IMG/VR virus record: IMGVR_UViG_3300032046_000023
Location: 1-63,380 of that record
Reading direction: 5' to 3' (one strand)
DNA length: 63,380 nucleotides
Source: a virus
Taxonomy: Duplodnaviria; Caudoviricetes
Shown here: positions 1-63,380 of the stretch, piece after piece
Numbering within the stretch: the stretch's first letter is position 1
Layout: the number at the start of each line of letters is the position of its first letter
The notes under the pieces: model-generated
Databases searched by the model: none
What the model was told of the DNA's origin: nothing
The model's input: the letters and a program-made list of their open reading frames with translations, nothing else
Translations under genes and position numbers: made by a program

Positions 1-96
1 GGCAACTTTTCCGTTTTTTTTAATGATACAAATAAAAACATTTCAAATAAAATGGATAAAACAAAAATGATCTGGGAAGTCAAATACGAAAAATAG
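1..96 (+). CDS. 3' end of a gene (GNFSVFF...KYEK*), probably the continuation of the lipoprotein at 63110
   Basis: Open frame from base 1 to TAG at 94-96. Fits the C-terminus of an Ig-like FxLYD-type domain after ...DIPALG. Confidence 0.5.
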   Translation, partial: GNFSVFFNDTNKNISNKMDKTKMIWEVKYEK

Positions 97-282
97 ATGG
101 TCTTCGTCTTCCTCGCCGCCCTAATCTGTCCGAATTGCGGCGCCGTCCTTCACGGCTATGACCTGAGCACGGATGCGACCGTGCTGGCCGTCATCAAATG
201 CCGGAATTGCGGCGAAGAATATGAAATGACCTATGACAAAATCACGCAAAAATCGGAGCTGAGAAAAAAGAGGGTGCATTGA
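97..282 (+). CDS. Small zinc-ribbon protein
   Basis: CPNC...CRNC; abuts the upstream stop and overlaps the integrase start. Confidence 0.65.
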   Translation: MVFVFLAALICPNCGAVLHGYDLSTDATVLAVIKCRNCGEEYEMTYDKITQKSELRKKRVH

Positions 283-1385
283 CTCCCCGCCGACGCGAAG
301 GTCCGGTATTCAATCCCAAAAATCACGCCTACTATCTGGACTCCTATATTGGTTTTCCCCCAAACCACAAGCGCGTTCGGCTCTCACTCCGCACCCGCGA
401 TCCGGTCAAGGCACGTTGGCTGTGGGAACAAGAGTACCGGCGGCAATGGGAAAAGTATTACGGCATTCCGGGCGGCACCCCGCCGTCACCAGCGCCGATA
501 TTCGAGGATATTGCCCGCGAATTCATAGCCTACGAGCGCAACGTCAAACGTATCTCAGAATGGAAAATGTACGAGCGGCGATTGAATATTGTCGGCTCGT
601 TCTGGAAAGACAAGACGTTGGATGAAATTGGGAGCGTCGAGATCCAGGAGATTGATACCTGGCTCGCCGATCACGGCCGAGAGAAATATACCCGGAATCA
701 TTACATGGCGTTACTCAAGGCACTATTCAATTTCGCTATCCGAGAAAAATATTTCAGCGGCCGCAACCCGGTCAAGGAATTCCGGCCGTATATTGTGGAC
801 TCAAATCGTCGGGAATACACCGAGGACGAACTCAGGCGGATTCTCGAAGCGGCCGGCCGAATCGAAACCGAGACTCAGGCCAACGCGCGCGCACCCAAAT
901 ATGCGCGGCGGATCATTCTCATGCTCCTGCTTACCGGGATGCGTCTGGGCGAGCTCCTCAACCTCAAATGGGACAACGTGCGCGGGGACCGGATCGTCTT
1001 GCGCCGGACCGAAACAAAGCAGAAACGAGAGAAGACGATCCCATTGACCCCGGGTATCGAAGAAATCCTGGCAAGTCTCAAACTCGACTCGTGCGGTGAC
1101 GGTTATGTCCTGCCGATTGAAAATAGGAAAACGCGAGTAGAGGTCAAGTGGCTTATCCGGCGGGTGCGCGAAATCTCGGGCGTTTCGGATTTTATTTTGC
1201 ATGGCCTTCGGCATACGGCAGCCTCGATCATGGTCAGTGAAAGTTTAGGCCGGGGGGTCGGGTTGCAGGATATTATGAATATTTTGGGACATAATAGGAC
1301 AGAGACCCTTATGAAATATCAACACGATGATTTTTCTCGCATGAAAAAGGCAATGGAAACGCTTGAAAGCCGGATAAAGAAATGA
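279..1385 (+). CDS. int: Tyrosine recombinase / phage integrase
   Basis: LLTGMRLGELLNLKW (R), TK, LHGLRHT (HxLRH), LGH, KY catalytic motifs; N-terminal arm-binding region. Confidence 0.95.
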   Translation: MTPRRREGPVFNPKNHAYYLDSYIGFPPNHKRVRLSLRTRDPVKARWLWEQEYRRQWEKYYGIPGGTPPSPAPIFEDIAREFIAYERNVKRISEWKMYERRLNIVGSFWKDKTLDEIGSVEIQEIDTWLADHGREKYTRNHYMALLKALFNFAIREKYFSGRNPVKEFRPYIVDSNRREYTEDELRRILEAAGRIETETQANARAPKYARRIILMLLLTGMRLGELLNLKWDNVRGDRIVLRRTETKQKREKTIPLTPGIEEILASLKLDSCGDGYVLPIENRKTRVEVKWLIRRVREISGVSDFILHGLRHTAASIMVSESLGRGVGLQDIMNILGHNRTETLMKYQHDDFSRMKKAMETLESRIKK

Positions 1386-1620
1386 TATGCTCCCCGTCGG
1401 GCTACCGGGATGGAAATGCGATCTATGGTCAATATTTTGAAATCGGATTTATTATCGCATTGATATCATTAAGAATAAGAGATATCAAAATAGGGCCTAT
1501 AGTCCTTTGACGGCCTGCCTTATAAACCCTATCCCCTCATATGAAGCATAGCAAGGATATGTATATATAAGCATGAATTGTCAACTTTTCGTCCAGGGAT
1601 GGTCAAGGACGATCTTATTT
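1386..1620. other. Probable attP region
   Basis: AT-rich non-coding gap directly after int, with inverted repeats (ATGCGAT/ATCGCAT, TGATATC/GATATCA) and ATGGTCAA twice as possible arm sites. The core was not identified. Confidence 0.45.
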
Positions 1621-1699
1621 TTGGGGGCGTGGAAATTCACGGAGAGGCAAAGGATCGTTGATCCTAGGGCCGATTCCGCCCCGAATTCGGCCTATCTAA

Positions 1700-2068
1700 T
1701 GGACGACGCAGGCGGAAGTCGGCAAGATTATCCCGGCTGTGTCGGAAATAAGCAAAAACGGCAAGATTCCCCGGCAAAGGAATTTTGGAGATTTGGTTTT
1801 GTTTGGATTGAATACGGGAATGAGAAAGTCCGAGATTTTGAATTTGCGGTGGGAGGACATAAAAGCGGAGGGAGCCAGAGTAGCGGGAAAGGACGGGAAA
1901 GTTAGGATCGTTCCGTTGAATACGTCGGCTATGGCGATATATAAAAAGCGACAATCAATGACTCAATTTGCATATAAGTTTACGGCACAAATTACGACAC
2001 AACTTAGACAAGTAAATCCAGGAATTTTTGCCAAGGGAATTTTGAGCCCGGACAATCGGTTTGATTGA
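1700..2068 (+). pseudogene. Second tyrosine recombinase remnant
   Basis: LNTGMRKSEILNLRWEDI...GKDGKVRIVPLN box-I region. No N-terminus (in-frame TAA at 1697) and no HxLRH or catalytic Y; the frame runs into the amidase 3' end. Confidence 0.8.
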
Positions 2069-2420
2069 CCGCACTATGCGGTTTAATATTCGTTATCGGA
2101 ATTTGGAAAAGACGCATCCACATTTTGATTAATTTGGCGGCGGCGGCAAGTTGCGCATCGAGCGGAACGGTTTTATTGAAATCGCCGACGAGGCAGAGGC
2201 CGAGAGATTTATCATTATATCTCAATGTGTGAGCCCCATTTATATCCCAATCCCGACCGATTAAGATTTCGTAACTACCTTCAATATTTTCCACGCAAGC
2301 GTTATAACCTATATCCAAGTAATGTAGATTTTTGACGTGCCAATCCCGGATTTCATTCCAGGACAAGTCCGATCTGTCTTCACCCGCCGAATGATGGATG
2401 ATGACATAGGAAGGTTTCAA
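2004..2420 (-). CDS. N-acetylmuramoyl-L-alanine amidase endolysin (Amidase_2 / T7 lysozyme-like)
   Basis: IIHHS, WHV..DIGYN, GAHT..YNDKSLGLCLVGDF, PH...TDCPG zinc ligands. Confidence 0.92.
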   Translation of the reverse strand: MKPSYVIIHHSAGEDRSDLSWNEIRDWHVKNLHYLDIGYNACVENIEGSYEILIGRDWDINGAHTLRYNDKSLGLCLVGDFNKTVPLDAQLAAAAKLIKMWMRLFQIPITNIKPHSAVNQTDCPGSKFPWQKFLDLLV

Positions 2421-2543
2421 CGGATTACCCCATCATATGCCCGGCGCATCGTCCTCCGTTCCTATCCCGGCCCCGGCCATTCCTTTCTCCTATGCCGCCA
2501 AGTTCGCCGTCGCCTTCCATCTCTTTCTTTTTGAAAATACACA

Positions 2544-3077
2544 TCATTTTATTTCTTCTACCATCTCACCGGCTAAACCGGAATATACCGGATTATTATT
2601 TCGATAAGATAACAATTCTATCTCTAATTTTCGAGCAAATTCGTGGGCATCGGCATAGGATAAATTCATTTCCACCCGTTCATAATTCTCAACAATCTCA
2701 TGGAACAAAATAGATTCATGGCTCACCGGAACGCCATTCATATTTTGATATTTTCTGCTTAGATTCACAACAATATAACCGTCGAATCCAAATGGCGGAC
2801 ATGATAATTTCAGTTTTTCCCCCCGGCGATAATTAAGTCTAATATCGGGTTTATTGTCTTGATTAAAAACACCACTTTGTTTAGGATCGTCAATAATTTC
2901 TATCCCAAAGATGTTCGTAGATACTATCATTTTAACCAGCACCCAAACAACGGGATCGTTTTTAACCATATCGATAAAAGAATCAAAGCGAACATCAATA
3001 TATTGAATTAAATTTTGTCCTATCGGGAGAAGTCTGTTCAGAAAATCCAAGGACTGTTTATTTTTTGTTTTGATCAT
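2544..3077 (-). CDS. Hypothetical AT-rich protein with HExxE metal-binding-like motif
   Basis: ILFHEIVENYE...YADAH. Confidence 0.5.
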   Translation of the reverse strand: MIKTKNKQSLDFLNRLLPIGQNLIQYIDVRFDSFIDMVKNDPVVWVLVKMIVSTNIFGIEIIDDPKQSGVFNQDNKPDIRLNYRRGEKLKLSCPPFGFDGYIVVNLSRKYQNMNGVPVSHESILFHEIVENYERVEMNLSYADAHEFARKLEIELLSYRNNNPVYSGLAGEMVEEIK

Positions 3078-3086
3078 ATTTTTATT

Positions 3087-4118
3087 CTATACGGGCCATA
3101 TTGATTGAATATAACCATGTAAAATTTCTCCCGCCCAACCGCCTTCTCCACCCCACGTTCCATAACATCCGCCCCAAATACCCGTTTCTCCCTTTGGGCC
3201 TATTTCTCCCTCCGGACCCGTATATCCTTGTGGCCCCGTAGGTCCGGTTGGACCCGTTGCCCCGGTAGCGCCGGTCGGGCCTCCGGGACCCCATGTTCCC
3301 CTTTCACCGGCAGCACCCCCAACTCCCGTTATGCCTTGCGGTCCCTGTGGTCCGATTATTCCGTTATTGCCTTGTTCTCCTTGAACTCCGGTAATCCCCT
3401 GTGTCCCCTGATCTCCTTGAGTACCCGTATATCCCTGCGGACCTTGAACCCCCGTTATGCCCACCTCTCCTTGAGAACCTTGGATTCCGGTATTACCCTG
3501 TTCTCCTTGAACTCCGGTAATCCCCTGTGTCCCCTGAGTACCCTGGACGCCTGTATTTCCTTGAGAACCTTGAACCCCCGTTATACCTTGTGCTCCTGCC
3601 GGACCCTGTTCTCCCGTCGAACCTTGCGTTCCCATTGGACCGCCGGTTCCCGTAGGCCCGCTTTGGCCGATACTTCCTTGCGCTCCGGTTACCCCGGTCG
3701 GGCCGACAACCCCCGTCGGGCCGGAAGGTCCTATTTCTCCTTGAGGACCCGTTACCCCGGTCGGGCCGACAACCCCCGTCGGGCCGGAAGGCCCTATCTC
3801 TCCTTGAGGACCCGTTATTCCAGTCGGTCCCGCAACTCCCGTTACCCCGGTTGGGCCAATAGAACCCTGCGGACCCGTTACTCCGGTCGGGCCGACAACC
3901 CCCGTCGGGCCGGAAGGCCCTATCTCTCCTTGAGGACCCGTTATTCCAGTCGGTCCCGTGATGCCAACCGGCCCGGTTGCCCCTTGAATAAAACACGGTT
4001 CACCGGATGATCCAATAGGACCAATTGGTCCTATTGTTCCTTCAAAACCCAAGGCGCCCCCTGAAATGGGAGGATGGAAATCCTTCCAAATGCCGTCTAC
4101 TTTGCCAAAAACACCCAT
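3087..4118 (-). CDS. Collagen-like fibre protein
   Basis: Long Gly-X-Y run rich in GPT/GIT/GVT/GPQ. Confidence 0.88.
3800..3984. repeat. About 185-bp near-identical direct repeat, copy 1 (copy 2 at about 6795-6979)
   Basis: Shared block CTCCTTGAGGACCCGTTATTCCAGTCGG...GGTTGCCCC at offset 2995 in both collagen genes. Confidence 0.85.
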
Positions 4119-4126
4119 TGATTATC

Positions 4127-4420
4127 TCAAGACAAATCACCCGAAGGCGGAATAAATTCTACTCCAAGAATGGTAGGTCTATCTTTCATGGCTAAAATAG
4201 ATGTTTTAACGGCAACCTTCACCATTTGCCAAGCTATTTCAACTACTTGAATATCGGTTTTTCCTATCGTGCCCGCCATAGGAACAAAAGCCTCTTTATA
4301 GAATCCTCCTTTCATTACTCCGGCATCTGTTTTAATGCCGATCAAAAATCCTACAATTTTCCCCGTAGGATTAAGTTGCGGATATAACTCAAATCGTGTG
4401 ATGATTACTTTTATTATCAT
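4127..4420 (-). CDS. Small fibre-associated hypothetical protein
   Basis: GGAG RBS, lies between the GT and collagen genes. Confidence 0.55.
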   Translation of the reverse strand: MIIKVIITRFELYPQLNPTGKIVGFLIGIKTDAGVMKGGFYKEAFVPMAGTIGKTDIQVVEIAWQMVKVAVKTSILAMKDRPTILGVEFIPPSGDLS

Positions 4421-4432
4421 ACTCGTTCTCCA

Positions 4433-6208
4433 TCAAATATATTCTCGATTAAGCCAATCCAAATTTGTTCTACCGGGATTCGGCTGATACCAGCCTTTGT
4501 CATAGAGTGTCATCAACATATCAAAATATTCATCATACATTTTTGCTACACGCTCCAAAGTAAAATTCTTCATGGCAAACTCCCGACAATTATGGGACTT
4601 GATTTTGTCGATATTCATGGCTGCCCAAATAAATTGTTCCAAAGTTCTACACCTATAACCCGTAACTCCATGGATCACATTTTCAGCAAAGCACCCCCAG
4701 TCCGTCGTGATAACCGGAGTTCCCGAAAATCCCGCTTCAATGGATACGCCCTCGAACGGCCCAATGTATGTCGTTGGAACAAAAAGGGCTTTGGCTTCAC
4801 TCAAAAGTATCCGGCGTTTCTCCAAGTCGGCAAATCCGGCATATTCTATATAGGGGGCATCCGTATCGATGTGATCCACCGGAACGCCCTCGCGTCTCTG
4901 TCCGGCAATAATAAGTTTTCCGCCGACGGCCGAAACTACTTCCTTGGCTATATCGACGCCCTTTCTTTTAATCAATCGTCCTAGATAGAGAAAGTAATCT
5001 TTCTTCTCGGCCGAATAGGTAAAGTCGGCCGGATCAAAATAATTGGGAATGACGCAATCATAAAATAAACCATCCTCCACCGCCGTCTTCCCATAGGAAT
5101 AATGCATGAATGCATAACTCTCAAAAACTTTAAATTTAGCAAAGGTCGATGGATAACCAATTCCGGATTCAACTGTCAGACCTATATTAACCGCATCTGC
5201 GACAGCCTTCTGTCCCCACCCAAACGTGATGAGTAAGTAATCGGTATTCTGCTTTCTCTTGTTTATCTCTTGAATGGCCTTGTTGTTAAACATGGTGTAA
5301 GCAAAATCCTTACTGTCATGTTTATATTGGAATTTCTTCCAATCATAATTTCCATACGTCTTAAGAAGTATGTTTTTTGTGGAAACAGGAATAAATTCAT
5401 CGCACTCAACCGTCGATCCTTCCACACCGTAAAAATAGACTTTATGACCTGAATCCTTAAGCATTTTTCCCATCTTAAGAACTTTCTGCGAGAAGGCGCA
5501 CGCCACGGCCTCATCCTTGTTTGTCGGTAAATGGGCCAATCCCAAAAGATGAAATACTTTCTGTTTTGATCTAACTACATTTTTATTTTCCTTCACATTA
5601 TGCACGGCAATATAAGCATCGCCATAAAGGCCTTCTTCGTTATTCATATTTTTAACCGTTCCACTGAAATATTTATCCAGCCATTCTTTTGTTAATGAAA
5701 ACGGGTGCCCATCCGATATTCCGGTATTAAGCCACTCGAAAATTCTAATAATTTTTCCAATCTTCTTCGCCTTTCTCAGAATCTCGTCGGGATCAACAAC
5801 GTGTTGGAGAACGTTGTAAATCCAGACCTCGTCAAACTCCTCCAGACAAATCTCTTCGGCAAATTCAATTTTAAGTTCGACATTATGAGTCTCATATCTC
5901 TTTTTAATCCAAGCCGGGAAATTTCCCGGATCAATTACAACAGCTTTGTTAAAGTTCGTGCATTTGAGAAGTAAAGAAGTCGGACCGCCGCCGATGTCCA
6001 AAACGGATTTTCCTTTCAAATCAAATTCAAATCCCTGATTTCTATTGGGAATGACCTGCTTGAACTGATCCAGGCCCATGAACGACGCATATTTCAATTG
6101 TTTCCTTTCCTCATCATGGGTATTCACGCAATCTCCCCACCACCGTCGCTCCCATTCATTCTCTTTAACCCAATTTTCTTTGTTCACTACGAGAGACTCC
6201 TTTCTCAT
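4433..6208 (-). CDS. Class I SAM methyltransferase fused to a GT4 (GT-B) glycosyltransferase
   Basis: N-terminal VLDIGGGP and YNVLQHV; C-terminal YLGRLIKRKG and PFEGVSIEAGFSGTPVITTDWG. Confidence 0.88.
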   Translation of the reverse strand: MRKESLVVNKENWVKENEWERRWWGDCVNTHDEERKQLKYASFMGLDQFKQVIPNRNQGFEFDLKGKSVLDIGGGPTSLLLKCTNFNKAVVIDPGNFPAWIKKRYETHNVELKIEFAEEICLEEFDEVWIYNVLQHVVDPDEILRKAKKIGKIIRIFEWLNTGISDGHPFSLTKEWLDKYFSGTVKNMNNEEGLYGDAYIAVHNVKENKNVVRSKQKVFHLLGLAHLPTNKDEAVACAFSQKVLKMGKMLKDSGHKVYFYGVEGSTVECDEFIPVSTKNILLKTYGNYDWKKFQYKHDSKDFAYTMFNNKAIQEINKRKQNTDYLLITFGWGQKAVADAVNIGLTVESGIGYPSTFAKFKVFESYAFMHYSYGKTAVEDGLFYDCVIPNYFDPADFTYSAEKKDYFLYLGRLIKRKGVDIAKEVVSAVGGKLIIAGQRREGVPVDHIDTDAPYIEYAGFADLEKRRILLSEAKALFVPTTYIGPFEGVSIEAGFSGTPVITTDWGCFAENVIHGVTGYRCRTLEQFIWAAMNIDKIKSHNCREFAMKNFTLERVAKMYDEYFDMLMTLYDKGWYQPNPGRTNLDWLNREYI

Positions 6209-6210
6209 TC

Positions 6211-7101
6211 TTAACTGATATACGTAACAAGCCCGTTGTTTATTTCTATATAGGAGAAATAACCGGAAAAGTATCCAACACCGCCCAGTTCTCCGGGGTC
6301 TCCCGTATATCCCTGTAATCCTTGTGTTCCCATTTCACCCTCTTCACCCTGTAAACCCGTAGGTCCTTGCGGACCTTGCGCTCCTGTTTCACCGGGATCC
6401 CCTCCAAAACCAGTTGCACCCTGTGCCCCTTGCGGACCTTGTACGCCTTGAATTCCAGTTATTCCTTGAGCACCTTGAACTCCCGTATTTCCTTGCGGAC
6501 CTTGCGCTCCCTGAATACCCGTATATCCCTGCGGACCTTGAACCCCCGTTATGCCTTGTATTCCCTGTATACCCGTGTTTCCCTGTGTCCCCTGAGTGCC
6601 CTGGACGCCCGTATTGCCCTGTGGACCCTGTGGTCCCTGAATACCCGTATTCCCCTGCGATCCGGTAACTCCCGTTATACCCTGTGGTCCTTGGACACCT
6701 TGAATTCCAGTATTACCCTGCGGACCTTGAACCCCCGTTATACCTTGCGGGCCTCCGGGACCGGTCACGCCTGTTGCCCCGGTAGTTCCCACCGCTCCTT
6801 GAGGACCCGTTATTCCAGTCGGTCCCGCAACTCCCGTTACCCCGGTTGGGCCAATAGAACCCTGCGGACCCGTTACCCCGGTCGGGCCGACAACCCCCGT
6901 CGGGCCGGAAGGCCCTATTTCTCCCTGCGCCCCGGTGATTCCGGTCGGCCCCGTGATGCCAACCGGCCCGGTTGCCCCCTGTATTCCAGATTCCCCTTGC
7001 GGACCTATGGTACCCGTAATCCCCTGCGGTCCAGTAGGACCTTGAAGCCCCCCAATTGTCAAGGGTACCCAATCTTCACCGGTTTTAACGTAAATAGGCA
7101 T
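6211..7101 (-). CDS. Collagen-like fibre protein
   Basis: About 85 Gly-X-Y triplets; C-terminal IEINNGLVT motif. Confidence 0.88.
6795..6979. repeat. About 185-bp near-identical direct repeat, copy 2
   Basis: Matches 3800-3984 with a few mismatches. Confidence 0.85.
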
Positions 7102-7122
7102 TTAAATTCTCAATTAATTTCC

Positions 7123-8307
7123 TTATGTCAAACTCATCAAATGGATTTCCATCCTGGTACGAGATATATGACCACCATAAACATCGACGGTATTTGCTCC
7201 GGTATCAACATATGCCCAAAGTCCTATCGTATCGTTTTCCGCACATTTGAAAATTCCAGCGATTGGCAAAATAATATTTTGAGCAAGGACTGTCTGCGAT
7301 ATCGTACTCGATACGGGGACGCCATTAATATAAATATGAGCACGGTATTCCTTAGATGCTATAACGTCCTTAAAGGCAACCGATGCTGTCACGGCATAGT
7401 ATCCGGCCACGGGGCAAGTAAAGAGATGCGTTACCGTGCTAAAATTGTTACCCGGATCATCCGTCTTCGTATCTAAAAGTATAAGGGTAGGTGTGATATC
7501 GGTCAGATTATCCATCGTTGTATACAGATACACTGAACATTTTGATAGTGTTGGCAAATCTATATCATACTGAAACCAAATATCTCCACTGTCTCCACCC
7601 GAAGGTGCATTAGCAGATATGGTCATTCTAGCCCCAAACTCTAAGGCGGACATCCCGTTGTTTATGCGAACATATTTGAGATTGGCGCTCGAATATGAAC
7701 TAGGAGTATCAGTAAGACTCAAAAAGGCGCCTACTCCCGCCGCCTCAGCTCCAGGCAATCCTTCCCGATGGATCGACATGAATATTTTCGATTCCCCGCC
7801 CTGAAAAGTTGCGTCCCATCCGGTAGCATAATATTTCAATGCAATAACATCACCCACGGCACAACTCAAAACATCCCCTCCGGTAATACCCCAATATTGA
7901 TCACCGTTTGCAAAAAAGGAATTTATCTTTCCAATCTTAGTTTTTTCCGTGGCTCCGAGATAAATAGACGCCGCGACGGTTGCATTCTGATCCGCACTAT
8001 TATGACGAAAATACAATCCTGCCTGAACCACATATTTCCCGGCAACCGGACAGGTATAAACATTAGAAGCAAAGTTTCCGTTAGGATCATAACTTTCAGT
8101 GTCGAGCGTCATCGTCGTCCAGGCATCATAAGTCGGCGTAAGATCGGTCGCACGATACGCCCGCGCCGAATACTTGGAGATAACCTGCGAAACATTTTTC
8201 CAAATCGCATGAGCCTCTTTCCAGTCTTGATTGCTATGACTTTGGAGATCGGTATTTTTAGCGAATGTATTTTGACCCATTAGACTTCCTCGACCGTTAC
8301 CGAGCAT
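7123..8307 (-). CDS. Receptor-binding / fibre-head protein with two C1q/TNF-like domains (likely start 8280)
   Basis: Two copies of the gC1q signature: YDPNGNFASNVYTCPVAGKY and DPGNNFSTVTHLFTCPVAGYY. Confidence 0.75.
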   Translation of the reverse strand: MLGNGRGSLMGQNTFAKNTDLQSHSNQDWKEAHAIWKNVSQVISKYSARAYRATDLTPTYDAWTTMTLDTESYDPNGNFASNVYTCPVAGKYVVQAGLYFRHNSADQNATVAASIYLGATEKTKIGKINSFFANGDQYWGITGGDVLSCAVGDVIALKYYATGWDATFQGGESKIFMSIHREGLPGAEAAGVGAFLSLTDTPSSYSSANLKYVRINNGMSALEFGARMTISANAPSGGDSGDIWFQYDIDLPTLSKCSVYLYTTMDNLTDITPTLILLDTKTDDPGNNFSTVTHLFTCPVAGYYAVTASVAFKDVIASKEYRAHIYINGVPVSSTISQTVLAQNIILPIAGIFKCAENDTIGLWAYVDTGANTVDVYGGHISRTRMEIHLMSLT

Positions 8308-11300
8308 TGACCGTGCCCGATCATTTTCGAGATTCGGATTATCCGCATCAGTAAGTTTGTCACCGCTCCGGATATGTTCGGGAATTTTTCGCGGCTAAGG
8401 TAAATCAAATCTCCGGCCTGACAGGGGAATAGAACACGGGAGGATGTGAAGGAATAATAGGTTTTGTTCAGGAGCGGAATGATGGCATCGCCGAGTGTTC
8501 CCGCGTCGGTCTCTGAGGGAATGGCGGTATAGATATCCAACCTATTAAAATGGCGTGAACGGTATTGGGCGTTTGGTACCGTTTTCTTAATCCATTGATA
8601 GCGTTCCGTACCCGGATCTTCGTTGTAATGAACATGGATTTCATAATAGATATTGGCCTGGTCTCGTATACCGGTGAAGTCCTTGATGTGCTGATCCATA
8701 ACATACCGGATATCGGAAGGGGCGGCGGTCAAGGCAATCTTGATTCCGATCTTGCCGTCCACGCCCTGGTAGGTCCATCCGCGAACGCTGTGTTCGAGAA
8801 GTACGAATATCTCCTCCATCGACCGTTCTTTATAACAAGGTAAGGCAAGCGTCGTTGTCCGGGCATATTTCGTTCGGTAGATATTATCCCAATCGAGTTC
8901 GCCATCCGTGAGACCGTACCAATTCTGGCAGGCATAGGCGAAAATCTCCGCGCCGTTGGTGATTGCCGTATCGATTTCATCGACTAGGCCGTCAAAGGTC
9001 ACTGTGATCCTGTCCGATGTAGTCCATAAAAACGTTGAAGCCAGGGTAAGACGTCCCCGCCAGTAATCGATCCAATAATCGGTGTTGGCTATTAGGGGGG
9101 TGCCGTTTAGTTTGACCGCCGAAACGCTTTTGACTCGACCGTTATTGAACTCGAAAATATAACTTGCGGTATCGATGCAGTTGACGGGGATATCTATCTG
9201 CGTCCCAAAATAATACGGTCTCCATTTGTCGGTTAGATTCGTTGTATCCATGTTTGGGAAATCGGTCACCGTATATTTCATCCAGGGAACGGATCGTCCG
9301 AGTCCCTCCCGGAAATCGAGTGTATTAATAACCATTGAGGCATCGTTTATCTCGCAGGAGTCGATGATCCCGGTATAAATGGGAGGATCAAATTCGGCAT
9401 AGGTGAAACTTGCAAGTCCGGCCTTAAGGATTATTTTGCGATTCTCCCAGTAATATTTGGCGAACGGGATAAAAAAGAACGGCGCATTGTTTATCGGGCC
9501 TTGACTTACCGTGAATGATCCGCCCTGCAAGGTCAATCCGCCTTCAAAATAAGGTTTGATCTCCTGGCTCATATCGGGGATTCCCTCAGAGTTGAGAAGC
9601 GGAAGATAATAATTACCGTTGTAAACCACTTCCGAACCCGCTGCCTGTTTGTTGGTAATATAAATCCAAATCGAGGCCGTCATAGTAAAGACGGCGGGGC
9701 TGGCATCCGTCGAGGTATGGACATAAAGTTTTCGGGCATAGTAATCGAAATAGAAGGTCGAAGGCGTTAGGGCCGTCGTCGTCAATTCCGTATAAGCCGT
9801 ACCGTTCTCATAGACCAAATCAATATCCGTTCCTCGTTCTTCAACGGTAGTTTCATAGACATGACCGGCCGTCTGTGTCCATCCGGTCAAGAATAACAAG
9901 GGATTGATTTCCAACAGATAGATAAGTTCGGCTTTTTGCTTGAGCATCAACTTTTCAAACCTGGAGGGAAGATATACGGCGGATGTAGTATGATTGACGG
10001 ATGCCGTAAGTGTTCCTTCGCCCGCACCGTTTATTGCCGAAACTTTGAAATAATATTTCGTATCGGCTGTCAAATCCCATACTTTATAGGATTGGAGAGT
10101 TCCTTTAATATCGGCAATTTCGGAAAAACCCGAATTGACGGGCGATTTATAAATCTTATTCCTCAATGTTCCGGCCGGATTCGTCCAGGTCAGTCTCATC
10201 CAGGTATCTTGATGAACATCGGAGACGGCCAGATCGGTTGGCGCGGCTAAGGCAATGGGGGTAGTGACTTCGACTTCGGCTGAATAAGCTGAATAGGCCG
10301 GACCGGCATCTTGCTGAGCACAAATTTTATAGGTATAGAGCGTGCCGGGCGTAAGACCGGTATTTCGATAATGGGTGACATTCTTTTCGGTAACGGCGGT
10401 GGGACTTGCCTGCGCCGGATATGCCCCGCCGTTCTTGCGATATAGGAAGTGATGATCTTCGGCTACGGAGTTGTCGTCGAAGGTGATATCAACGGTAGTG
10501 CCGTTGACGGCCGCGGCCGCGACATTGGACGGCGTTGAAATATTCGCCATCGTCCAGACTTGGCAGACATTGGAATGATCGGAGTTTCCGCTGTAATTAT
10601 AGGCATAAACCCTAAACCAGTAGTGCGTACCTTGGACAAGATCAGCAACCTCGAAGGTTTGCGTATTCGGCACGGCTATCGTGTCATGTAAAGAAAAGTC
10701 TGTTCCATTAGTGCTGATATAGATTTTGAATCCTGTTTCATTATTGGAATTATCCTGCCAGTTCAATCGGATTGTAGTCAGACCCGTGGCATAACCGGTA
10801 ACATCCGTTACGGCGTTGGGGACATCGCCCGTCCAAATTAAAAACCATTGGTAGCCGCTTTCCGTAAGGGCATTGTAGGCATAAATCTGATAATAATATT
10901 GCGTACCCGTATTGAGTCCGGGATCCGTGTATGATTCCTCATTCGGGCCGGTTGTATGGACGAGAACAAAATCACGGTAAATTTTGAATCCGCTTTCATT
11001 CTGTGAGTTGTCGTTCCAGAACATATGTACGTCGTCGTTATGGGCCGATCCGTAGAATCCGGTTGTCATCGGCAAATAGGTTACCGCACTTGCCGCGTCG
11101 GAATAATCCGTATAGAGTGATCCATAGGGATATTCGAGATTCGGGTATTCAAATCGAATCTGGTAATAATATTTCGTACCGTCGGCGAGTGATTCATCCC
11201 GGAAAAGGCACTCCATGCCATTCGAATATGCGATATGAGCGACTTGCGCATACGATCCACCGTCCGGTTTACGTTCAACGTCCAACCAGCCGGGTTGGTT

Positions 11301-11399
11301 TTGACTATAGTATGAACCGTTCGTCCAGCGAACGTCGATATGGCTCGCATCGATGACGATGAGGATGATGCTTTCCGGGGGAGTCGGTATTCCGCTCAT
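8280..11399 (-). CDS. Tail tip / baseplate hub protein with about 5 N-terminal fibronectin type III domains
   Basis: Repeated W.DNS.NE.GFKIY...L...T.Y.Y.I.AYN FN3 pattern; located downstream of the tape measure gene. Confidence 0.8.
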   Translation of the reverse strand: MSGIPTPPESIILIVIDASHIDVRWTNGSYYSQNQPGWLDVERKPDGGSYAQVAHIAYSNGMECLFRDESLADGTKYYYQIRFEYPNLEYPYGSLYTDYSDAASAVTYLPMTTGFYGSAHNDDVHMFWNDNSQNESGFKIYRDFVLVHTTGPNEESYTDPGLNTGTQYYYQIYAYNALTESGYQWFLIWTGDVPNAVTDVTGYATGLTTIRLNWQDNSNNETGFKIYISTNGTDFSLHDTIAVPNTQTFEVADLVQGTHYWFRVYAYNYSGNSDHSNVCQVWTMANISTPSNVAAAAVNGTTVDITFDDNSVAEDHHFLYRKNGGAYPAQASPTAVTEKNVTHYRNTGLTPGTLYTYKICAQQDAGPAYSAYSAEVEVTTPIALAAPTDLAVSDVHQDTWMRLTWTNPAGTLRNKIYKSPVNSGFSEIADIKGTLQSYKVWDLTADTKYYFKVSAINGAGEGTLTASVNHTTSAVYLPSRFEKLMLKQKAELIYLLEINPLLFLTGWTQTAGHVYETTVEERGTDIDLVYENGTAYTELTTTALTPSTFYFDYYARKLYVHTSTDASPAVFTMTASIWIYITNKQAAGSEVVYNGNYYLPLLNSEGIPDMSQEIKPYFEGGLTLQGGSFTVSQGPINNAPFFFIPFAKYYWENRKIILKAGLASFTYAEFDPPIYTGIIDSCEINDASMVINTLDFREGLGRSVPWMKYTVTDFPNMDTTNLTDKWRPYYFGTQIDIPVNCIDTASYIFEFNNGRVKSVSAVKLNGTPLIANTDYWIDYWRGRLTLASTFLWTTSDRITVTFDGLVDEIDTAITNGAEIFAYACQNWYGLTDGELDWDNIYRTKYARTTTLALPCYKERSMEEIFVLLEHSVRGWTYQGVDGKIGIKIALTAAPSDIRYVMDQHIKDFTGIRDQANIYYEIHVHYNEDPGTERYQWIKKTVPNAQYRSRHFNRLDIYTAIPSETDAGTLGDAIIPLLNKTYYSFTSSRVLFPCQAGDLIYLSREKFPNISGAVTNLLMRIIRISKMIGHGQCSVTVEEV

Positions 11400-12487
11400 G
11401 TATGTTCCCTAAACGACATATCCCAAGTCCAGATAGTTTCTCCGGCTTCGGCCTGCGGGCCGGTTGTATCGGTCATATTGACCCAGTAGCTATTGGTATT
11501 GGGGGCCGTCGAATCCAGACAAAGAACGACGGCTTTATGGATTCCCGCCTCGGCAATCATACCGTCGATACTGCCGGCATCGGTATCGGACAGACCGCGA
11601 AAGTTATACGGCCGGACATCCAGTCGCGTTTTCTCAACTGCCCAAAGATTGCCGCCGTCCGATTGATCGATAATGGAACCGTCCTCCTGATTCTTAGCCG
11701 TTGTTCCATAATACTGAGAAAGCTGCAAATATGATCCCACTACCACCGTTCCGATCTGGATATAGCCGGAAGGATTAGTGGTATCGACGACATATATTCT
11801 GAGATAACGTTCCGACCGGGCCGCCATCAAAAACTTGAAAAGATTATTGCCGTTGTAGGTCAAGGTATCATCAACCGGACTCGTAAATGTCGAATTATCA
11901 TCACCATAGAAAGTTATGGTTGCCCCGCTTTGAAGATTGTGATTGAGTAAGGCCACGGTGTCATAAGCCGTTGCCGTGATCAGGTCTACATCAATGCATT
12001 CGCTGGTATGAATCCGGCGATAATCGCCGGTAAACGTCTCGGCCGGACCGTCGTCCGATGTAATGATGAATCCCAAAAGTGAACCGGCCGTATGGGCCGT
12101 ATTAGCTCCCGATTGCCAAAGTAAGGTAAAATTGCCGGTTCTGGCGATGGTAAATTTCCCCGTTGATTCCGAATAACTAACGGTATAAGTTCCACCGGCC
12201 GCATCCATCCGAGTTTTGATTTCCGTAACAAGTGTCTGAGCCGTATAGGTTGCGGGAGTAATCGTGGCTAAGAGGTCTCCCGCATCTTCCTTAAAATCAA
12301 TATCATTATTGGCGGTCGTTACAACAAACCGCCCATTGCCGCTTCCCGTACCGTAACGTGAACGCCAAGGTAGACTGGTATCATCATCCTGAGTATTCTC
12401 GGCGGGGAATTGAGGATGTTCGCTCGATGTAGCGATAACCGAACCGCTGCGCCATAGGTTTTTGTATAGAAATCTTACGGTTGACAT
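11396..12487 (-). CDS. Distal-tail-like structural protein
   Basis: Directly after the tape measure gene; beta-rich, Thr-rich. Confidence 0.6.
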   Translation of the reverse strand: MSTVRFLYKNLWRSGSVIATSSEHPQFPAENTQDDDTSLPWRSRYGTGSGNGRFVVTTANNDIDFKEDAGDLLATITPATYTAQTLVTEIKTRMDAAGGTYTVSYSESTGKFTIARTGNFTLLWQSGANTAHTAGSLLGFIITSDDGPAETFTGDYRRIHTSECIDVDLITATAYDTVALLNHNLQSGATITFYGDDNSTFTSPVDDTLTYNGNNLFKFLMAARSERYLRIYVVDTTNPSGYIQIGTVVVGSYLQLSQYYGTTAKNQEDGSIIDQSDGGNLWAVEKTRLDVRPYNFRGLSDTDAGSIDGMIAEAGIHKAVVLCLDSTAPNTNSYWVNMTDTTGPQAEAGETIWTWDMSFREHT

Positions 12488-12497
12488 ATTTGCCTCG

Positions 12498-14648
12498 TTA
12501 CCTTACCGACGCTCCGGCGATAGTCAGTTCCCGCCGCCTGGATTTGCTTTCCACGATTCTAATGATCTTATCGTCGATTTCCTTGCCGCCGATATAATTA
12601 TGGACGTGTAGATTAATGGGCCTTCTTGATTCACCCCTTCCGGTAAAATCGCCAAAGGGGACAATCGCTTCCGGGCCTGCCTCACCCGCGATGTAGTGTC
12701 CACTCTTCGTCCAAAATTCGGTAGGTTTGGCAAATACCGCGCCTTCGGCCAGCGGAAGAGGTTGGGCCTGGATTGTTGCAATTTGGACCGCCCCCAGTGC
12801 CGCTACCAAAGCAGACTGAACCCAATTCCAGGGACCAAACGGTTTCGCCGTCATCGCATTGATGACGGCTGCCGCCGTACTAATTATAGCCTGAAAAACA
12901 CTGTATGCCTTCTCATCTTTTGCGGCTTTTCGCGCTATATTTTTTCTAGCTATTTCCTGTTTTTCGTCCAACACTTTCAATTTGTCGGCCTTTTCCTGAT
13001 CGGTTAAAAGAGAATTTGCAACCTGTTTCTTTTGAGCTTCATAATATCGATCCAAATCATCAATTTGCCTGTCTGTTGAAGCCCTGCTCAAACCGGCAAG
13101 GCCCCCGAAAAGATTACTAAAGGCGGCAGCCAAATCATTAATTCTCTTCAACATCAGCAATCGAATTTTCTCGGCCGCCTCCGTCCAATCATAGGGTACC
13201 CGGTCGGATGTTTCCTTGGATATGTGTTCCAATTCTTTTAATTGGTTTTCTGTTTCAATAATCCATCCCTTCCACGGAACGGAGATTTTTTTTATTAATG
13301 GATCACCTAATAAGGCCAAATTCAATGCAACCATCCCGACATCGGCAGACAACTCGGCCGCATTCATGGCCGCAACTTTTAATCGATGGCCAAGTTTAGT
13401 TATGGCATCTTCATCTAAACTTCCTTTGAATGAATATTTTAAATTTCTGGCATTCGTATCCAGATTCAACGCCGATCTTGCCATGTTTATCAACTGTTGA
13501 TCCATCGACTCCCACTGCGGGCTAACCTTTGCCTGTGTTATCCAAAGTGCTTTTAATGCTTCATCGGTAAGTCTGACTGATCCCGCCGAAGCGATTGCCG
13601 CCCTTCCGAAGTCGCCAAAAATCGTAGTTGATATCCTGAATTGTGCAATGTAATCCTGAAAAGACGCCTTGCCTTCATCTATGCGTTTATTAAATTCCTC
13701 CACCCCGCCTCGAAGTTGCTCTATAATCTTTCTACCAATAACATTTTGCGTAAAATAACTACCCGTATTTTCCTGTAATTCTCCGAGTGCCTTTTTTAAT
13801 TGAGTCTGTGCGCCGGTAAATGTATTCGTGGCATCCGTAGCCAACCGATACATTCCCTCCAATTTACTCAATAGTTGGGTCTGCTTTTCCGTTGCCGACA
13901 AATTTTCATCAACTCTTATCCCATATCGACCGAGGGCTCCATAATTCCCTTCCATCGCCTTGGCTACCAGCATGGTTGCCGAATGAAGGTCAATCCCCAA
14001 AGCCGAGGCTAGGCCGATAGAACCGCGAGTCGCCTGGTCTATTCCATCACTATTAAGTTTCGTAAGTTGCAAAAGTAATGTTTGAGCACCTTGCACTTGT
14101 TCATGAGTGAACATCGTGGCGTTATGCATACTCATGGCATAATTTTTGAAATGTTCGGTATTAAGACTGACTTCGCGGCCGGTAATTGCTAATGTCGATT
14201 TAAGGGCCGTATTGATCCGCTCCTCTTCCTTTGCTCCGGCAATTGCACCTTTGATATATCCCGTAAAATCTGCCCATGCCTTATGAGCTAATTTTGTAAT
14301 GCTGACAGCACCGATCATGGCTATTCCAAGTTGACCAAGTTGGCCGGAAAATAGTCCGGTTTCCTTAATAGCCCCGCCAAGTTCAGCCTTCATGGATCCA
14401 ATGCGGTCCTGGAGAACCTTCAACTGCTGTGGGGTTAATTCGCCCGCCTTGTTTAAAGCAAGTAAGCCAATCTCGGCTTCCTTCAGTTGTTTCTGTAAAT
14501 CAGTTTTGAGCGTAACGCCTAAACCTTTGGCAACGGTCTGCATGGCCGTACTGATTTTTTCAAAGGCTATTTCAGCATCATATAGACCACCAAGTAGACC
14601 CTTGGTGTTTAATCCGAGTTCTACGTACAGTTCGCCGACTTTGCCCAT
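12498..14648 (-). CDS. Tail tape measure protein
   Basis: N-terminal VGELYVELG, long Ala/Leu helical body, C-terminal LAEGAV...AGEAGPEAIVP motif. Confidence 0.9.
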   Translation of the reverse strand: MGKVGELYVELGLNTKGLLGGLYDAEIAFEKISTAMQTVAKGLGVTLKTDLQKQLKEAEIGLLALNKAGELTPQQLKVLQDRIGSMKAELGGAIKETGLFSGQLGQLGIAMIGAVSITKLAHKAWADFTGYIKGAIAGAKEEERINTALKSTLAITGREVSLNTEHFKNYAMSMHNATMFTHEQVQGAQTLLLQLTKLNSDGIDQATRGSIGLASALGIDLHSATMLVAKAMEGNYGALGRYGIRVDENLSATEKQTQLLSKLEGMYRLATDATNTFTGAQTQLKKALGELQENTGSYFTQNVIGRKIIEQLRGGVEEFNKRIDEGKASFQDYIAQFRISTTIFGDFGRAAIASAGSVRLTDEALKALWITQAKVSPQWESMDQQLINMARSALNLDTNARNLKYSFKGSLDEDAITKLGHRLKVAAMNAAELSADVGMVALNLALLGDPLIKKISVPWKGWIIETENQLKELEHISKETSDRVPYDWTEAAEKIRLLMLKRINDLAAAFSNLFGGLAGLSRASTDRQIDDLDRYYEAQKKQVANSLLTDQEKADKLKVLDEKQEIARKNIARKAAKDEKAYSVFQAIISTAAAVINAMTAKPFGPWNWVQSALVAALGAVQIATIQAQPLPLAEGAVFAKPTEFWTKSGHYIAGEAGPEAIVPFGDFTGRGESRRPINLHVHNYIGGKEIDDKIIRIVESKSRRRELTIAGASVR

Positions 14649-14649
14649 T

Positions 14650-15003
14650 CTATTCTCCGTAGACTTTTATTTTGTCCAAACTATCGCCGTCGAGTTTCGT
14701 CCAGAATTTTGACTTGAAAAACTTCAATCGTTCCCTCATCTGCCGTTGCCGTTCCTCATCACTTAACTCCGCTTCCTTTTCCTGTTTTTCCCGCTTTTCC
14801 TCATCGAGAAAACTGATAAGGTCTTCCGGCTTAACCGATTTTTTTGAAAAAGGAAAAGATAGGTTTATAAAGATTGCACCGAGAAAGGCCGCCCGCCGCC
14901 ATGATTCCTCTTCCTCGTTTCGTCGCCTTCGGGCAAATCCGTCCACTATCCCGGAAAATTCAGCGGGCGTGAGCGTCCAAAATTCGGCGGGCCGGAGTCC
15001 CAT
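14650..15003 (-). CDS. Tail assembly chaperone, downstream (gpT-like) frame
   Basis: GLRPAEFWTLTPAEF motif; reached by a -1 frameshift from the upstream gene. Confidence 0.85.
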   Translation of the reverse strand: MGLRPAEFWTLTPAEFSGIVDGFARRRRNEEEESWRRAAFLGAIFINLSFPFSKKSVKPEDLISFLDEEKREKQEKEAELSDEERQRQMRERLKFFKSKFWTKLDGDSLDKIKVYGE

Positions 15004-15056
15004 GTAATCGGCTTGATCCCGGCAGTCGTTAAAAAACTTCCGCCAGGTCCAGTCCT

Positions 15057-15410
15057 TTACTTCCGCTCCGGCTCGTTTTCGTTTTTTAGTTCTCCGGTCT
15101 CGTCTGTCCCGAATGAATTGTTAAAGGCTTCCGTGATGGCCGCCCCGACTTTCTCCATCTGCCCTTTTTCGATTGCCCCCTCAAGAAGTTCCCCCGCTTC
15201 CTTCAGCGTCAACTCCGGCTCCTCATGGATCAACCCGGCATAGAGGACGGCCCGCAATTCCTTGAGGGCCATCCTCTTTCCGAGTTTTTTTCCGAAGTTG
15301 ACGATGGGGAGATTCAAAATTTCCTCAAGCGTACAAAAGGCGTTGAAGTCATATCGGAGATGCCTGGTCCGGCCGTCCGCAAAGACAACCGGAATTGATT
15401 TGATAGGCAT
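15057..15410 (-). CDS. Tail assembly chaperone (gpG-like)
   Basis: LRYDFNAFCTLEE; lies between the tube and tape measure genes. Confidence 0.85.
   Translation of the reverse strand: MPIKSIPVVFADGRTRHLRYDFNAFCTLEEILNLPIVNFGKKLGKRMALKELRAVLYAGLIHEEPELTLKEAGELLEGAIEKGQMEKVGAAITEAFNNSFGTDETGELKNENEPERK
15081..15087 (-). promoter_or_regulatory. Programmed -1 ribosomal frameshift heptamer A AAA AAC
   Basis: In-frame XXXYYYZ heptamer; the -1 frame is open (KRKRAGAEVKDWTWRKFFNDCRDQADYM) into 14650..15003. Confidence 0.85.
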
Positions 15411-15436
15411 ATCCCTTTCCCCCTATGATTGATTTC

Positions 15437-15838
15437 TTAACTGACCGTCTGTGTGAGCGTAGAAGTACCCTGGATCGATCCGCTGAATTTGATCGCTTCC
15501 TCGAATCCGCCCGCGACTTTGATTGAGCTGAGATAACCCGATCCGGTAAAGGTTCCGCTGGAACCGGGCAGGGTCAACAAAACCGTCAGGGGAGTTGGTG
15601 TAAGTTCGGCAATATGATGTACCAGCATTTTCTGGGCGATATTGGTATAGGCAAAAAGTCCGTCAAAGTCGATGGACCATTCACGCGTTGAGGGCAGGAC
15701 TTCCCGCCATGTGTTGGAATCCCTGGAGGTTATGTCGCCTAATTTCTGGCTCATGTTCACCGTGAATGATTGACTTTCAGCAAGGGCCGAACCGTTTATG
15801 GTCAGGATCATTGTTTTTCCGAGAGCAGCAACACTCAT
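15437..15838 (-). CDS. Major tail tube protein (TP901-1-like)
   Basis: DITSRDS..WRE.LP..REWSI.FDG and F.G.GY.SS...GT..L pattern; strong AGGAG RBS. Confidence 0.88.
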   Translation of the reverse strand: MSVAALGKTMILTINGSALAESQSFTVNMSQKLGDITSRDSNTWREVLPSTREWSIDFDGLFAYTNIAQKMLVHHIAELTPTPLTVLLTLPGSSGTFTGSGYLSSIKVAGGFEEAIKFSGSIQGTSTLTQTVS

Positions 15839-15943
15839 GTAGTTTTCTCCTTTTTAAAATAGAAGGGGGCCTGAGTTGTAAAAACAGGAATTATCCCCCC
15901 TCCTGTATGCAAAAATCAGCCCGACAAACGGGCCGACACTAAC

Positions 15944-16360
15944 TTATGACGAAATAATAAATCTGAATCTTATAATTCCATGCCAGACTGAGACGGCCCC
16001 GGTATCATCCCTCACCAAGTCCGATCCTTCGAAGAAAACGGCGCTGGGCGTACCATAACCATCGAGCGTGAGCGTGGTTCCCGTTATCGCCTTAATAACT
16101 TTTTTCATCATGCCGTCGCACTCATGTTGCCAAGTGGAATCACTGAAAATATGAACGGTCAGGACATTTTCTTCAACATCATAATCCCGGTTTCCCCAGT
16201 CTGCCGAACGCCTGCCGACAAATTCACCTACATAGATATAGGGATATTCGGTAGGGGCCGTCGGGGTATAGTTATAAATGTCATATGTGTTTGTATAGGT
16301 AGACGTTGTTAGTCGGGCATAGACCGCCTTTAATATTTCCGCAAATCCAAGTTGTCTCAT
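15944..16360 (-). CDS. Tail terminator / completion protein (DUF3168-like)
   Basis: PYIYVGE...LTVHIFS...WHGIIRFRF; precedes the tube gene. Confidence 0.85.
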   Translation of the reverse strand: MRQLGFAEILKAVYARLTTSTYTNTYDIYNYTPTAPTEYPYIYVGEFVGRRSADWGNRDYDVEENVLTVHIFSDSTWQHECDGMMKKVIKAITGTTLTLDGYGTPSAVFFEGSDLVRDDTGAVSVWHGIIRFRFIISS

Positions 16361-16379
16361 TAGCGTGTTCCGTATTGTC

Positions 16380-19300
16380 CTAAAACTTATTGATGATATT
16401 TACCAAGCCGTGTTTGCTCATAAAGTAATCACGGGGGGCCGAATGGCGATACTCGTTATATTCCGGATCGTTTATCGTGATCTGATGTACGGCCTTGGCC
16501 TCTAAACAAACCGCCGCCCGCCATTTCGTCTTTTTGAGGTTTAGGAAAAAATCCATATGTTCATATTCGATCCGAATCCGGGGATCCCAATGAATGTCCC
16601 CGAAGACTTCCCGCCGCGCCAGGAAAAAATTGACCACCTGATCCGCATAGACAAACAATATACCGTCTGCCGATTTCAGGGTCTGTTTAGCCGCATAGCG
16701 AAACAGAACCCCGTTTTCCCTTACGAGTTCCAGACCTCGGGCATAACCCTCATTGGCGAAGTATTCTCCGTTCGGTTTATAAAGCACCCCCGCCGTAATC
16801 CCTACGTCGGATGTTTTTTCCAAGACTTCCTTCATATGCCGCATGGAATCCTTATCCATGAGTTCAATATCATCATCCATAAGCAGGAGATAATCCTCCT
16901 CGACTTGCTTGACCATCGTATTTCTTCCAATCGAGATTCCACAATTGAACGGTAGACGGAATATCATATGTCCGGCTTTTTCCAACTGCTGATATATATG
17001 TTCTTTTTTATCCGATATCCGACCGTCGTCGGCGATATAGAGACGGTAAGGAAAGGGGCAAAATTTCTCGACGGCGGCAATTGTCTTCTGGAGCGGCGCA
17101 TCGCGCATGAAGGTCTTGATACAGACGGCAACCGTCTTTCCCGTCCGTCCCATTCCCTTGCCCGTCAAGTCGATTGTCTCCCGACCTAGAATCATATTTT
17201 TGATTCTCGACGTACTGATGCCGTCCGTGTAGGGCAGGAAAACCACCTTGCCGCCGCCGGTCCGCACGTAATTCTCACCGGGACAGATTTTCCAGTCTGT
17301 CCCATGCACTAAATAGGCAGGAATAATTTTGTGTTTTTCCAAATCCTTGGTCGGGTCGGTATCGTTCTGTTCTATAACCAGGTCGGCAATCTTGAGCGAT
17401 TCGATGATCCGCCGACGTTGCTCAAAGGGAATTATCGGTTTGGGCTTATACCGTTCGGCCGCATCGTCGGTTAGGACTCCCACGATTAATTTTGTCCCCA
17501 GTTTCCGACAACGTTCCAAGATATTCAAATGGCCGATATGGAACAGATCCCATACCCCGCCGATGAATACGGGTTTCGACCGTTTGAACAGATTGTAATC
17601 GACGGCCCGACAATCCGTCCAATACCGATAAATCGGATTTCGCCTTTCCCATTCCGGCCCATATCGTTCAAATAGATATTGCTCCGGCGGACTGGGAACA
17701 AAACAACGATGGTCGTGAAAGAAAAATTCTTGCAGGTTTGTAAAAAGCGATTTGGTAAAAGCATGGGGCAAAAAGTTCGTATATAGGCGGGTCGTCTTAT
17801 CCGGACCGAACGCGCCGTGCCAATACCAGTCCCCTTTTTCGTAAAAGAAAAACAGGTCGATCTTGATATCACCGGCCTTGAAAGAAAGTTCGATTCGTTT
17901 TCCTTTCCAAGTCCATTCCTTATAAAGTATGAATCCGGCCTCGATGAAATCTTTCTCCAAATCATCCCATGCCGACAAGTTTTCCGGTGCGATTCCGATA
18001 TCTATGTCCGGGTCGCCTTCAATGAAATCATTTTCCCGGATTGCCCCCAGGCACGTTCCGGCCTCCAGCCACCATTTAACTTTGTTATGTTCGAGAATGA
18101 TGACGGCCTTATCCAACACAGTGTCTTTTTCCAAATTGTCCAGAGACATTTCTCCCTTCATTTTAACCGGATTGATCGGATTCCAATCGGACCAACTCCA
18201 ATCGACTTTCCATTTTTGGCCGAACAAGTGCCAACCGACTTTCCGGTTTCTATATTTTTTAAACTCCGCATTTTCTTCGTCTCCGGCATGAATCATCCAG
18301 ACATCCGGATAATAGGCAACCTTCCAATGGGTCTTCATTTTCAGACTTAAAAAGAAATCCGAATGTTCAAAAACCGCCTTAAACCGGCCGTCCCAAGGGC
18401 AATCGAACCAAACTTTGCGGCGCATCATAAAGATATTCAGCACCATATCGCACAGGAAAAATCGTTTGCCCGATTTCGTTTTTTCCCATACCGGTTCCGT
18501 CACCCGCCGGATATAATGAGTATCGCCCTCGATGGAAACATCGGCTTCATAATGCTGTTCTTTACCCGTCTCCAGCCTCAACAATCCGCCGATGATTCCT
18601 ATATCGGGTTGGTCATCTAAAATCTGCCGCCATGTCTCCAATGCGGTTCCATCGGTGAAAATGATATCGTCCTCGATGACGGCAACGTATTTATAATCCG
18701 GGGAAATCTGTTTGAAACTTTTATTGCGGGTTTCACTTACCCCGCAGTCAAAGGGCAGTTCCAGGTATTCGCAGTTATGGTGACGGCAAAATATTCGCTT
18801 TTTGTCGGTCGGTCTGCCGTTGTCGCCGACATAGATTTTGATATCGGGATAATATCGCCGGATACTTTCTATACAACGGATGAGACAATCATCGCGCAGG
18901 AACGTCGTAATGAGGATGCAGGTATCGGAAAACAGAATCGGCAATCCCTGCCGAAGTTGTTGTTCATCCGGATTTCGCTTGATGGGCAATACCCCCGTTT
19001 TAGTCTTTTCCAATCGTTCCCGGTTTTTCCGGAGCTGTACTATATTCTCCCGCCGGTTGCCCTGACTGTGCCATTGATGGAAATAGGCCGTTTGGTCTTC
19101 GATCCAGACGGGCACTTTGCCGGAATGAACGGCGCGGATATAAAAATCCGTATCCTCGGCTCCCCAAAGTTCATACTGTTCATCGTATCCGCGCACTTCT
19201 CGCGCCCATGCGCGAGAAACGACCTGACAGGTTCCATATCCGTGGGCGGGCCGGAGCGTTGAGACCTTTTTCATGGCCTCGTAATCGTCCAACCTTCCTG

Positions 19301-19718
19301 CATATCTCTCGGGTAGTTCCCATACCCGGCAATGCAAGATCCGAAACTCGCCCGCATTGGCGATAATCTTCTCCACGAAATCCGGCGTAAATACGCAATC
19401 GATATCGACCATCATCACATATTGGCCGACGGCATATTTGATCCCGATATTCCGGGCTCGGCTGACATTCCAAGGTTTGCCGGTCAAGGTGTAAATATAT
19501 TTACAGTTCAGTTCGGAATGCCGCTCTACTGCTGCCCGATGAATATTCCTATACTCGGGTTCGCTGTCGATATCCGAAACGATAACCTCGAAACTGCCCA
19601 GTGCGGTTTGCCGGTCGAGACTGTCGAGAAAATCATCCACCCGTTTCAATTCACGGTGATAGGCCGATGTATTTTTGAGCGTAACGACAATACTCAATAT
19701 CGGATCGGCCCGGCTCAC
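16380..19718 (-). CDS. Five-domain fusion: GT2(GT7C-type) / GT-A / LicD phosphotransferase / cytidylyltransferase / GT-A
   Basis: GYDEQYELWGAEDTDF; ITTFLR..LPFDCG..DD; WLEAGTCLGAIRE..DPDIDIG (LicD); GVWDLFHIGH...GISTS (HxGH cytidylyltransferase); KTFMR..ADDG..DDD..VVNFFLAR. Confidence 0.88.
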   Translation of the reverse strand: MSRADPILSIVVTLKNTSAYHRELKRVDDFLDSLDRQTALGSFEVIVSDIDSEPEYRNIHRAAVERHSELNCKYIYTLTGKPWNVSRARNIGIKYAVGQYVMMVDIDCVFTPDFVEKIIANAGEFRILHCRVWELPERYAGRLDDYEAMKKVSTLRPAHGYGTCQVVSRAWAREVRGYDEQYELWGAEDTDFYIRAVHSGKVPVWIEDQTAYFHQWHSQGNRRENIVQLRKNRERLEKTKTGVLPIKRNPDEQQLRQGLPILFSDTCILITTFLRDDCLIRCIESIRRYYPDIKIYVGDNGRPTDKKRIFCRHHNCEYLELPFDCGVSETRNKSFKQISPDYKYVAVIEDDIIFTDGTALETWRQILDDQPDIGIIGGLLRLETGKEQHYEADVSIEGDTHYIRRVTEPVWEKTKSGKRFFLCDMVLNIFMMRRKVWFDCPWDGRFKAVFEHSDFFLSLKMKTHWKVAYYPDVWMIHAGDEENAEFKKYRNRKVGWHLFGQKWKVDWSWSDWNPINPVKMKGEMSLDNLEKDTVLDKAVIILEHNKVKWWLEAGTCLGAIRENDFIEGDPDIDIGIAPENLSAWDDLEKDFIEAGFILYKEWTWKGKRIELSFKAGDIKIDLFFFYEKGDWYWHGAFGPDKTTRLYTNFLPHAFTKSLFTNLQEFFFHDHRCFVPSPPEQYLFERYGPEWERRNPIYRYWTDCRAVDYNLFKRSKPVFIGGVWDLFHIGHLNILERCRKLGTKLIVGVLTDDAAERYKPKPIIPFEQRRRIIESLKIADLVIEQNDTDPTKDLEKHKIIPAYLVHGTDWKICPGENYVRTGGGKVVFLPYTDGISTSRIKNMILGRETIDLTGKGMGRTGKTVAVCIKTFMRDAPLQKTIAAVEKFCPFPYRLYIADDGRISDKKEHIYQQLEKAGHMIFRLPFNCGISIGRNTMVKQVEEDYLLLMDDDIELMDKDSMRHMKEVLEKTSDVGITAGVLYKPNGEYFANEGYARGLELVRENGVLFRYAAKQTLKSADGILFVYADQVVNFFLARREVFGDIHWDPRIRIEYEHMDFFLNLKKTKWRAAVCLEAKAVHQITINDPEYNEYRHSAPRDYFMSKHGLVNIINKF

Positions 19719-20495
19719 TTAACTTTCCGCGAGAATTTCTTTGATGAACGGCTCATTAAAAAGTGCCGCCGTCCTGTTTATATGTATCGTCTTTCGATCA
19801 TCGGGGATATCATAATAGCATTCCCATTTCCATTCGTTGTCCCCGCATAATCGGAGCCGGGAGCCGTAGTTGTGATGATAGATCGTCGGCTTATCGTTTA
19901 TCCAAAGTTCACAGGCATAATCCCCTTGCCGAACGGCCATATCATAAATAAGTTGGCCTCGGTTTAATTTTTCAACATCATATCCCAGGTCGATAATATC
20001 CCAATATGTTTTTTGCGCCGTATCGGTTGATCGTGGAATACCCTTGAGATACCGAAAAGACAACCCGTGTTCTAAAATAAACGCCTTCTCATAAAAGAAT
20101 ATCGGGGGATGAACGGGCCGCCCCATGCCGATAGGTCCGGCCTTACAGAGCAGACGCGTCTTGGGATTTCGGCAATAGAGACTAATAATGTCTTTCTCCC
20201 ATCCCGTTCGTTGAAAATGGGCGTCCGAATCCATGAAACAAATATACTTCCCCAGTGCCGATTCCGTCCCTTGATCCATAGACCTGCCGTGTGAATCCGG
20301 GGTATGCGGATTTTCGATGAGACGGATATCTTTTTGCTCTCGTAACCAAGTAAGACATTCCGGTTCGGATCCGTTATCAATTACTATAAGTTCATACCGT
20401 ATGGCGGTAAACCGCCGAACGGATTTAATAAACAATTCGGCCCACGGAAGTGAGTTATACATTGCCGTGATGACGCTAAGGACGGGAACGGTCAT
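19719..20495 (-). CDS. GT2-family glycosyltransferase
   Basis: LIVIDNGS, CFMDSD (DxD); paralogue of the neighbouring GT2. Confidence 0.85.
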   Translation of the reverse strand: MTVPVLSVITAMYNSLPWAELFIKSVRRFTAIRYELIVIDNGSEPECLTWLREQKDIRLIENPHTPDSHGRSMDQGTESALGKYICFMDSDAHFQRTGWEKDIISLYCRNPKTRLLCKAGPIGMGRPVHPPIFFYEKAFILEHGLSFRYLKGIPRSTDTAQKTYWDIIDLGYDVEKLNRGQLIYDMAVRQGDYACELWINDKPTIYHHNYGSRLRLCGDNEWKWECYYDIPDDRKTIHINRTAALFNEPFIKEILAES

Positions 20496-21247
20496 CCTTT
20501 CTCCAGAATTTCTTTAATCAACGGTTCGGAGAAAAATAGAGACTTGCGTTTTAAATGTTCATCAAGTGTTTTCCCATCCAACATTAACTTTGTTTGCGCG
20601 GGATTATTTTCTTGAAATCGCGTCCCCCACCAGAAATGCGCAATTGTAGGTTTTCCACCTATCCAAATTTCCTCATGGTAAGCGGCGCATTGATAAATCC
20701 GGGTTCCTTTATTAAGCCGGACAACCTCATAACCAAGTGCCAGGATATCCCAGTAGGCCTGTTGCGCGGTATCGGTCTGAGTCGGAACGGCGGGGCTCGG
20801 TTGATACCGCCACGAGATATTGTGTTCGAGAATGAAATCCCGTTCGAAAAACCACAGGGGCGGGTGGAGCGGTTTTTCCACCGGGCCGACGCAGCCGATA
20901 AGTCGCGTCCGATCATTTTCATGATATAACGCAATCAGGTCTTGCGCCCACCCGGGTCGTTGAACATGAGCATCGCTGTCTAAGATACAAACATGGCGAC
21001 TCTTCGCCGTCTTCGTTCCCAAGTCCATTGCGCCGCCGTGATGAAGATCGCCCGTCGGCAATTCAATCAGATTAATATCTCGTTGATCCTTGATCCATTT
21101 TTTATTAACTTCAAGTGAATCGTTGTCGATGATGATAATTTCATAGGCGATATCCGTCGTGAACCGCCGGATACTTTTGACGAATAGTTCTATCCAATCC
21201 GGCGTATTCCGATGTGCCGTAACGATAGTAATAATAGGATTATCCAT
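20492..21247 (-). CDS. GT2-family glycosyltransferase
   Basis: IIIIDNDS, CILDSD; shares HPP.FFE..FILEH and TDTAQ.YWDI with 19719..20495. Confidence 0.85.
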   Translation of the reverse strand: MDNPIITIVTAHRNTPDWIELFVKSIRRFTTDIAYEIIIIDNDSLEVNKKWIKDQRDINLIELPTGDLHHGGAMDLGTKTAKSRHVCILDSDAHVQRPGWAQDLIALYHENDRTRLIGCVGPVEKPLHPPLWFFERDFILEHNISWRYQPSPAVPTQTDTAQQAYWDILALGYEVVRLNKGTRIYQCAAYHEEIWIGGKPTIAHFWWGTRFQENNPAQTKLMLDGKTLDEHLKRKSLFFSEPLIKEILEKG

Positions 21248-22004
21248 TTTCCGTTCTCAATATCGCTAAATGACGACGGACTTCCTCCCATCTGGGTTGT
21301 ATTTCGGGGTTCTTCCCGCGCGTGGAGATTCCCCCAAAATGTTTTACCTTTGTCCAAAAGTAATCCTTGGGAAGCGGTTTAACCATAAATCCCCATTTGT
21401 TCTCGAATAACATTTTTTCCGTGAACCGCCAGCATGTATCCAGGTTCACCGTACCGTTGAATCCTTCGGGCGGTTTGAATTCGTTAAAAATGTGTCGATA
21501 CTTATACTGCTCGACCGGTATTGATTTTTGTTGCCAGTCGTGCGGCTCCTCGATTTGTCGGTAGAGCGGCATATTAAGCAGGATAACTTCCGGTCCCCAT
21601 ATCGGAGCATACCAGGTATTGCAATGCGGCTTAGGTCCGAAATAACGGGCTGCGGCGATATCCTTGGTCTTGTCCTGAATCAATCGGAGCACGGCAGTAA
21701 GCCAATCCGGGCATATTATTTCAATGTCGCTTTCGATATGGACGACGAATTCCGTTTCTACGCGGTTTAAAAGTTGGCTCATGCTCAAGCCGGGAGCGCG
21801 TGTATAACCGTCATTCTCGATCAACTTGATATGGCCCGCGTCTCTTTGCTTTCGAAGATATTCCCGGTCCCGTCCGTCACCCAAATTATCATAGACCAGG
21901 ATTTCATAATCCACTCCGGTCGTTCTAGCCCGGACGGATTCTATGCAGAGCTGGATAGCTTCATGGCCTTGGAAGTTGGGTATCACGATTGATATTGGAT
22001 TCAT
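21240..22004 (-). CDS. GT2-family glycosyltransferase
   Basis: SIVIPNF, ILVYDN, IESD. Confidence 0.8.
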   Translation of the reverse strand: MNPISIVIPNFQGHEAIQLCIESVRARTTGVDYEILVYDNLGDGRDREYLRKQRDAGHIKLIENDGYTRAPGLSMSQLLNRVETEFVVHIESDIEIICPDWLTAVLRLIQDKTKDIAAARYFGPKPHCNTWYAPIWGPEVILLNMPLYRQIEEPHDWQQKSIPVEQYKYRHIFNEFKPPEGFNGTVNLDTCWRFTEKMLFENKWGFMVKPLPKDYFWTKVKHFGGISTRGKNPEIQPRWEEVRRHLAILRTENG

Positions 22005-22591
22005 CGTTTAATCAATAATCCCGTTCCGTATTGATAACGAAAGCAGGGATCTTCCGGGCCGACATGAGAATAGAAAGTTATGAATTCGTATTTCTCTTTT
22101 TCCTTATCAAATAAGTTCTGCCAAAATAATTTAGTTCCATCCGGGTGGGCCGGAGTGGTCAGGATGGGATGAAGGATAATGATATCTTTGACCAATGGTT
22201 CATAGATTTTAAAATAACTTGAGACCGCGCCGTAACTTTGCCCTGCGTCGAGAAACAGGAGATTAATTCCTCCGTCTGCCAACCTTTCGCAAAGCGCATT
22301 GAAAGCCTCTATTCGCAAAGCATCGCCCAAAATATCCGGCCGACTGTACTTATCGGCGATATCAATCCCGATATGTTCCGCTCCCAAATAGTCCCGATAA
22401 AACCGTTTTTGCAGATTCGACTGGATTCCGATTTCGACGACGACGGGATGATCTATTCCCCGGTTGCCGAAATAACTTTGTAAGAATTCAAACAGGTGAA
22501 GCCATTCCCCCCGCGACTGGACGGGCCAAGGCAGGCGAAAGAATTTGTCGATATCTATCATTTGGTATATTCCCATGCCTGTTTGAAACAA
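22001..22591 (-). CDS. SAM methyltransferase (Methyltransf_24-like), divergent paralogue
   Basis: VVEIG, LLFLDAGQSY; parallels the neighbouring gene. Confidence 0.7.
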   Translation of the reverse strand: MFQTGMGIYQMIDIDKFFRLPWPVQSRGEWLHLFEFLQSYFGNRGIDHPVVVEIGIQSNLQKRFYRDYLGAEHIGIDIADKYSRPDILGDALRIEAFNALCERLADGGINLLFLDAGQSYGAVSSYFKIYEPLVKDIIILHPILTTPAHPDGTKLFWQNLFDKEKEKYEFITFYSHVGPEDPCFRYQYGTGLLIKR

Positions 22592-23142
22592 AATACGGAT
22601 CGTCCGTCGGGATCATATTTAACCATAACGCCGATCCCGCACAAGAATTGTGATTTCTCGGTAGCCTCGAAGTCCATAAACTCATAATTAGGGTTGGCCG
22701 GCCGGAGTTCCGCCCAAAACTGTTTCACGTCGGGTACTACAAAAATATCATGGAAGGCTATGATATGTTTGGTCATTTGACCAAAGATTTCATAATCCTG
22801 TTTGACGCCCTCATAAGAATGGTCCCCGTCGATGAATAACAGGTCTATCGGTCTGCCCTTGAGCATTTCTACAAGTTTATTTATCGTAGTCGGAGAATAA
22901 CTATCTCCCAAGATATCCGGCTCACTAAATTGATTGCGATTATCGATTCCAATATGAGTCGCGCTTAGAAACTGCTCGTAAAATTTCTTTTGGGCATTGG
23001 TATTCACGCCGATTTCCACAACTAATGGATTTTGGATACCGTAACCGCTAAAATACGCCTGACAGAAATTAAGAAAAGTCAACCATTCATAATATGCCTG
23101 GACGGGTTGGGGCATTGCCGCAAATTGTGTTGGGTCGATCAT
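22558..23142 (-). CDS. SAM methyltransferase (Methyltransf_24-like)
   Basis: VVEIG, LFIDGDHSYEGVKQDY, IAFHD. Confidence 0.88.
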   Translation of the reverse strand: MIDPTQFAAMPQPVQAYYEWLTFLNFCQAYFSGYGIQNPLVVEIGVNTNAQKKFYEQFLSATHIGIDNRNQFSEPDILGDSYSPTTINKLVEMLKGRPIDLLFIDGDHSYEGVKQDYEIFGQMTKHIIAFHDIFVVPDVKQFWAELRPANPNYEFMDFEATEKSQFLCGIGVMVKYDPDGRSVFCFKQAWEYTK

Positions 23143-23375
23143 AAAATTATCAGTCCTAAAAATGTGCCGACGCCCGTCCCGACAGCATAGGCAATCACCA
23201 GCCGTTTATTCCAGTTCACGATTATGCGATTGAAGATGATGAAGCTGACTAAAGTAATGACCGCGCCGAGGATGGAAGCCGGGAATACAAGCCTGGATGA
23301 AATGCAGCGATAGTAGAGGGTGATGATCAAATCTATCACCATTCCCAGACTTAGATAGAGTGCCGCCCTTTTCAT
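23139..23375 (-). CDS. Small membrane protein with about 3 TM segments
   Basis: Hydrophobic; YAVGTGVGTFLG. Confidence 0.6.
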   Translation of the reverse strand: MKRAALYLSLGMVIDLIITLYYRCISSRLVFPASILGAVITLVSFIIFNRIIVNWNKRLVIAYAVGTGVGTFLGLIIL

Positions 23376-23398
23376 GCTTGCCCCTCAATGGAGGATCG

Positions 23399-24523
23399 TC
23401 ATTGTCCATGCTTATTTTCCCATTCCCCAATCTTGTCCATAATATATTGCCTGTCTTCCCTACTTAACCACCAGCCGACCGGCAGGGCGCACTGACGGGA
23501 AGAAAATTCATCGACTCCCCTTAACGGCTCCTCCGGTTTGTATGCGGCAAAGCAGGAATGGACATCGTTTCGTTTATGAACCTGGCTCACCTGGATTCCC
23601 CGCTCGTTCATAAAGGCAACGAAGCCGTCTCTGTTATCGCATTTCACGACGTAAAGCCAATACGAACTCCAGCGCGAATCATCATACTCAAGCGGCTTAA
23701 CCGATTTAATCTCTCTTTCTTTAAATTGGGTATCGTAATAGACGGCATTTTCTCTACTACGCTGGATTAGGCCGTCAACGTATTTGAGTTGTTCAATGCC
23801 GATGCAGGCTGAGACATCGTGCATATTAAATTTATATCCCCAGGATTCAATGTCATTCTCGCAACGGAAGTCCTTGCGGTTTTTGTCCTCACGCGAAATT
23901 CCATACCACCTAAGCAACTTGCCCCGCCTGTAATCCTCTTCGTTGGAACAGCAAAGTAAACCGCCGTCGACGGTCGTTAAATGTTTAATGGCCTGGAATG
24001 AGAAGCAAGTGAAGTCTCCGCCCTGCCCAATGGGTATTCCCCGGTACTCTGCTCCGAAAGCATGCGCCGCGTCTTCAATTACCCGAAGATTGAAAGCCCC
24101 GGCGATGTGTCGGATTTCATCCATGTCGCATGGATAACCGCCGTAGTGAACCGGTATAATAACCTTTGTATCCGTACTCATATTGCTGATGATACTATCC
24201 GGGTCGATATTGCCCGTCTTGGGATTAATGTCCGCCCATACGATTTTAGCCCCGGTTGCTAGGACCGGCATATTCGAGGCCGTGCAAGTCATGGCGGTGC
24301 ACATCACCTCATCCCCCGGTCCCACGTCGGCCAACCGCAAAGCGAGCTGGATTGCCGAAGTGCCTGAATTTGTAGTTAAAATATATGGATTAGCAAGTTT
24401 AACTTTAAGTTGTGCCTCAAATTCCTCGACCTTCGGACCCTGACCGATGAATCCGCCGTGGAGAACATCGAGGAGCGGCTTGTCTACGGATTCGGGAAGG
24501 TGGACCTTGAAAAGTGGAATCAT
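23399..24523 (-). CDS. DegT/DnrJ/EryC1/StrS PLP-dependent sugar aminotransferase
   Basis: NSGTSA, VHYGG.PCD, EDAAHAFGA, SFQAIKHLTTVDGG (PLP lysine). Confidence 0.93.
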   Translation of the reverse strand: MIPLFKVHLPESVDKPLLDVLHGGFIGQGPKVEEFEAQLKVKLANPYILTTNSGTSAIQLALRLADVGPGDEVMCTAMTCTASNMPVLATGAKIVWADINPKTGNIDPDSIISNMSTDTKVIIPVHYGGYPCDMDEIRHIAGAFNLRVIEDAAHAFGAEYRGIPIGQGGDFTCFSFQAIKHLTTVDGGLLCCSNEEDYRRGKLLRWYGISREDKNRKDFRCENDIESWGYKFNMHDVSACIGIEQLKYVDGLIQRSRENAVYYDTQFKEREIKSVKPLEYDDSRWSSYWLYVVKCDNRDGFVAFMNERGIQVSQVHKRNDVHSCFAAYKPEEPLRGVDEFSSRQCALPVGWWLSREDRQYIMDKIGEWENKHGQ

Positions 24524-24990
24524 TTAAAACCAAGTGCCTCATATTCACCCAAACATTTGGCAATCTCTTTCTCAATCTCACCTTCGTATGAAAAATAACT
24601 ATTGAAAAGATAATGCCTAGCCATTTGATGATATTTGCGGCCAAGTTTATCAGTACCGATGAATCCGAATTCTATACGAGGACCATATTTTACATTTGTA
24701 CCGACGACTACTGTTAAACCATCTTTTCCTTCCGGTTGACTAAGGCCATCTCCCGGTTTAGCCGGAGAATTAATTTTGCCTTCAGACATACCACTTCCAG
24801 ACCAGTTGGTATTAATACTTCCTTTTAATCGACCACTTTTGACAGGACAAACTAACTTAGCCTGTGTTTCAATTTTGAATCCACCGCGTTTTAATATATC
24901 GGAACAGGCTTTTATTTTTATAGTTTGCCACTTTTTTAGTTTGGCCAATAATTCTGGAATGCCAACAACCTTTGCTTCTACGTCTCCCAT
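24520..24990 (-). CDS. HK97 gp10-like neck protein (start at MGDVEA)
   Basis: AK..CPVKSGRLKGSI...VGTNVKYGPRIEFG. Confidence 0.85.
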   Translation of the reverse strand: MGDVEAKVVGIPELLAKLKKWQTIKIKACSDILKRGGFKIETQAKLVCPVKSGRLKGSINTNWSGSGMSEGKINSPAKPGDGLSQPEGKDGLTVVVGTNVKYGPRIEFGFIGTDKLGRKYHQMARHYLFNSYFSYEGEIEKEIAKCLGEYEALGFK

Positions 24991-25325
24991 TATGGTCTTC
25001 CTATCTCGACCACGGCAAGTTTCTGATAATTGTTCTGCCTGTCCCAGTCCTGTATCATCTTGATTTCGTAGGCCGTCGTGCCGGAATAGACCCGATCCCC
25101 TTCTCGGATATCGGACAGGTATTCGATGAAAACATAGAAGTTGGCCCATACGCTGAGTTTGTCATGTAAATAATTCGCCTCCCTTGAAGACAAGGCATTG
25201 AATCTGCATTTAACCCCGCTATGCAACGCGGCCCATGTCGTCGTACCGGCCGCGCCGGAGGCCGGGGCGGTATCCGTCCGCCGTTTTATATCTATCGTCG
25301 TGTTAAGCAAATTACGCAGGCTCAT
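24990..25325 (-). CDS. Head closure (stopper) protein
   Basis: DIREGDRV...YEIK; position after the connector gene. Confidence 0.75.
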   Translation of the reverse strand: MSLRNLLNTTIDIKRRTDTAPASGAAGTTTWAALHSGVKCRFNALSSREANYLHDKLSVWANFYVFIEYLSDIREGDRVYSGTTAYEIKMIQDWDRQNNYQKLAVVEIGRP

Positions 25326-25759
25326 TATTCTTGTCCGTTCTAATCCAGGTATTATTTGACGGCAATTTGTCCCCGCAATAGGGACAATGTTCTAAAATAT
25401 CGATCATGCCGCATAATCTTTTAAGCCGCCGCCGCCCTTTCCCTTCGTTACAAATTACAATTACATAGGCATCATAAAAATCGTCATATGCGATATAGCC
25501 GTTTAAAATTGCATCCAAAAATGGGGTATAAATTTCATCGTCCTCGGGGTCTTTAAATTGACAATTATGTTTCATCAGTTTCCTTTGCTTCACGGACTTC
25601 ATAATCCTTGCAATCGATGACGCACCCGCTGTCCCGATTTTCTGCTTTTGCCTTCTCTACAATCGCCGTCATCCATTTTGAACACGCTACCAGGTCTTCC
25701 AGAAAACACCAACTCACATATTTAGGATCGTTTCCGCTCCGGTATTCGACGATGACCAT
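25312..25759 (-). CDS. Two small inserted hypothetical ORFs (25312..25602, 25565..25759)
   Basis: Coupled ORFs between connector and stopper genes; CPYC in one. Confidence 0.5.
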
Positions 25760-26613
25760 TAGATTAGAATCCTACGGAAGAGGTTGATCTCCTCGATTAG
25801 ATCGGGGGGTAAGGCGTTTTTAAAATCGGCGGTTGTATATCCATAGTCGCCCAAATTCTCCGAGCGCAAAGTAGGATCTTGTTTTGATTTATGGTATTTA
25901 TAGGCCGCCAAGGTTAGGCAGGCATCCTCTAGGGCATATGGAACGCTTGTCACTCCGCCGGTATAATCGACAAATATTTCCGTTCCCGTCGGGAATCCCG
26001 CCGAGTAATAAATTATCCCCGCATTCCTGGCTTCGCTGGGATTCAAAAGGTGGTAATCGTTTAATTCATCATCAGGCATTTCCGCGTAGGCGAGCTCGGG
26101 CGATTTGCAGGATAGACCGGGTCGGATTAAAAGCTCGCTGGATTTCTTCGCCCCTATGGTTGAGTCCGAAATCGTGGCCGTCCATCCTAAACCCGCCACG
26201 GCATTGATGGCATTTTTAAGTAAAGTGATCGTGGCATAACCGGCAAAGGTAAGTGCCGGTGTCGTCACTTCTGTTCCATCGGCATTCAGCGTCACCCCGG
26301 TAGCCGTGACTTCAAACGTGGCCCAAGTTGTCGCCCCCGTATTCGTAACGGAAAAGGCATTTGTCCGGCCTATTGAGATTCGACTTACTTTGGTGACGGG
26401 GTACTGGTCCAACTCAAGATACTGAGAACCGTTGCCCCAGTAAATTTCCTTCGTATAACTTCGCGTTTTGAGTTTGCGATTGCAGTATCGCTCGATATAA
26501 TCCGTTGCCCTATCCAGGTATCGTTCAAGCAGGTTGTCTTCATCGTCACCCGTTATGACTAGGTATTCCTTCAGGGCCGCCCTGGTCGCCAAAGCATAAG
26601 TATCAAGACTCAT
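25759..26613 (-). CDS. Head-tail connector (HK97 gp6 / SPP1 gp15-like) with an internal insertion domain
   Basis: LKEYL...D.LL..Y...A..YIERYCNR and Y.GG...VP.AL..A...SENLGDYGY. Confidence 0.85.
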   Translation of the reverse strand: MSLDTYALATRAALKEYLVITGDDEDNLLERYLDRATDYIERYCNRKLKTRSYTKEIYWGNGSQYLELDQYPVTKVSRISIGRTNAFSVTNTGATTWATFEVTATGVTLNADGTEVTTPALTFAGYATITLLKNAINAVAGLGWTATISDSTIGAKKSSELLIRPGLSCKSPELAYAEMPDDELNDYHLLNPSEARNAGIIYYSAGFPTGTEIFVDYTGGVTSVPYALEDACLTLAAYKYHKSKQDPTLRSENLGDYGYTTADFKNALPPDLIEEINLFRRILI

Positions 26614-26896
26614 CTTGCACCACCTTTACACAGTAGACATCCTCGAAAATATAAAGTGCCGAAGTCGTGACCTTGAAAACAACGTGATATTCCGAACCTG
26701 CCGTTCCCCCGCTCACGACCTGAGAGACGGTATCCGTTCCTATCACGGCGGCACTGCCTTCCGGAGTTAAGCCGGTATCGACCGTCGCCGTGACGGAATC
26801 GATATGCTCACCGGTTGCGATGTCCGGCGTGGTATATTTAAATCCGATGGCAAATTTCTCATTCGGACGTTTTTCGATAATTGCAGTTGTAGACAT
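26603..26896 (-). CDS. Small virion adaptor / fibre-associated protein
   Basis: KRP.E...GE.I.SV...VSGGTAG.Y.V.F..TTS pattern. Confidence 0.6.
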   Translation of the reverse strand: MSTTAIIEKRPNEKFAIGFKYTTPDIATGEHIDSVTATVDTGLTPEGSAAVIGTDTVSQVVSGGTAGSEYHVVFKVTTSALYIFEDVYCVKVVQDES

Positions 26897-26926
26897 TTTT
26901 ACCCCGATTTGATAAGCCGCGAAAAT

Positions 26927-28438
26927 TTAGGTACGGCCCGAAGATTGGATTCGATCCCTAGCCGTGGTCGCCTGAATTCGGTCCCTGGCATTAGCCGATT
27001 GGATACGGGTCCGGCCTATGGCACTATGAATGACCGGCCAAGTCGCCTGGATCATCCCGAGTACGGCGGCGTCGGAAAATTGTCCTTGATATCCTTCGGC
27101 GGCTATAAGCGAATGAGCCTGCGTTAAAACCGGCGAATCGGACGCCTGATCTTGAACGTTCTCTGCGGCAACGAGAAATATTCCGGTTATAGTTATAGTC
27201 GTTTCATCGGATACCTGTTCCTGGACTCCCTCGGCTGGTGCGAGTACATGAATTTGAGTCAGGGCAGGCACATCGGACGTCTGATCCTGGACGCCCTCCG
27301 CCGCCTCCAGGTTAATTCCGCCCACAACTAAAACAGGTTCATCGGATACTTGATCCTGTGCGCCTTCTTGAGCCGCCAGAACATGAGTTTGGGTCAGCGC
27401 CGGTGTATCCGATATTTGTTCCTGGTAATCTTCGGCGGGTACTAAAACATGGACCTGAGTGAGCGCGGGAGAGTCGGATACCTGTTCCTGAGCCCCTTCC
27501 TGGACGGCAAGTGCATGGGCTTGGGTGAGCGCGGGCGTATCGGATACTTGGACTTGTGCGCCTTCATCCGCCGTGAGTATATGGGCCTGTGTCAAAGCCG
27601 GGGAATCGGATACCTGGACTTGTACGTCTTCATCTACGGCTAAGACATGGACTTGGGTCAAGGCGGGGACATCTGAAATCTGTTCTTGAACACCCTCGGC
27701 TGGTGTGAGTATATGGAGTTGGGTTAAAGTCGGGGAGTCGGATAATTCCGTCTGCATCCCTTCTTCGGCGGCAAGAATATGCGCCTGCGTCAATACGGGA
27801 GAATCGCTGGCTTGCTCTTGCACCCCCTCTGCCGAAACTAAGGTATGGACTTGAGTCAATGCCGGGGCATCAGAGCCTTGAGTTTGTACTCCCTCGGCAG
27901 TGACAAGATTATGGACTTGGGTCAGCGCCGGGGTGTCCGCCGCCTGTTCCTGCATCCCCTCCGCCGGAACGAGATCAATGGCGCCGCCCGACTCCACATA
28001 GGCCCGTATCTGATATTGATTATTATTCGTCCCGTCCGGTGTCCCGTAGGGATTCGGCATTGAAGCATGAGATACGGCTTTCCAAGCATGGGAATCTGCC
28101 GCCTGACCGCTTAGATAATAATAAACATCACCGGAATCGGAGTTAAATGCCAACCAATAATAAAGGTCGGCAGTTACCGCCAAACTCAAACCTTGAATAA
28201 CGCACCATCCGGCGTCGACGGCAACCTCTCCGGCATCCAACAGCAATGCGCCCGGACTTCCCGAACTATCCGCATAAACTCCGAGCCGGACGTTCCCATA
28301 GCCGCTTTCTTGGCAATTTACTTCGAGTTTTGTAAGCGTTCCCGTTCCAACAGTATTTTGAAGCCTAAGCCCTTGGTTTACATTCGCGGAAGAACCGGCT
28401 TGGTTGTTATTTGTGAGAACGCCAAAATAGCCGCTCAT
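26927..28438 (-). CDS. Head/neck fibre-like protein with 14 x about 22-aa repeats
   Basis: N-terminal beta domain, then L.AEG.QEQ.SD.PALTQ.H repeats. Confidence 0.75.
   Translation of the reverse strand: MSGYFGVLTNNNQAGSSANVNQGLRLQNTVGTGTLTKLEVNCQESGYGNVRLGVYADSSGSPGALLLDAGEVAVDAGWCVIQGLSLAVTADLYYWLAFNSDSGDVYYYLSGQAADSHAWKAVSHASMPNPYGTPDGTNNNQYQIRAYVESGGAIDLVPAEGMQEQAADTPALTQVHNLVTAEGVQTQGSDAPALTQVHTLVSAEGVQEQASDSPVLTQAHILAAEEGMQTELSDSPTLTQLHILTPAEGVQEQISDVPALTQVHVLAVDEDVQVQVSDSPALTQAHILTADEGAQVQVSDTPALTQAHALAVQEGAQEQVSDSPALTQVHVLVPAEDYQEQISDTPALTQTHVLAAQEGAQDQVSDEPVLVVGGINLEAAEGVQDQTSDVPALTQIHVLAPAEGVQEQVSDETTITITGIFLVAAENVQDQASDSPVLTQAHSLIAAEGYQGQFSDAAVLGMIQATWPVIHSAIGRTRIQSANARDRIQATTARDRIQSSGRT
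27046..27976 (-). repeat. 66-bp coding tandem repeat, 14 units
   Basis: Counted from the translation. Confidence 0.85.
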
Positions 28439-28453
28439 TCCAAATAAATCCTT

Positions 28454-28852
28454 TTACTCGATCATCCCGTCTTTTGCGATGAGTTGGCAGACGTAAACCC
28501 TATTCGATTCGAGTGCCGCCGTGTTGATCGTCAGCGTCGCCGTCTCGCCGGGATTTACCGGATTCTTTGAGAACGAATATGACCCCACAGGCAGACCGCT
28601 CACTTCGTACACGATCAGTGCATCAAATCCACCGCTCACCGTATTCATCAGCGTGATCGTCCCCGTCTCGCCCTTGTTCAATGTGAGCGTCGCGGGTGTG
28701 AGTGTCACCGCGAAATCGCCGGTCACGTTGACCGTCACCGTGAACTGGTACTGGTGTTCAATCGACGGCTTATGGGCGATGATCCGGGCAAGGGCGAATC
28801 CCAAGCCTACGAACAGCACCGCCGCCAGAATCCAGACCCAAAGTTTCTTCAT
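28454..28852 (-). CDS. Membrane-anchored Ig-like protein
   Basis: N-terminal TM segment; GDF...P.TLT...G....T...SGLP.G...NPGET.TLTI. Confidence 0.65.
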   Translation of the reverse strand: MKKLWVWILAAVLFVGLGFALARIIAHKPSIEHQYQFTVTVNVTGDFAVTLTPATLTLNKGETGTITLMNTVSGGFDALIVYEVSGLPVGSYSFSKNPVNPGETATLTINTAALESNRVYVCQLIAKDGMIE

Positions 28853-28876
28853 CGTCCCTCTCCTATTCTCGCGTCC

Positions 28877-29278
28877 TTACGCAACGGCTCTGATTTCGAG
28901 TACATCGGTAGCCGGGAAGTTGACCGTATTGCCCGCCGTCAGCGTTTGCAACGTCAATGTCCCGATTAAAAGGATGGTCGTCGTCGCTGAAATCGCAAGA
29001 ACATAATACGTTGCGTCCCCGCTGTGATCGACGGTGATTCCGTTCTGCGCCGCGAGAGTAAGCTTGCGCCCCGAGGTATCTCCGGCGGCAGCCGTGAAAT
29101 CTCCGCCTCCGATTGTAGGCGTCAAGATATGTGTCGCCAGATCATAGGTCGCCGACGCATTCGCATAGGTCGTGGGCGTGTCCTTACAAATGAATAAAAT
29201 TGTGGCCGCCGCAATCGGGCCGAGTTCCAAATCGATGATCGCATCCGGAATAGATTTTGCCATGTTTAGTTCCCCCAA
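28877..29278 (-). CDS. Virion structural protein (likely start 29263)
   Basis: GDTSGRKLT.AA...SG.AT...LTAGNTVNFP; Ala/Thr-rich. Confidence 0.6.
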   Translation of the reverse strand: MGELNMAKSIPDAIIDLELGPIAAATILFICKDTPTTYANASATYDLATHILTPTIGGGDFTAAAGDTSGRKLTLAAQNGITVDHSGDATYYVLAISATTTILLIGTLTLQTLTAGNTVNFPATDVLEIRAVA

Positions 29279-29461
29279 TAGAATTCGGCCCCCATCCCCC
29301 CTTTTGCCGATGGAAGGTGAAGCCGCCTAGACTTGATCGCCTAATGCCTCACAATCGCGCCAGAATCGCTCAGGACGGGCGATCATCGCTTTAACGTCCT
29401 TTGCACGCTTGAAAAATCTCGTAAAATTGCCGCTTTGCTTATAAATGCTTATATATATTAA

Positions 29462-29635
29462 CTATTTGTTCACAGAATCCGTTACCATCTTATTTTTCGT
29501 CGGCGCGTCTACGGCCTTGCCGGCGATTTTCGCCTTTCCTTCCTCGATCATTATTTGGGCAAACCCGTCCGTGGCCGTCATTCTTTGTCCCTTCCGACAA
29601 CAACAGAAGTCCATGATGAATTCGATTTCAATCAT
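29462..29635 (-). CDS. Small capsid-downstream protein (start MIEIEF)
   Basis: G.A...VDAPTKNKM motif typical of small genes following a major capsid gene; overlaps the GT stop region. Confidence 0.5.
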   Translation of the reverse strand: MIEIEFIMDFCCCRKGQRMTATDGFAQIMIEEGKAKIAGKAVDAPTKNKMVTDSVNK

Positions 29636-30785
29636 TGCCCTGCCTGCCGAACCTTTCCTCCAACTGTTTAAATATCGGAATCCAATGCTCTTCCCAAATC
29701 TTTTCCCATTCGTATTCCCGGCCCAATTCCAAAGCCTGTACTTTCCTTGCCGTCCATTCCGCGCCTTTCCAATAGGCATAGGCAATCTCCAACTGTTTTA
29801 AAATCTCGCTCGGCCTAGCCTCCAGCCGCCATGCTTGGTTAAACATCCAAAATAAATCATCGAGCGGATCAACATGGATCAACCAGCCGGATGCGCATAG
29901 TTGACGACTTGTAGTATTATCGGTCACGACGGCCGGGACCCCGCACGCCTGAGCCTCTACGGTCGGGATGCCGAACCCTTCGCCCTTGGTGGCTAAACAA
30001 AAAACGTCCATCGCATTATAGATATCGGCCATCCGGTCGGGACTAATTCTTCCGGTATCATACTTGGCCTGATCGGGTACGAGAATATAATCCGAAACTC
30101 CTACTCCTTGGGCGATCTGAGCATAATTGATCGTGCCGCTTATGATCCCCGGCCAATGCGTATGGATATACAGTCTCGCCTCCGGTCGGCGCTCATGGAA
30201 AACTCGAAAAGCTTGCATGAGAGGGAAAAACCCTTTCCGATCATCGGAATAGTTTAGCCCGACCGATCCGATAAGAAAGTTATCGTCGGTCAACCCCCAT
30301 GCGTCTCTCAATACTTTTCGCCTATCCGGTTTAGGATGGAAGGTCGAGGTCGAGATACCGGGGGGGCCGTATAACGGCGTTAATCCCAATTTCTCAAGCT
30401 CCGCCTTTCCGTGTAGGCTCATGGCGATTTGAACGCCCGTCTTGACGGCCACGTTTGCCAATTTCGCAGGGATGGATTGGGCATCGACCGGAATATAAGC
30501 AACCCATTTATCGACGGGAAAAACCGCTTTGCCGTCCAACTGCCAAATATCCCAAAGCGTGAAAATGAGGTCGAAGTCTTCATCTTTGAGCATGAGATTT
30601 ACATGATCAAGGTTGATTCCCTCGACTATCTCGAAGCCTTCCCAATTCGTCCATTGGTGGTCGATATGCCGGGTTGCGACTCGGACGAAGTGACCCATGT
30701 CTCGCAGTTTCCGAATCATATAACGGGTCAGGATTCCATAGCCCGTCTGGGCCAGGGGGGAGACGCTATGCCAGAGGATTCTCAT
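29628..30785 (-). CDS. GT4-family glycosyltransferase
   Basis: MRILW.S.SP..TGYG, DRKG, GEGFGIPTVEAQACGVP. Confidence 0.9.
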   Translation of the reverse strand: MRILWHSVSPLAQTGYGILTRYMIRKLRDMGHFVRVATRHIDHQWTNWEGFEIVEGINLDHVNLMLKDEDFDLIFTLWDIWQLDGKAVFPVDKWVAYIPVDAQSIPAKLANVAVKTGVQIAMSLHGKAELEKLGLTPLYGPPGISTSTFHPKPDRRKVLRDAWGLTDDNFLIGSVGLNYSDDRKGFFPLMQAFRVFHERRPEARLYIHTHWPGIISGTINYAQIAQGVGVSDYILVPDQAKYDTGRISPDRMADIYNAMDVFCLATKGEGFGIPTVEAQACGVPAVVTDNTTSRQLCASGWLIHVDPLDDLFWMFNQAWRLEARPSEILKQLEIAYAYWKGAEWTARKVQALELGREYEWEKIWEEHWIPIFKQLEERFGRQGND

Positions 30786-30787
30786 GG

Positions 30788-31033
30788 TTAATCATCGACT
30801 ATTTCACAATGTTCCCAATCCAGGTCTTTGACATGTTCTTCGCCGAATTGTTTTGCTATGAACTCTTTTGCCCATTCTAATTTTGCCGCTTCGGAAATCA
30901 TGTCTTCTCCGCGTGGGTGTTTAAATTCAAATCTTTCTTCGACAAGTTTTCCGAGATCATCTTGAAGTTTCACATAATGGCCGCAACATCCCGTATCGCA
31001 TCCGTATAAACCATGATAAACAATGATTTTCAT
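30788..31033 (-). CDS. Hypothetical protein with GCDTGCCGH motif
   Basis: Cys cluster; translationally coupled. Confidence 0.55.
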   Translation of the reverse strand: MKIIVYHGLYGCDTGCCGHYVKLQDDLGKLVEERFEFKHPRGEDMISEAAKLEWAKEFIAKQFGEEHVKDLDWEHCEIVDD

Positions 31034-31131
31034 TATCGTTTTTTGGATAATTTATATATGATCCAATTGATCCCATAAATTATTTTCACGATTGGAATGA
31101 ATAAAATTTCCAGGAATCTTTGCATAGTCAT
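31033..31131 (-). CDS. 32-aa hydrophobic micropeptide
   Basis: MTMQRFLEILFIPIVKIIYGINWIIYKLSKKR, with RBS; below the ORF-track cutoff. Confidence 0.55.
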   Translation of the reverse strand: MTMQRFLEILFIPIVKIIYGINWIIYKLSKKR

Positions 31132-31138
31132 CTTTCCC

Positions 31139-31231
31139 TTATCTCTTTTTTGATAATTTTGATATTAACCAATTATAACCACGCCACAATAAATAGATCG
31201 GAATTAATAGAATTCTTAAAAGTCTTTGCAT
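31139..31231 (-). CDS. 30-aa hydrophobic micropeptide (paralogue of the previous one)
   Basis: MQRLLRILLIPIYLLWRGYNWLISKLSKKR. Confidence 0.55.
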   Translation of the reverse strand: MQRLLRILLIPIYLLWRGYNWLISKLSKKR

Positions 31232-31237
31232 GGTTTT

Positions 31238-32389
31238 TTACTTCCTGAGTCTTCTCTCCAGGTTTTCCATTATCGGTATCCAATACTTAGGCCATACCGT
31301 ATCCCAATCGTATTCAAGTACACCCTGCCTAGCCTCGGCTTTCATCTCCGCATAATCCGGCTCGTTCCAGGCCAGCCAAGCCTCCTCGAGTTTCGAGGCT
31401 ATATCAATCGGGCTGGGGTTCGCATACCACGTGCTCGTTATCGTCCCCCATTGCAGATTGTCTTCACCCGCCGGAATAAGCCAACCCGTTTTAACCAACT
31501 CGGGACATGATGTGCAATTCGTCGCTATCACGGGAACGCTGCAAGCTTGGGCTTCCAATATCGGCAAACAGAAACTCTCCCCTTTCGTCGGCAAACAGAA
31601 AATATCAAAAGCATTATAAATCCTTCGCAAATCATCAACCGGAAGTCTGCCTAAAAAGTAATCCATCTGGTTCGGCCAGCCGATCAAGCCGTCCAATTCC
31701 AGCGAGTGAGCGATAAGCGCGTAGTTGTGCCGGGGATATATCCCCCGCTCGTTGGCAAAGGTGCAAATGAAAAGCCGAGCCTCGTTATGTTCGGCATGGA
31801 ACCGCTTGAACGCCTGCATGAGCGGGATGAATCCTTTAACGTCGTCCGGGTAGTTGACCCCCAGCGAACCTATAACGAAATTTTCGGAAGTCCAACCCGT
31901 ATCCGTCCGCAATTCCAACCCGGCACTTTCATCCGGCCTGAAATTATGAGTGTTCAAACCATGCGGAGCATACAGACAATCGTAACCTTCCCGCCGTATC
32001 TGTTCACAACCGAAGGCGGTCATGGCAATTTGGATCCCCGTATTCTTCATTACTTTCTTCATCGCATAGGGCATCTCATTCGTATTCGTCGGGGCATAGG
32101 CAACCCATTTCTTTTTAGGAAACGGGGTTTTGCCCCATAAATCCCACAACTCGCAGAAGGTTATGACATAATCGAAATCTTCATCCTCGATCATCCGATT
32201 GAGGAAATGGAGGTCCGTACCGAGTACGATTTCGAGTCCGTCCGGCGTAACCTCATGCTTTAAATATTCGTGTTTCGTGGCGACTCGAACGAAATGTCCG
32301 GCTTGTTGCAACCGCTTGACGATTTCCTTGGTAACGATTCCATAAGCGGTCCGTACTTCGGGCGATGAACTATACCAGAGGATTCTCAT
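31238..32389 (-). CDS. GT4-family glycosyltransferase
   Basis: MRILWYSSSP..TAYG, GESFCLPILEAQACSVP; paralogue of 29628..30785. Confidence 0.9.
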   Translation of the reverse strand: MRILWYSSSPEVRTAYGIVTKEIVKRLQQAGHFVRVATKHEYLKHEVTPDGLEIVLGTDLHFLNRMIEDEDFDYVITFCELWDLWGKTPFPKKKWVAYAPTNTNEMPYAMKKVMKNTGIQIAMTAFGCEQIRREGYDCLYAPHGLNTHNFRPDESAGLELRTDTGWTSENFVIGSLGVNYPDDVKGFIPLMQAFKRFHAEHNEARLFICTFANERGIYPRHNYALIAHSLELDGLIGWPNQMDYFLGRLPVDDLRRIYNAFDIFCLPTKGESFCLPILEAQACSVPVIATNCTSCPELVKTGWLIPAGEDNLQWGTITSTWYANPSPIDIASKLEEAWLAWNEPDYAEMKAEARQGVLEYDWDTVWPKYWIPIMENLERRLRK

Positions 32390-32427
32390 TTCTTTAATCG
32401 CCTTTCCAGGTTTTCCATTATCGGCGG

Positions 32428-32643
32428 TTAATATGGTTTTCTTGTATGTGGAATAGATATAAAATATCGTATGTCTAATAAGACTTCTAAAATGAGTCGG
32501 AGATTGTCATTCAATATACTTAAATCCTGTACCTGAATTAAACTTGTTGAATTGAGACTGCCAAAAGAACGAAAAGAAGATAAGAGATTTCTCCCATCTC
32601 GCTCTATGCCTTCCGAAGATAAAATATCCTTTTCATATTTCAT
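32428..32643 (-). CDS. Hypothetical protein
   Basis: GGAGG RBS; ILEVLLDIR. Confidence 0.5.
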   Translation of the reverse strand: MKYEKDILSSEGIERDGRNLLSSFRSFGSLNSTSLIQVQDLSILNDNLRLILEVLLDIRYFISIPHTRKPY

Positions 32644-32673
32644 CCAGACCTCCTGAGATTAGGATAGGAATAG

Positions 32674-32699
32674 AGGGAGCGACCTTTCGGCCGCCCCCT
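32674..32699 (-). terminator. GC-rich hairpin with GAAA loop after the capsid/decoration genes
   Basis: AGGGGGCGGCC-GAAA-GGTCGCTCCCT; weak U-tract. Confidence 0.5.
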
Positions 32700-32737
32700 T
32701 CCCCTATTTGCTTAAACAGCCGGTTCACGCCCGCGTA

Positions 32738-33169
32738 TTATGCGGGCAGAGAGGCTTGCTTGTATCTTGCCCTCATCTGGAGTTGAATCAGACCGCCAAT
32801 TCCGGCACTTGTGGAATCGGCAGCGTATAACTTGAACCCAACATACTGATAACCGGCAGAAAGATCCTCACCGCGAACCTGGCAAACCAGAGTATCGGTA
32901 TCACTGGTAGCCGCAGCCGTGAAGTGATCGTGGGCCGCAAGCGAGGCCGAACCGCCTCCGCCCGTGGCCGTAGCTTCATAGGCCGTCAACGTAATAACCA
33001 CCCCGGATGCGACATTGGTAATGTGAGCGATCCCGACCACGAGATCATAGTTTGCCGTATCAACAAAGGCCGCAGAAGAGATCGTGTCGGCCGTTTCCCC
33101 GCCGAGCGATGTAGTCTTGGCCCCGTATGAGGTGCGAACATTATCTGTGAATTTGTGAATGTTTCCCAT
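32738..33169 (-). CDS. Capsid decoration / cement-like protein
   Basis: Ala/Thr-rich beta protein directly after the capsid genes, ending ARY..P. Confidence 0.7.
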   Translation of the reverse strand: MGNIHKFTDNVRTSYGAKTTSLGGETADTISSAAFVDTANYDLVVGIAHITNVASGVVITLTAYEATATGGGGSASLAAHDHFTAAATSDTDTLVCQVRGEDLSAGYQYVGFKLYAADSTSAGIGGLIQLQMRARYKQASLPA

Positions 33170-33187
33170 TCTTTATCTCCCTTAAAC

Positions 33188-34213
33188 TTAGCTCGCCGCC
33201 GTCAGACAGACAAACGAGCTTAACGTATTTGTTCCAAGTTTCGGCGTAACGGGATTGACCATTAAAGGTTGCCCGTCCGTCCTGAGAATCACCCGCCAGA
33301 AGGTCTCATCCGTTAAAAAACCATAACTGCCGGGTACGTCTCTCGACGCCGAGATTTCAATACTTCTATCGGCTATGACATAGTGACTAAAGTCGGCCAG
33401 GATGACATCCCCGGTCGCACCGAGAACGGCGCATTTTTCAGTAGCAATGATCGGCCTGCCGAAACAAGCGAAATCGGCTAAGTTCATAATCCCGGCCGTA
33501 CCGGCAGCCGCAGCGTTGGCAATCCCGTTTAATACCATAGGATTGAACAGCCAAACCGCATTCTGCCAAGAACCGGGAAGTAATCTGCAACCCAAGTTTC
33601 CTATATCTGCAATATCGAAATAGCCTATCGATCTTCTGGCCGTCGAAATCATCGCCCCGGAAGGCATTATCCCCAAAGGTTGGTTGCCGCCCGTGCCCCA
33701 AATGAAGTAGTAATCTTCCTCGAATGCCAACGCCCGACCGAATGAAAGCTTCATAAAGTTACCAAAGTTCTCATAGTCGGCCGTCAGTTCATTCGAAACC
33801 CACATACTACCGATTAATTTATGGGGCGTGAGTTCCAATTCTCCCAATGCGGGTTTAGTAACTCCCGAGGTTTTGCTTGCCGCCTCAGCCGCCCAGGTGA
33901 AAGTGATGCCGCCGAAATAACTTGTGGCCCGCGTTGATTCCACGAGCCTCCGTATTTTCAGCGAATCTCCATTGCACTTGAGGACGATCGCCCTTGGACG
34001 GACTATCGCATTTTCCATCACTACCGATAGAATCTCGTCGGCCCATTCCTCCGGGCAAAGAAAGCCCCCTTGTGCATCATCGCCTATCTCCATATGCCCC
34101 GTAGTCTTCTGTCTAACCAACCGATTATCCGGTACACCCGCGAGACAAGCCAGACGGACATGATGCAGGAATTCCTCAAACGACTTGAATCCGCCTTTTC
34201 TATCTGTTTCCAT
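33188..34213 (-). CDS. Major capsid protein paralogue 2 (HK97 fold, short N-terminus)
   Basis: GGFLCPEE, ELTPHKL, S.EL..D, G.GG.QPLGI, GRP, GD..DF..Y...DR. Confidence 0.9.
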   Translation of the reverse strand: METDRKGGFKSFEEFLHHVRLACLAGVPDNRLVRQKTTGHMEIGDDAQGGFLCPEEWADEILSVVMENAIVRPRAIVLKCNGDSLKIRRLVESTRATSYFGGITFTWAAEAASKTSGVTKPALGELELTPHKLIGSMWVSNELTADYENFGNFMKLSFGRALAFEEDYYFIWGTGGNQPLGIMPSGAMISTARRSIGYFDIADIGNLGCRLLPGSWQNAVWLFNPMVLNGIANAAAAGTAGIMNLADFACFGRPIIATEKCAVLGATGDVILADFSHYVIADRSIEISASRDVPGSYGFLTDETFWRVILRTDGQPLMVNPVTPKLGTNTLSSFVCLTAAS

Positions 34214-34225
34214 TATCTACCTCAA

Positions 34226-35485
34226 TTAGCTTGTTGCCGCTTCCAAAACCACGAACGGCGAATAGGTATGTGTGCCGGAATGAGCCGTCAGCGTGTTTGC
34301 GGGCCAACATTGACCGGCTACGCGAAGGACAAACCGCCAACAGGTCTCATCAGACGTGAAAGCAACGTGCGTCGAAGCATCGATTGTAATCGGTTGTCTG
34401 TCGCCGATCAGATAATAGCGAAAATCAAAAAAGCCGATATCACCCTGTACTCCCAATTCAGACAACTTTTCCGTGATAAGAACGGGTCGTCCGAAGATCG
34501 TCCAGGTAGGCCCAATCTTTGCATCGGGTTGCCAATTCAGGATTTTTCCGCTTGCAGCCGCAGCATTGCCTGTCCCCATTTGCAGCAATTCGGTCATAGC
34601 CGTCGGGTTAATGACCCAATAGGCATAACCGAGCGAAGACGGAAGCATCCCCTGATACATCTCAGTCAGGTCTTCATAGTAAATGTGGAGCAACGTGTGG
34701 CGGTGAATCGTCTTCAAGCCGGGGCAATTAAGAATCCCCAACGGCTGTCCGCCGCCTACTCCGGCCAGGAACGCATGATCCTCGAACCAACCCCAAGCCG
34801 AACCAAACTGCCGCCGAATCAACGGTTCCAGCGCGACGGCCGAATCCGCAAGTAATTCATTGGACGTATAAGTCAGACCTGCGAGTTTGTGAGGCGTGAG
34901 TTCCATCTGTCCGAAAGTGGCCTTGGAGGGCGTTTTTGTGGCAGCCTCGGCCGTCCAATAAGCAATGACCCCGCCGTAAACCGAAGTGACGTGGCTGGTA
35001 TCGTTGACAAACGGGATCTTGAGCGAATCGCTTATCATGGGCAGGACCGTCGCATAAGGCCGGACGATGGAATTTTCCAGGGCGATCTCATAGAGTTCGG
35101 CTCTATATACTTCAGGCACTAAAAACCCACCCTGGGCGTCGTCCCCGATTTCCATATGGCCCGTTGTCTTTTCAACAGTACCGGGTAGCCAGGTAAGCCG
35201 CTCATCTTTGTAGCCGGGAACCGTCCGCGTTCTGCGAACACTGAGCAGAAATTCTCCACCGCTTTTGAATTCCTTGGCCTTTCTTTCGGCCTCCATAATT
35301 TCAGGTGCAACGCCCAACTGATCTTTGATTCCCTTGATAGCGGTATCGAGCTGTTCTTTGAGCTGGTCTTTAATGTAAGGATCGGCAACGCTTTTGATAA
35401 TGGCAGCTGTTTTAGCTTCCAATGAAGCATCGACTTCCACTGCGACTTTATTTTTAACGAGTTCTTGTAACTCTTTCTCTGTCAT
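34226..35485 (-). CDS. Major capsid protein (HK97 fold, N-terminal delta-like helical domain; start MTEKEL)
   Basis: GGFLVPE, TSNELLADS, FGRPV, GDIGFFDF; GGAG RBS before 35485. Confidence 0.93.
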   Translation of the reverse strand: MTEKELQELVKNKVAVEVDASLEAKTAAIIKSVADPYIKDQLKEQLDTAIKGIKDQLGVAPEIMEAERKAKEFKSGGEFLLSVRRTRTVPGYKDERLTWLPGTVEKTTGHMEIGDDAQGGFLVPEVYRAELYEIALENSIVRPYATVLPMISDSLKIPFVNDTSHVTSVYGGVIAYWTAEAATKTPSKATFGQMELTPHKLAGLTYTSNELLADSAVALEPLIRRQFGSAWGWFEDHAFLAGVGGGQPLGILNCPGLKTIHRHTLLHIYYEDLTEMYQGMLPSSLGYAYWVINPTAMTELLQMGTGNAAAASGKILNWQPDAKIGPTWTIFGRPVLITEKLSELGVQGDIGFFDFRYYLIGDRQPITIDASTHVAFTSDETCWRFVLRVAGQCWPANTLTAHSGTHTYSPFVVLEAATS

Positions 35486-35883
35486 CAGAATTATCTCCAA
35501 ACTGCCGACGTTTGAGATTTCGGATATAGGACTATCCATTGCCTAGGTTTGCTTGGATATCTCCGGCGATGTTCGGCCCGGCTAACGGCTCAAGAATGGC
35601 TCATGGCCATTTCCGTGCCATTTCCACCGGGATTAGATATCGCCTAATATCTCCCCGCCCCCCGACGGGGATAGTTGTTGACCGATGTCGGCAGGATTAG
35701 CTAATCTCGCTTAGGTTATAAGTGAGAAAGGCTGATCAGATTATAAAGGGAAATAAACAGGACTTACTTGACCATCGCATTCCATTGATTCTCCCGGCCA
35801 ACGCCTAATACCAGAGGGTTTGTGGTTATTTATTTCCCTTAAAATTCCTTATCTGTAAAACTCATTATTATATCTTATCCTCC
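35486..35883 (-). ncRNA. Structured leader RNA upstream of the major capsid gene (candidate)
   Basis: 12-bp IR (35746-57/35829-40), 8-bp IR (35502-09/35687-94), internal hairpins, three GGAGATA copies. Confidence 0.5.
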
Positions 35884-37488
35884 CTATTCCACCTTGCCCC
35901 GGAGTCTAGCCAACTCGTGCCGGATAGACTCGTTGACATGGGTTTTAAAATCTTCGCTGTTTAGGTATGCCTTAACGATATCGCCTTCCTTTTTAACGGG
36001 TTCGGGCTCTAAGACAATCTCGATTGGCTTAACCGGCGGTTCTGCGTCTAAGACAACTTCAATGGGCTTATCGGGCTCAATTACAATCTCCGTCTCTTTC
36101 GTTTTCTCTACGGGGTTCAATGCGTCAAGTTTATCCATAATCTGAGTCATCAGGGCAATTTCAACTTCTCGATCTTCGGCCGACTTTTCACTATAAGATA
36201 TGATGACTTCCGTGGGTTCGCCCTCGAAAGTTATCTTACTATCCGCATAAGTATAATCCTGCATATAGACCCGTGTTTGATCTTCTACGTTTTCCCCGAA
36301 TGTGAAATGTCCGCTAGGATAATCTGTCACATAAACATCGAGAAGCCAGGGATATTGAGTATCCGGTTCCCACTTCGGCACTAGGGCCATACTAATGGCC
36401 ACGCGGATATCATCAATAGAAGGATTACCTTCCATATCGGCAATTTTTTGAATACTATCTAAAAAACCTTTGCTTTCGTGATTTTCTTTGACCCATTTTT
36501 TAGCTTCGGCCATTGTCCACTTGTTCACGTCAAAAAGGAATTTCTGCGTTTTAGTGGAACCCCTAGGATCACTTGTCAATTTCCCGATCACGGCTTTAAT
36601 CCCTTTCTTTTTGGAAATGGTAATGGTGCGAAATGATGTCTGGACAAAACTTTCCTTATCCCTGACTGGGATATGATGATAATTATCTGTGGTCTCCGGC
36701 TTTAATACGATTTCCATTTTTTCCTCAATCTCGTCCGCCATCTTAGCCAAATCATACGCCCCCTGATCAAGGGCAATAACGTCACCCTCGTCTGTACCAT
36801 CCGGCAAATCTAGCCAAGCCTTGTCTTCCTCGTCTAATTCAACTTGGAAGTCCTCGATCTTGATGTCCAACTCCTCGGCCATATCAATAGCTACACTTTT
36901 CGGGATTATGCCTTTCTCCACCGCCAAGGTTAAGGCCTCCGGGCAAGACGGAATAGGCACACATGAATATTCCAAAAGTTCCCACTTCTTGTATATCCGG
37001 CGGGGATCACCGGGCGATTTGATTTCCATGTCTTCATACTCTATGGGAATGAAACCGACGCTGAACGCCTTGCAAAGCGGACCCGTCCCCGCTATGTCTT
37101 CACTATAGGCCCTGTAAATCTGGTCTGCAAATTCGGAATTGCCGAAAGCGGTCTTGGCAATCAATCCCTGATCATCCGGCTTGATCCAGATGTTTTTGGC
37201 AATCGGCACACTTTTGTAATCATGTCCGTAAAGCACGACGGGGTTTTTTTTGTAGTTGTCCAGTACTACCCCTTCCGGCAGGAGTTGTTCACCGTCCCTG
37301 TCCACGATCTTTGTCGAGATATAGGAAACGACCGATCTTTCGCTTTTGTTTATATCGGCCTTTTCCGATGTATAGAATTTCCTGACAAATTGAATTTCAT
37401 CCTTCTTTTGATGAAGACGCTTCGCCAACTTAGCGGCCTCGGCAGGAAAGAGGTCCGCATATTTCAATACTTGAGTAGTGACTTTCAT
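35884..37488 (-). CDS. HK97-family prohead protease with long acidic C-terminal extension
   Basis: DRDGE, NPVVLYGH, SVGF, LLEYS.V.IP...AL. Confidence 0.92.
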   Translation of the reverse strand: MKVTTQVLKYADLFPAEAAKLAKRLHQKKDEIQFVRKFYTSEKADINKSERSVVSYISTKIVDRDGEQLLPEGVVLDNYKKNPVVLYGHDYKSVPIAKNIWIKPDDQGLIAKTAFGNSEFADQIYRAYSEDIAGTGPLCKAFSVGFIPIEYEDMEIKSPGDPRRIYKKWELLEYSCVPIPSCPEALTLAVEKGIIPKSVAIDMAEELDIKIEDFQVELDEEDKAWLDLPDGTDEGDVIALDQGAYDLAKMADEIEEKMEIVLKPETTDNYHHIPVRDKESFVQTSFRTITISKKKGIKAVIGKLTSDPRGSTKTQKFLFDVNKWTMAEAKKWVKENHESKGFLDSIQKIADMEGNPSIDDIRVAISMALVPKWEPDTQYPWLLDVYVTDYPSGHFTFGENVEDQTRVYMQDYTYADSKITFEGEPTEVIISYSEKSAEDREVEIALMTQIMDKLDALNPVEKTKETEIVIEPDKPIEVVLDAEPPVKPIEIVLEPEPVKKEGDIVKAYLNSEDFKTHVNESIRHELARLRGKVE

Positions 37489-37513
37489 ACTTAAACCCCC
37501 TTTGGGTTATGTG

Positions 37514-37686
37514 ATAAATTATTGCTGTCCCGGGGGCTCTAGCCGCCCGGGGGCCGTAAGCTATGCCTACGGGGAAGATGATGGGCTATGGTGTCCACAT
37601 CATAACCTTGGCTCTGCTCGTCGATCTTTCAGGCCCTAGTGAATGCCTTGGTCTAATGGTCACCAATCTGCCCATAAATTATTGCT
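37514..37686 (-). ncRNA. 147-nt multi-hairpin element flanked by 13-bp direct repeats (candidate)
   Basis: ATAAATTATTGCT at 37514-26 and 37674-86; at least four hairpins inside. Confidence 0.45.
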
Positions 37687-37881
37687 TTTCCTTCCTGGCC
37701 TTGTGATACATCTTTTCTAACACGTCCTGCATCTGCCAGAATTGCTTGCTTATTTTTATGATTTCGTTATTATAACGAATTCCAGGCTTATTCGTCTTCA
37801 TTTCGTTATTGTAACGATTGCATTAATTCTACAATTTTGGCTTATTGATTGTTACAAAGTATCAACACTTACAAAGAAGTG

Positions 37882-38270
37882 TTAACCTTTTGATACGGCC
37901 CGCGCCTTATAATACATCTTCTCCAACATGTTCTGTATCCGCCAAAACTGTTTCTCTATCTTTATGATTGCGTTATATTTCTCAACGGATATCTCGAAAG
38001 CATAGTCGACGTATTTATCAACCTTGCCCGTGACGGCATAGGTTAGGCACTCGTCGCGTATGATACCGATTTTCATTTTAGATTTGGCCTACGCTCAAAA
38101 ACCATGATTCCCTTTTTCGGGGGCTTATAAGATGTAGTCAGAAAATAGACTAGTTTCGCCACTAGGTTTATAATCACAAAAGTCTTTACAAAAGAATTTG
38201 GCCCTTTTTTTATTTGCTCAATCTCGGCCATCATCTTCTTAATTACCTTTCTTTTATTGCGTTTGGTCAT
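37882..38270 (-). CDS. Two small hypothetical ORFs (37882..38076, 38073..38270)
   Basis: Coupled ORFs. Confidence 0.5.
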
Positions 38271-38271
38271 A

Positions 38272-38625
38272 TTATTTTATTAGTTCGGGATTCTCGTAGA
38301 TGTTGCCGATAATATTCCCCCCGCCCATCCCTAATCGCAAAATATAACCTTTAAGTTTAATATACCAGCCATCGCTACACCATAAAATCTCCCCTATATT
38401 ATTTTCCCCAAAATCAACCACGTCCCCCTCGTATATCTCCCTGCCGTGTTTATCAAATAACCCCGTAAATTGCATGAGGTTTGCATTTTCTATATTGAGA
38501 GTATAAGTCGGGATCATATCATCCCCCCTTGGTCTAACGCCAATGGTTTTAGTTCCATAATCTATCCATGTTACACAACACATCCCCAAAACATCATCCC
38601 ATACCCGAAATCTAATCTCTCTCAT
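38272..38625 (-). CDS. YopX-family protein
   Basis: MREIRFR.W...MQFTGL.DK.G.EIYEGD...IGNIYENPEL. Confidence 0.9.
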   Translation of the reverse strand: MREIRFRVWDDVLGMCCVTWIDYGTKTIGVRPRGDDMIPTYTLNIENANLMQFTGLFDKHGREIYEGDVVDFGENNIGEILWCSDGWYIKLKGYILRLGMGGGNIIGNIYENPELIK

Positions 38626-38629
38626 GTTT

Positions 38630-39328
38630 TCATTTATTCAACTCGGGACTTTCGTAGATATTGCCGATGACCTCACATTCTTTATCGGTCTCCAGCGGGT
38701 GATTATCGTCATTTTCTGCATAATAAATATTAGGAATTTCTACGACAAAAATATCCGTAAAATGTTTTTCAAACCAATCATAATCTTCTCTAACAATATC
38801 CCCCTCATATATCTCCTTGCCGTTCTTGTCCTTGAGGCCGGTATGCCTTCCCCTAAATTCAAATTGCCCATTTCTAAATGTAGTGCCGATAAGAGTGGCT
38901 AATGAATAATGATAAATAGTCTGCGTATTTTTATTAAAAAGGCGGAATTTTATTTCTGAAAATATTGGTTGTTCTGATATAAATTGCCCATGCGGATTTC
39001 TTTTTCCACGAAGATGATTTCCGGCATGCTGATGCTGATTGCCGAATAACTCTAAATTATCTAAGTTATTATTTTCTCGATCTTGATCGCGATGATGAAT
39101 TTTTTCCGCTGGTATTAAGAACCGTTTAAGATATGCCTCCATCACCAATCGATGCTCTGGAACATATCCTCTTTTATTGGCAAAGGGATGTTCCGTAATA
39201 AGTCGCATAATATATCCCTGAATTTTATAAAAACCTTTATAACGTGGATGTCGAATAATTTTTGGAAGTCGAGTTTCTACATTGTATTCCCTTCCGTTAT
39301 ATGTTGCCCGAAACTTAATCTCTCTCAT
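38630..39328 (-). CDS. YopX-family protein with an in-frame HNH endonuclease
   Basis: MREIKFRA, then EHRLVME...IHH.D...NN..DNL (HNH_3), then TGLKDKNGKEIYEGD...IGNIYE. Confidence 0.85.
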   Translation of the reverse strand: MREIKFRATYNGREYNVETRLPKIIRHPRYKGFYKIQGYIMRLITEHPFANKRGYVPEHRLVMEAYLKRFLIPAEKIHHRDQDRENNNLDNLELFGNQHQHAGNHLRGKRNPHGQFISEQPIFSEIKFRLFNKNTQTIYHYSLATLIGTTFRNGQFEFRGRHTGLKDKNGKEIYEGDIVREDYDWFEKHFTDIFVVEIPNIYYAENDDNHPLETDKECEVIGNIYESPELNK

Positions 39329-39335
39329 GTGACTC

Positions 39336-39815
39336 CTATTTTTGACGACATTTTATATCTATAAACTTAAATCCGGGATATGCCTTAGAGAGATACTTTT
39401 TGGCCGCCGGTGTTTTATGTCTTACCTTCGTCGACTTAGGATGTTTAAAATTATATCTAATCCGTTTAGGTTGATCTTTCTTTGATGACTTTTTATTTCC
39501 GCCGGTTGTTCTTGCACTCATATTAATCCCAAAGATTAAAAAAATTTGCGCGGATGCGGTAGAAGATCATCCCTCGTCCTCAAAAATTTCCACGTCTTTT
39601 TCAGTGGCATCCCTTGCCCCATAATTTTTTATGAGCCATGTTGAAAAACAGAAATAGTCCGCGCTCTGTTTTGATTTACAATATATTTGCCGATACCATT
39701 TATCCCATGCTTTCTTTGCTTCATTAAGGTCAACTTTTTCGGGCATAACCAAATGAGTCACGCTGGCATCATACCAATCTCCCCCGCTTAAAATAGCAAC
39801 CAACTTATCCTTCAT
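39336..39815 (-). CDS. Two small hypothetical ORFs (39336..39521 basic; 39567..39815)
   Basis: ORF track; operon orientation. Confidence 0.45.
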
Positions 39816-40633
39816 TACTCCTCCTCAAAGTAGGCGGCCGCCGCGCACCGGCAGTTCGGATGCAAGGGCGGGCAATCTATCTCGCCATAGGGACTTGTGC
39901 AAAATATAGCGTCTAAATCAATCGGCCCTTCATCGCCCAATGCCATACAAGCCGCACAGGCATCTTCGGCCACTATCCAAATCTTCTTCTCTACTACCCC
40001 GCTCTGTCTGTATGCCTCAAGTGCCGATTCATTACTTGCCCTGATTGTCTCGCTTCTGGCTATCATCTCGCTTCGCCAGCGCGTCCAATTCTCGTAAGTG
40101 GTATTAACCCGTTTCATCAGATCGGGGATACTCTCTCCTGCATTTAACCCCTCGGTTAATGTCGCCCTTAACTTCTCGACGTTTATGTCCTCAAGCCGTT
40201 GGCTAAACTTGAAGCAATACTTGTCCAGCCATGTCTTGAGCCGTGGATTATCGAGGTCGAAGACGGCATGCAAATCCAGGGCGCCCAGCGCGATTTGTCC
40301 CTCCTGTTTGAGTAGTTTGGGGAACATCTTCTTCATCTCTGCGGCTAGGAGTTTCGTATATTTGTTTACCGGATATAGAATCTCATCCGGGCCTGCCTTG
40401 GCCGTATAACCTTTGCCGAGTTTTCTAAGATTGGCAATGATGATTCGCCGTTCCTCGTCCCATATATCATTGATTAACTTTGTTATCTTCCTGTCCCAAG
40501 GTTCAAGCCGTTGGTCACGTGACCAAAAATTTGCCTTCTCCCTAATCTCGGCGGGCGATAATGTGGCTGCCTTCAACGCATAGTGATAGATCAACTCGTC
40601 TGCTATGCGGTCAACGGCGGAATCGGGGTTCAT
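39815..40633 (-). CDS. Minor head protein (Mu F / SPP1 gp7-like)
   Basis: IARSET.RA.N, K.W....C..C, PPLHPNCRC. Confidence 0.9.
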   Translation of the reverse strand: MNPDSAVDRIADELIYHYALKAATLSPAEIREKANFWSRDQRLEPWDRKITKLINDIWDEERRIIIANLRKLGKGYTAKAGPDEILYPVNKYTKLLAAEMKKMFPKLLKQEGQIALGALDLHAVFDLDNPRLKTWLDKYCFKFSQRLEDINVEKLRATLTEGLNAGESIPDLMKRVNTTYENWTRWRSEMIARSETIRASNESALEAYRQSGVVEKKIWIVAEDACAACMALGDEGPIDLDAIFCTSPYGEIDCPPLHPNCRCAAAAYFEEE

Positions 40634-40769
40634 TCTGATTTATCTTCCTGGGTTATCGTAGTGTCGGCAATATTTGTATAATATTGCCAATTATTGGTAG
40701 AATCCGTTGAACCAGGATCATTGGTGGGTCGTTCATATCGCCAAAAAAAACAACGCCAAAAGAAATATT

Positions 40770-40979
40770 TCATGCCAGCTTCCTCTTTATCGCTTCCAAG
40801 GCAGCAAAATCATCAACCGAAATATTGATTTCTATTGGCCCAATTAAATAAGTCTGCCATAGAAACCGTCCTTCATAATTGGTTGTGTGGAAATGACCGA
40901 ACCATTGGGGAACCCAATGTAGGCAATTAAACCCTTTCCAAGTAACAAGAATCTTCTGAGTTAAATTAAATTTTTTCAT
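40770..40979 (-). CDS. Small inserted ORF ending in a copy of the portal C-terminus
   Basis: LEAIKRKLA shared with the portal. Confidence 0.55.
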   Translation of the reverse strand: MKKFNLTQKILVTWKGFNCLHWVPQWFGHFHTTNYEGRFLWQTYLIGPIEINISVDDFAALEAIKRKLA

Positions 40980-42466
40980 GCCAGTTTCCTCTTTATCGCT
41001 TCCAATACCTTTCCGGCAAGCTCCTCGGCATCGGCTTCCTCGTCTTCCTTGCCCGGCTTCTCCTCATCCCCATTTCCATTCCCGCCATTCGGCCCAAACT
41101 GCATAGGCGGCTGTGGAGGCTCACCCGCCACATCAATCGGTTTGGTCATGGTGTTTACCCATTGCACGTCCGATAATCCACCCCGGACATCCTGACCGAT
41201 CTCCTGCCTCACCTCATCCCGCGTTACTATGCCCGTATCAACATAAATCTGATTCTGTTTCAGTAAGAATTCCTTATCCTCCGGCACGGGATTGTCAAAT
41301 GCCACGAATAGTCGAGTATCGTAAAGCGGAATAAGCCGCTCGTTCAACTTCTGCTCAATCTTCCGCAACCTGGGAAGTATCCCATTTTTAGCATGGCGAT
41401 AATCGGCAGTCTCGGCATTGGCCCGGTTCACGTCGGTAGCTACCAGGGCAGAGATCGGCACGTCGAATCCGGCGCAGATTTCCTCTCTTATCAATTTCCT
41501 GCCTTCAATATAACTCAACTCTTGGGGTGACATGGTATCCGGGTTAAACTTCGCCCCGCCCGTCAATACGATAGTCTTTCCCGCTTTCTTGGCCCCGACA
41601 TATTTATCATCAAATGTTCGTTGAAATCTATCTCGCGCCTGTTCACTGACATTTCCTTCTATGGTGACAACGCCGCTCACCCTAGCCTTGTTCTCAAACA
41701 GACTCTTCTCAAACTCGTACATCTTGCTGTTGATATAGACGGCATCCGATATGCCCTGCACACATGCCCAACCTTGAATCTGGTTTTTCGGGTTGGGGAA
41801 ACTGAACATGATTACATCCTCAATCGGCAAATCCACTTTGACCCGCCCGCGTTCGTATCGATAACCTTTGATGAAATTGTCCAAGCTCTCACCCGGAACC
41901 GGATTAATGAAGGGCGATGGAATAACCCAAATCTCGCCCGGTATGCCCAATTTCGGTTTCTTCGGCGTATACCAATATGCCTCACCCGTCAGATCCTGAA
42001 AAAGTGAGGTCGTTTCCCATAGGTCATTGGCATTGGCAAACGGGTTGACATTGTTCATCAAGTCAAGGAAGGGATGCTCGGTCACTTCCTCAACATCCTC
42101 CGCCTTACGGAGATAGCGATCCAACCCCGCATTTGCCTCAAGCCATTTCTTGCCCTTGCCGTCTACGCTTTTCGTGCTTATCGTGGTAAACTTTTCCGCC
42201 TTGCCGGTCTTCGTGACGTAGAGTCTAATCGGCACGGCGGCGATAGTTTTGGCGTTGAGGTTCGCACAGGTATAAACCCATGACTGAAACTGGTCAACGA
42301 ATTCAGCCTTATTCATAGGCTTGCGCCCGCCCGCGATGCCCTCTCCCCAGTATCGACCGTCCATCCATGCCGAGGGATCGTTGACGCTGGGCAAGGCTCC
42401 CTTGAGTCCTGCATGATATTGGCCGACGATGCGGCCCAATTTATTTACAATCTTTTCAATGTTCAT
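40976..42466 (-). CDS. Portal protein (HK97 family)
   Basis: WVY.C.N....IA..P.RLY, HP...L...NP, L.GEAYW, IC..F.VP, NRANAE. Confidence 0.93.
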   Translation of the reverse strand: MNIEKIVNKLGRIVGQYHAGLKGALPSVNDPSAWMDGRYWGEGIAGGRKPMNKAEFVDQFQSWVYTCANLNAKTIAAVPIRLYVTKTGKAEKFTTISTKSVDGKGKKWLEANAGLDRYLRKAEDVEEVTEHPFLDLMNNVNPFANANDLWETTSLFQDLTGEAYWYTPKKPKLGIPGEIWVIPSPFINPVPGESLDNFIKGYRYERGRVKVDLPIEDVIMFSFPNPKNQIQGWACVQGISDAVYINSKMYEFEKSLFENKARVSGVVTIEGNVSEQARDRFQRTFDDKYVGAKKAGKTIVLTGGAKFNPDTMSPQELSYIEGRKLIREEICAGFDVPISALVATDVNRANAETADYRHAKNGILPRLRKIEQKLNERLIPLYDTRLFVAFDNPVPEDKEFLLKQNQIYVDTGIVTRDEVRQEIGQDVRGGLSDVQWVNTMTKPIDVAGEPPQPPMQFGPNGGNGNGDEEKPGKEDEEADAEELAGKVLEAIKRKLA

Positions 42467-42607
42467 ATTTGAGATTCCTGATAAGGAATAAAGCCACCGG
42501 AGATTATCTAGATTGCGTCCACGTAACCTGGAAGGCTATTGGATTTAACCCCCGGTGGTAAGTATCATTCAGTTTAATTGCTGATTTGACAGACGGTATC
42601 TGCGATA

Positions 42608-42799
42608 TTACCAGAGCCAAATGCCCTCATAGTCATGTTGGATATATGCCTTTTCTGCATCATAATAACTACGTCCACAGAATTCAAATTCCGACATTTC
42701 TTCTATCGGCTTAAATAGCCAATTTAGGCCGTCGATAGATTCAAAGGCTATGGAATCCACAAAATCCAACGGTATTAAATAACCGCCTTCACTATTCAT
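42608..42799 (-). CDS. Small protein beginning with a capsid-like GGYLIP motif
   Basis: SEGGYLIPLDFVDSI. Confidence 0.45.
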   Translation of the reverse strand: MNSEGGYLIPLDFVDSIAFESIDGLNWLFKPIEEMSEFEFCGRSYYDAEKAYIQHDYEGIWLW

Positions 42800-44303
42800 T
42801 AATTACCTTCTCCACTTGCCCCGCCCTACTCTGCCTCATCATGTTTAACCATGCCTGATTCACCCCGGACCACATCCGCAATTTGGTTTGATCCACCCCC
42901 AACCGCTTAGCCGCACCTACCATACCGCCCATTTGCATATAGGCCAGAAAGCGAACGGCAAATGCCTCCGTCGTCCATTCCTTCCATTCGGGCGGATCCT
43001 GGTCGGTAGGTTGGGCCCGCTTGCTCTCCCGTTCAAATCGTTCCTCAAGACTCGGCTCCTCGTCCAGGCCGCCCAAGACGAAGACTTGGGGAGTAATCTT
43101 AGCCGCGTTCTCCCTGGCCCAATTAGCCAAGGCCAACCCGATCACACAATCATCATGTTTCCCTTCGGGAGCAGAATAACTTATCCCGCTTGCCTTCATC
43201 TCGTATCCGAAATTCTTTAATTCGTTTAACTGGACCTGTTCATTGAGTATCTTTATCTTTGCCTGTTCAAAACTAATCATCAGGCTTTCTATAAGAGCTC
43301 GCTTACTTTGCGCCGTGAATTTGTAACCCTCAATCATCAACCCGCTCCGTTGCAAATCATCGAATATCGGATCACCCACCCCGGTCGAGTCAATGAATAA
43401 TCTGGCATCATATTCCTGCATAACTTCGGTAATCAGTTTTTTCTGATAAACCCAGTCCAACTTATTCAATCTGTTCCAATAAACTTGATTGCCCAAATCA
43501 TCCAGGACCGTTATGACCGTAAAATCGACGTGCTTGGCCAAATCCACCCCGGCATAGTATTGACGATCCGGACTGGGCTTGGCTAACTCCGCTCCCTTGC
43601 AAGCCTCGATATTTCGGAAGACACCGTATGCATCCTCTAAAAATTCAGCAAATATCTCTTGTTCCCTCACGTGGGCGGGCAGATCGGCCACCAGGGCATC
43701 TATCTCTTTCCGGTCCAGGTATGGGTTATCATAGCTGGTAAATTTGAAGAATGCCCAGTTGGTATATCGAGGATCCTGTCTGTCTTCGGCTTTCTGTTTG
43801 AGGTCAAAGAATAGGTTCTTTCCTTTGGGCGTCCCCCCGATAAGTTGGTCCGGGTTATATTCAATCGTCATCGGCCGGATGACATTCTCCCATAGATAGG
43901 GATCGTTCAAAATGATTCCGGCCTCGTTTAGGATGATGAGTTTATAGGCAAATCCTTCAATCCGTTCCGGCTGATCCGCGCTCCTGAAATCGCACTTACG
44001 ATCCAAGATGGTCAACTCTTTTTTCTGTTGCCGCCATGTCCAATGTTGACTAGGCAGTTTCATTAGGACGGGAATGAAATAGCGATCTACATAACGGTCG
44101 ATGTTTCCGTTGACGGTATCGACCCAGAGGACGGGCGATATGCCCTCTACCATTTTCTCAATGACGTGATTCGCACAGCCCTTCGTATATCCCCACCTGC
44201 GTCCCTTTGCCACGATTTTAACTTTAGCGGGGTCGCTGAACAGTTTGTACTGGCCGCTATGGTAGGCAATGGGGAGTTTAATCTCGGTCGCCGTCGTCAT
44301 CAA
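42792..44303 (-). CDS. Terminase large subunit (Terminase_6-like)
   Basis: GRRWG, FRSAD, GTPKGKN, YDNPY, GVDLAK..DFTV, DSTGVG, HDDCV; C-terminal HTH-like tail. Confidence 0.92.
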   Translation of the reverse strand: MMTTATEIKLPIAYHSGQYKLFSDPAKVKIVAKGRRWGYTKGCANHVIEKMVEGISPVLWVDTVNGNIDRYVDRYFIPVLMKLPSQHWTWRQQKKELTILDRKCDFRSADQPERIEGFAYKLIILNEAGIILNDPYLWENVIRPMTIEYNPDQLIGGTPKGKNLFFDLKQKAEDRQDPRYTNWAFFKFTSYDNPYLDRKEIDALVADLPAHVREQEIFAEFLEDAYGVFRNIEACKGAELAKPSPDRQYYAGVDLAKHVDFTVITVLDDLGNQVYWNRLNKLDWVYQKKLITEVMQEYDARLFIDSTGVGDPIFDDLQRSGLMIEGYKFTAQSKRALIESLMISFEQAKIKILNEQVQLNELKNFGYEMKASGISYSAPEGKHDDCVIGLALANWARENAAKITPQVFVLGGLDEEPSLEERFERESKRAQPTDQDPPEWKEWTTEAFAVRFLAYMQMGGMVGAAKRLGVDQTKLRMWSGVNQAWLNMMRQSRAGQVEKVINE

Positions 44304-44640
44304 GACTTTCCCTCACCTCTCCGGCAATCTTATCCGTTATCGTCTTTTTGATATGGACGATAATCTCGTTTGCGTCCTCATCGATCCCTACATTTGCCGG
44401 CAACAGCTTCGTCAACCAGTTATAGAACATGGCCCGGTTATGTTTGCTTTCGAGTAGCCAGGTAATCAAGCCCTCTACCCCTCCTACGCGGGGGTCATTA
44501 TAGGCAGAGAGAAAATCCTGCTTGAGGGAGGTAAACTTATTGACAGTCCCCCTCTTTCTGCCTTTTGGATTTCCTGAATGACCCTTTGGAAATTTCATTT
44601 TGATTTCTCTGTTGAATTTCTGTACTTGGCAGATCATCAT
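44278..44640 (-). CDS. Terminase small subunit (likely start MKFPKG)
   Basis: FPKGHSGNPKGRKRG..NK; precedes the large subunit. Confidence 0.8.
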   Translation of the reverse strand: MMICQVQKFNREIKMKFPKGHSGNPKGRKRGTVNKFTSLKQDFLSAYNDPRVGGVEGLITWLLESKHNRAMFYNWLTKLLPANVGIDEDANEIIVHIKKTITDKIAGEVRESLDDDGDRD

Positions 44641-45266
44641 AAACTTCGGATAGGTGAACGACTATTTCGCTGTCTGCCCTATGAAGTCCATTGATACCGT
44701 TAAGAATGCCGTCCGATGGTCTAAACCTTAAAACCATCTCCGCTTCTTTATCTCCGGTTACGAGGCTTTTGATAGAAATTTGTTTTATAAGTGCGGGAAA
44801 TGTTACGATGCTCATTGACCTATCTCTTTCGGGCAAACTATCCTTCCCGTCCTTACCTTCTTTCCCGTTCCGGAATTGGTAATCCACCTATTTGTCATCG
44901 GGAAGTGATGCTCCATTAGAACATGGCCGCATAGCCTACACTTCTTGATATTCGTCCAAGGGCAGGCGGCTATGGCATAATAATTAGGGTCGTTCATTTA
45001 GGTTCGTAAAAGGGGCATGAACATTATCCGTGAACAGGAGCCGTTCTTATTCGAAACCGAACCTCTGCCCCAGCACACCTAATTCTCTCTCCCCTGAAAA
45101 CCAAGTAATGCAGGATCGACCGTCGGCTTCGGCTTCTTCGGCTTTCTATACAACGCCTTAAATACTCCCGGTATGCTCACGATGTAAATGACGATGCTCA
45201 GGCCGACGATAAACAGCAGGCCGAATATCAAGTAGAATAGACCGGCGAGAAGGGATTTGATTAACC

Positions 45267-45536
45267 TCATTTGCCGTTCATCTTCTTGGTCAGGTAATCC
45301 ATATCCTTGGTCAGGTTATCGACCTTTGTTTCCAGGGTCGCCAATTTCTCGCCATGTTGCCCCAACTTATCATTGATCTCTTTAATGGCCAGGGCATGAT
45401 CTTCACAACGTTGCGGGTTGCCGAGCAGCCCCGCTTCCTTAGTCAGCTTTTTCTCTCTATATTTACTCCAAGCTATAACGGCCGCGACTATCAATACGGC
45501 CAAGGCATTTATAATCTCCATCAAGTTCAGTTTCAT
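45267..45536 (-). CDS. Holin-like or spanin-like protein (TM plus coiled coil)
   Basis: N-terminal TM segment followed by a heptad coiled coil. Confidence 0.5.
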   Translation of the reverse strand: MKLNLMEIINALAVLIVAAVIAWSKYREKKLTKEAGLLGNPQRCEDHALAIKEINDKLGQHGEKLATLETKVDNLTKDMDYLTKKMNGK

Positions 45537-45811
45537 TTGACCTGTTTCCTTAGTTTGGTTATCTCGGCTTTAAGTTCATAAATCCAGATGACCATCGCCT
45601 GATTTATGACGATTCCATCCGTGAGCAATTGCCCCTTATCGTCCAATGCCTTCCCGTCCGGCGTGACATAGCCAAGTATTTGGACTTCCGGGCCCGGGCG
45701 CAAAACATCGTAGCTCGGGAAAAGTGAAGGATTGAATTTACAACTAGTTATCCCTACCAAGAATAAGCTTGCGAAGAGCAACCAGATCGTGATTTTTATA
45801 GGCTTTCTCAA
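45533..45811 (-). CDS. Lipoprotein, possible o-spanin
   Basis: Signal peptide with ITS-C lipobox; overlaps the upstream ORF 45744..45962. Confidence 0.55.
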   Translation of the reverse strand: MRKPIKITIWLLFASLFLVGITSCKFNPSLFPSYDVLRPGPEVQILGYVTPDGKALDDKGQLLTDGIVINQAMVIWIYELKAEITKLRKQVK

Positions 45812-45903
45812 TTTTCTCCCTCATCGCCGTGTCCGTAATAGACGCTATTGCCGTCTCAATTTTCTTTTCGAGCTGGACCAGCACATCCACCATTTTCAAG
45901 ATT

Positions 45904-46152
45904 TCAGAGAGTGATGGTAACGGCATGATCGGTCTCCCTCTTTTTCCACTTAATGAATCCATAAATATTCAGAATCATAAAAACTGCTTGAGCTATGATG
46001 GCAATGTATAAATGCTTCAGCATATAAAGACTTATCCAACATACTCCGCCGAATTCATACACGATCCAACACGCCCGTTTTTTATTGGCCGTCAAGTATA
46101 TACCGCCCAATGTACATGAAACTCCGATTATCTGAAGTACGGTAATAATCAA
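45904..46152 (-). CDS. Small PnuC-like membrane protein
   Basis: G.YL.A.K.R.CW....W.........Q..F...NIYGF.KW. Confidence 0.6.
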   Translation of the reverse strand: MIITVLQIIGVSCTLGGIYLTANKKRACWIVYEFGGVCWISLYMLKHLYIAIIAQAVFMILNIYGFIKWKKRETDHAVTITL

Positions 46153-46159
46153 AGACTCA

Positions 46160-47065
46160 CTATTTTAGCCAGAAATTCCAATCCGTATTTTTGTCAAAGA
46201 AGTAAAAGTGGCCATCCTTAATCAGGCCAAATCCGGTATTCCACTCGGGATGAGTGGTAGTTTTTATGCACTTGTACTCAATCTTTTCGACATCAAACAT
46301 CCCGCCCATATCGACGGCCAAATATTTCCCGCTTACATCGTATCCATAACTTAGGAAATGGCCGTGGGCATTGATGATATTCTTATGAAACTTCGAGGCC
46401 AGCTTTTTGGCGACCTGTCCGCTGATTTGGCTGTAACTTTTGGGGTGAATAAGCAACCATTCATCCCCAATATAGAGTTTGTCATAAATCGAATATTTGA
46501 ATTTTGTCTGCCAGGATTCCTTCGTCCAAAGTTCCAGAAGGATCCGGGCCTGGAGTTTAGCATCCGTCAACCTGCCCAGTCTGTCCTCATGGTTCCCCTT
46601 GAGGAGATAGATTTCGTCGAAAGTCTGAATAAGCGATTGAATAAGCCGGATATTTTCATCCTTCTCCTGATCCAGGCTGGGTTTATTGTCGCTGTAGAAA
46701 AACGAAGCGAATCCGAAATCCAGCAAGTCTCCGATAACAATCAGTTTTTTGATGTTGAATTTCTCGGCAACGGCAAGGGAGCGGTTGTGCCATTCGATAC
46801 TGAAATAAGGGGAATGATAATCGCAAGTGATTAGATAATCATCCAGCGGCAGTCGAATCTCCCGGTTATATTTGGGGGCACTATTATTGAAATCTTGAGT
46901 TTTGACCCGGACGAGTCCCAGAGTCCTGATTTTGGAATCAATGCTGTTATAGGTAAAGGTCGTTTCGAAAATTGATGATAATTCATCGACAATTTGTAGC
47001 CTAGTTTGCCCCGCCAAAAATAGTTCCTGGAGTTTCCCCAGTTTTTCATCCGTCCAAATAGTCAT
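46160..47065 (-). CDS. Calcineurin-like metallophosphoesterase with N-terminal HTH
   Basis: DYH, GDLLD, GNHE, HGH. Confidence 0.85.
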   Translation of the reverse strand: MTIWTDEKLGKLQELFLAGQTRLQIVDELSSIFETTFTYNSIDSKIRTLGLVRVKTQDFNNSAPKYNREIRLPLDDYLITCDYHSPYFSIEWHNRSLAVAEKFNIKKLIVIGDLLDFGFASFFYSDNKPSLDQEKDENIRLIQSLIQTFDEIYLLKGNHEDRLGRLTDAKLQARILLELWTKESWQTKFKYSIYDKLYIGDEWLLIHPKSYSQISGQVAKKLASKFHKNIINAHGHFLSYGYDVSGKYLAVDMGGMFDVEKIEYKCIKTTTHPEWNTGFGLIKDGHFYFFDKNTDWNFWLK

Positions 47066-47266
47066 TTAGTCTTTATTCTTTTCATTCATTGGTGATTCTT
47101 CAGCAGCCCATTGTTCCAAATCTTCTTCTGAATAATTATCTCCGGTATAAATACCTTCTCCGCACCATTCGCATTGTGCGGCCTCTCGACCATCTAGTCC
47201 ATGATAGGTTTTCCAGTCGGCCCAACAGGTACCACATACCCATTTTCCCCATCGCCGAATTCTCAT

Positions 47267-47443
47267 CTATCGATCATACCTCCGTATAAATGATTTAATT
47301 TTTGGCTTGCTTTTAATTTGCCGTAACCACTTAGCATCTGGCTCACCAAAAAGTACCTCTTGGCAATATGGACAATATCGGATCTTTGATCTATTGGCCG
47401 CATTAAATTTTCCATGACAATGAAAGCATGTTAGTTGTTTCAT
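47267..47443 (-). CDS. 58-aa zinc-ribbon protein, first gene after the late promoter
   Basis: MKQLTCFHCHGKF...YCPYC; read by eye. Confidence 0.55.
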   Translation of the reverse strand: MKQLTCFHCHGKFNAANRSKIRYCPYCQEVLFGEPDAKWLRQIKSKPKIKSFIRRYDR

Positions 47444-47454
47444 TTTCCGACTCT

Positions 47455-47554
47455 TTTATACCATGTAGATTTTTAGTGATTTCGGAAGTTGGTATAAATC
47501 GCCCCGAAGTTGGTAAAAAAATGGGGGAAGTTGAATGAAAAGAGTTAGAAGTTG
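47455..47554 (-). promoter_or_regulatory. Probable late promoter: extended -10 plus four 21-bp-phased CAACTTC repeats
   Basis: GAAGTTG (+ strand) at 47485, 47506, 47527 and 47548; TGG-TATAAA at 47463-47455 on the - strand. Confidence 0.7.
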
Positions 47555-47563
47555 AAGGATAAA

Positions 47564-49549
47564 TTACTTGACAAGATTCTTGATAGAGTCGGGAATCTTC
47601 TGATCGGGATGATTAAACATCAATTTAGGTGAGGCTATGGGTTTATGCGAATATTCATCCCAAACGATGAATTGGATATGCACAACTGCCCATGATTGGC
47701 AGGGACAATAATCATAGGAGAGCAGTCTTTCATAGGTTTCTTTCGGTATCTGCTTAAAAAAGTTTTTGACGTATTTCCAACCGCTATAATCCACGCAAAC
47801 AAAATCCCAGCTTTTCGCTAGTTTTCCCTTGGCTACGGCTACGGAATAGTTCTGATTTTCTAGCCATGCAAAAGCTTTGTCAAAATAACGTCGATCGGTT
47901 TGTTTAGAGGAGCTGACATCGGGCATAACTTAATATTCTCCTAATGAATCTAGAAAACTTACATTGCTTGCGTACTTTATCAACAAGTTCTTTAAATTCA
48001 TCTGGGGTGGAATTTGGATGACCATATTTTTTCATAAAATATTTACGACTATTAATCACCGAGTTATTTATCCATCGGGCGGCTCTTTCTGGATGTTTTG
48101 GATTAATTCTATAACACATATCATCCCACCCATTTTTAAATATCGGATCAATGTTTACATTGGGCAGAATTTTAACTTTGGGCATTGAGACGACAACCAA
48201 TTCTTTCGCTCTAGCCTGCCGTTTCTTTATTGCTTCGTCTGACATCGTTATTCCTCTTTATTCCAACCACGAAAAAGGTTATGGATGCTTTCATGGATAG
48301 ACCAATAAATACGCGCTTTCAAAATAATAAGGATTTCTTTAACTTGATGGCCAGTATAATAATATAAGGGCCTTTCTGATTTTATAATTGCATCTATTGC
48401 CTTTATTAGTACTTTACTACCTTTCCGAAAATCCTCCAACATTTTTTCATTTTCTATTTCATATTTCGTTAATTGTCTAGTTAACATATCCTACTCCTTC
48501 CTCCCGATGACGTAATCGTGCGAGTAGAGCCAAATGATGAAATAATATTCATCCTTGGGAAGTCCCACAAATTCGGTTACCGCCTCCTCCAGTCTCAACA
48601 ACTTAATCATCAAATCCTTCTCTTCCGGTTTAATTTCCTTAGTATCGTTTTTCATGTCTACCTCACCATTTCGGCATTCGCAGTTCGTGGACAATAAATA
48701 ATCTCCGAATGTGGAGCGTTATAACTTTTGCAGTCTCGCCGACAGTACCGGCATTGCGGATGAGTCCCAAAGGTTTTCATGTTCGCATTGATCTCCGCTC
48801 TCAATTCATTCACGGCCCGTTTCTTATCTCTGAATTTCCAGGCGTAGAATTGACCGCACTTCGGACACCGCCTGGATTTCGAAGACACTCGTTTTCCACA
48901 ATCCATACAATACGTTTCAGCCTGTCTACTCATCCCTCCTTCTCCTTCCCATCCAGGTATTTATCCCCCGATTCCATTACTATCCTCAATCGCTTCGCAT
49001 CATGCCGATTTCCTATTTGGCCGAAATATTCCAGAATTGCCCACAGGAGTTTTTCCGTAGATTCCAACTCTCCGAATTCGTCTTCCCCGTCCTCAAAGAC
49101 CTCTTTGACTTCATCCCCGTGGATGCTGTATCCATTATCTAGGCGATGAATGATTAACTTCATTGGAAAAGTTCCCCTTGTTTCGTTTCTCGAAATTGAT
49201 CAAGGATTGCCCTCTCTCGTCGATAGAATGCCTTCTGATATTGCCTTAGATAATCGACGACCTTCCCGGCCTCTATCGGTGATGAGGCTAGAAAATATCC
49301 ATTTGGACATGAGCAGATATGCGGCAATCTCTCTTGGATGGCCTCCCTCAACTTCCTTTCCCCTACATGCTCAGGATAAATCTCGCGGTTGATCTGATAG
49401 AGCAGCGCATGGCCTTTTATCGCGTTCTCCCGTCCCCGATGATGTTCAAGGATCGAGAGGATGATGGATTCTAATTCAGGCATGCTTCCTCCATGCGGAG
49501 CTTGCGATGGATTAGGTCGGCGAGCATGGTTAGGCTTTTCGGACTTCAA
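47564..49549 (-). CDS. Cluster of small hypothetical ORFs, including a Zn-finger protein (48658..48933) and an HTH-like protein (49160..49549)
   Basis: Coupled - strand ORFs; C..CG..VS.KSRRC..C motif; ENAI...L......ERKLR.AI motif. Confidence 0.5.
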
Positions 49550-49769
49550 TTTTTACGCAAGATTCATAAATGGGAAGGCTGATCCAAGCTCGCATTGCAC
49601 AACGATCCGATATTGCCTGTTTCCTTGTTGATCGTGCTGTATATGGTAACCAAATCTTGCCAGATTGAATAATCCACCATGTTTCGTTTTTATGATCACT
49701 CATAATATTCCTCCTCTTGCCCTCCCCCTGACTACCTCCGCCTCGTTTCCGGTGAGGTCAGCCGTCCGG

Positions 49770-50057
49770 TCAAGCCGGTTTCTTGAGAACGCCCAAGGCT
49801 TCGAGGATCTTCTTGAGAAACAGGAAAGTGCCGTTGCCGCCGACTAAGACTTCGAGGAAAACGACAATGAGCGCGAAGTTAAAGGGGGTTGCTGTTTCCA
49901 CGGCTTTGAAGGAAACGGCAAAAAGCACAACGAGGAAAGAAATGATCCAGGCGAACGTGGAGGAAATTTCATGTTTCAGAAGTGCCTCAATACCTTTCTT
50001 GATCGTCTGCGTTGCCGCCAAAACGATCGCAATTAATCCTGGAATGTCCATGATCAA
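49770..50057 (-). CDS. Holin-like multi-TM membrane protein
   Basis: TQ.IKK followed by hydrophobic helices and a basic C-terminus. Confidence 0.55.
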   Translation of the reverse strand: MIMDIPGLIAIVLAATQTIKKGIEALLKHEISSTFAWIISFLVVLFAVSFKAVETATPFNFALIVVFLEVLVGGNGTFLFLKKILEALGVLKKPA

Positions 50058-50388
50058 TCTCCTTTACTTTGGAATCGAACTCGCGCAAGAGCATCCATAA
50101 GATAGACGATTACAAATATAAGGCCGACAATTACGGCCAATAAAAATATTATGACGTAGAATAGTGCATCCATCTCAATCCTCCGTCCCGACTTTCTCGC
50201 CCTTCTCTATCAGTTTTTCCCTGATTTGATCATAAGAATCCATCAAAACTTTACTATGGGGTTTTCCGTCTTTCCCTAGTAGAATAAAAACCTCCCCGGC
50301 TCTCAATCCATCCATTTGTGCCGGCCTTAAATCTTTGCCCCATTCAAAGAATCGCCCATTATGGAAATATCTTTTTGGATTATACATT

Positions 50389-50640
50389 TCAATCCTCCGT
50401 TCCCGACCTCAGTATCGGAATCGCTTCCGTCGGCTTCTTGAGCCCAAGCGCATTTCTTAGTGCAATCTCTAAGTTCTCAGCACGTTCCAGCACCCTTAAA
50501 TTTTCCTCTGTCATGGCCTCGATCTTCTGCCGATCAATTTCTCGCTGTGCTTTTGCGGCTATCGTGGCTCCGATGAATATGCCGGAGAGAAAAACGCATA
50601 GAAGGATCACGCCGACGATGAAAAACGTTTTGCCGTTCAT
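50389..50640 (-). CDS. TM plus coiled-coil protein (spanin-like)
   Basis: N-terminal TM segment followed by helix. Confidence 0.45.
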   Translation of the reverse strand: MNGKTFFIVGVILLCVFLSGIFIGATIAAKAQREIDRQKIEAMTEENLRVLERAENLEIALRNALGLKKPTEAIPILRSGTED

Positions 50641-50707
50641 TTCGTAGCCTCTTCTCCCGCCCTTCTCATGGAATGAGGGGTTTGCTGCATAAAGAATTGG
50701 GGGCGAG

Positions 50708-51478
50708 TCATTTGTAAAAATCCTTTGTTATATCCATACAAAGATTATTTACAAAATCATATTCAACTTTGGCGGGCAAAGTAGATTTAACCAGAGAATC
50801 TTCCATAAGGCGAAATAGAGAATCCGCATAATCCAAAACCTTTTGAAGTGACCATTCTCCGCGCTTGATTTCTAAAAGCATATTGTTATCGGGTCTTTCC
50901 ACTACTAATTCCCCAGTATTCAATGCCTCGATTCCCATTTTTAAAAGTCGGATAAGATGTCCAGCATTTTTAGTGTCATATCCAAATTTATCCACCAATT
51001 CTTTTCTTTTTGCCCCCATCTGACCCGTTGGAATATGATGGGTCATTCGGTGTAATTGTCCATACGCATAACCAGAGAATGAATGATAGGATTGTTTAGA
51101 TAAAAGCCTTGATCTGTTTTCGATAAGAAGATTTCCCCAGCGGGTTCTTTTGATATAGTATTTTTCATCCAACCAAAGTAACATGATGACATTGGGATTT
51201 TGTTTCAATAAAAGATTCAGGTATTTACGGAGACTATAATAAACGATGTCCCAAACAACGGTTCTTTTCTCCGACAATTTCTCCGGAATTGCCCGTTCGA
51301 TGGTTTCCATGTTGGCTATTCCATAAATAACGTCCGGCGGGGAAACAAAAATTCCCATAATATCTTTATCATCATGCGTTACGTTTTCTTCATATGTCCC
51401 GTGTGCAATGCTTCCACGATAACCCTTGAGGATTACTTGGTTTTCGAGATTATCTAGGAGATTATCCTTGGGGATCAT
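50708..51478 (-). CDS. Pol-beta superfamily nucleotidyltransferase (RlaP / NrdC.11-like)
   Basis: GSIAHG...D.DIMG, NPNVI.LL, GYA..QL, GYDTKNA.HL.RLL.MG, LL.IKRG. Confidence 0.88.
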   Translation of the reverse strand: MIPKDNLLDNLENQVILKGYRGSIAHGTYEENVTHDDKDIMGIFVSPPDVIYGIANMETIERAIPEKLSEKRTVVWDIVYYSLRKYLNLLLKQNPNVIMLLWLDEKYYIKRTRWGNLLIENRSRLLSKQSYHSFSGYAYGQLHRMTHHIPTGQMGAKRKELVDKFGYDTKNAGHLIRLLKMGIEALNTGELVVERPDNNMLLEIKRGEWSLQKVLDYADSLFRLMEDSLVKSTLPAKVEYDFVNNLCMDITKDFYK

Positions 51479-51514
51479 TTGTTCGTTTCCTCCCGCTAAA
51501 GAATTGTGTTCTGG

Positions 51515-52447
51515 TCATGCCGTTGCCTCCTCTAATTCCCGATGAATCATTCGATTAAATTTATTAAACCGATAATTACATCCGGTTATACAATGTTCGT
51601 CATGGCCAGGACGCCCAGGCGGCCTAACTTTATCTCTATACAAATGAGAGCAATAATATTCATCTCCAAATTCATCATAAAGGCGTTCGGTCATAGATAG
51701 GTAACATGGAATTTTCATGTTGTCTGGAAAATAATTTCCTTGACGAGAATGGGTTTCGTCGAAAACTTTTTTAGATATCGGATCAAGTTCTCGTGAAAAT
51801 TCAAAAAGCAGAGAAATGTCTTCGGCCGTTAAAGCGAGAGTTGTGTTTTGTCCTTTATAGAAAGAAACGGAAATAGAATATAGATTCGGAAATTCGGTCT
51901 TACAAAATCTTATAAAACTATCCAAGCGATGAGAATTTTGATGTGTCGCCGTATAACAAATAGAGGTATATTTAACTTTTATCGTGCTTCTTTTTATGTT
52001 TTCAACCACTCGATCAAAATGATTTCCGCCCGTTGTTTCATTCCATCTATCTGCATGATAATCGTCGAGCGAAGTTTTTAGGCGGAATATTGATGTTAAT
52101 AATTTATCGCTCGGCATTATTAGAAGATTGCTATTCCACGCAAATCTAGTTATTTCCCGTTGATTATAAATTTCGTCCTGCAACCAAGGAACAAGAGAAG
52201 GTTCGCCGCCAGTAATATGAACAATTCCGCTTTTTCCCGCACGACGGCAGATATCAATAAATAATTGTCTGTCAATCATTGCTGATTTTCTCTTGGCCTC
52301 AGAACAATATTCACATCTCATATTACACAAGGAAGTAACATGAACAGCAAAGCGAATAACCCGAGGAATGCGACCAAATTTCAATGAGACAATAGTTTCT
52401 TGGGCGCGCTCAGCTATTCTGTCCCAAAAAACATTGTCAGAAATCAA
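51515..52447 (-). CDS. Radical SAM protein
   Basis: CNMRCEYC, ITGGEP; C-terminal Cys residues (SPASM/twitch-like). Confidence 0.88.
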   Translation of the reverse strand: MISDNVFWDRIAERAQETIVSLKFGRIPRVIRFAVHVTSLCNMRCEYCSEAKRKSAMIDRQLFIDICRRAGKSGIVHITGGEPSLVPWLQDEIYNQREITRFAWNSNLLIMPSDKLLTSIFRLKTSLDDYHADRWNETTGGNHFDRVVENIKRSTIKVKYTSICYTATHQNSHRLDSFIRFCKTEFPNLYSISVSFYKGQNTTLALTAEDISLLFEFSRELDPISKKVFDETHSRQGNYFPDNMKIPCYLSMTERLYDEFGDEYYCSHLYRDKVRPPGRPGHDEHCITGCNYRFNKFNRMIHRELEEATA

Positions 52448-52511
52448 CGAATGACCTCCAAATACGCATTCCTCATCGCCTTCCGCTCCTCCCGGCCAAG
52501 GTCAATCAATA

Positions 52512-52817
52512 TCATTTCTTTATTTTCTTTTCCCTAATATCTGCTAATTTTATCCAGCCTTCGGATGGGCTTTCGGCGTCGTTTCCTTCCATCCAATTAA
52601 AGGCAGCCATCGCAGACGAAAGAAGATAATCATCGTCTTCTTCTGCACACGCATCATCTATTTCTGCTTCATTCATCCTTTCATCCAACACCCTGATTTG
52701 GATTTCGATGGAGGCCACATTGTCATCCCCGAAAATTGAGAATGCCGCAAACTTGGCGATTCTTGGCTTAACTCCTTTCAGGGCTTGGATTTCTTTCAGA
52801 ATTTCTTTTTCTTTCAT
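52512..52817 (-). CDS. Hypothetical protein inserted within a duplicated gene end
   Basis: GGAG RBS. Confidence 0.55.
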   Translation of the reverse strand: MKEKEILKEIQALKGVKPRIAKFAAFSIFGDDNVASIEIQIRVLDERMNEAEIDDACAEEDDDYLLSSAMAAFNWMEGNDAESPSEGWIKLADIREKKIKK

Positions 52818-52827
52818 TATTTTCTCC

Positions 52828-54045
52828 TTAATGAATTACTTCGTTATAGGCCCGTCTCATAGCTAAGCGCTCCTCTCTCCCCAACTCAATCGCCGCCTTG
52901 AGGTTCGGACGGCCCCCGGATTGGAAGGCGGCGGCAGAGAGTTGCTCATACCCCCGGCCATTCTGTAAGGACCATTTTGTAATCTCATATATTTGGTCCA
53001 CAGACGGCCTTCGGCCCGGACCGGGTGGGGGAAGCCAGAACCAATATAAGCCTTGCGCCGAATGAGCAGCGTCCTCTCCGTCCGAGCTGGGGAATAAGCC
53101 ATATTTCATCAAGGCCAATGTGCCGGAGCTGGTCGACCAACCATTCGGCCACGGGGCGTCGATTGTTTGCATTGATCCTACTCCGTGTCCACAGGCCAAC
53201 CCTTCGCCGTTCAATTCATTCTGGAGACAGTCGGCGAAATCGCCTGAGTCATTGAAATTTATTAGCAATGCTGAATTTGGAATCCCCTTCGCTTTGCATC
53301 GGGCGATAAGTCTCCTCTGTTCGCTCATAGATGACGATTCGTTTTGCATTTCAAATATGACCAAGGGCATAAACGGCCTTGCCAAATCAACAATGTAATC
53401 GATCTCCGAGTCCGTTGACCCCCCGCCGTAGGCCCAAAGGGAGACGATGGTAGTAATCTTCCGGTCCGCCATGAGTTTTAATCGGCGTTGAAATACCGAC
53501 TGATATTCTTCATCGACGGGCTTCCAGCTTATCCAGTACGGCTTTCCGTCTTTATAAACGTCATCGAGGAAAAAGCCGAAGCCTCTGATACAATTTATGC
53601 CGTCTTCGGTTATGGCATCGGCATAGGCCGTTTCATCCTCGATGGTAAATTCCTCATTGTTCACCGAGCTGGGCCAACCTAAAAGACAAGCATCATAAAT
53701 GAGATATTGGTGAGTCAGCCAACAGGGGATATCGCATTGAGGAATCGGCGGTTCGGGCTTGACGTGGAGGACGCAGATAACGACGGGCTCTGTCCCCTTC
53801 ACATATTGGGCAGGGTGAGAGGGGCAGTATTTATTCGCTACCCGCGCTTCGGTTGCCGGTATATCAGGGAATGAGTTGCAGACATTGACCCACACCTTCT
53901 CAGGCGGCGGCTTCGGCGGACAGGTCGCGGAGGTGAAAATAAAGGCGAATAAAATTGCTAACGGTAGAAATTTCTTGTACGTACTATGTCCATGTTTGGC
54001 CGACATACCGGGTCTATTTCGTTTCATTCCTTCTCCTTCTCCCAT
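52828..54045 (-). CDS. Secreted or lipoprotein TIM-barrel, glycoside-hydrolase-like (clan A)
   Basis: Signal peptide + C; GINCIRGF; IFEMQNE (NE acid/base-like); SSDG. Confidence 0.5.
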   Translation of the reverse strand: MGEGEGMKRNRPGMSAKHGHSTYKKFLPLAILFAFIFTSATCPPKPPPEKVWVNVCNSFPDIPATEARVANKYCPSHPAQYVKGTEPVVICVLHVKPEPPIPQCDIPCWLTHQYLIYDACLLGWPSSVNNEEFTIEDETAYADAITEDGINCIRGFGFFLDDVYKDGKPYWISWKPVDEEYQSVFQRRLKLMADRKITTIVSLWAYGGGSTDSEIDYIVDLARPFMPLVIFEMQNESSSMSEQRRLIARCKAKGIPNSALLINFNDSGDFADCLQNELNGEGLACGHGVGSMQTIDAPWPNGWSTSSGTLALMKYGLFPSSDGEDAAHSAQGLYWFWLPPPGPGRRPSVDQIYEITKWSLQNGRGYEQLSAAAFQSGGRPNLKAAIELGREERLAMRRAYNEVIH

Positions 54046-54061
54046 TCCTGGTCGGAATCCT

Positions 54062-56788
54062 CTAATCCTTCGACCCTAAAACATCTAGCCATCGTTTGAT
54101 TTTCTTTCTGATTGTTCTACGATCTACAATCTTTATATCCTCATGCTCCCACCAAGAGTACTGCTCATCGTCCCGATCAAGAAAACCCAATGTGGGAAAA
54201 ATATTGTGCGTCCCTTCTTTCTTTTTTTCATCCACGATGACTGCAAGTCTATCTCCAATGTCGTGAAGATGCACAATGATGACCATGCCCTTTTTCCAAT
54301 TATCAATGAGTTTATGAGAAACACTGTCACGTATTTTCACCTTGGAAAAAGGAATCGCCTCACATTCCAATGCCCCCTTTTCCGTTTGATGATAAGTCCT
54401 ACAAATACTACAAACCCAATATGTCGTTGTTGTTTCTACTTTTTCCATTTTCCTTACTCCTTTTCTCCTTGCCTCACAAGTCGCCGAAGTTCGGCTAATT
54501 CAATTGAACATTTATTTCTTATCGCACAAGTAGCGCATGAACCGAAGGCTAATTTATTATTGAAACAATTTTTCTTTAGCATTTCAATTTTCCACAATAA
54601 TTCTTCTTTCCCCGGCCTATTTTTCATCGGATACCTCTGCTTCGGCTTCAATTTTCTTTAAAAATTCTATAACTACCGCAATAGCATTCCCTTCCGTTAA
54701 ATGCGAATGCTCATATCCGCCCGGAGGGATATCGCCCGGTTGCCCATTAGCATAAAAAATAAAATCCTTTGCCATTGCAGTAATTACACTTGGACGAATT
54801 TTTAATTTACAACTCATCTTCCCCTCCCGCCGAGGTCGGCTTATTCCAATATCTCTTTGCCCAAATTTGTTTGCATGAAGTCCAACAAAACCAATGGGGA
54901 TTTTTGATGTTAAAAAAACGACAAGTTAAACAACAATATGGAATCGGATTGCTCATTCTTCCTCCTTCTCCCCTTCCTGGACAACATCGGATACCTCCGC
55001 TTCGGCCATCAGCCGCTTGGGGCAACTTTCAAAAGTGCAATATTCTTCGCCATTCTGCTGTAACCTACATCCATGATAATTGGCGGGAAAACACAGAAAA
55101 GGACAATGGTTATTATCTAAGGTCAAATTCACCCTCCATTCCCGTGGGTCACGTATTATTTTCATCTTCTCCTCCCGCCTACCGTCGATATAATTCAATC
55201 AATCCTTGTAACCGTCCTTGAACATTCTGAAATTCTTTTTCCGTATAGGCCATAGACTGCCCCAGATGAAGACGCTGTTGATTTTCGGCCACCATACCCT
55301 CCATCTCGATTCGGATGCTGAGTAACTCCGCGTGGAATCTCATTAAGTCGTCCATTTAATCCTCCTTCTCCCCTTCCTCATACGGACAAAACCTAAACCT
55401 AACTATCCTGGAGATTAATCTAGTACTCTCCGGAGATATATGATGCCCCGTGGTCTGCCGCTTCTCGACAATGCCGATGGTCATAGTAGTCCCCCGGGTA
55501 CGGAATCGTCTAGGGTCACAACGTATCCGAGGTATTGAGGACGGCGGACGAGGGAATCTCAATTCTGCCCCGCCTTCATTGCGTTCAGTATGTTTTTGAT
55601 CTTCGCCAGCTCCGATCGACCCAAATCTATCGCTTTAAGAAATACGTCCAGCTTTGCTTCGCCTTCACGGATGATCGCAAGCAACGTTTCCCGTTGTTCC
55701 AATAGGCGCGCAATTAGTTCGTCGTATTCGCTCATTTTTTTTCTCCCCCTTCCTGGGCGGCGCGATCCAATTTGATTTCCTCGGCCTCACGACGTTTCAT
55801 GAACGCCTTGAACTCCTCAAGGTTGGCGGCCGACAATCCTTCCGGATGCGCCGCCCTCCACTCTCCGCCGATACGAATTCGGCGATTGACGAAATCTTCC
55901 CGGCGCTTGACACCCTCATCGTAGGATTCTTTCATTGTTTCTTCTCCCCCTCCCCCTCCCGGGCGGCATTATCATTTAGAACACTCTCGACAATCGGGCC
56001 ATGTTCGGGTCCTAAGTAAACATCGGCCATCTTTCCATCTTTTCCCGTAAGGTGTAGCCACCATCCATCCGGCATTTTTGATATGGTCGGCTTTTTCCGC
56101 TCAAGCGCGGCAAGGATGGAGTTGATCATAATATTTCTCCGCTCCCCCTTTTCATTGGCCTTTTTCATCCAGAATGGGAGATCAGGATTCTCCCTCCATT
56201 TTGGACCTCCAAAAAATTCATATTTCTCCCCTTCCAGCCACGCCCTCATTTTGTCGTTAGTCGCCATCGCTGACCTCCTCTCTAATTGTTACCCCGACTT
56301 TCTCAAATAACCATTTTAAATAATCTTCTTCCTGTCGTCTTTGCAGACTTCCCTTTGTGGCCTTGTGGGTCAATAAGGTTTCCATTTCTTCGCAAAAATA
56401 ATCAATATCATTTCTCGTTACAGAAAAAGTCATCCCTAGGGCATCATAGACAGCCCGCCTACTTTCATTTGGGTTCGGCATCGGACACTTCCTTTATCTC
56501 TACCCCTATTTCATGAAGAATAGTATCAAGTTTAGCCATCGCAAGAATTACTCCCGTTTCTTTCTCAGATACAGCTAATAGAATATTTTGAATCTGGATA
56601 ATTTTATTTTTGTTTAAGAACGGCAACTTGGGCAGGGGGCAGGAGTCGGGAATTTCGGGGTAATTGTTTAATAACTTTCTCTCGCCCCTATTGCACCAAT
56701 ATCCCTCTTGTTCACCGATATCCTCGTAAGAAAAAAAAGAACATCTTACGCACGATTCAATAAACCTATCGACTCGTTTATCACTCAT
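54062..56788 (-). CDS. Array of about 10 small accessory (nin-like) ORFs
   Basis: Short coupled ORFs, several Cys-rich, ending in similar EGEKE/EVSD tails. Confidence 0.55.
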
Positions 56789-57210
56789 GTTATCTCCACC
56801 TCCGTCCTCGGGTTCTTCCCGTCCACGACCTGCCTATCCTCCAGGTCAAGCCATTTCTCCGAGTCGTCCCAAATTAAACCGGCCTTTTTCAATGCATCGG
56901 TCAATGGGGCGGTTCCTCCATATAATCGTTCTTTGTCAAGTAGTCGCTTGCGGTAACTGGTAATGACAACCCTTTTCTTTTTCCTATCGCGCAAGGGATG
57001 TAAACAATTCGGATTATCACAACCGAGCTCTTTCATAATTGCCCAATAATAATCCTGCTGTATCTTCGCCCTTTTAGCCCAATGCATACGCAAAAGTTTG
57101 TTTGCGCTTATGATCGGGAGGTCGATGGTGAGCTTCATTTTGCCGCCTTTGGCAATAGAGTAATTTGAACATGAACGGCACGATAACCGCTTGACATTGC
57201 TCCTTTCCAT
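56785..57210 (-). CDS. RusA-like Holliday junction resolvase (likely start MKLTID)
   Basis: S.N...R.HW..R, R..D..(RL), DALK.AGLI.DDS, PRTEV.I. Confidence 0.75.
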   Translation of the reverse strand: MERSNVKRLSCRSCSNYSIAKGGKMKLTIDLPIISANKLLRMHWAKRAKIQQDYYWAIMKELGCDNPNCLHPLRDRKKKRVVITSYRKRLLDKERLYGGTAPLTDALKKAGLIWDDSEKWLDLEDRQVVDGKNPRTEVEIT

Positions 57211-57417
57211 TCTTTATCGCGTTCTTCTGGGGATAATCCCTTTCCGACAAAATCATTTATGGCCTCTTTTTTTGTCATAAATGTTCCGTAGAGTAATATG
57301 GGATGATTTTTCCCCGGATAATCCCAATAAAATAAAATGGCCCACATCTTCGTGCTATATGGTTTATTCTTTTTCATCTTCATTCTCCTTCCCCCGGCGG
57401 GATGATAGATTGATGTT

Positions 57418-58110
57418 TCATAACGGAGCCTCGTATTTGAACCCGACATATTCCTTCCATCGCCCATTCAGGAACGTCTTGGCATACATCGCCGTCTGCT
57501 CAAAATGCTCGACGATTCGCTTATGTTTCAAGAAGTCGCCATAGCCCTGGCAGCCTTTTTTAAATTCCTCAAGCTCCCCCCGTTTGCAGAGAGCGATAAA
57601 CTTCGTCCGCGTTTCCTTCTTAGCGAGTCTTCCCTCTTTTGGGTATTGAGCCCAGAATTCCTCAAAGTGTGGGTCGAATTCGCTTGGCGTTCGACCAATA
57701 TATAAATCTCTTGATTTATTCTTATTTGAAGATGAAGATGAAGAGGCATTTTTCGCCAATGGCGAATTATGGCCGTGCCATCTGCTGTCGGCCCCGGCTA
57801 AACCCGCTATTTGCTTTGCTTTACGAAAGTCTTCTAGTTTCTTTCTTTCCTTTTCGAGCCTTTTATTGATTAATCGGCCCGGATTTCGTGACAGTTGTTG
57901 GAAGTGTGCCAATGCCTCATCTATGGCAGAGCCATCGTTTGCCTTGCATAACAGAGCTATGGCAGACCTGTCGGCAGGAATTGAACCTTCGCGCCATTGA
58001 TAAGCGAGAAGCCGAATATAACAACCTTCTCCGGCCATGCTCATCATTTGAACCTTCTCATCGGCTAGCCAATCGGCGGCATAAAAAGGAAAAGAAGGGA
58101 AGTCGTTCAT
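57418..58110 (-). CDS. Replication initiator (YdaU/DUF1376 N-terminus)
   Basis: FPFYAADWL.D...G.YIRLL..QW..GS.P; FEEFW.QYPK; TFLN.RW. Confidence 0.8.
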   Translation of the reverse strand: MNDFPSFPFYAADWLADEKVQMMSMAGEGCYIRLLAYQWREGSIPADRSAIALLCKANDGSAIDEALAHFQQLSRNPGRLINKRLEKERKKLEDFRKAKQIAGLAGADSRWHGHNSPLAKNASSSSSSNKNKSRDLYIGRTPSEFDPHFEEFWAQYPKEGRLAKKETRTKFIALCKRGELEEFKKGCQGYGDFLKHKRIVEHFEQTAMYAKTFLNGRWKEYVGFKYEAPL

Positions 58111-58401
58111 TTCTTCATTCTTTTGATGTAGCCCTTGAGCCCGGCGATTCGATGATGAAATATTTTAATTTTATCATCTTGGTATTGAATATCTTTTTTT
58201 AATCTATCCCTTTCCCTTATCAACACACCATAATTCTCGGCCATCTTCTCGGTAGCGTCGGCAATGCGAAGAATCGCTCCGAGTTGAATTTGTTCTCGGC
58301 ATATCGGCGTTTTTTCATCAAGGTAAACTCCCCAGTTTGTTTTTGATTCTTGTCTATAGGGTTTGAATATTTCAGCCATCTTCAATCTCCTTTAGAAAAA
58401 T

Positions 58402-58601
58402 AGCCGGGGAGGGAAGCCGTCCAATACTCCGATCTTCCGACGCGGCGGATGCTTCCTGTCGAGAAACGCCGGCCGGTCAAGACCAATTTCATTTCTCGTG
58501 GACTCCCCGGCTCCAAAAAATGATGGCCGGAAGGGAAGGCGCAAAAAGGAGGGTTGAGTGCGATTAAACACCAGCATCTTCCTTGACGTGGACTTCCGGC
58601 C
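58402..58601 (-). ncRNA. Tandem pair of related structured RNA elements (candidate)
   Basis: 58402-512 and 58525-601: closing stem, GUCCACG, GGAAG/CUUCC helix, U-rich tail. Confidence 0.5.
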
Positions 58602-58619
58602 GGAGTTGGTCATATTGCT

Positions 58620-59000
58620 TCAGAAAGGGATGTCTATCCCATCATCCTTGTCGGGGATATCGACTTGAATCACGATATTGGCAATCCGCGCATAAGTTTT
58701 ACCCTTGATTTCCTCATGTTTGATATCACCCTCAAATATTCCGCCTGCCATGAAGATATCTTTGCCATGCTCAACACCCAATGCTTTACATAAGTCGGTA
58801 TAACGTGGATCCCAGGGGACAAAACTATCAACTACACGATAATTCCCCTCTGTTCCAAGAGCCGTAGCATAGAGGACAATTCGAACATATCCCCTTCCTT
58901 CTTTTTCTTCTTTTTTGAAATCTGGCTCTTTATTCAGTTTGAAGGAATAGTGACCTTCGGGGGCCAATTCATTTCCAGGGACAGGCCAAAATGGACTCAT
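58620..59000 (-). CDS. ssDNA-binding-like protein
   Basis: PEG.Y near the N-terminus; acidic DIPF C-terminus; follows the ATPase. Confidence 0.7.
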   Translation of the reverse strand: MSPFWPVPGNELAPEGHYSFKLNKEPDFKKEEKEGRGYVRIVLYATALGTEGNYRVVDSFVPWDPRYTDLCKALGVEHGKDIFMAGGIFEGDIKHEEIKGKTYARIANIVIQVDIPDKDDGIDIPF

Positions 59001-60097
59001 GCTTTTGCTCCTTTCTTTTTAGATTTGCCGTCGCCGGGATCAATCGTTGCAAGTAGGACTGCAGCTTTCGGCACGGACTTAGAGACATCAAAAACTTTGG
59101 CCCGAATTACGTTGAGGCCGTCGGCTAGAACATCATTCTTGGTGAGCGTTGAAATCTTCGTCCACGAATTCGTGTTGAAAACTTCCTCAAAGAGTGCGAT
59201 TCTTTTGAGTTTGTCACCTTCGGTTTGACCGGGGTAAAGTTTCCTGACCTCATTCTGAATCTCTTCACAGAGGATTTCCTTATTGAGTGCCCGTTTCTCG
59301 CCGGTTTCTTCGGACTTGATATATGTCGTAGAATCCGGCCGATCTAACTCAAGGGCTCGATGTTCACCGCCAATATTGAGCCGTTCAATATGCGGTACGA
59401 AGGTTTCAAAGGTGGGATTGTCAAAAAGTTTTCCATCCATGATGCTGAATCGGTCTTTTTTGATGAAGCTTCGATGGACAAGTTTGCTTCCGAATTGCGG
59501 GGATAATTGAATGGCAGACATTTCAGCAAGGAGTGAGGGTTCATATCCCATTTCATTTTCTGTCTTCATCTTAGTCCCGGTTTTCTTTGCCTCTTTAGAT
59601 CCATCTTCGGGATCAATGACATCTTCAAAGATCACCGTTGACCGTCCGCACATGATGACGTGGAGTTTTCCGTTGATATAGCGGTCGCTAAAATCACGCC
59701 ATATCGCTTTGATGGGAGCACTGTGTTTCATCCAATTAATCTTCGTCAGATTATTTTTCTTCATCCAGGCTTCTTGGAGTTCAACCCAATAGTGTGTGAT
59801 GCTGTCGATGATAAGGATGGAACATTCTTTTTCGGCTTCATCATGAATGGTTAAGAGGTCCGAAAAGACTCGGCTCTTTTTGGTGACGAGTTTTATTCCT
59901 GCGTCTTTGAAAAGATGAAGAACATAATCCACGCCGGGTTCAGTTGCAGCGAAAGCAATCGGTTTCTCGGCATGAATAAATTTATGGAGACCTATGGCAA
60001 TCAAAGAAGCCGTATAGGTCTTCCCTGATCCTGCCTCTCCATACAGCCCGAATTTTGCGAAGGCCGCTTCGGGTTTGGCCTCTTCTAAAATGCTCAT
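58997..60097 (-). CDS. AAA/RecA-like ATPase (Sak4-type recombinase-like)
   Basis: GEAGSGKT, IIDSITH.W, YEP, KDR. Confidence 0.8.
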   Translation of the reverse strand: MSILEEAKPEAAFAKFGLYGEAGSGKTYTASLIAIGLHKFIHAEKPIAFAATEPGVDYVLHLFKDAGIKLVTKKSRVFSDLLTIHDEAEKECSILIIDSITHYWVELQEAWMKKNNLTKINWMKHSAPIKAIWRDFSDRYINGKLHVIMCGRSTVIFEDVIDPEDGSKEAKKTGTKMKTENEMGYEPSLLAEMSAIQLSPQFGSKLVHRSFIKKDRFSIMDGKLFDNPTFETFVPHIERLNIGGEHRALELDRPDSTTYIKSEETGEKRALNKEILCEEIQNEVRKLYPGQTEGDKLKRIALFEEVFNTNSWTKISTLTKNDVLADGLNVIRAKVFDVSKSVPKAAVLLATIDPGDGKSKKKGAKA

Positions 60098-60168
60098 CTT
60101 GAGCTACTCCTTAAAACTCATACCGCGTCCCGGTATATTGGGATCGTCGGTTGCTGAGTTATAGTTGC

Positions 60169-61608
60169 TCATGAATCATATTCCTTAGCTGCCCTTGCCT
60201 TCTCATCGGCCTCTAGAAGCTCTTGTCCCTTCGGGCATTTGCAGAACATCGTCCGCGAGTTGCCGCCGCCGGTATCGATATCGATGAATCCGGTTCCATT
60301 ACAATCGGGGCAATCATAGTTCTCAAGGTTATCGGCCATTCGCTTGTAGAGGTTTATGGGATAAATAGAGTTGCGATCAATCATTCAATCCTCTTTCTCT
60401 AATTCTTTAATGGCGGACTCGATTTGTTCTATTGCCAAATCCAATAAAATAGAAATACTGAATGGATTCATTTTTTCAAAATTCTTGATATTGATTCTGG
60501 CGTTTTCTGAATATTCGATTGCCTTAGTAATACTCATATTCATCTCCTAAAAAAGTTTTAATTGACTTGATTGAATATCCGGGCCTGGCCGCCCAGACGT
60601 AATTAGAGGTACGGGATGCAATGGAACGTCATCCCCTTGCACCATTACCGCAGGCCTCTCCGTATCGTCATCGTTGAAATGACATTGATAGCAGATATCC
60701 GGCGCAATCATCTCCGTCGATGGCTTGGCCGTCTTGCAGATTTTGCAGAACCAGGTTTCCTTTCCATGGAGTACATTGCGCATTGAGAAATCGCCATTGG
60801 CCTTGATTCGCAGGTTCGCGCCCTGGGCCAGTTCATGCCGCCGTTTCCGCTCTGCCCGATCCGCGGCCTTCGCCCCTCGCTCTTTCCGCTTCAATTCTCG
60901 ACGATGTTTGCGGACGGCCCGTTCCTGCTCTTTGGCAATCGTCTCGGCTGATTTGGGACGGCTCATGCTGCCCCTATTTTGTAATCTTTTTCCACGCTGT
61001 CGGGATAATCCCGTTGAATCCTTTGCCGCTCTTTCCGCATCCTTTCAATCCGCCGCGCCTCCTTGCGAAGGCCGACGATGATCCCGGCGGCGAATGCCGC
61101 GAATGATAAAAAAACGATGAGCCAGGATTTCATCTTCTCCGGCCTCCCTCCTTATTTAATTTCGGAACCGCCCCGGTCCCAGCCTCTACGAGTAATGCAA
61201 TCCATATGCCCAATGCAATTCCTGAAAGGGCAATAAAAAATATATCTTTATGAACTATTACTATAATCATCGCCGCTAAAGTTAGGATTACCATAAAGAG
61301 GGAATAGGCAATTTTCCTCACTTCACTTCCCCTTTTATATCCGCGTTTAATTTCTGTTCAATCTCCCAAAGCTCACTTTGCGCGGCATGATACTCGCAGT
61401 GGATGGCTTTCCGTTCGCAATTGCACCATTCCATTTGCCGCACTTTTTCAACAGAAATTCGATCAACTTTATATCCGTCTCGAATAAGTTCCATTACCTC
61501 TTTATTTCGTTCTCTTTTCTCGCCCTTGCCGTCCATTCCGGCATAAACCAATTTTCCGCAAGAACAGATTCCGACAAATGCCATTTCGGGAATTTTCATA
61601 TCAATCAT
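60169..61608 (-). CDS. Small early ORFs (Zn-finger proteins 60169..60384 and 60547..60966; TM protein 61130..61321; 61318..61608)
   Basis: CPDCNGTG and CxxC motifs. Confidence 0.5.
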
Positions 61609-62087
61609 TTTGCTTTCCTCTCATCGATAGCCGAATGTACATGCTCGATCTCTTTCTCCAGCACGTCCAGCGCCTTGTGTATTGCGCCATGCTCTGCCGA
61701 TGATAACCGGCCGTCGATAAGCGCGTCCCTCACGATCTTCTGAGCCGCACCGACTGCAATGCTCAAATCGTATGCTTCACGTATCGGGTCATTCGTTTCC
61801 TTTGCCGAGAAAGGTTTCCGCCGAAGATAGAATCCGCAGGCCGTCGTAAAAAACTCGATGATTCTTCTATCCCGCGTCAGCGAATAGAGCGGCGGAATGA
61901 GGTCGGGCGGGAATGAAATGAATCCGAGAACATATTTCTCATAAGTGTGATACGGCAGGCCGAGCGCGAACGCGATTTCCTTGCGCGGCGTCTCAAGCTG
62001 AGAGAGGAGCGCGGAAAAATTCTCCGTGTGGTTTCCTTGCCAGCATCCGTTATTCACGTTATATTTCCTTTTGAAAATGAGATACAA
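61605..62087 (-). CDS. CII-like regulatory protein (phage 186 / CP76 type)
   Basis: HTH (KEIAFALG..Y.T..K) followed by ALIDG.LS..E. Confidence 0.7.
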   Translation of the reverse strand: MYLIFKRKYNVNNGCWQGNHTENFSALLSQLETPRKEIAFALGLPYHTYEKYVLGFISFPPDLIPPLYSLTRDRRIIEFFTTACGFYLRRKPFSAKETNDPIREAYDLSIAVGAAQKIVRDALIDGRLSSAEHGAIHKALDVLEKEIEHVHSAIDERKAK

Positions 62088-62292
62088 AAAGCGGCGGACG
62101 GCGAGAACGACGGCGATTAATAAACTCTTGAATGTCCTTCATATCAAACCGTACCAACTCGCCAATCTTCACGCTCCGCAAATCATGGGCTTTGCGCAAG
62201 AGGTCGAGTTTCCTCACGGAGATTTGGAGAACGTAGGCCGCTTCACATTTAGAAAGGAGTCTCGGCAAAGAAGAAAAATCGGCGGGTTTCAT
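62059..62292 (-). CDS. Excisionase-like HTH protein
   Basis: LLS..EAA.VL.IS.R.L...R....L..VKIG..VRF...DI.EF. Confidence 0.85.
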   Translation of the reverse strand: MKPADFSSLPRLLSKCEAAYVLQISVRKLDLLRKAHDLRSVKIGELVRFDMKDIQEFINRRRSRRPPLFVSHFQKEI

Positions 62293-62477
62293 TCTTGGAT
62301 TCCCATCAATTTTTTATATCGGTATAAATTTCTTGGATGTGGTTTTACCAAACCGCGAAGAAACAGACTGAGGGTAGCAACGGAAACACCGAAATATGGC
62401 GCTCCTTGGATAAGTGTCCAATTCCGCTCATATAGGAATTCTTCCAATTTCTTCCTAGTTTCTTCGGAGGTCATCAT
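62289..62477 (-). CDS. Cro-like HTH repressor (probably leaderless, start MMTSEE)
   Basis: WT..Q.A..FGVSVATLS.F..G...P; divergent from CI. Confidence 0.75.
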   Translation of the reverse strand: MMTSEETRKKLEEFLYERNWTLIQGAPYFGVSVATLSLFLRGLVKPHPRNLYRYKKLMGIQE

Positions 62478-62481
62478 GATT

Positions 62482-62569
62482 AATATATAAATCATTTTTA
62501 ATGCGTTGTCAAGGAATTTGTTAAATTATTTTATTTTCTATTGATCTTCCAAAAAAGTTGATATATAAA
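62482..62569. promoter_or_regulatory. Divergent sigma70-like promoters of the lysis/lysogeny switch
   Basis: - strand: TTGACA (62512-07) + 17 nt + TATATATT; + strand: TTGATC (62541-46) + 17 nt + TATAAA (62564-69). Confidence 0.7.
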
Positions 62570-62911
62570 GCACATTTGGAGGAGTTTAATTTGGATATTA
62601 AAGAACAGAAGAAAATAATCGGCAGGAATATCCGGCGATATCGAGATTTCAAGGGATGGAATCAGGAAGAACTTGGAGCGCAAGTCGGCATCAGAAAAGC
62701 TACGATGTCTCGGATTGAAACGGGCGTGGAAAATGTCTCGCTTAATACGCTTCTAAAGATAGTCGATGCTTTAGATGTGGAAGTTGAGGAGATTTGCCTA
62801 AAAGATATGAAAGCAGTATCATTTAAATTAATTCTTTCTGAAAATAATGTTCAGACGCTATGTGCCGTTCTTGAAATGATAAAGGATATTTTAGAGAAAA
62901 AAGAGAAATAA
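62558..62911 (+). CDS. CI-like XRE repressor (likely TTG start at 62591)
   Basis: IG.NIRR.R...GWNQEELG..VG.....MSRIE.G..N.SL.TL; GGAGG RBS; no S24 peptidase domain. Confidence 0.88.
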   Translation: MIYKAHLEEFNLDIKEQKKIIGRNIRRYRDFKGWNQEELGAQVGIRKATMSRIETGVENVSLNTLLKIVDALDVEVEEICLKDMKAVSFKLILSENNVQTLCAVLEMIKDILEKKEK

Positions 62912-62927
62912 AAAACAGAAGATTCAT

Positions 62928-63113
62928 ATGACAACCTTTATTTTGGTTTTTGGTGGTTTAATTATTTATTTCTTACCATCAATCGTATCCTTAAAAAGAA
63001 AACATCGTCAACAAAATGCGATATTAACTTTGAATCTTTTTTTAGGTTGGACATTCATCGGTTGGGTTATCGCACTTGTTTGGGCAATGACAAAAACAAG
63101 GGGAATAAAATGA
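62928..63113 (+). CDS. Superinfection immunity protein (T4 Imm-like)
   Basis: YFLPSI...R.H....I..LNLFLGWT.IGWV.ALVWA. Confidence 0.9.
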   Translation: MTTFILVFGGLIIYFLPSIVSLKRKHRQQNAILTLNLFLGWTFIGWVIALVWAMTKTRGIK

Positions 63114-63380
63114 AAAATCTGATTATTATTTTCATCTTATTGTTTATCTTTGCCTATTGCAAAAGCCCCGAAGCAAACATCCTTGTAAATTTCACAATGA
63201 TCTCCGGGCCTAAATATAATTTTTATTTAGATTTTTTTACTTGTGAGGGAACCATTAAAAACGGCGGAAATTTCGATGCTAGATTATGTCGAATCTACAT
63301 CACTATAAAAGATTTGAACTCTAAAGTATTAATCACAAATTGGAATTTACTTGATCCAACCGATATTCCAGCACTAGGCC
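63110..63380 (+). CDS. Lipoprotein with FxLYD-like Ig domain, truncated by the window end
   Basis: MKNLIIIFILLFIFAY-C; GTIKN.G..A....I.ITI.D; open to the end of the window. Confidence 0.65.
   Translation, partial: MKNLIIIFILLFIFAYCKSPEANILVNFTMISGPKYNFYLDFFTCEGTIKNGGNFDARLCRIYITIKDLNSKVLITNWNLLDPTDIPALG

Follow-up and report, generated by a model that had tools for sequence, protein, structure and literature searches.

Sugar-enzyme genes at three sites among the structural genes of an uncultured temperate siphovirus, with a candidate role in virion-protein glycosylation

Sugar enzymes in the late operon

The window analysed here, a stretch of 63,380 nucleotides, is the complete 63 kb genome of an uncultured siphovirus that is temperate as judged by its integrase, CI-like and CII-like genes. 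Its sugar-enzyme inventory comprises nine glycosyltransferase (GT) domains, two methyltransferases (MTs) and one degenerate MT paralogue, a DegT-family aminotransferase, a LicD domain and a cytidylyltransferase; the respective genes sum to 12,024 bp (19% of the genome) and are split over three sites of the late operon (stations 1 to 3; Table 1). Searches with Pfam, PHROGs and NCBIfam profiles verified the named domains on the minus strand at the three separate sites among the morphogenesis genes that a first-pass annotation had described, one of its three MTs being the degenerate paralogue. Every sugar enzyme has the orientation of the structural genes, and most are coupled to them. The GC3 of the station 1 and station 2 genes (0.47-0.59) agrees with that of the core structural genes, and the GC3 of station 3 is lower.

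Table 1. Coordinates of the sugar-enzyme genes and their neighbours in the window
Feature	Position	Strand	Evidence
Collagen-repeat fibre gene, 343 aa	3087..4118	-	Pfam Collagen E 1.3e-40
Station 3, methyltransferase-GT4 fusion, 591 aa	4433..6208	-	phrog_3603 E 2e-47; phrog_3408 E 7e-105
Collagen-repeat fibre gene, 296 aa	6211..7101	-	Pfam Collagen E 1e-40
Tail tube, downstream of terminator	15437-15838	-	phrog_1407 E 1.5e-22
Tail terminator, downstream border of station 2	15944-16360	-	phrog_176 E 1.3e-17
1112-aa fusion	16380..19718	-	Pfam + NCBIfam
Three separate GT2 genes, 254, 251, 258 aa	19719..22004	-	Pfam Glycos_transf_2 E 5.5e-09, 3.9e-12, 6.6e-15
196-aa methyltransferase paralogue, DGDH -> DAGQ	22001..22591	-	BLASTP 39% identity, E 3e-43
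Methyltransf_24 methyltransferase, 194 aa	22558..23142	-	Pfam E 9.7e-07, 30.1 bits vs cut-off 26.3
78-aa ORF, three hydrophobic segments, inside station 2	23139..23375	-	ORF list + hydropathy
DegT-family sugar aminotransferase, 374 aa	23399..24523	-	Pfam DegT_DnrJ_EryC1 E 4.9e-89
gp10-like neck protein, upstream border of station 2	24520..25149	-	Pfam HK97-gp10_like E 1.1e-05; phrog_5
Station 1b, GT4 glycosyltransferase, 385 aa	29628..30785	-	paralogue of 1a, 42% identity
81-aa Cys-rich protein between the two GT4 genes	30788..31033	-	no match in Pfam, PHROGs or NCBIfam
Station 1a, GT4 glycosyltransferase, 383 aa	31238..32389	-	Pfam Glyco_trans_1_4 E 1.8e-17; phrog_2170 E 1.2e-34
143-aa protein behind capsid pair	32738..33169	-	homologues after MCP2 in relatives
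Tandem paralogous major capsid genes MCP1 (437 aa), MCP2 (341 aa); candidate acceptors	33188..35539	-	Pfam Phage_capsid E 1.5e-43, 7.1e-28

The GT4 pair of station 1 lies, as had been claimed, just after the capsid region, that is, behind MCP1, MCP2 (42% identical, a pair conserved in relatives) and the conserved 143-aa protein, which has no family match in Pfam, PHROGs or NCBIfam and is possibly a decoration protein. The Cys-rich protein, also with no match in these three collections, is encoded 2 nt ahead of the 1b gene. The head region further encodes an Ig-like protein with an N-terminal anchor.

Station 2 (16380-24523, 8,144 bp) contains, in order, the genes for DegT, Methyltransf_24, the 196-aa paralogue (no Pfam match of its own), the three GT2 enzymes and the fusion. 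Because a gp10-family gene directly adjoins the tail terminator gene in HK97, station 2 splits a normally adjacent gene pair, and the 8.1-kb intervening block of the first-pass annotation is thereby borne out. The gp10-like and DegT genes overlap by 4 nt, the GT2 genes by 4-8 nt, and the gap between the fusion and the terminator is 19 nt; thus, the claimed coupling to structural genes holds for station 2 but not for the loosely spaced GT4 genes of station 1, which are flanked by gaps of 348 (upstream of 1a), 204 and 349 nt. The fusion consists of GT2 (residues 1-230), GT2 (263-527), LicD (534-700), cytidylyltransferase (713-845) and GT2 (862-1112) domains, with PDB matches to TagD, ethanolamine-P and choline-P cytidylyltransferases and FKRP. 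The closest PDB matches of DegT are 4zwv/4xau and CalS13, and a copy with 62% identity follows gp10 in a relative (L017). Station 2 also includes a 78-aa membrane ORF, missed in the first-pass annotation, that shows only a weak, below cut-off match to DUF5698 (E 1.7e-4).

At station 3, the MT-GT4 gene lies between two collagen fibre genes, in agreement with the earlier description, and 3 kb from the integrase. The family alignment has the SAM-motif consensus VLDIGGGP, and two neighbouring proteins of Synechococcus phage ACG-2014f, gp018 and gp019, match the fusion at ~45% identity. Since the two collagen genes share a 227-nt stretch (88% identity), they form a pair that brackets hyp97 and the MT-GT4 gene. 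When the G-X-Y runs of both genes are pooled, Thr makes up 37% and Gln 34% of the residues at Y. A further fibre protein nearby (394 aa) has weak matches to BclA_C (E 0.002, under the curated cut-off) and C1q (E 0.004).

Neighbourhoods across related and unrelated viruses

The slot between gp10 and the terminator carries sugar genes in all five complete genomes of the clade, that is, this one and four relatives, with both borders visible in G001, G006 and G007, and G008 visible up to the end of the locus. In a wider survey of 31 IMG/VR loci that encode a homologue of the second GT2 domain of the fusion (some of them near-duplicates), the block abuts a terminator homologue in 21, gp10 is followed by GTs in 10, and both borders are present in six. 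The content of the island varies among relatives and includes DegT with GNAT, a 4,6-dehydratase, a radical SAM enzyme and a rhamnosyltransferase-like protein; the terminator gene is directly adjoined by homologous fusions, some of which lack the LicD-cytidylyltransferase part. The neck/terminator island is a clade-wide slot with shuffled gene content, as in bacterial surface-glycan loci.

The synteny comparison suggested with the first-pass annotation gives a different result for each station: the station 2 slot is kept in four of the four complete relatives and in most related loci, with differing contents; station 1 is present in two of the four and absent from the other two, and is found behind unrelated capsids in many phages; station 3 is absent from all four.

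Homologues of the 1b protein (47-55% identity) are located after the capsid genes in seven relatives. The station 1 GT4 family has at least 593 viral matches, and its profile has as the closest solved structure the chlorovirus GT B736L (E 5e-15, profile positions 1-293 of 384). We surveyed 50 dereplicated cluster representatives and found a major-head-protein PHROG within 3 kb upstream in 31, with at least six head families represented (phrog_10, 212, 283, 1357, 544/267, 2263). Six further loci combine portal, protease or head-morphogenesis genes with an unassigned ORF of ~280 aa, one includes TerL only, nine lack a head-module gene, and three could not be assessed. The order of capsid followed by GT4 is also seen in the cultured Microcystis phage Mae-JY09 and Pontimonas phage phiPsal1.

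The station 3 GT4 family, with at least 592 viral matches, shows a comparable link to collagen-like genes that recurs in unrelated viruses. A co-oriented collagen-like run is present within 6 kb of the family gene in 37 of 81 loci, against 3 of 51 in a control set matched for total length; after clustering at 80% identity, such a neighbour is present in 13 of 29 loci, or in 11 of 29 when at least 20 triplets are required (Fisher p for the enrichment versus control loci, 5e-7 and 3e-6). Thr is the most frequent Y residue in 19 of the 19 collagen-like runs examined near these genes. The collagen-linked cases include an unrelated cyanomyovirus; in the T4-like cyanophage ACG-2014f, the gene order is collagen protein, hypothetical, MT-like, GT4, 2OG oxygenase and tail fibre.

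Possible targets of the enzymes

Collectively, we favour the interpretation, moderately probable in our estimate, that the sugar enzymes glycosylate the virion proteins of the phage itself. The proposal that each station lies beside its substrate is supported in part: stations 1 and 3 have cross-lineage neighbours consistent with it, but in G001 and in the cultured phages S-CBS4 and Corndog, such genes are located between portal/MuF and protease. Permissive insertion sites, rather than function, could also account for the repeated occurrence behind capsid or fibre genes, and the C-terminal Ser of the capsid and tube proteins is non-discriminating, being present in HK97 as well.

Pathways for teichoic acid and LPS, which proceed on lipid-linked intermediates, typically employ soluble GT2/GT4, LicD and TagD-like enzymes, and undecaprenyl-linked acceptors are common substrates of soluble GT2/GT4 enzymes. 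Alternatively, then, the target might be a glycan of the host envelope (teichoic acid, the LPS O-chain or some other wall polysaccharide), which the enzymes would alter with the help of host lipid-linked intermediates, priming and export. This could take place in lysogens, with transcription from internal promoters and serotype conversion or superinfection exclusion as the outcome, or late in infection, sparing the progeny re-adsorption to debris. This alternative, which we consider rather unlikely, is compatible with the temperate lifestyle, the combination of LicD with a TagD-like cytidylyltransferase (hallmark teichoic-acid/phosphocholine enzymes), the frequent action of soluble GT2/GT4 enzymes on undecaprenyl-linked acceptors, the membrane ORF inside station 2, the 204-349-nt gaps around the station 1 genes that could hold promoters, and the proximity of MT-GT4 to the integrase. 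However, the window lacks a priming transferase, a flippase, GtrA, a polymerase and any membrane-bound GT; overlapping reading frames couple station 2 to neck and tail genes; the counts of promoter and terminator consensus sequences are at chance level (31 vs 28.2 expected, and 22 vs 21.2); and the L010 homologue of the membrane ORF (37% identity) is encoded in the portal-MuF interval, at a distance from sugar genes. Furthermore, host-glycan remodelling leaves unexplained why two GT4 families accompany six capsid families or collagen-like genes in unrelated viruses. Known serotype-converting prophage modules include those of the GtrA/GtrB/Gtr-type and prophage TarP; like the window, they combine a temperate phage with GT genes, but they form an independent unit beside attP, whereas the sugar genes of the window are embedded in and coupled to structural genes, are far more numerous, with nine GT domains far exceeding the known conversion modules, and include neither GtrA nor a membrane GT.

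The absence of GtrA/GtrB, a flippase and multi-TM GTs had been taken as an argument against serotype conversion. The absence is confirmed: six-frame searches of the genome gave no match to GtrA, Wzx, Bac_transf, WecA-type or thymidylate-synthase families, and no GT, MT or DegT enzyme contains a hydrophobic segment. Nevertheless, because the phage is temperate and a small membrane ORF lies in station 2, modification of the host surface keeps some probability. It is also the usual reading of such genes in the passages available from published accounts (PMC7029224, PMC12801897), and where comparable genes of aquatic phages are discussed, modification of the host O-chain or of DNA is preferred (PMC7029224, PMC10202952).

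Glycosylation of phage DNA (base hypermodification) to escape restriction appears highly improbable. DNA glycosylation is known for phage GT-B enzymes, which share the broad fold, and a Rhizobium phage GT proposed to glucosylate DNA shares its best structural matches, 7fg9 and 8x3q, with the MT-GT4 family (PMC13326640). However, six-frame searches detected no thymidylate-synthase-like hydroxylase/hydroxymethylase, the 34 ORFs scanned outside the structural region include no nucleotide kinase or DNA polymerase family, the genes belong to the structural operon rather than a replication module, and DegT, LicD, the cytidylyltransferase and nine GT domains are unlike the DNA-modification sets described in the same passages (PMC13326640).

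Mixed or other targets across the sites are improbable, to a lesser degree. For example, MT-GT4 and the capsid-linked GT4 enzymes could act on virion proteins, with the neck/terminator island producing a soluble or host-directed glycan or being a selfish variable cassette at a permissive site. The stations differ in evolutionary depth (station 2 clade-wide, station 1 patchy, station 3 unique, with lower GC3), cross-lineage acceptor associations were found for stations 1 and 3 only, and relatives carry further sugar genes between MuF and protease. Against such a mixture, no export machinery for a free glycan is present, and the retention of the station 2 slot in five of five complete genomes, with its reading frames unbroken and a native codon composition, argues for a selected, particle-tied function.

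Known systems and a model of virion glycosylation

The exosporium protein BclA of Bacillus is a G-P-T collagen-like protein that is O-glycosylated on its repeats. Similarly, the window encodes Thr-rich G-X-T collagen repeats beside sugar-modifying genes, with amino-sugar and methylation enzymes elsewhere in the genome; however, its weak BclA_C match is on a separate protein, and the repeats belong to a phage tail fibre rather than to a spore.

Virion O-glycosylation in mycobacteriophages has been attributed to Che8 gp108-110, Corndog gp35-38 and Myrna (Freeman et al. 2023, as cited in passages of PMC11600133, PMC12363180, PMC12619734 and PMC11256854), and capsid and tail-tube proteins are named as the targets of the Corndog enzymes (PMC11600133 and PMC12363180, citing Freeman et al. 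2023). As in the window, soluble GTs and a methyltransferase are phage-encoded, and Corndog carries its cassette of one MT and three GTs within the block of head genes, flanked by portal-region genes on one side and the major head gene on the other; GT cassettes within head operons are thus already known from Corndog. The window, in contrast, has nine GT domains compared to three, adds DegT, LicD and a cytidylyltransferase, and uses three sites, including collagen-like fibres, rather than one. Homology to the validated enzymes of Che8 and Corndog is not detectable (best E 0.002 over 62 aa), which counts against virion glycosylation, as do the membrane ORF in station 2, the anchored Ig-like protein of the head region and the absence of station 3 from all four, and of station 1 from two, of the complete relatives. 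Chloroviruses (PBCV-1 A64R, A111/114R; NY-2A B736L) likewise encode cytoplasmic GTs, including multi-domain and GT-methyltransferase fusions, according to PMC4691112 and PMC7826918, but are eukaryotic giant viruses with N-linked glycans and only distant similarity; the acceptor of B736L is itself described there as unconfirmed (PMC4691112).

Under the virion-glycosylation model, the enzymes would form a phage-encoded cytoplasmic glycan-assembly system that is produced with the late genes, although the RNA runs searched for window sequence yielded no run containing it, and attaches sugars to virion proteins before lysis. Host nucleotide sugars would be taken directly or tailored first, with DegT predicted to convert an NDP-4-keto sugar to an amino-deoxy sugar that the methyltransferases then methylate. 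The soluble GT2 and GT4 enzymes may extend a glycan sugar by sugar from Ser/Thr residues, on proteins already assembled or still assembling. The cytidylyltransferase could activate a small phospho-alcohol (of the glycerol-P, ethanolamine-P or choline-P type) to a CDP-ester, from which the fused LicD domain would transfer it as a phosphodiester substituent. The likely acceptors are capsid or decoration proteins for the GT4 pair, Thr of the G-X-T triplets in the collagen-like fibres for MT-GT4, and a neck, tail or capsid protein for the neck/terminator island.

The late operon and its sugar genes

The window, an entire IMG/VR virus record of 63,380 bp, is rated 100% complete by CheckV and carries nearly all its genes on the minus strand, with a siphovirus late operon of standard layout recovered in Pfam and PHROG scans. 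The combination of an integrase, a CI-like HTH protein and a CII-like protein indicates that the phage is temperate; no tRNA genes were found in the window. The tandem major capsid proteins, MCP1 and MCP2, are HK97-fold paralogues (42% identity), with approximately the first 80 residues of MCP1 missing from MCP2. This pair is kept across the clade, in IMG/VR and in MAG contigs, and by analogy with T4 gp23/gp24 could represent a hexon/penton split, an arrangement unusual in a siphovirus. In genome collections, the closest capsid matches fall on short contigs whose bins belong to different phyla; the more distant relatives with a single capsid gene are prophages of Streptomyces type and contigs from Chloroflexota MAGs.

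Features of the phage genome discussed in the text
Feature	Coordinates	Remarks
Integrase	279-1385	Plus strand
Amidase	2004-2420	
Distal fibre module	2544-8307	
Methyltransferase-GT4 fusion (station 3)	4433-6208	Between two collagen genes
1039-aa FN3 protein; 394-aa protein; two collagen-repeat genes		394-aa protein with weak BclA_C/C1q matches
Tail terminator	15944-16360	Then tube, chaperones, tape measure
Sugar-gene block (station 2)	16380-24523	8,144 bp; order DegT, Methyltransf_24, 196-aa paralogue, three GT2 genes, 1112-aa fusion
78-aa ORF	23139-23375	Between DegT and methyltransferase, 4-nt overlap with the latter
gp10-like protein	24520-25149	
Gp77-like protein	26603-26896	
503-aa repeat protein	26927-28438	Between head decoration genes and adaptor
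132-aa Ig-like protein	28454-28852	Among head-region genes; hydrophobic anchor or signal at the N-terminus, which is odd in a virion protein
GT4 genes (station 1)	31238-32389 and 29628-30785	42% identical
Spacer between GT4 genes	31034-31237	204 nt, 27% GC
Conserved 143-aa protein, head-tail adaptor, head completion protein		Head region
MCP2	33188-34213	Tandem paralogous major capsid gene; Pfam/PHROG
MCP1	34226-35539	Tandem paralogous major capsid gene; Pfam/PHROG
YopX and HNH-YopX pair	38272-39328	Low GC (36-40%), between MuF and protease; probably a homing-endonuclease insert
Large terminase	42792-44303	Then portal, MuF, protease; Pfam/PHROG
Early region	45904-52447	PnuC-like fragment (82 aa), metallophosphoesterase, RlaP-like nucleotidyltransferase, radical SAM protein

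The first-pass annotation had proposed a phage-encoded virion glycocalyx system distributed over three stations, namely glycosyltransferase (GT) genes behind the capsid genes, a sugar-gene block between the gp10-like and tail terminator genes, and a methyltransferase-GT4 fusion among the collagen genes; all the enzymes that it listed are present in the Pfam and PHROG scans. The sugar genes contain nine GT domains and sum to 12,024 bp, or 19% of the genome, with bit scores above the Pfam gathering score for Glycos_transf_2 (131), CTP_transf_like (61.1), LicD (34.1), Glyco_trans_1_4 (44.6-64.3) and DegT (299.5). The 1112-aa fusion consists of GT2 (1-230), GT2 (263-527), LicD (534-700), cytidylyltransferase (713-845) and GT2 (862-1112) domains. 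The closest solved relatives of its cytidylyltransferase part are TagD and the ethanolamine-phosphate and choline-phosphate cytidylyltransferases, i.e. activators of small phospho-alcohols, and the LicD part matches fukutin-related protein. The 196-aa protein is a paralogue of the Methyltransf_24 enzyme (39% identity, E 3e-43) in which the DGDH motif is replaced by DAGQ.

The suggested translational coupling of these genes to structural genes is tight at stations 2 and 3, where genes overlap by 4-8 nt and lie 0-19 nt from their structural neighbours (the methyltransferase-GT4 gene lies 2 and 12 nt from its neighbouring genes), whereas station 1 is loosely arranged, with gaps of 348, 204 and 349 nt. 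In GC content at third codon positions (GC3), the genes of stations 1 and 2 (0.47-0.59) are in line with the core structural genes (0.55-0.60), indicating that they are not recent foreign inserts. Promoter and terminator scans of the window gave counts at chance level, so that internal promoters are neither supported nor excluded. No RNA run was listed with the sequence of positions 15401-25400; near-identical phage DNA or close variants are present in DNA contigs of four other sediment metagenomes, which has no bearing on the timing of expression.

Two segments of the head region differ in contigs from X2, a DNA sequencing run of a sediment metagenome. The spacer between the GT4 genes contains a pair of paralogous mini-ORFs (30 and 32 aa), both of which have a hydrophobic core. 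An X2 contig lacks this spacer, joining position 31034 to 31255, and the spacer is thus an insertion/deletion polymorphism. The 503-aa protein, which is resembled only by unnamed viral clusters, contains about 14 tandem 22-aa repeats with a consensus near AEGVQEQVSDSPALTQVHVL (TRF period 66 nt); an X2 contig omits 295 nt within its gene, with 31 letters between both sides, which points to variation in repeat number between samples. This protein is a possible fibre of the head or neck and possibly also an acceptor of glycans. In two related loci that lack the capsid-linked GT4, L016 (8945-11767) and L019 (5557-8088), the genes between capsid and adaptor encode a beta-helix protein and Gp80-like fibre proteins; together with the Gp77-like protein of the window, these suggest that fibres are attached to the head or neck in the clade.

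A clade-wide slot between neck and tail genes

We collected 16 related IMG/VR loci through the capsid protein and 31 more through an alignment of the second GT2 domain of the fusion; four relatives are complete genomes with terminal repeats: G001 (60 kb), G006 (57 kb), G007 (53 kb) and G008 (49 kb). Among the three sites named in the first-pass annotation, the slot between the gp10-like and terminator genes is the constant one, being filled with sugar genes, directly behind the gp10-like gene, in all four complete relatives; the block was traced to the tail terminator in G001, G006 and G007. Among the 31 loci found with the second GT2 domain, the block abuts a terminator homologue (followed by tube and chaperone genes) in 21, GT genes follow gp10 in 10, both borders are visible in 6, and another 6 (L267, L269-L271, L273, L274) are too short or of other context, all of these being non-independent counts due to near-duplicate loci (L255/L257, L259/L260, L262-L265).

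The contents of the slot differ among the relatives. It holds a rhamnosyltransferase-like protein, a GT2, four unknowns, a GT1-like protein and a GT2-GT2 fusion in G001; a GT2, a Methyltransf_24 protein, a radical SAM protein, LicD and two fusions in G006; a GT2 and a GT2-LicD-cytidylyltransferase-GT2 fusion in G007; and DegT, a GNAT acetyltransferase, a methyltransferase, four GT2 genes and a triple-GT2 fusion in the IMG/VR locus L255. An NDP-sugar 4,6-dehydratase is found among the block genes of L252 and L016. A slot that is shared while its contents vary indicates that the slot is ancestral to the clade and that its cargo has been shuffled.

Searches with individual proteins of this region were less productive: the tail terminator protein retrieved no relative, the gp10-like protein retrieved only 4 distant loci, and the DegT homologues in 6 other viral loci have no structural context in common. 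An extra sugar-gene site is located between MuF/portal and the protease in L026-L028 (G001 37656-41910), L164 and L278; in G001, it encodes two methyltransferases, a GT2, a B12-radical SAM enzyme and a polysaccharide deacetylase.

Two GT4 families and their structural neighbours

At the other two stations, the positions of the genes are less conserved within the clade. A GT4 homologue of station 1 is encoded behind the 143-aa protein in L006, L007, L011, L012, L013, L014 and L029, and the capsid-linked GT4 is missing in L008, L009, L010, L016, L017, L019 and L030; likewise, among the complete relatives, this part of the proposed arrangement is present in G001 and G006 but not in G007 and G008. 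The methyltransferase-GT4 fusion of station 3 has no homologue in any of the four, so the annotated site is not shared among them.

Beyond the clade, the station 1 family is represented by at least 593 confirmed stretches in IMG/VR. From 79 loci, sorted into 50 groups at 70% identity, we took one representative each and scanned 98 ORFs of at least 230 aa ending within 3 kb upstream of the GT4 gene. A major-head-protein PHROG (phrog_10, 212, 283, 1357, 544/267 or 2263) was found upstream in 31 of the 50 representatives, 8 of which come from the clade of the window. Six representatives have portal, protease or head-morphogenesis genes upstream together with an unassigned ORF of about 280 aa, one has a terminase only, nine have no head-module gene, and three have too little upstream DNA. 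We infer that chance alone would put a gene from a phage of 40-60 kb in this position behind the head genes only a few percent of the time. Related orders are found in Microcystis phage Mae-JY09 (capsid, small protein, GT, adaptor) and Pontimonas phage phiPsal1 (capsid, GT1, methyltransferase, GT2, neck), and in Synechococcus phage S-CBS4 and G001, GT and methyltransferase genes lie between portal/MuF and the protease. The best solved relative of the station 1 profile is the chlorovirus glycosyltransferase B736L (E 5e-15), for which a role in capsid glycan synthesis is described as proposed and unconfirmed (PMC4691112).

Among 8,000 proteins scored, 2,429 match the station 3 family at E 1e-10 or better, and the family occupies at least 592 viral stretches; alignments were used as queries because the single methyltransferase-GT4 sequence found only 1 locus. 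We searched for co-oriented runs of at least 8 G-X-Y triplets within 6 kb of family members and found them in 37 of 81 loci, compared to 3 of 51 control loci of the same total length (8-9 triplets in each of the three; Fisher p 5e-7), although the controls were not matched for tail-fibre regions, so that part of the enrichment could reflect a shared preference for variable fibre modules. Grouping the loci at 80% identity gives 29 clusters, of which 13 retain a collagen-like run and 11 have one of at least 20 triplets; the distance between gene and run is often 50-600 nt. Threonine is the commonest residue at the Y position in all 19 collagen runs examined (36-93%); in the runs of the window (189 triplets), this position is 37% Thr and 34% Gln. 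In the Synechococcus myovirus ACG-2014f, the two halves of the fusion have separate homologues, whose genes are immediately preceded by that of a collagen-repeat protein and followed by those of a 2OG oxygenase and a tail fibre. In the window, the two collagen genes have 227 nt in common at 88% identity and thus bracket a 97-aa gene and the fusion; GC3 is lower throughout the distal fibre module (0.31-0.44), which, judging by its composition and layout, looks to have been acquired as a unit. The literature extracts covering both collagen-like tail fibres and glycosyltransferases contain no description of a link between the two.

The proposal that each station lies beside its substrate is borne out only in part: stations 1 and 3 have acceptor associations, the large island has none, and in related phages genes of this kind occupy other positions in the head module.

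Probable targets of the glycosylation enzymes

Like the mycobacteriophages Che8 and Corndog, for which glycosylation of virion proteins has been reported, the phage encodes soluble GTs and a methyltransferase, but its enzymes have no detectable homology to Che8 gp108-110 or Corndog gp35-38. BLASTP against the mycobacteriophage enzymes gave E values of 0.5 and 5.6, with a best local match of E 0.002 over 62 aa to Corndog gp37, and tblastn of the station 1 GT4 returned no Mycobacterium entry among its 10 phage records. The systems therefore resemble each other in mechanism and placement but not in enzyme family. In the Corndog record, the gp35-38 cassette lies inside the head-gene block, with GT and methyltransferase genes between the portal/MuF region and the protease as in S-CBS4; in Che8, three GT genes are at the right genome end. 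Two papers (PMC12363180, PMC11600133) cite Freeman et al. 2023 for glycosylated proteins in Che8, Corndog and Myrna, and for the modification of capsid and tail-tube proteins by the cluster O cassette, which consists of an O-methyltransferase and three GTs. The phage also resembles the Bacillus exosporium glycoprotein BclA in having G-X-T collagen repeats with an adjoining glycosylation gene; the matches to the C-terminal BclA_C and C1q-like trimerisation domains are weak, below the cut-offs (E 0.002 and 0.004), and fall on the separate 394-aa protein, not on the collagen proteins.

Another paper (PMC12619734) places the mycobacteriophage glycan acceptor at the C-termini of capsid and tube, and the Che8 capsid and tube end in -GS. 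In the clade, MCP1 ends in -TS in 28 of the 28 listed loci, MCP2 ends in Ser in all but L174, and so do all 18 tube sequences. Of the capsid-like ORFs adjoining the station 1 family, 15 of 31 end in Ser, as do about 5 of 31 GT-less single-capsid relatives, which mostly end in -RA. We set C-terminal serine aside as evidence for an acceptor: the HK97 capsid and tube likewise end in -GS and -IS, with no GT in the stretch seen.

No GT, methyltransferase or DegT protein contains a hydrophobic segment, and six-frame searches of the window for GtrA (PF04138) and for priming phosphoglycosyl transferases and flippases (Bac_transf, WecA-type, Wzx; PF02397, PF00953, PF01943) gave no match, each of the family searches having matched 8 to 13 of 14 control genomes. 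This bears out the earlier statement that GtrA, flippase and membrane GT are absent, and sets the phage apart from Gtr-type serotype conversion, with its GtrA flippase and membrane-bound GtrB and Gtr(type), and from phage-encoded Wzx/Wzy or teichoic-acid pathways. The absence of priming and export genes argues against modification of the host envelope, a serious rival that we nevertheless regard as rather unlikely, as do the overlaps that couple station 2 to genes of the neck and tail, the large number of transferases, and the recurrence of the capsid and collagen associations across unrelated viruses. Points in favour of envelope modification are the temperate lifestyle of the phage, the pairing of LicD with a TagD-like enzyme, as is typical in teichoic-acid chemistry, and the ability of soluble GTs to use lipid-linked acceptors that the host supplies and exports; host enzymes could indeed provide the priming and flipping steps absent from the phage. 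The 78-aa ORF inside station 2, overlooked in the first-pass annotation, has three hydrophobic segments and fits an envelope role; it matches no family above cut-off, and its one homologue among the loci collected lies between portal and MuF in L010, away from sugar genes. Comparable aquatic-phage genes are usually read as host-modifying (PMC7029224, PMC12801897).

Glycosylation of phage DNA appears highly improbable: unlike DNA hypermodification phages, this phage lacks a thymidylate-synthase-like hydroxylase or hydroxymethylase (no six-frame match to PF00303 in the window; the control search matched 10 of 14 genomes), although DNA glucosylation has been proposed for a Rhizobium phage GT whose best structural matches coincide with those of the methyltransferase-GT4 family (PMC13326640).

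The feature is real and beyond chance, and the best reading of the sugar genes is phage virion glycosylation in a large variant with three sites, a clade-wide hypervariable glycan island and a putative target. The most economical reading of the gene arrangement is that the soluble enzymes would act in the cytoplasm, late in infection, on the structural proteins of the phage itself. Judging from the respective families, DegT would yield an amino-deoxy sugar, the methyltransferases would methylate the glycan, and LicD would transfer a CDP-activated phospho-alcohol.

A more encompassing interpretation, which we advance only tentatively, is that the island is a virion "serotype" locus in which complex-glycan cassettes are swapped within a fixed slot of the morphogenesis operon of a temperate sediment siphovirus clade, so that each phage would carry a different sugar coat, with amino-sugar, methylated, phosphodiester-bearing and hence teichoic-acid-like glycans. 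The two very large viral GT4 families would then be portable, acceptor-linked modules common to siphoviruses and T4-like cyanophages, one travelling with capsid genes of at least six families and the other with Thr-rich collagen-like fibres, and virion glycosylation would be widespread in environmental phages.

To our knowledge, virion glycosylation has been chemically demonstrated for only a few mycobacteriophages, where it alters antibody recognition, and GT genes near phage structural genes are now routinely annotated as host-surface or DNA-modifying. The associations of GT4 with capsid and with collagen genes yield testable acceptor predictions in the cultured phages Mae-JY09, S-CBS4 and ACG-2014f. 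If the interpretation is correct, the annotation of such genes would change, and virion glycosylation would be no actinophage peculiarity. Environmental phages would make far more elaborate coats, which draw on nine transferase domains and contain an amino sugar along with methyl groups and a phosphodiester substituent, and would diversify them at a dedicated genomic slot, as bacteria diversify O-antigens, which would imply selection on the phage surface itself, for example by capsid-sensing host defences, proteases, adhesion or grazers.
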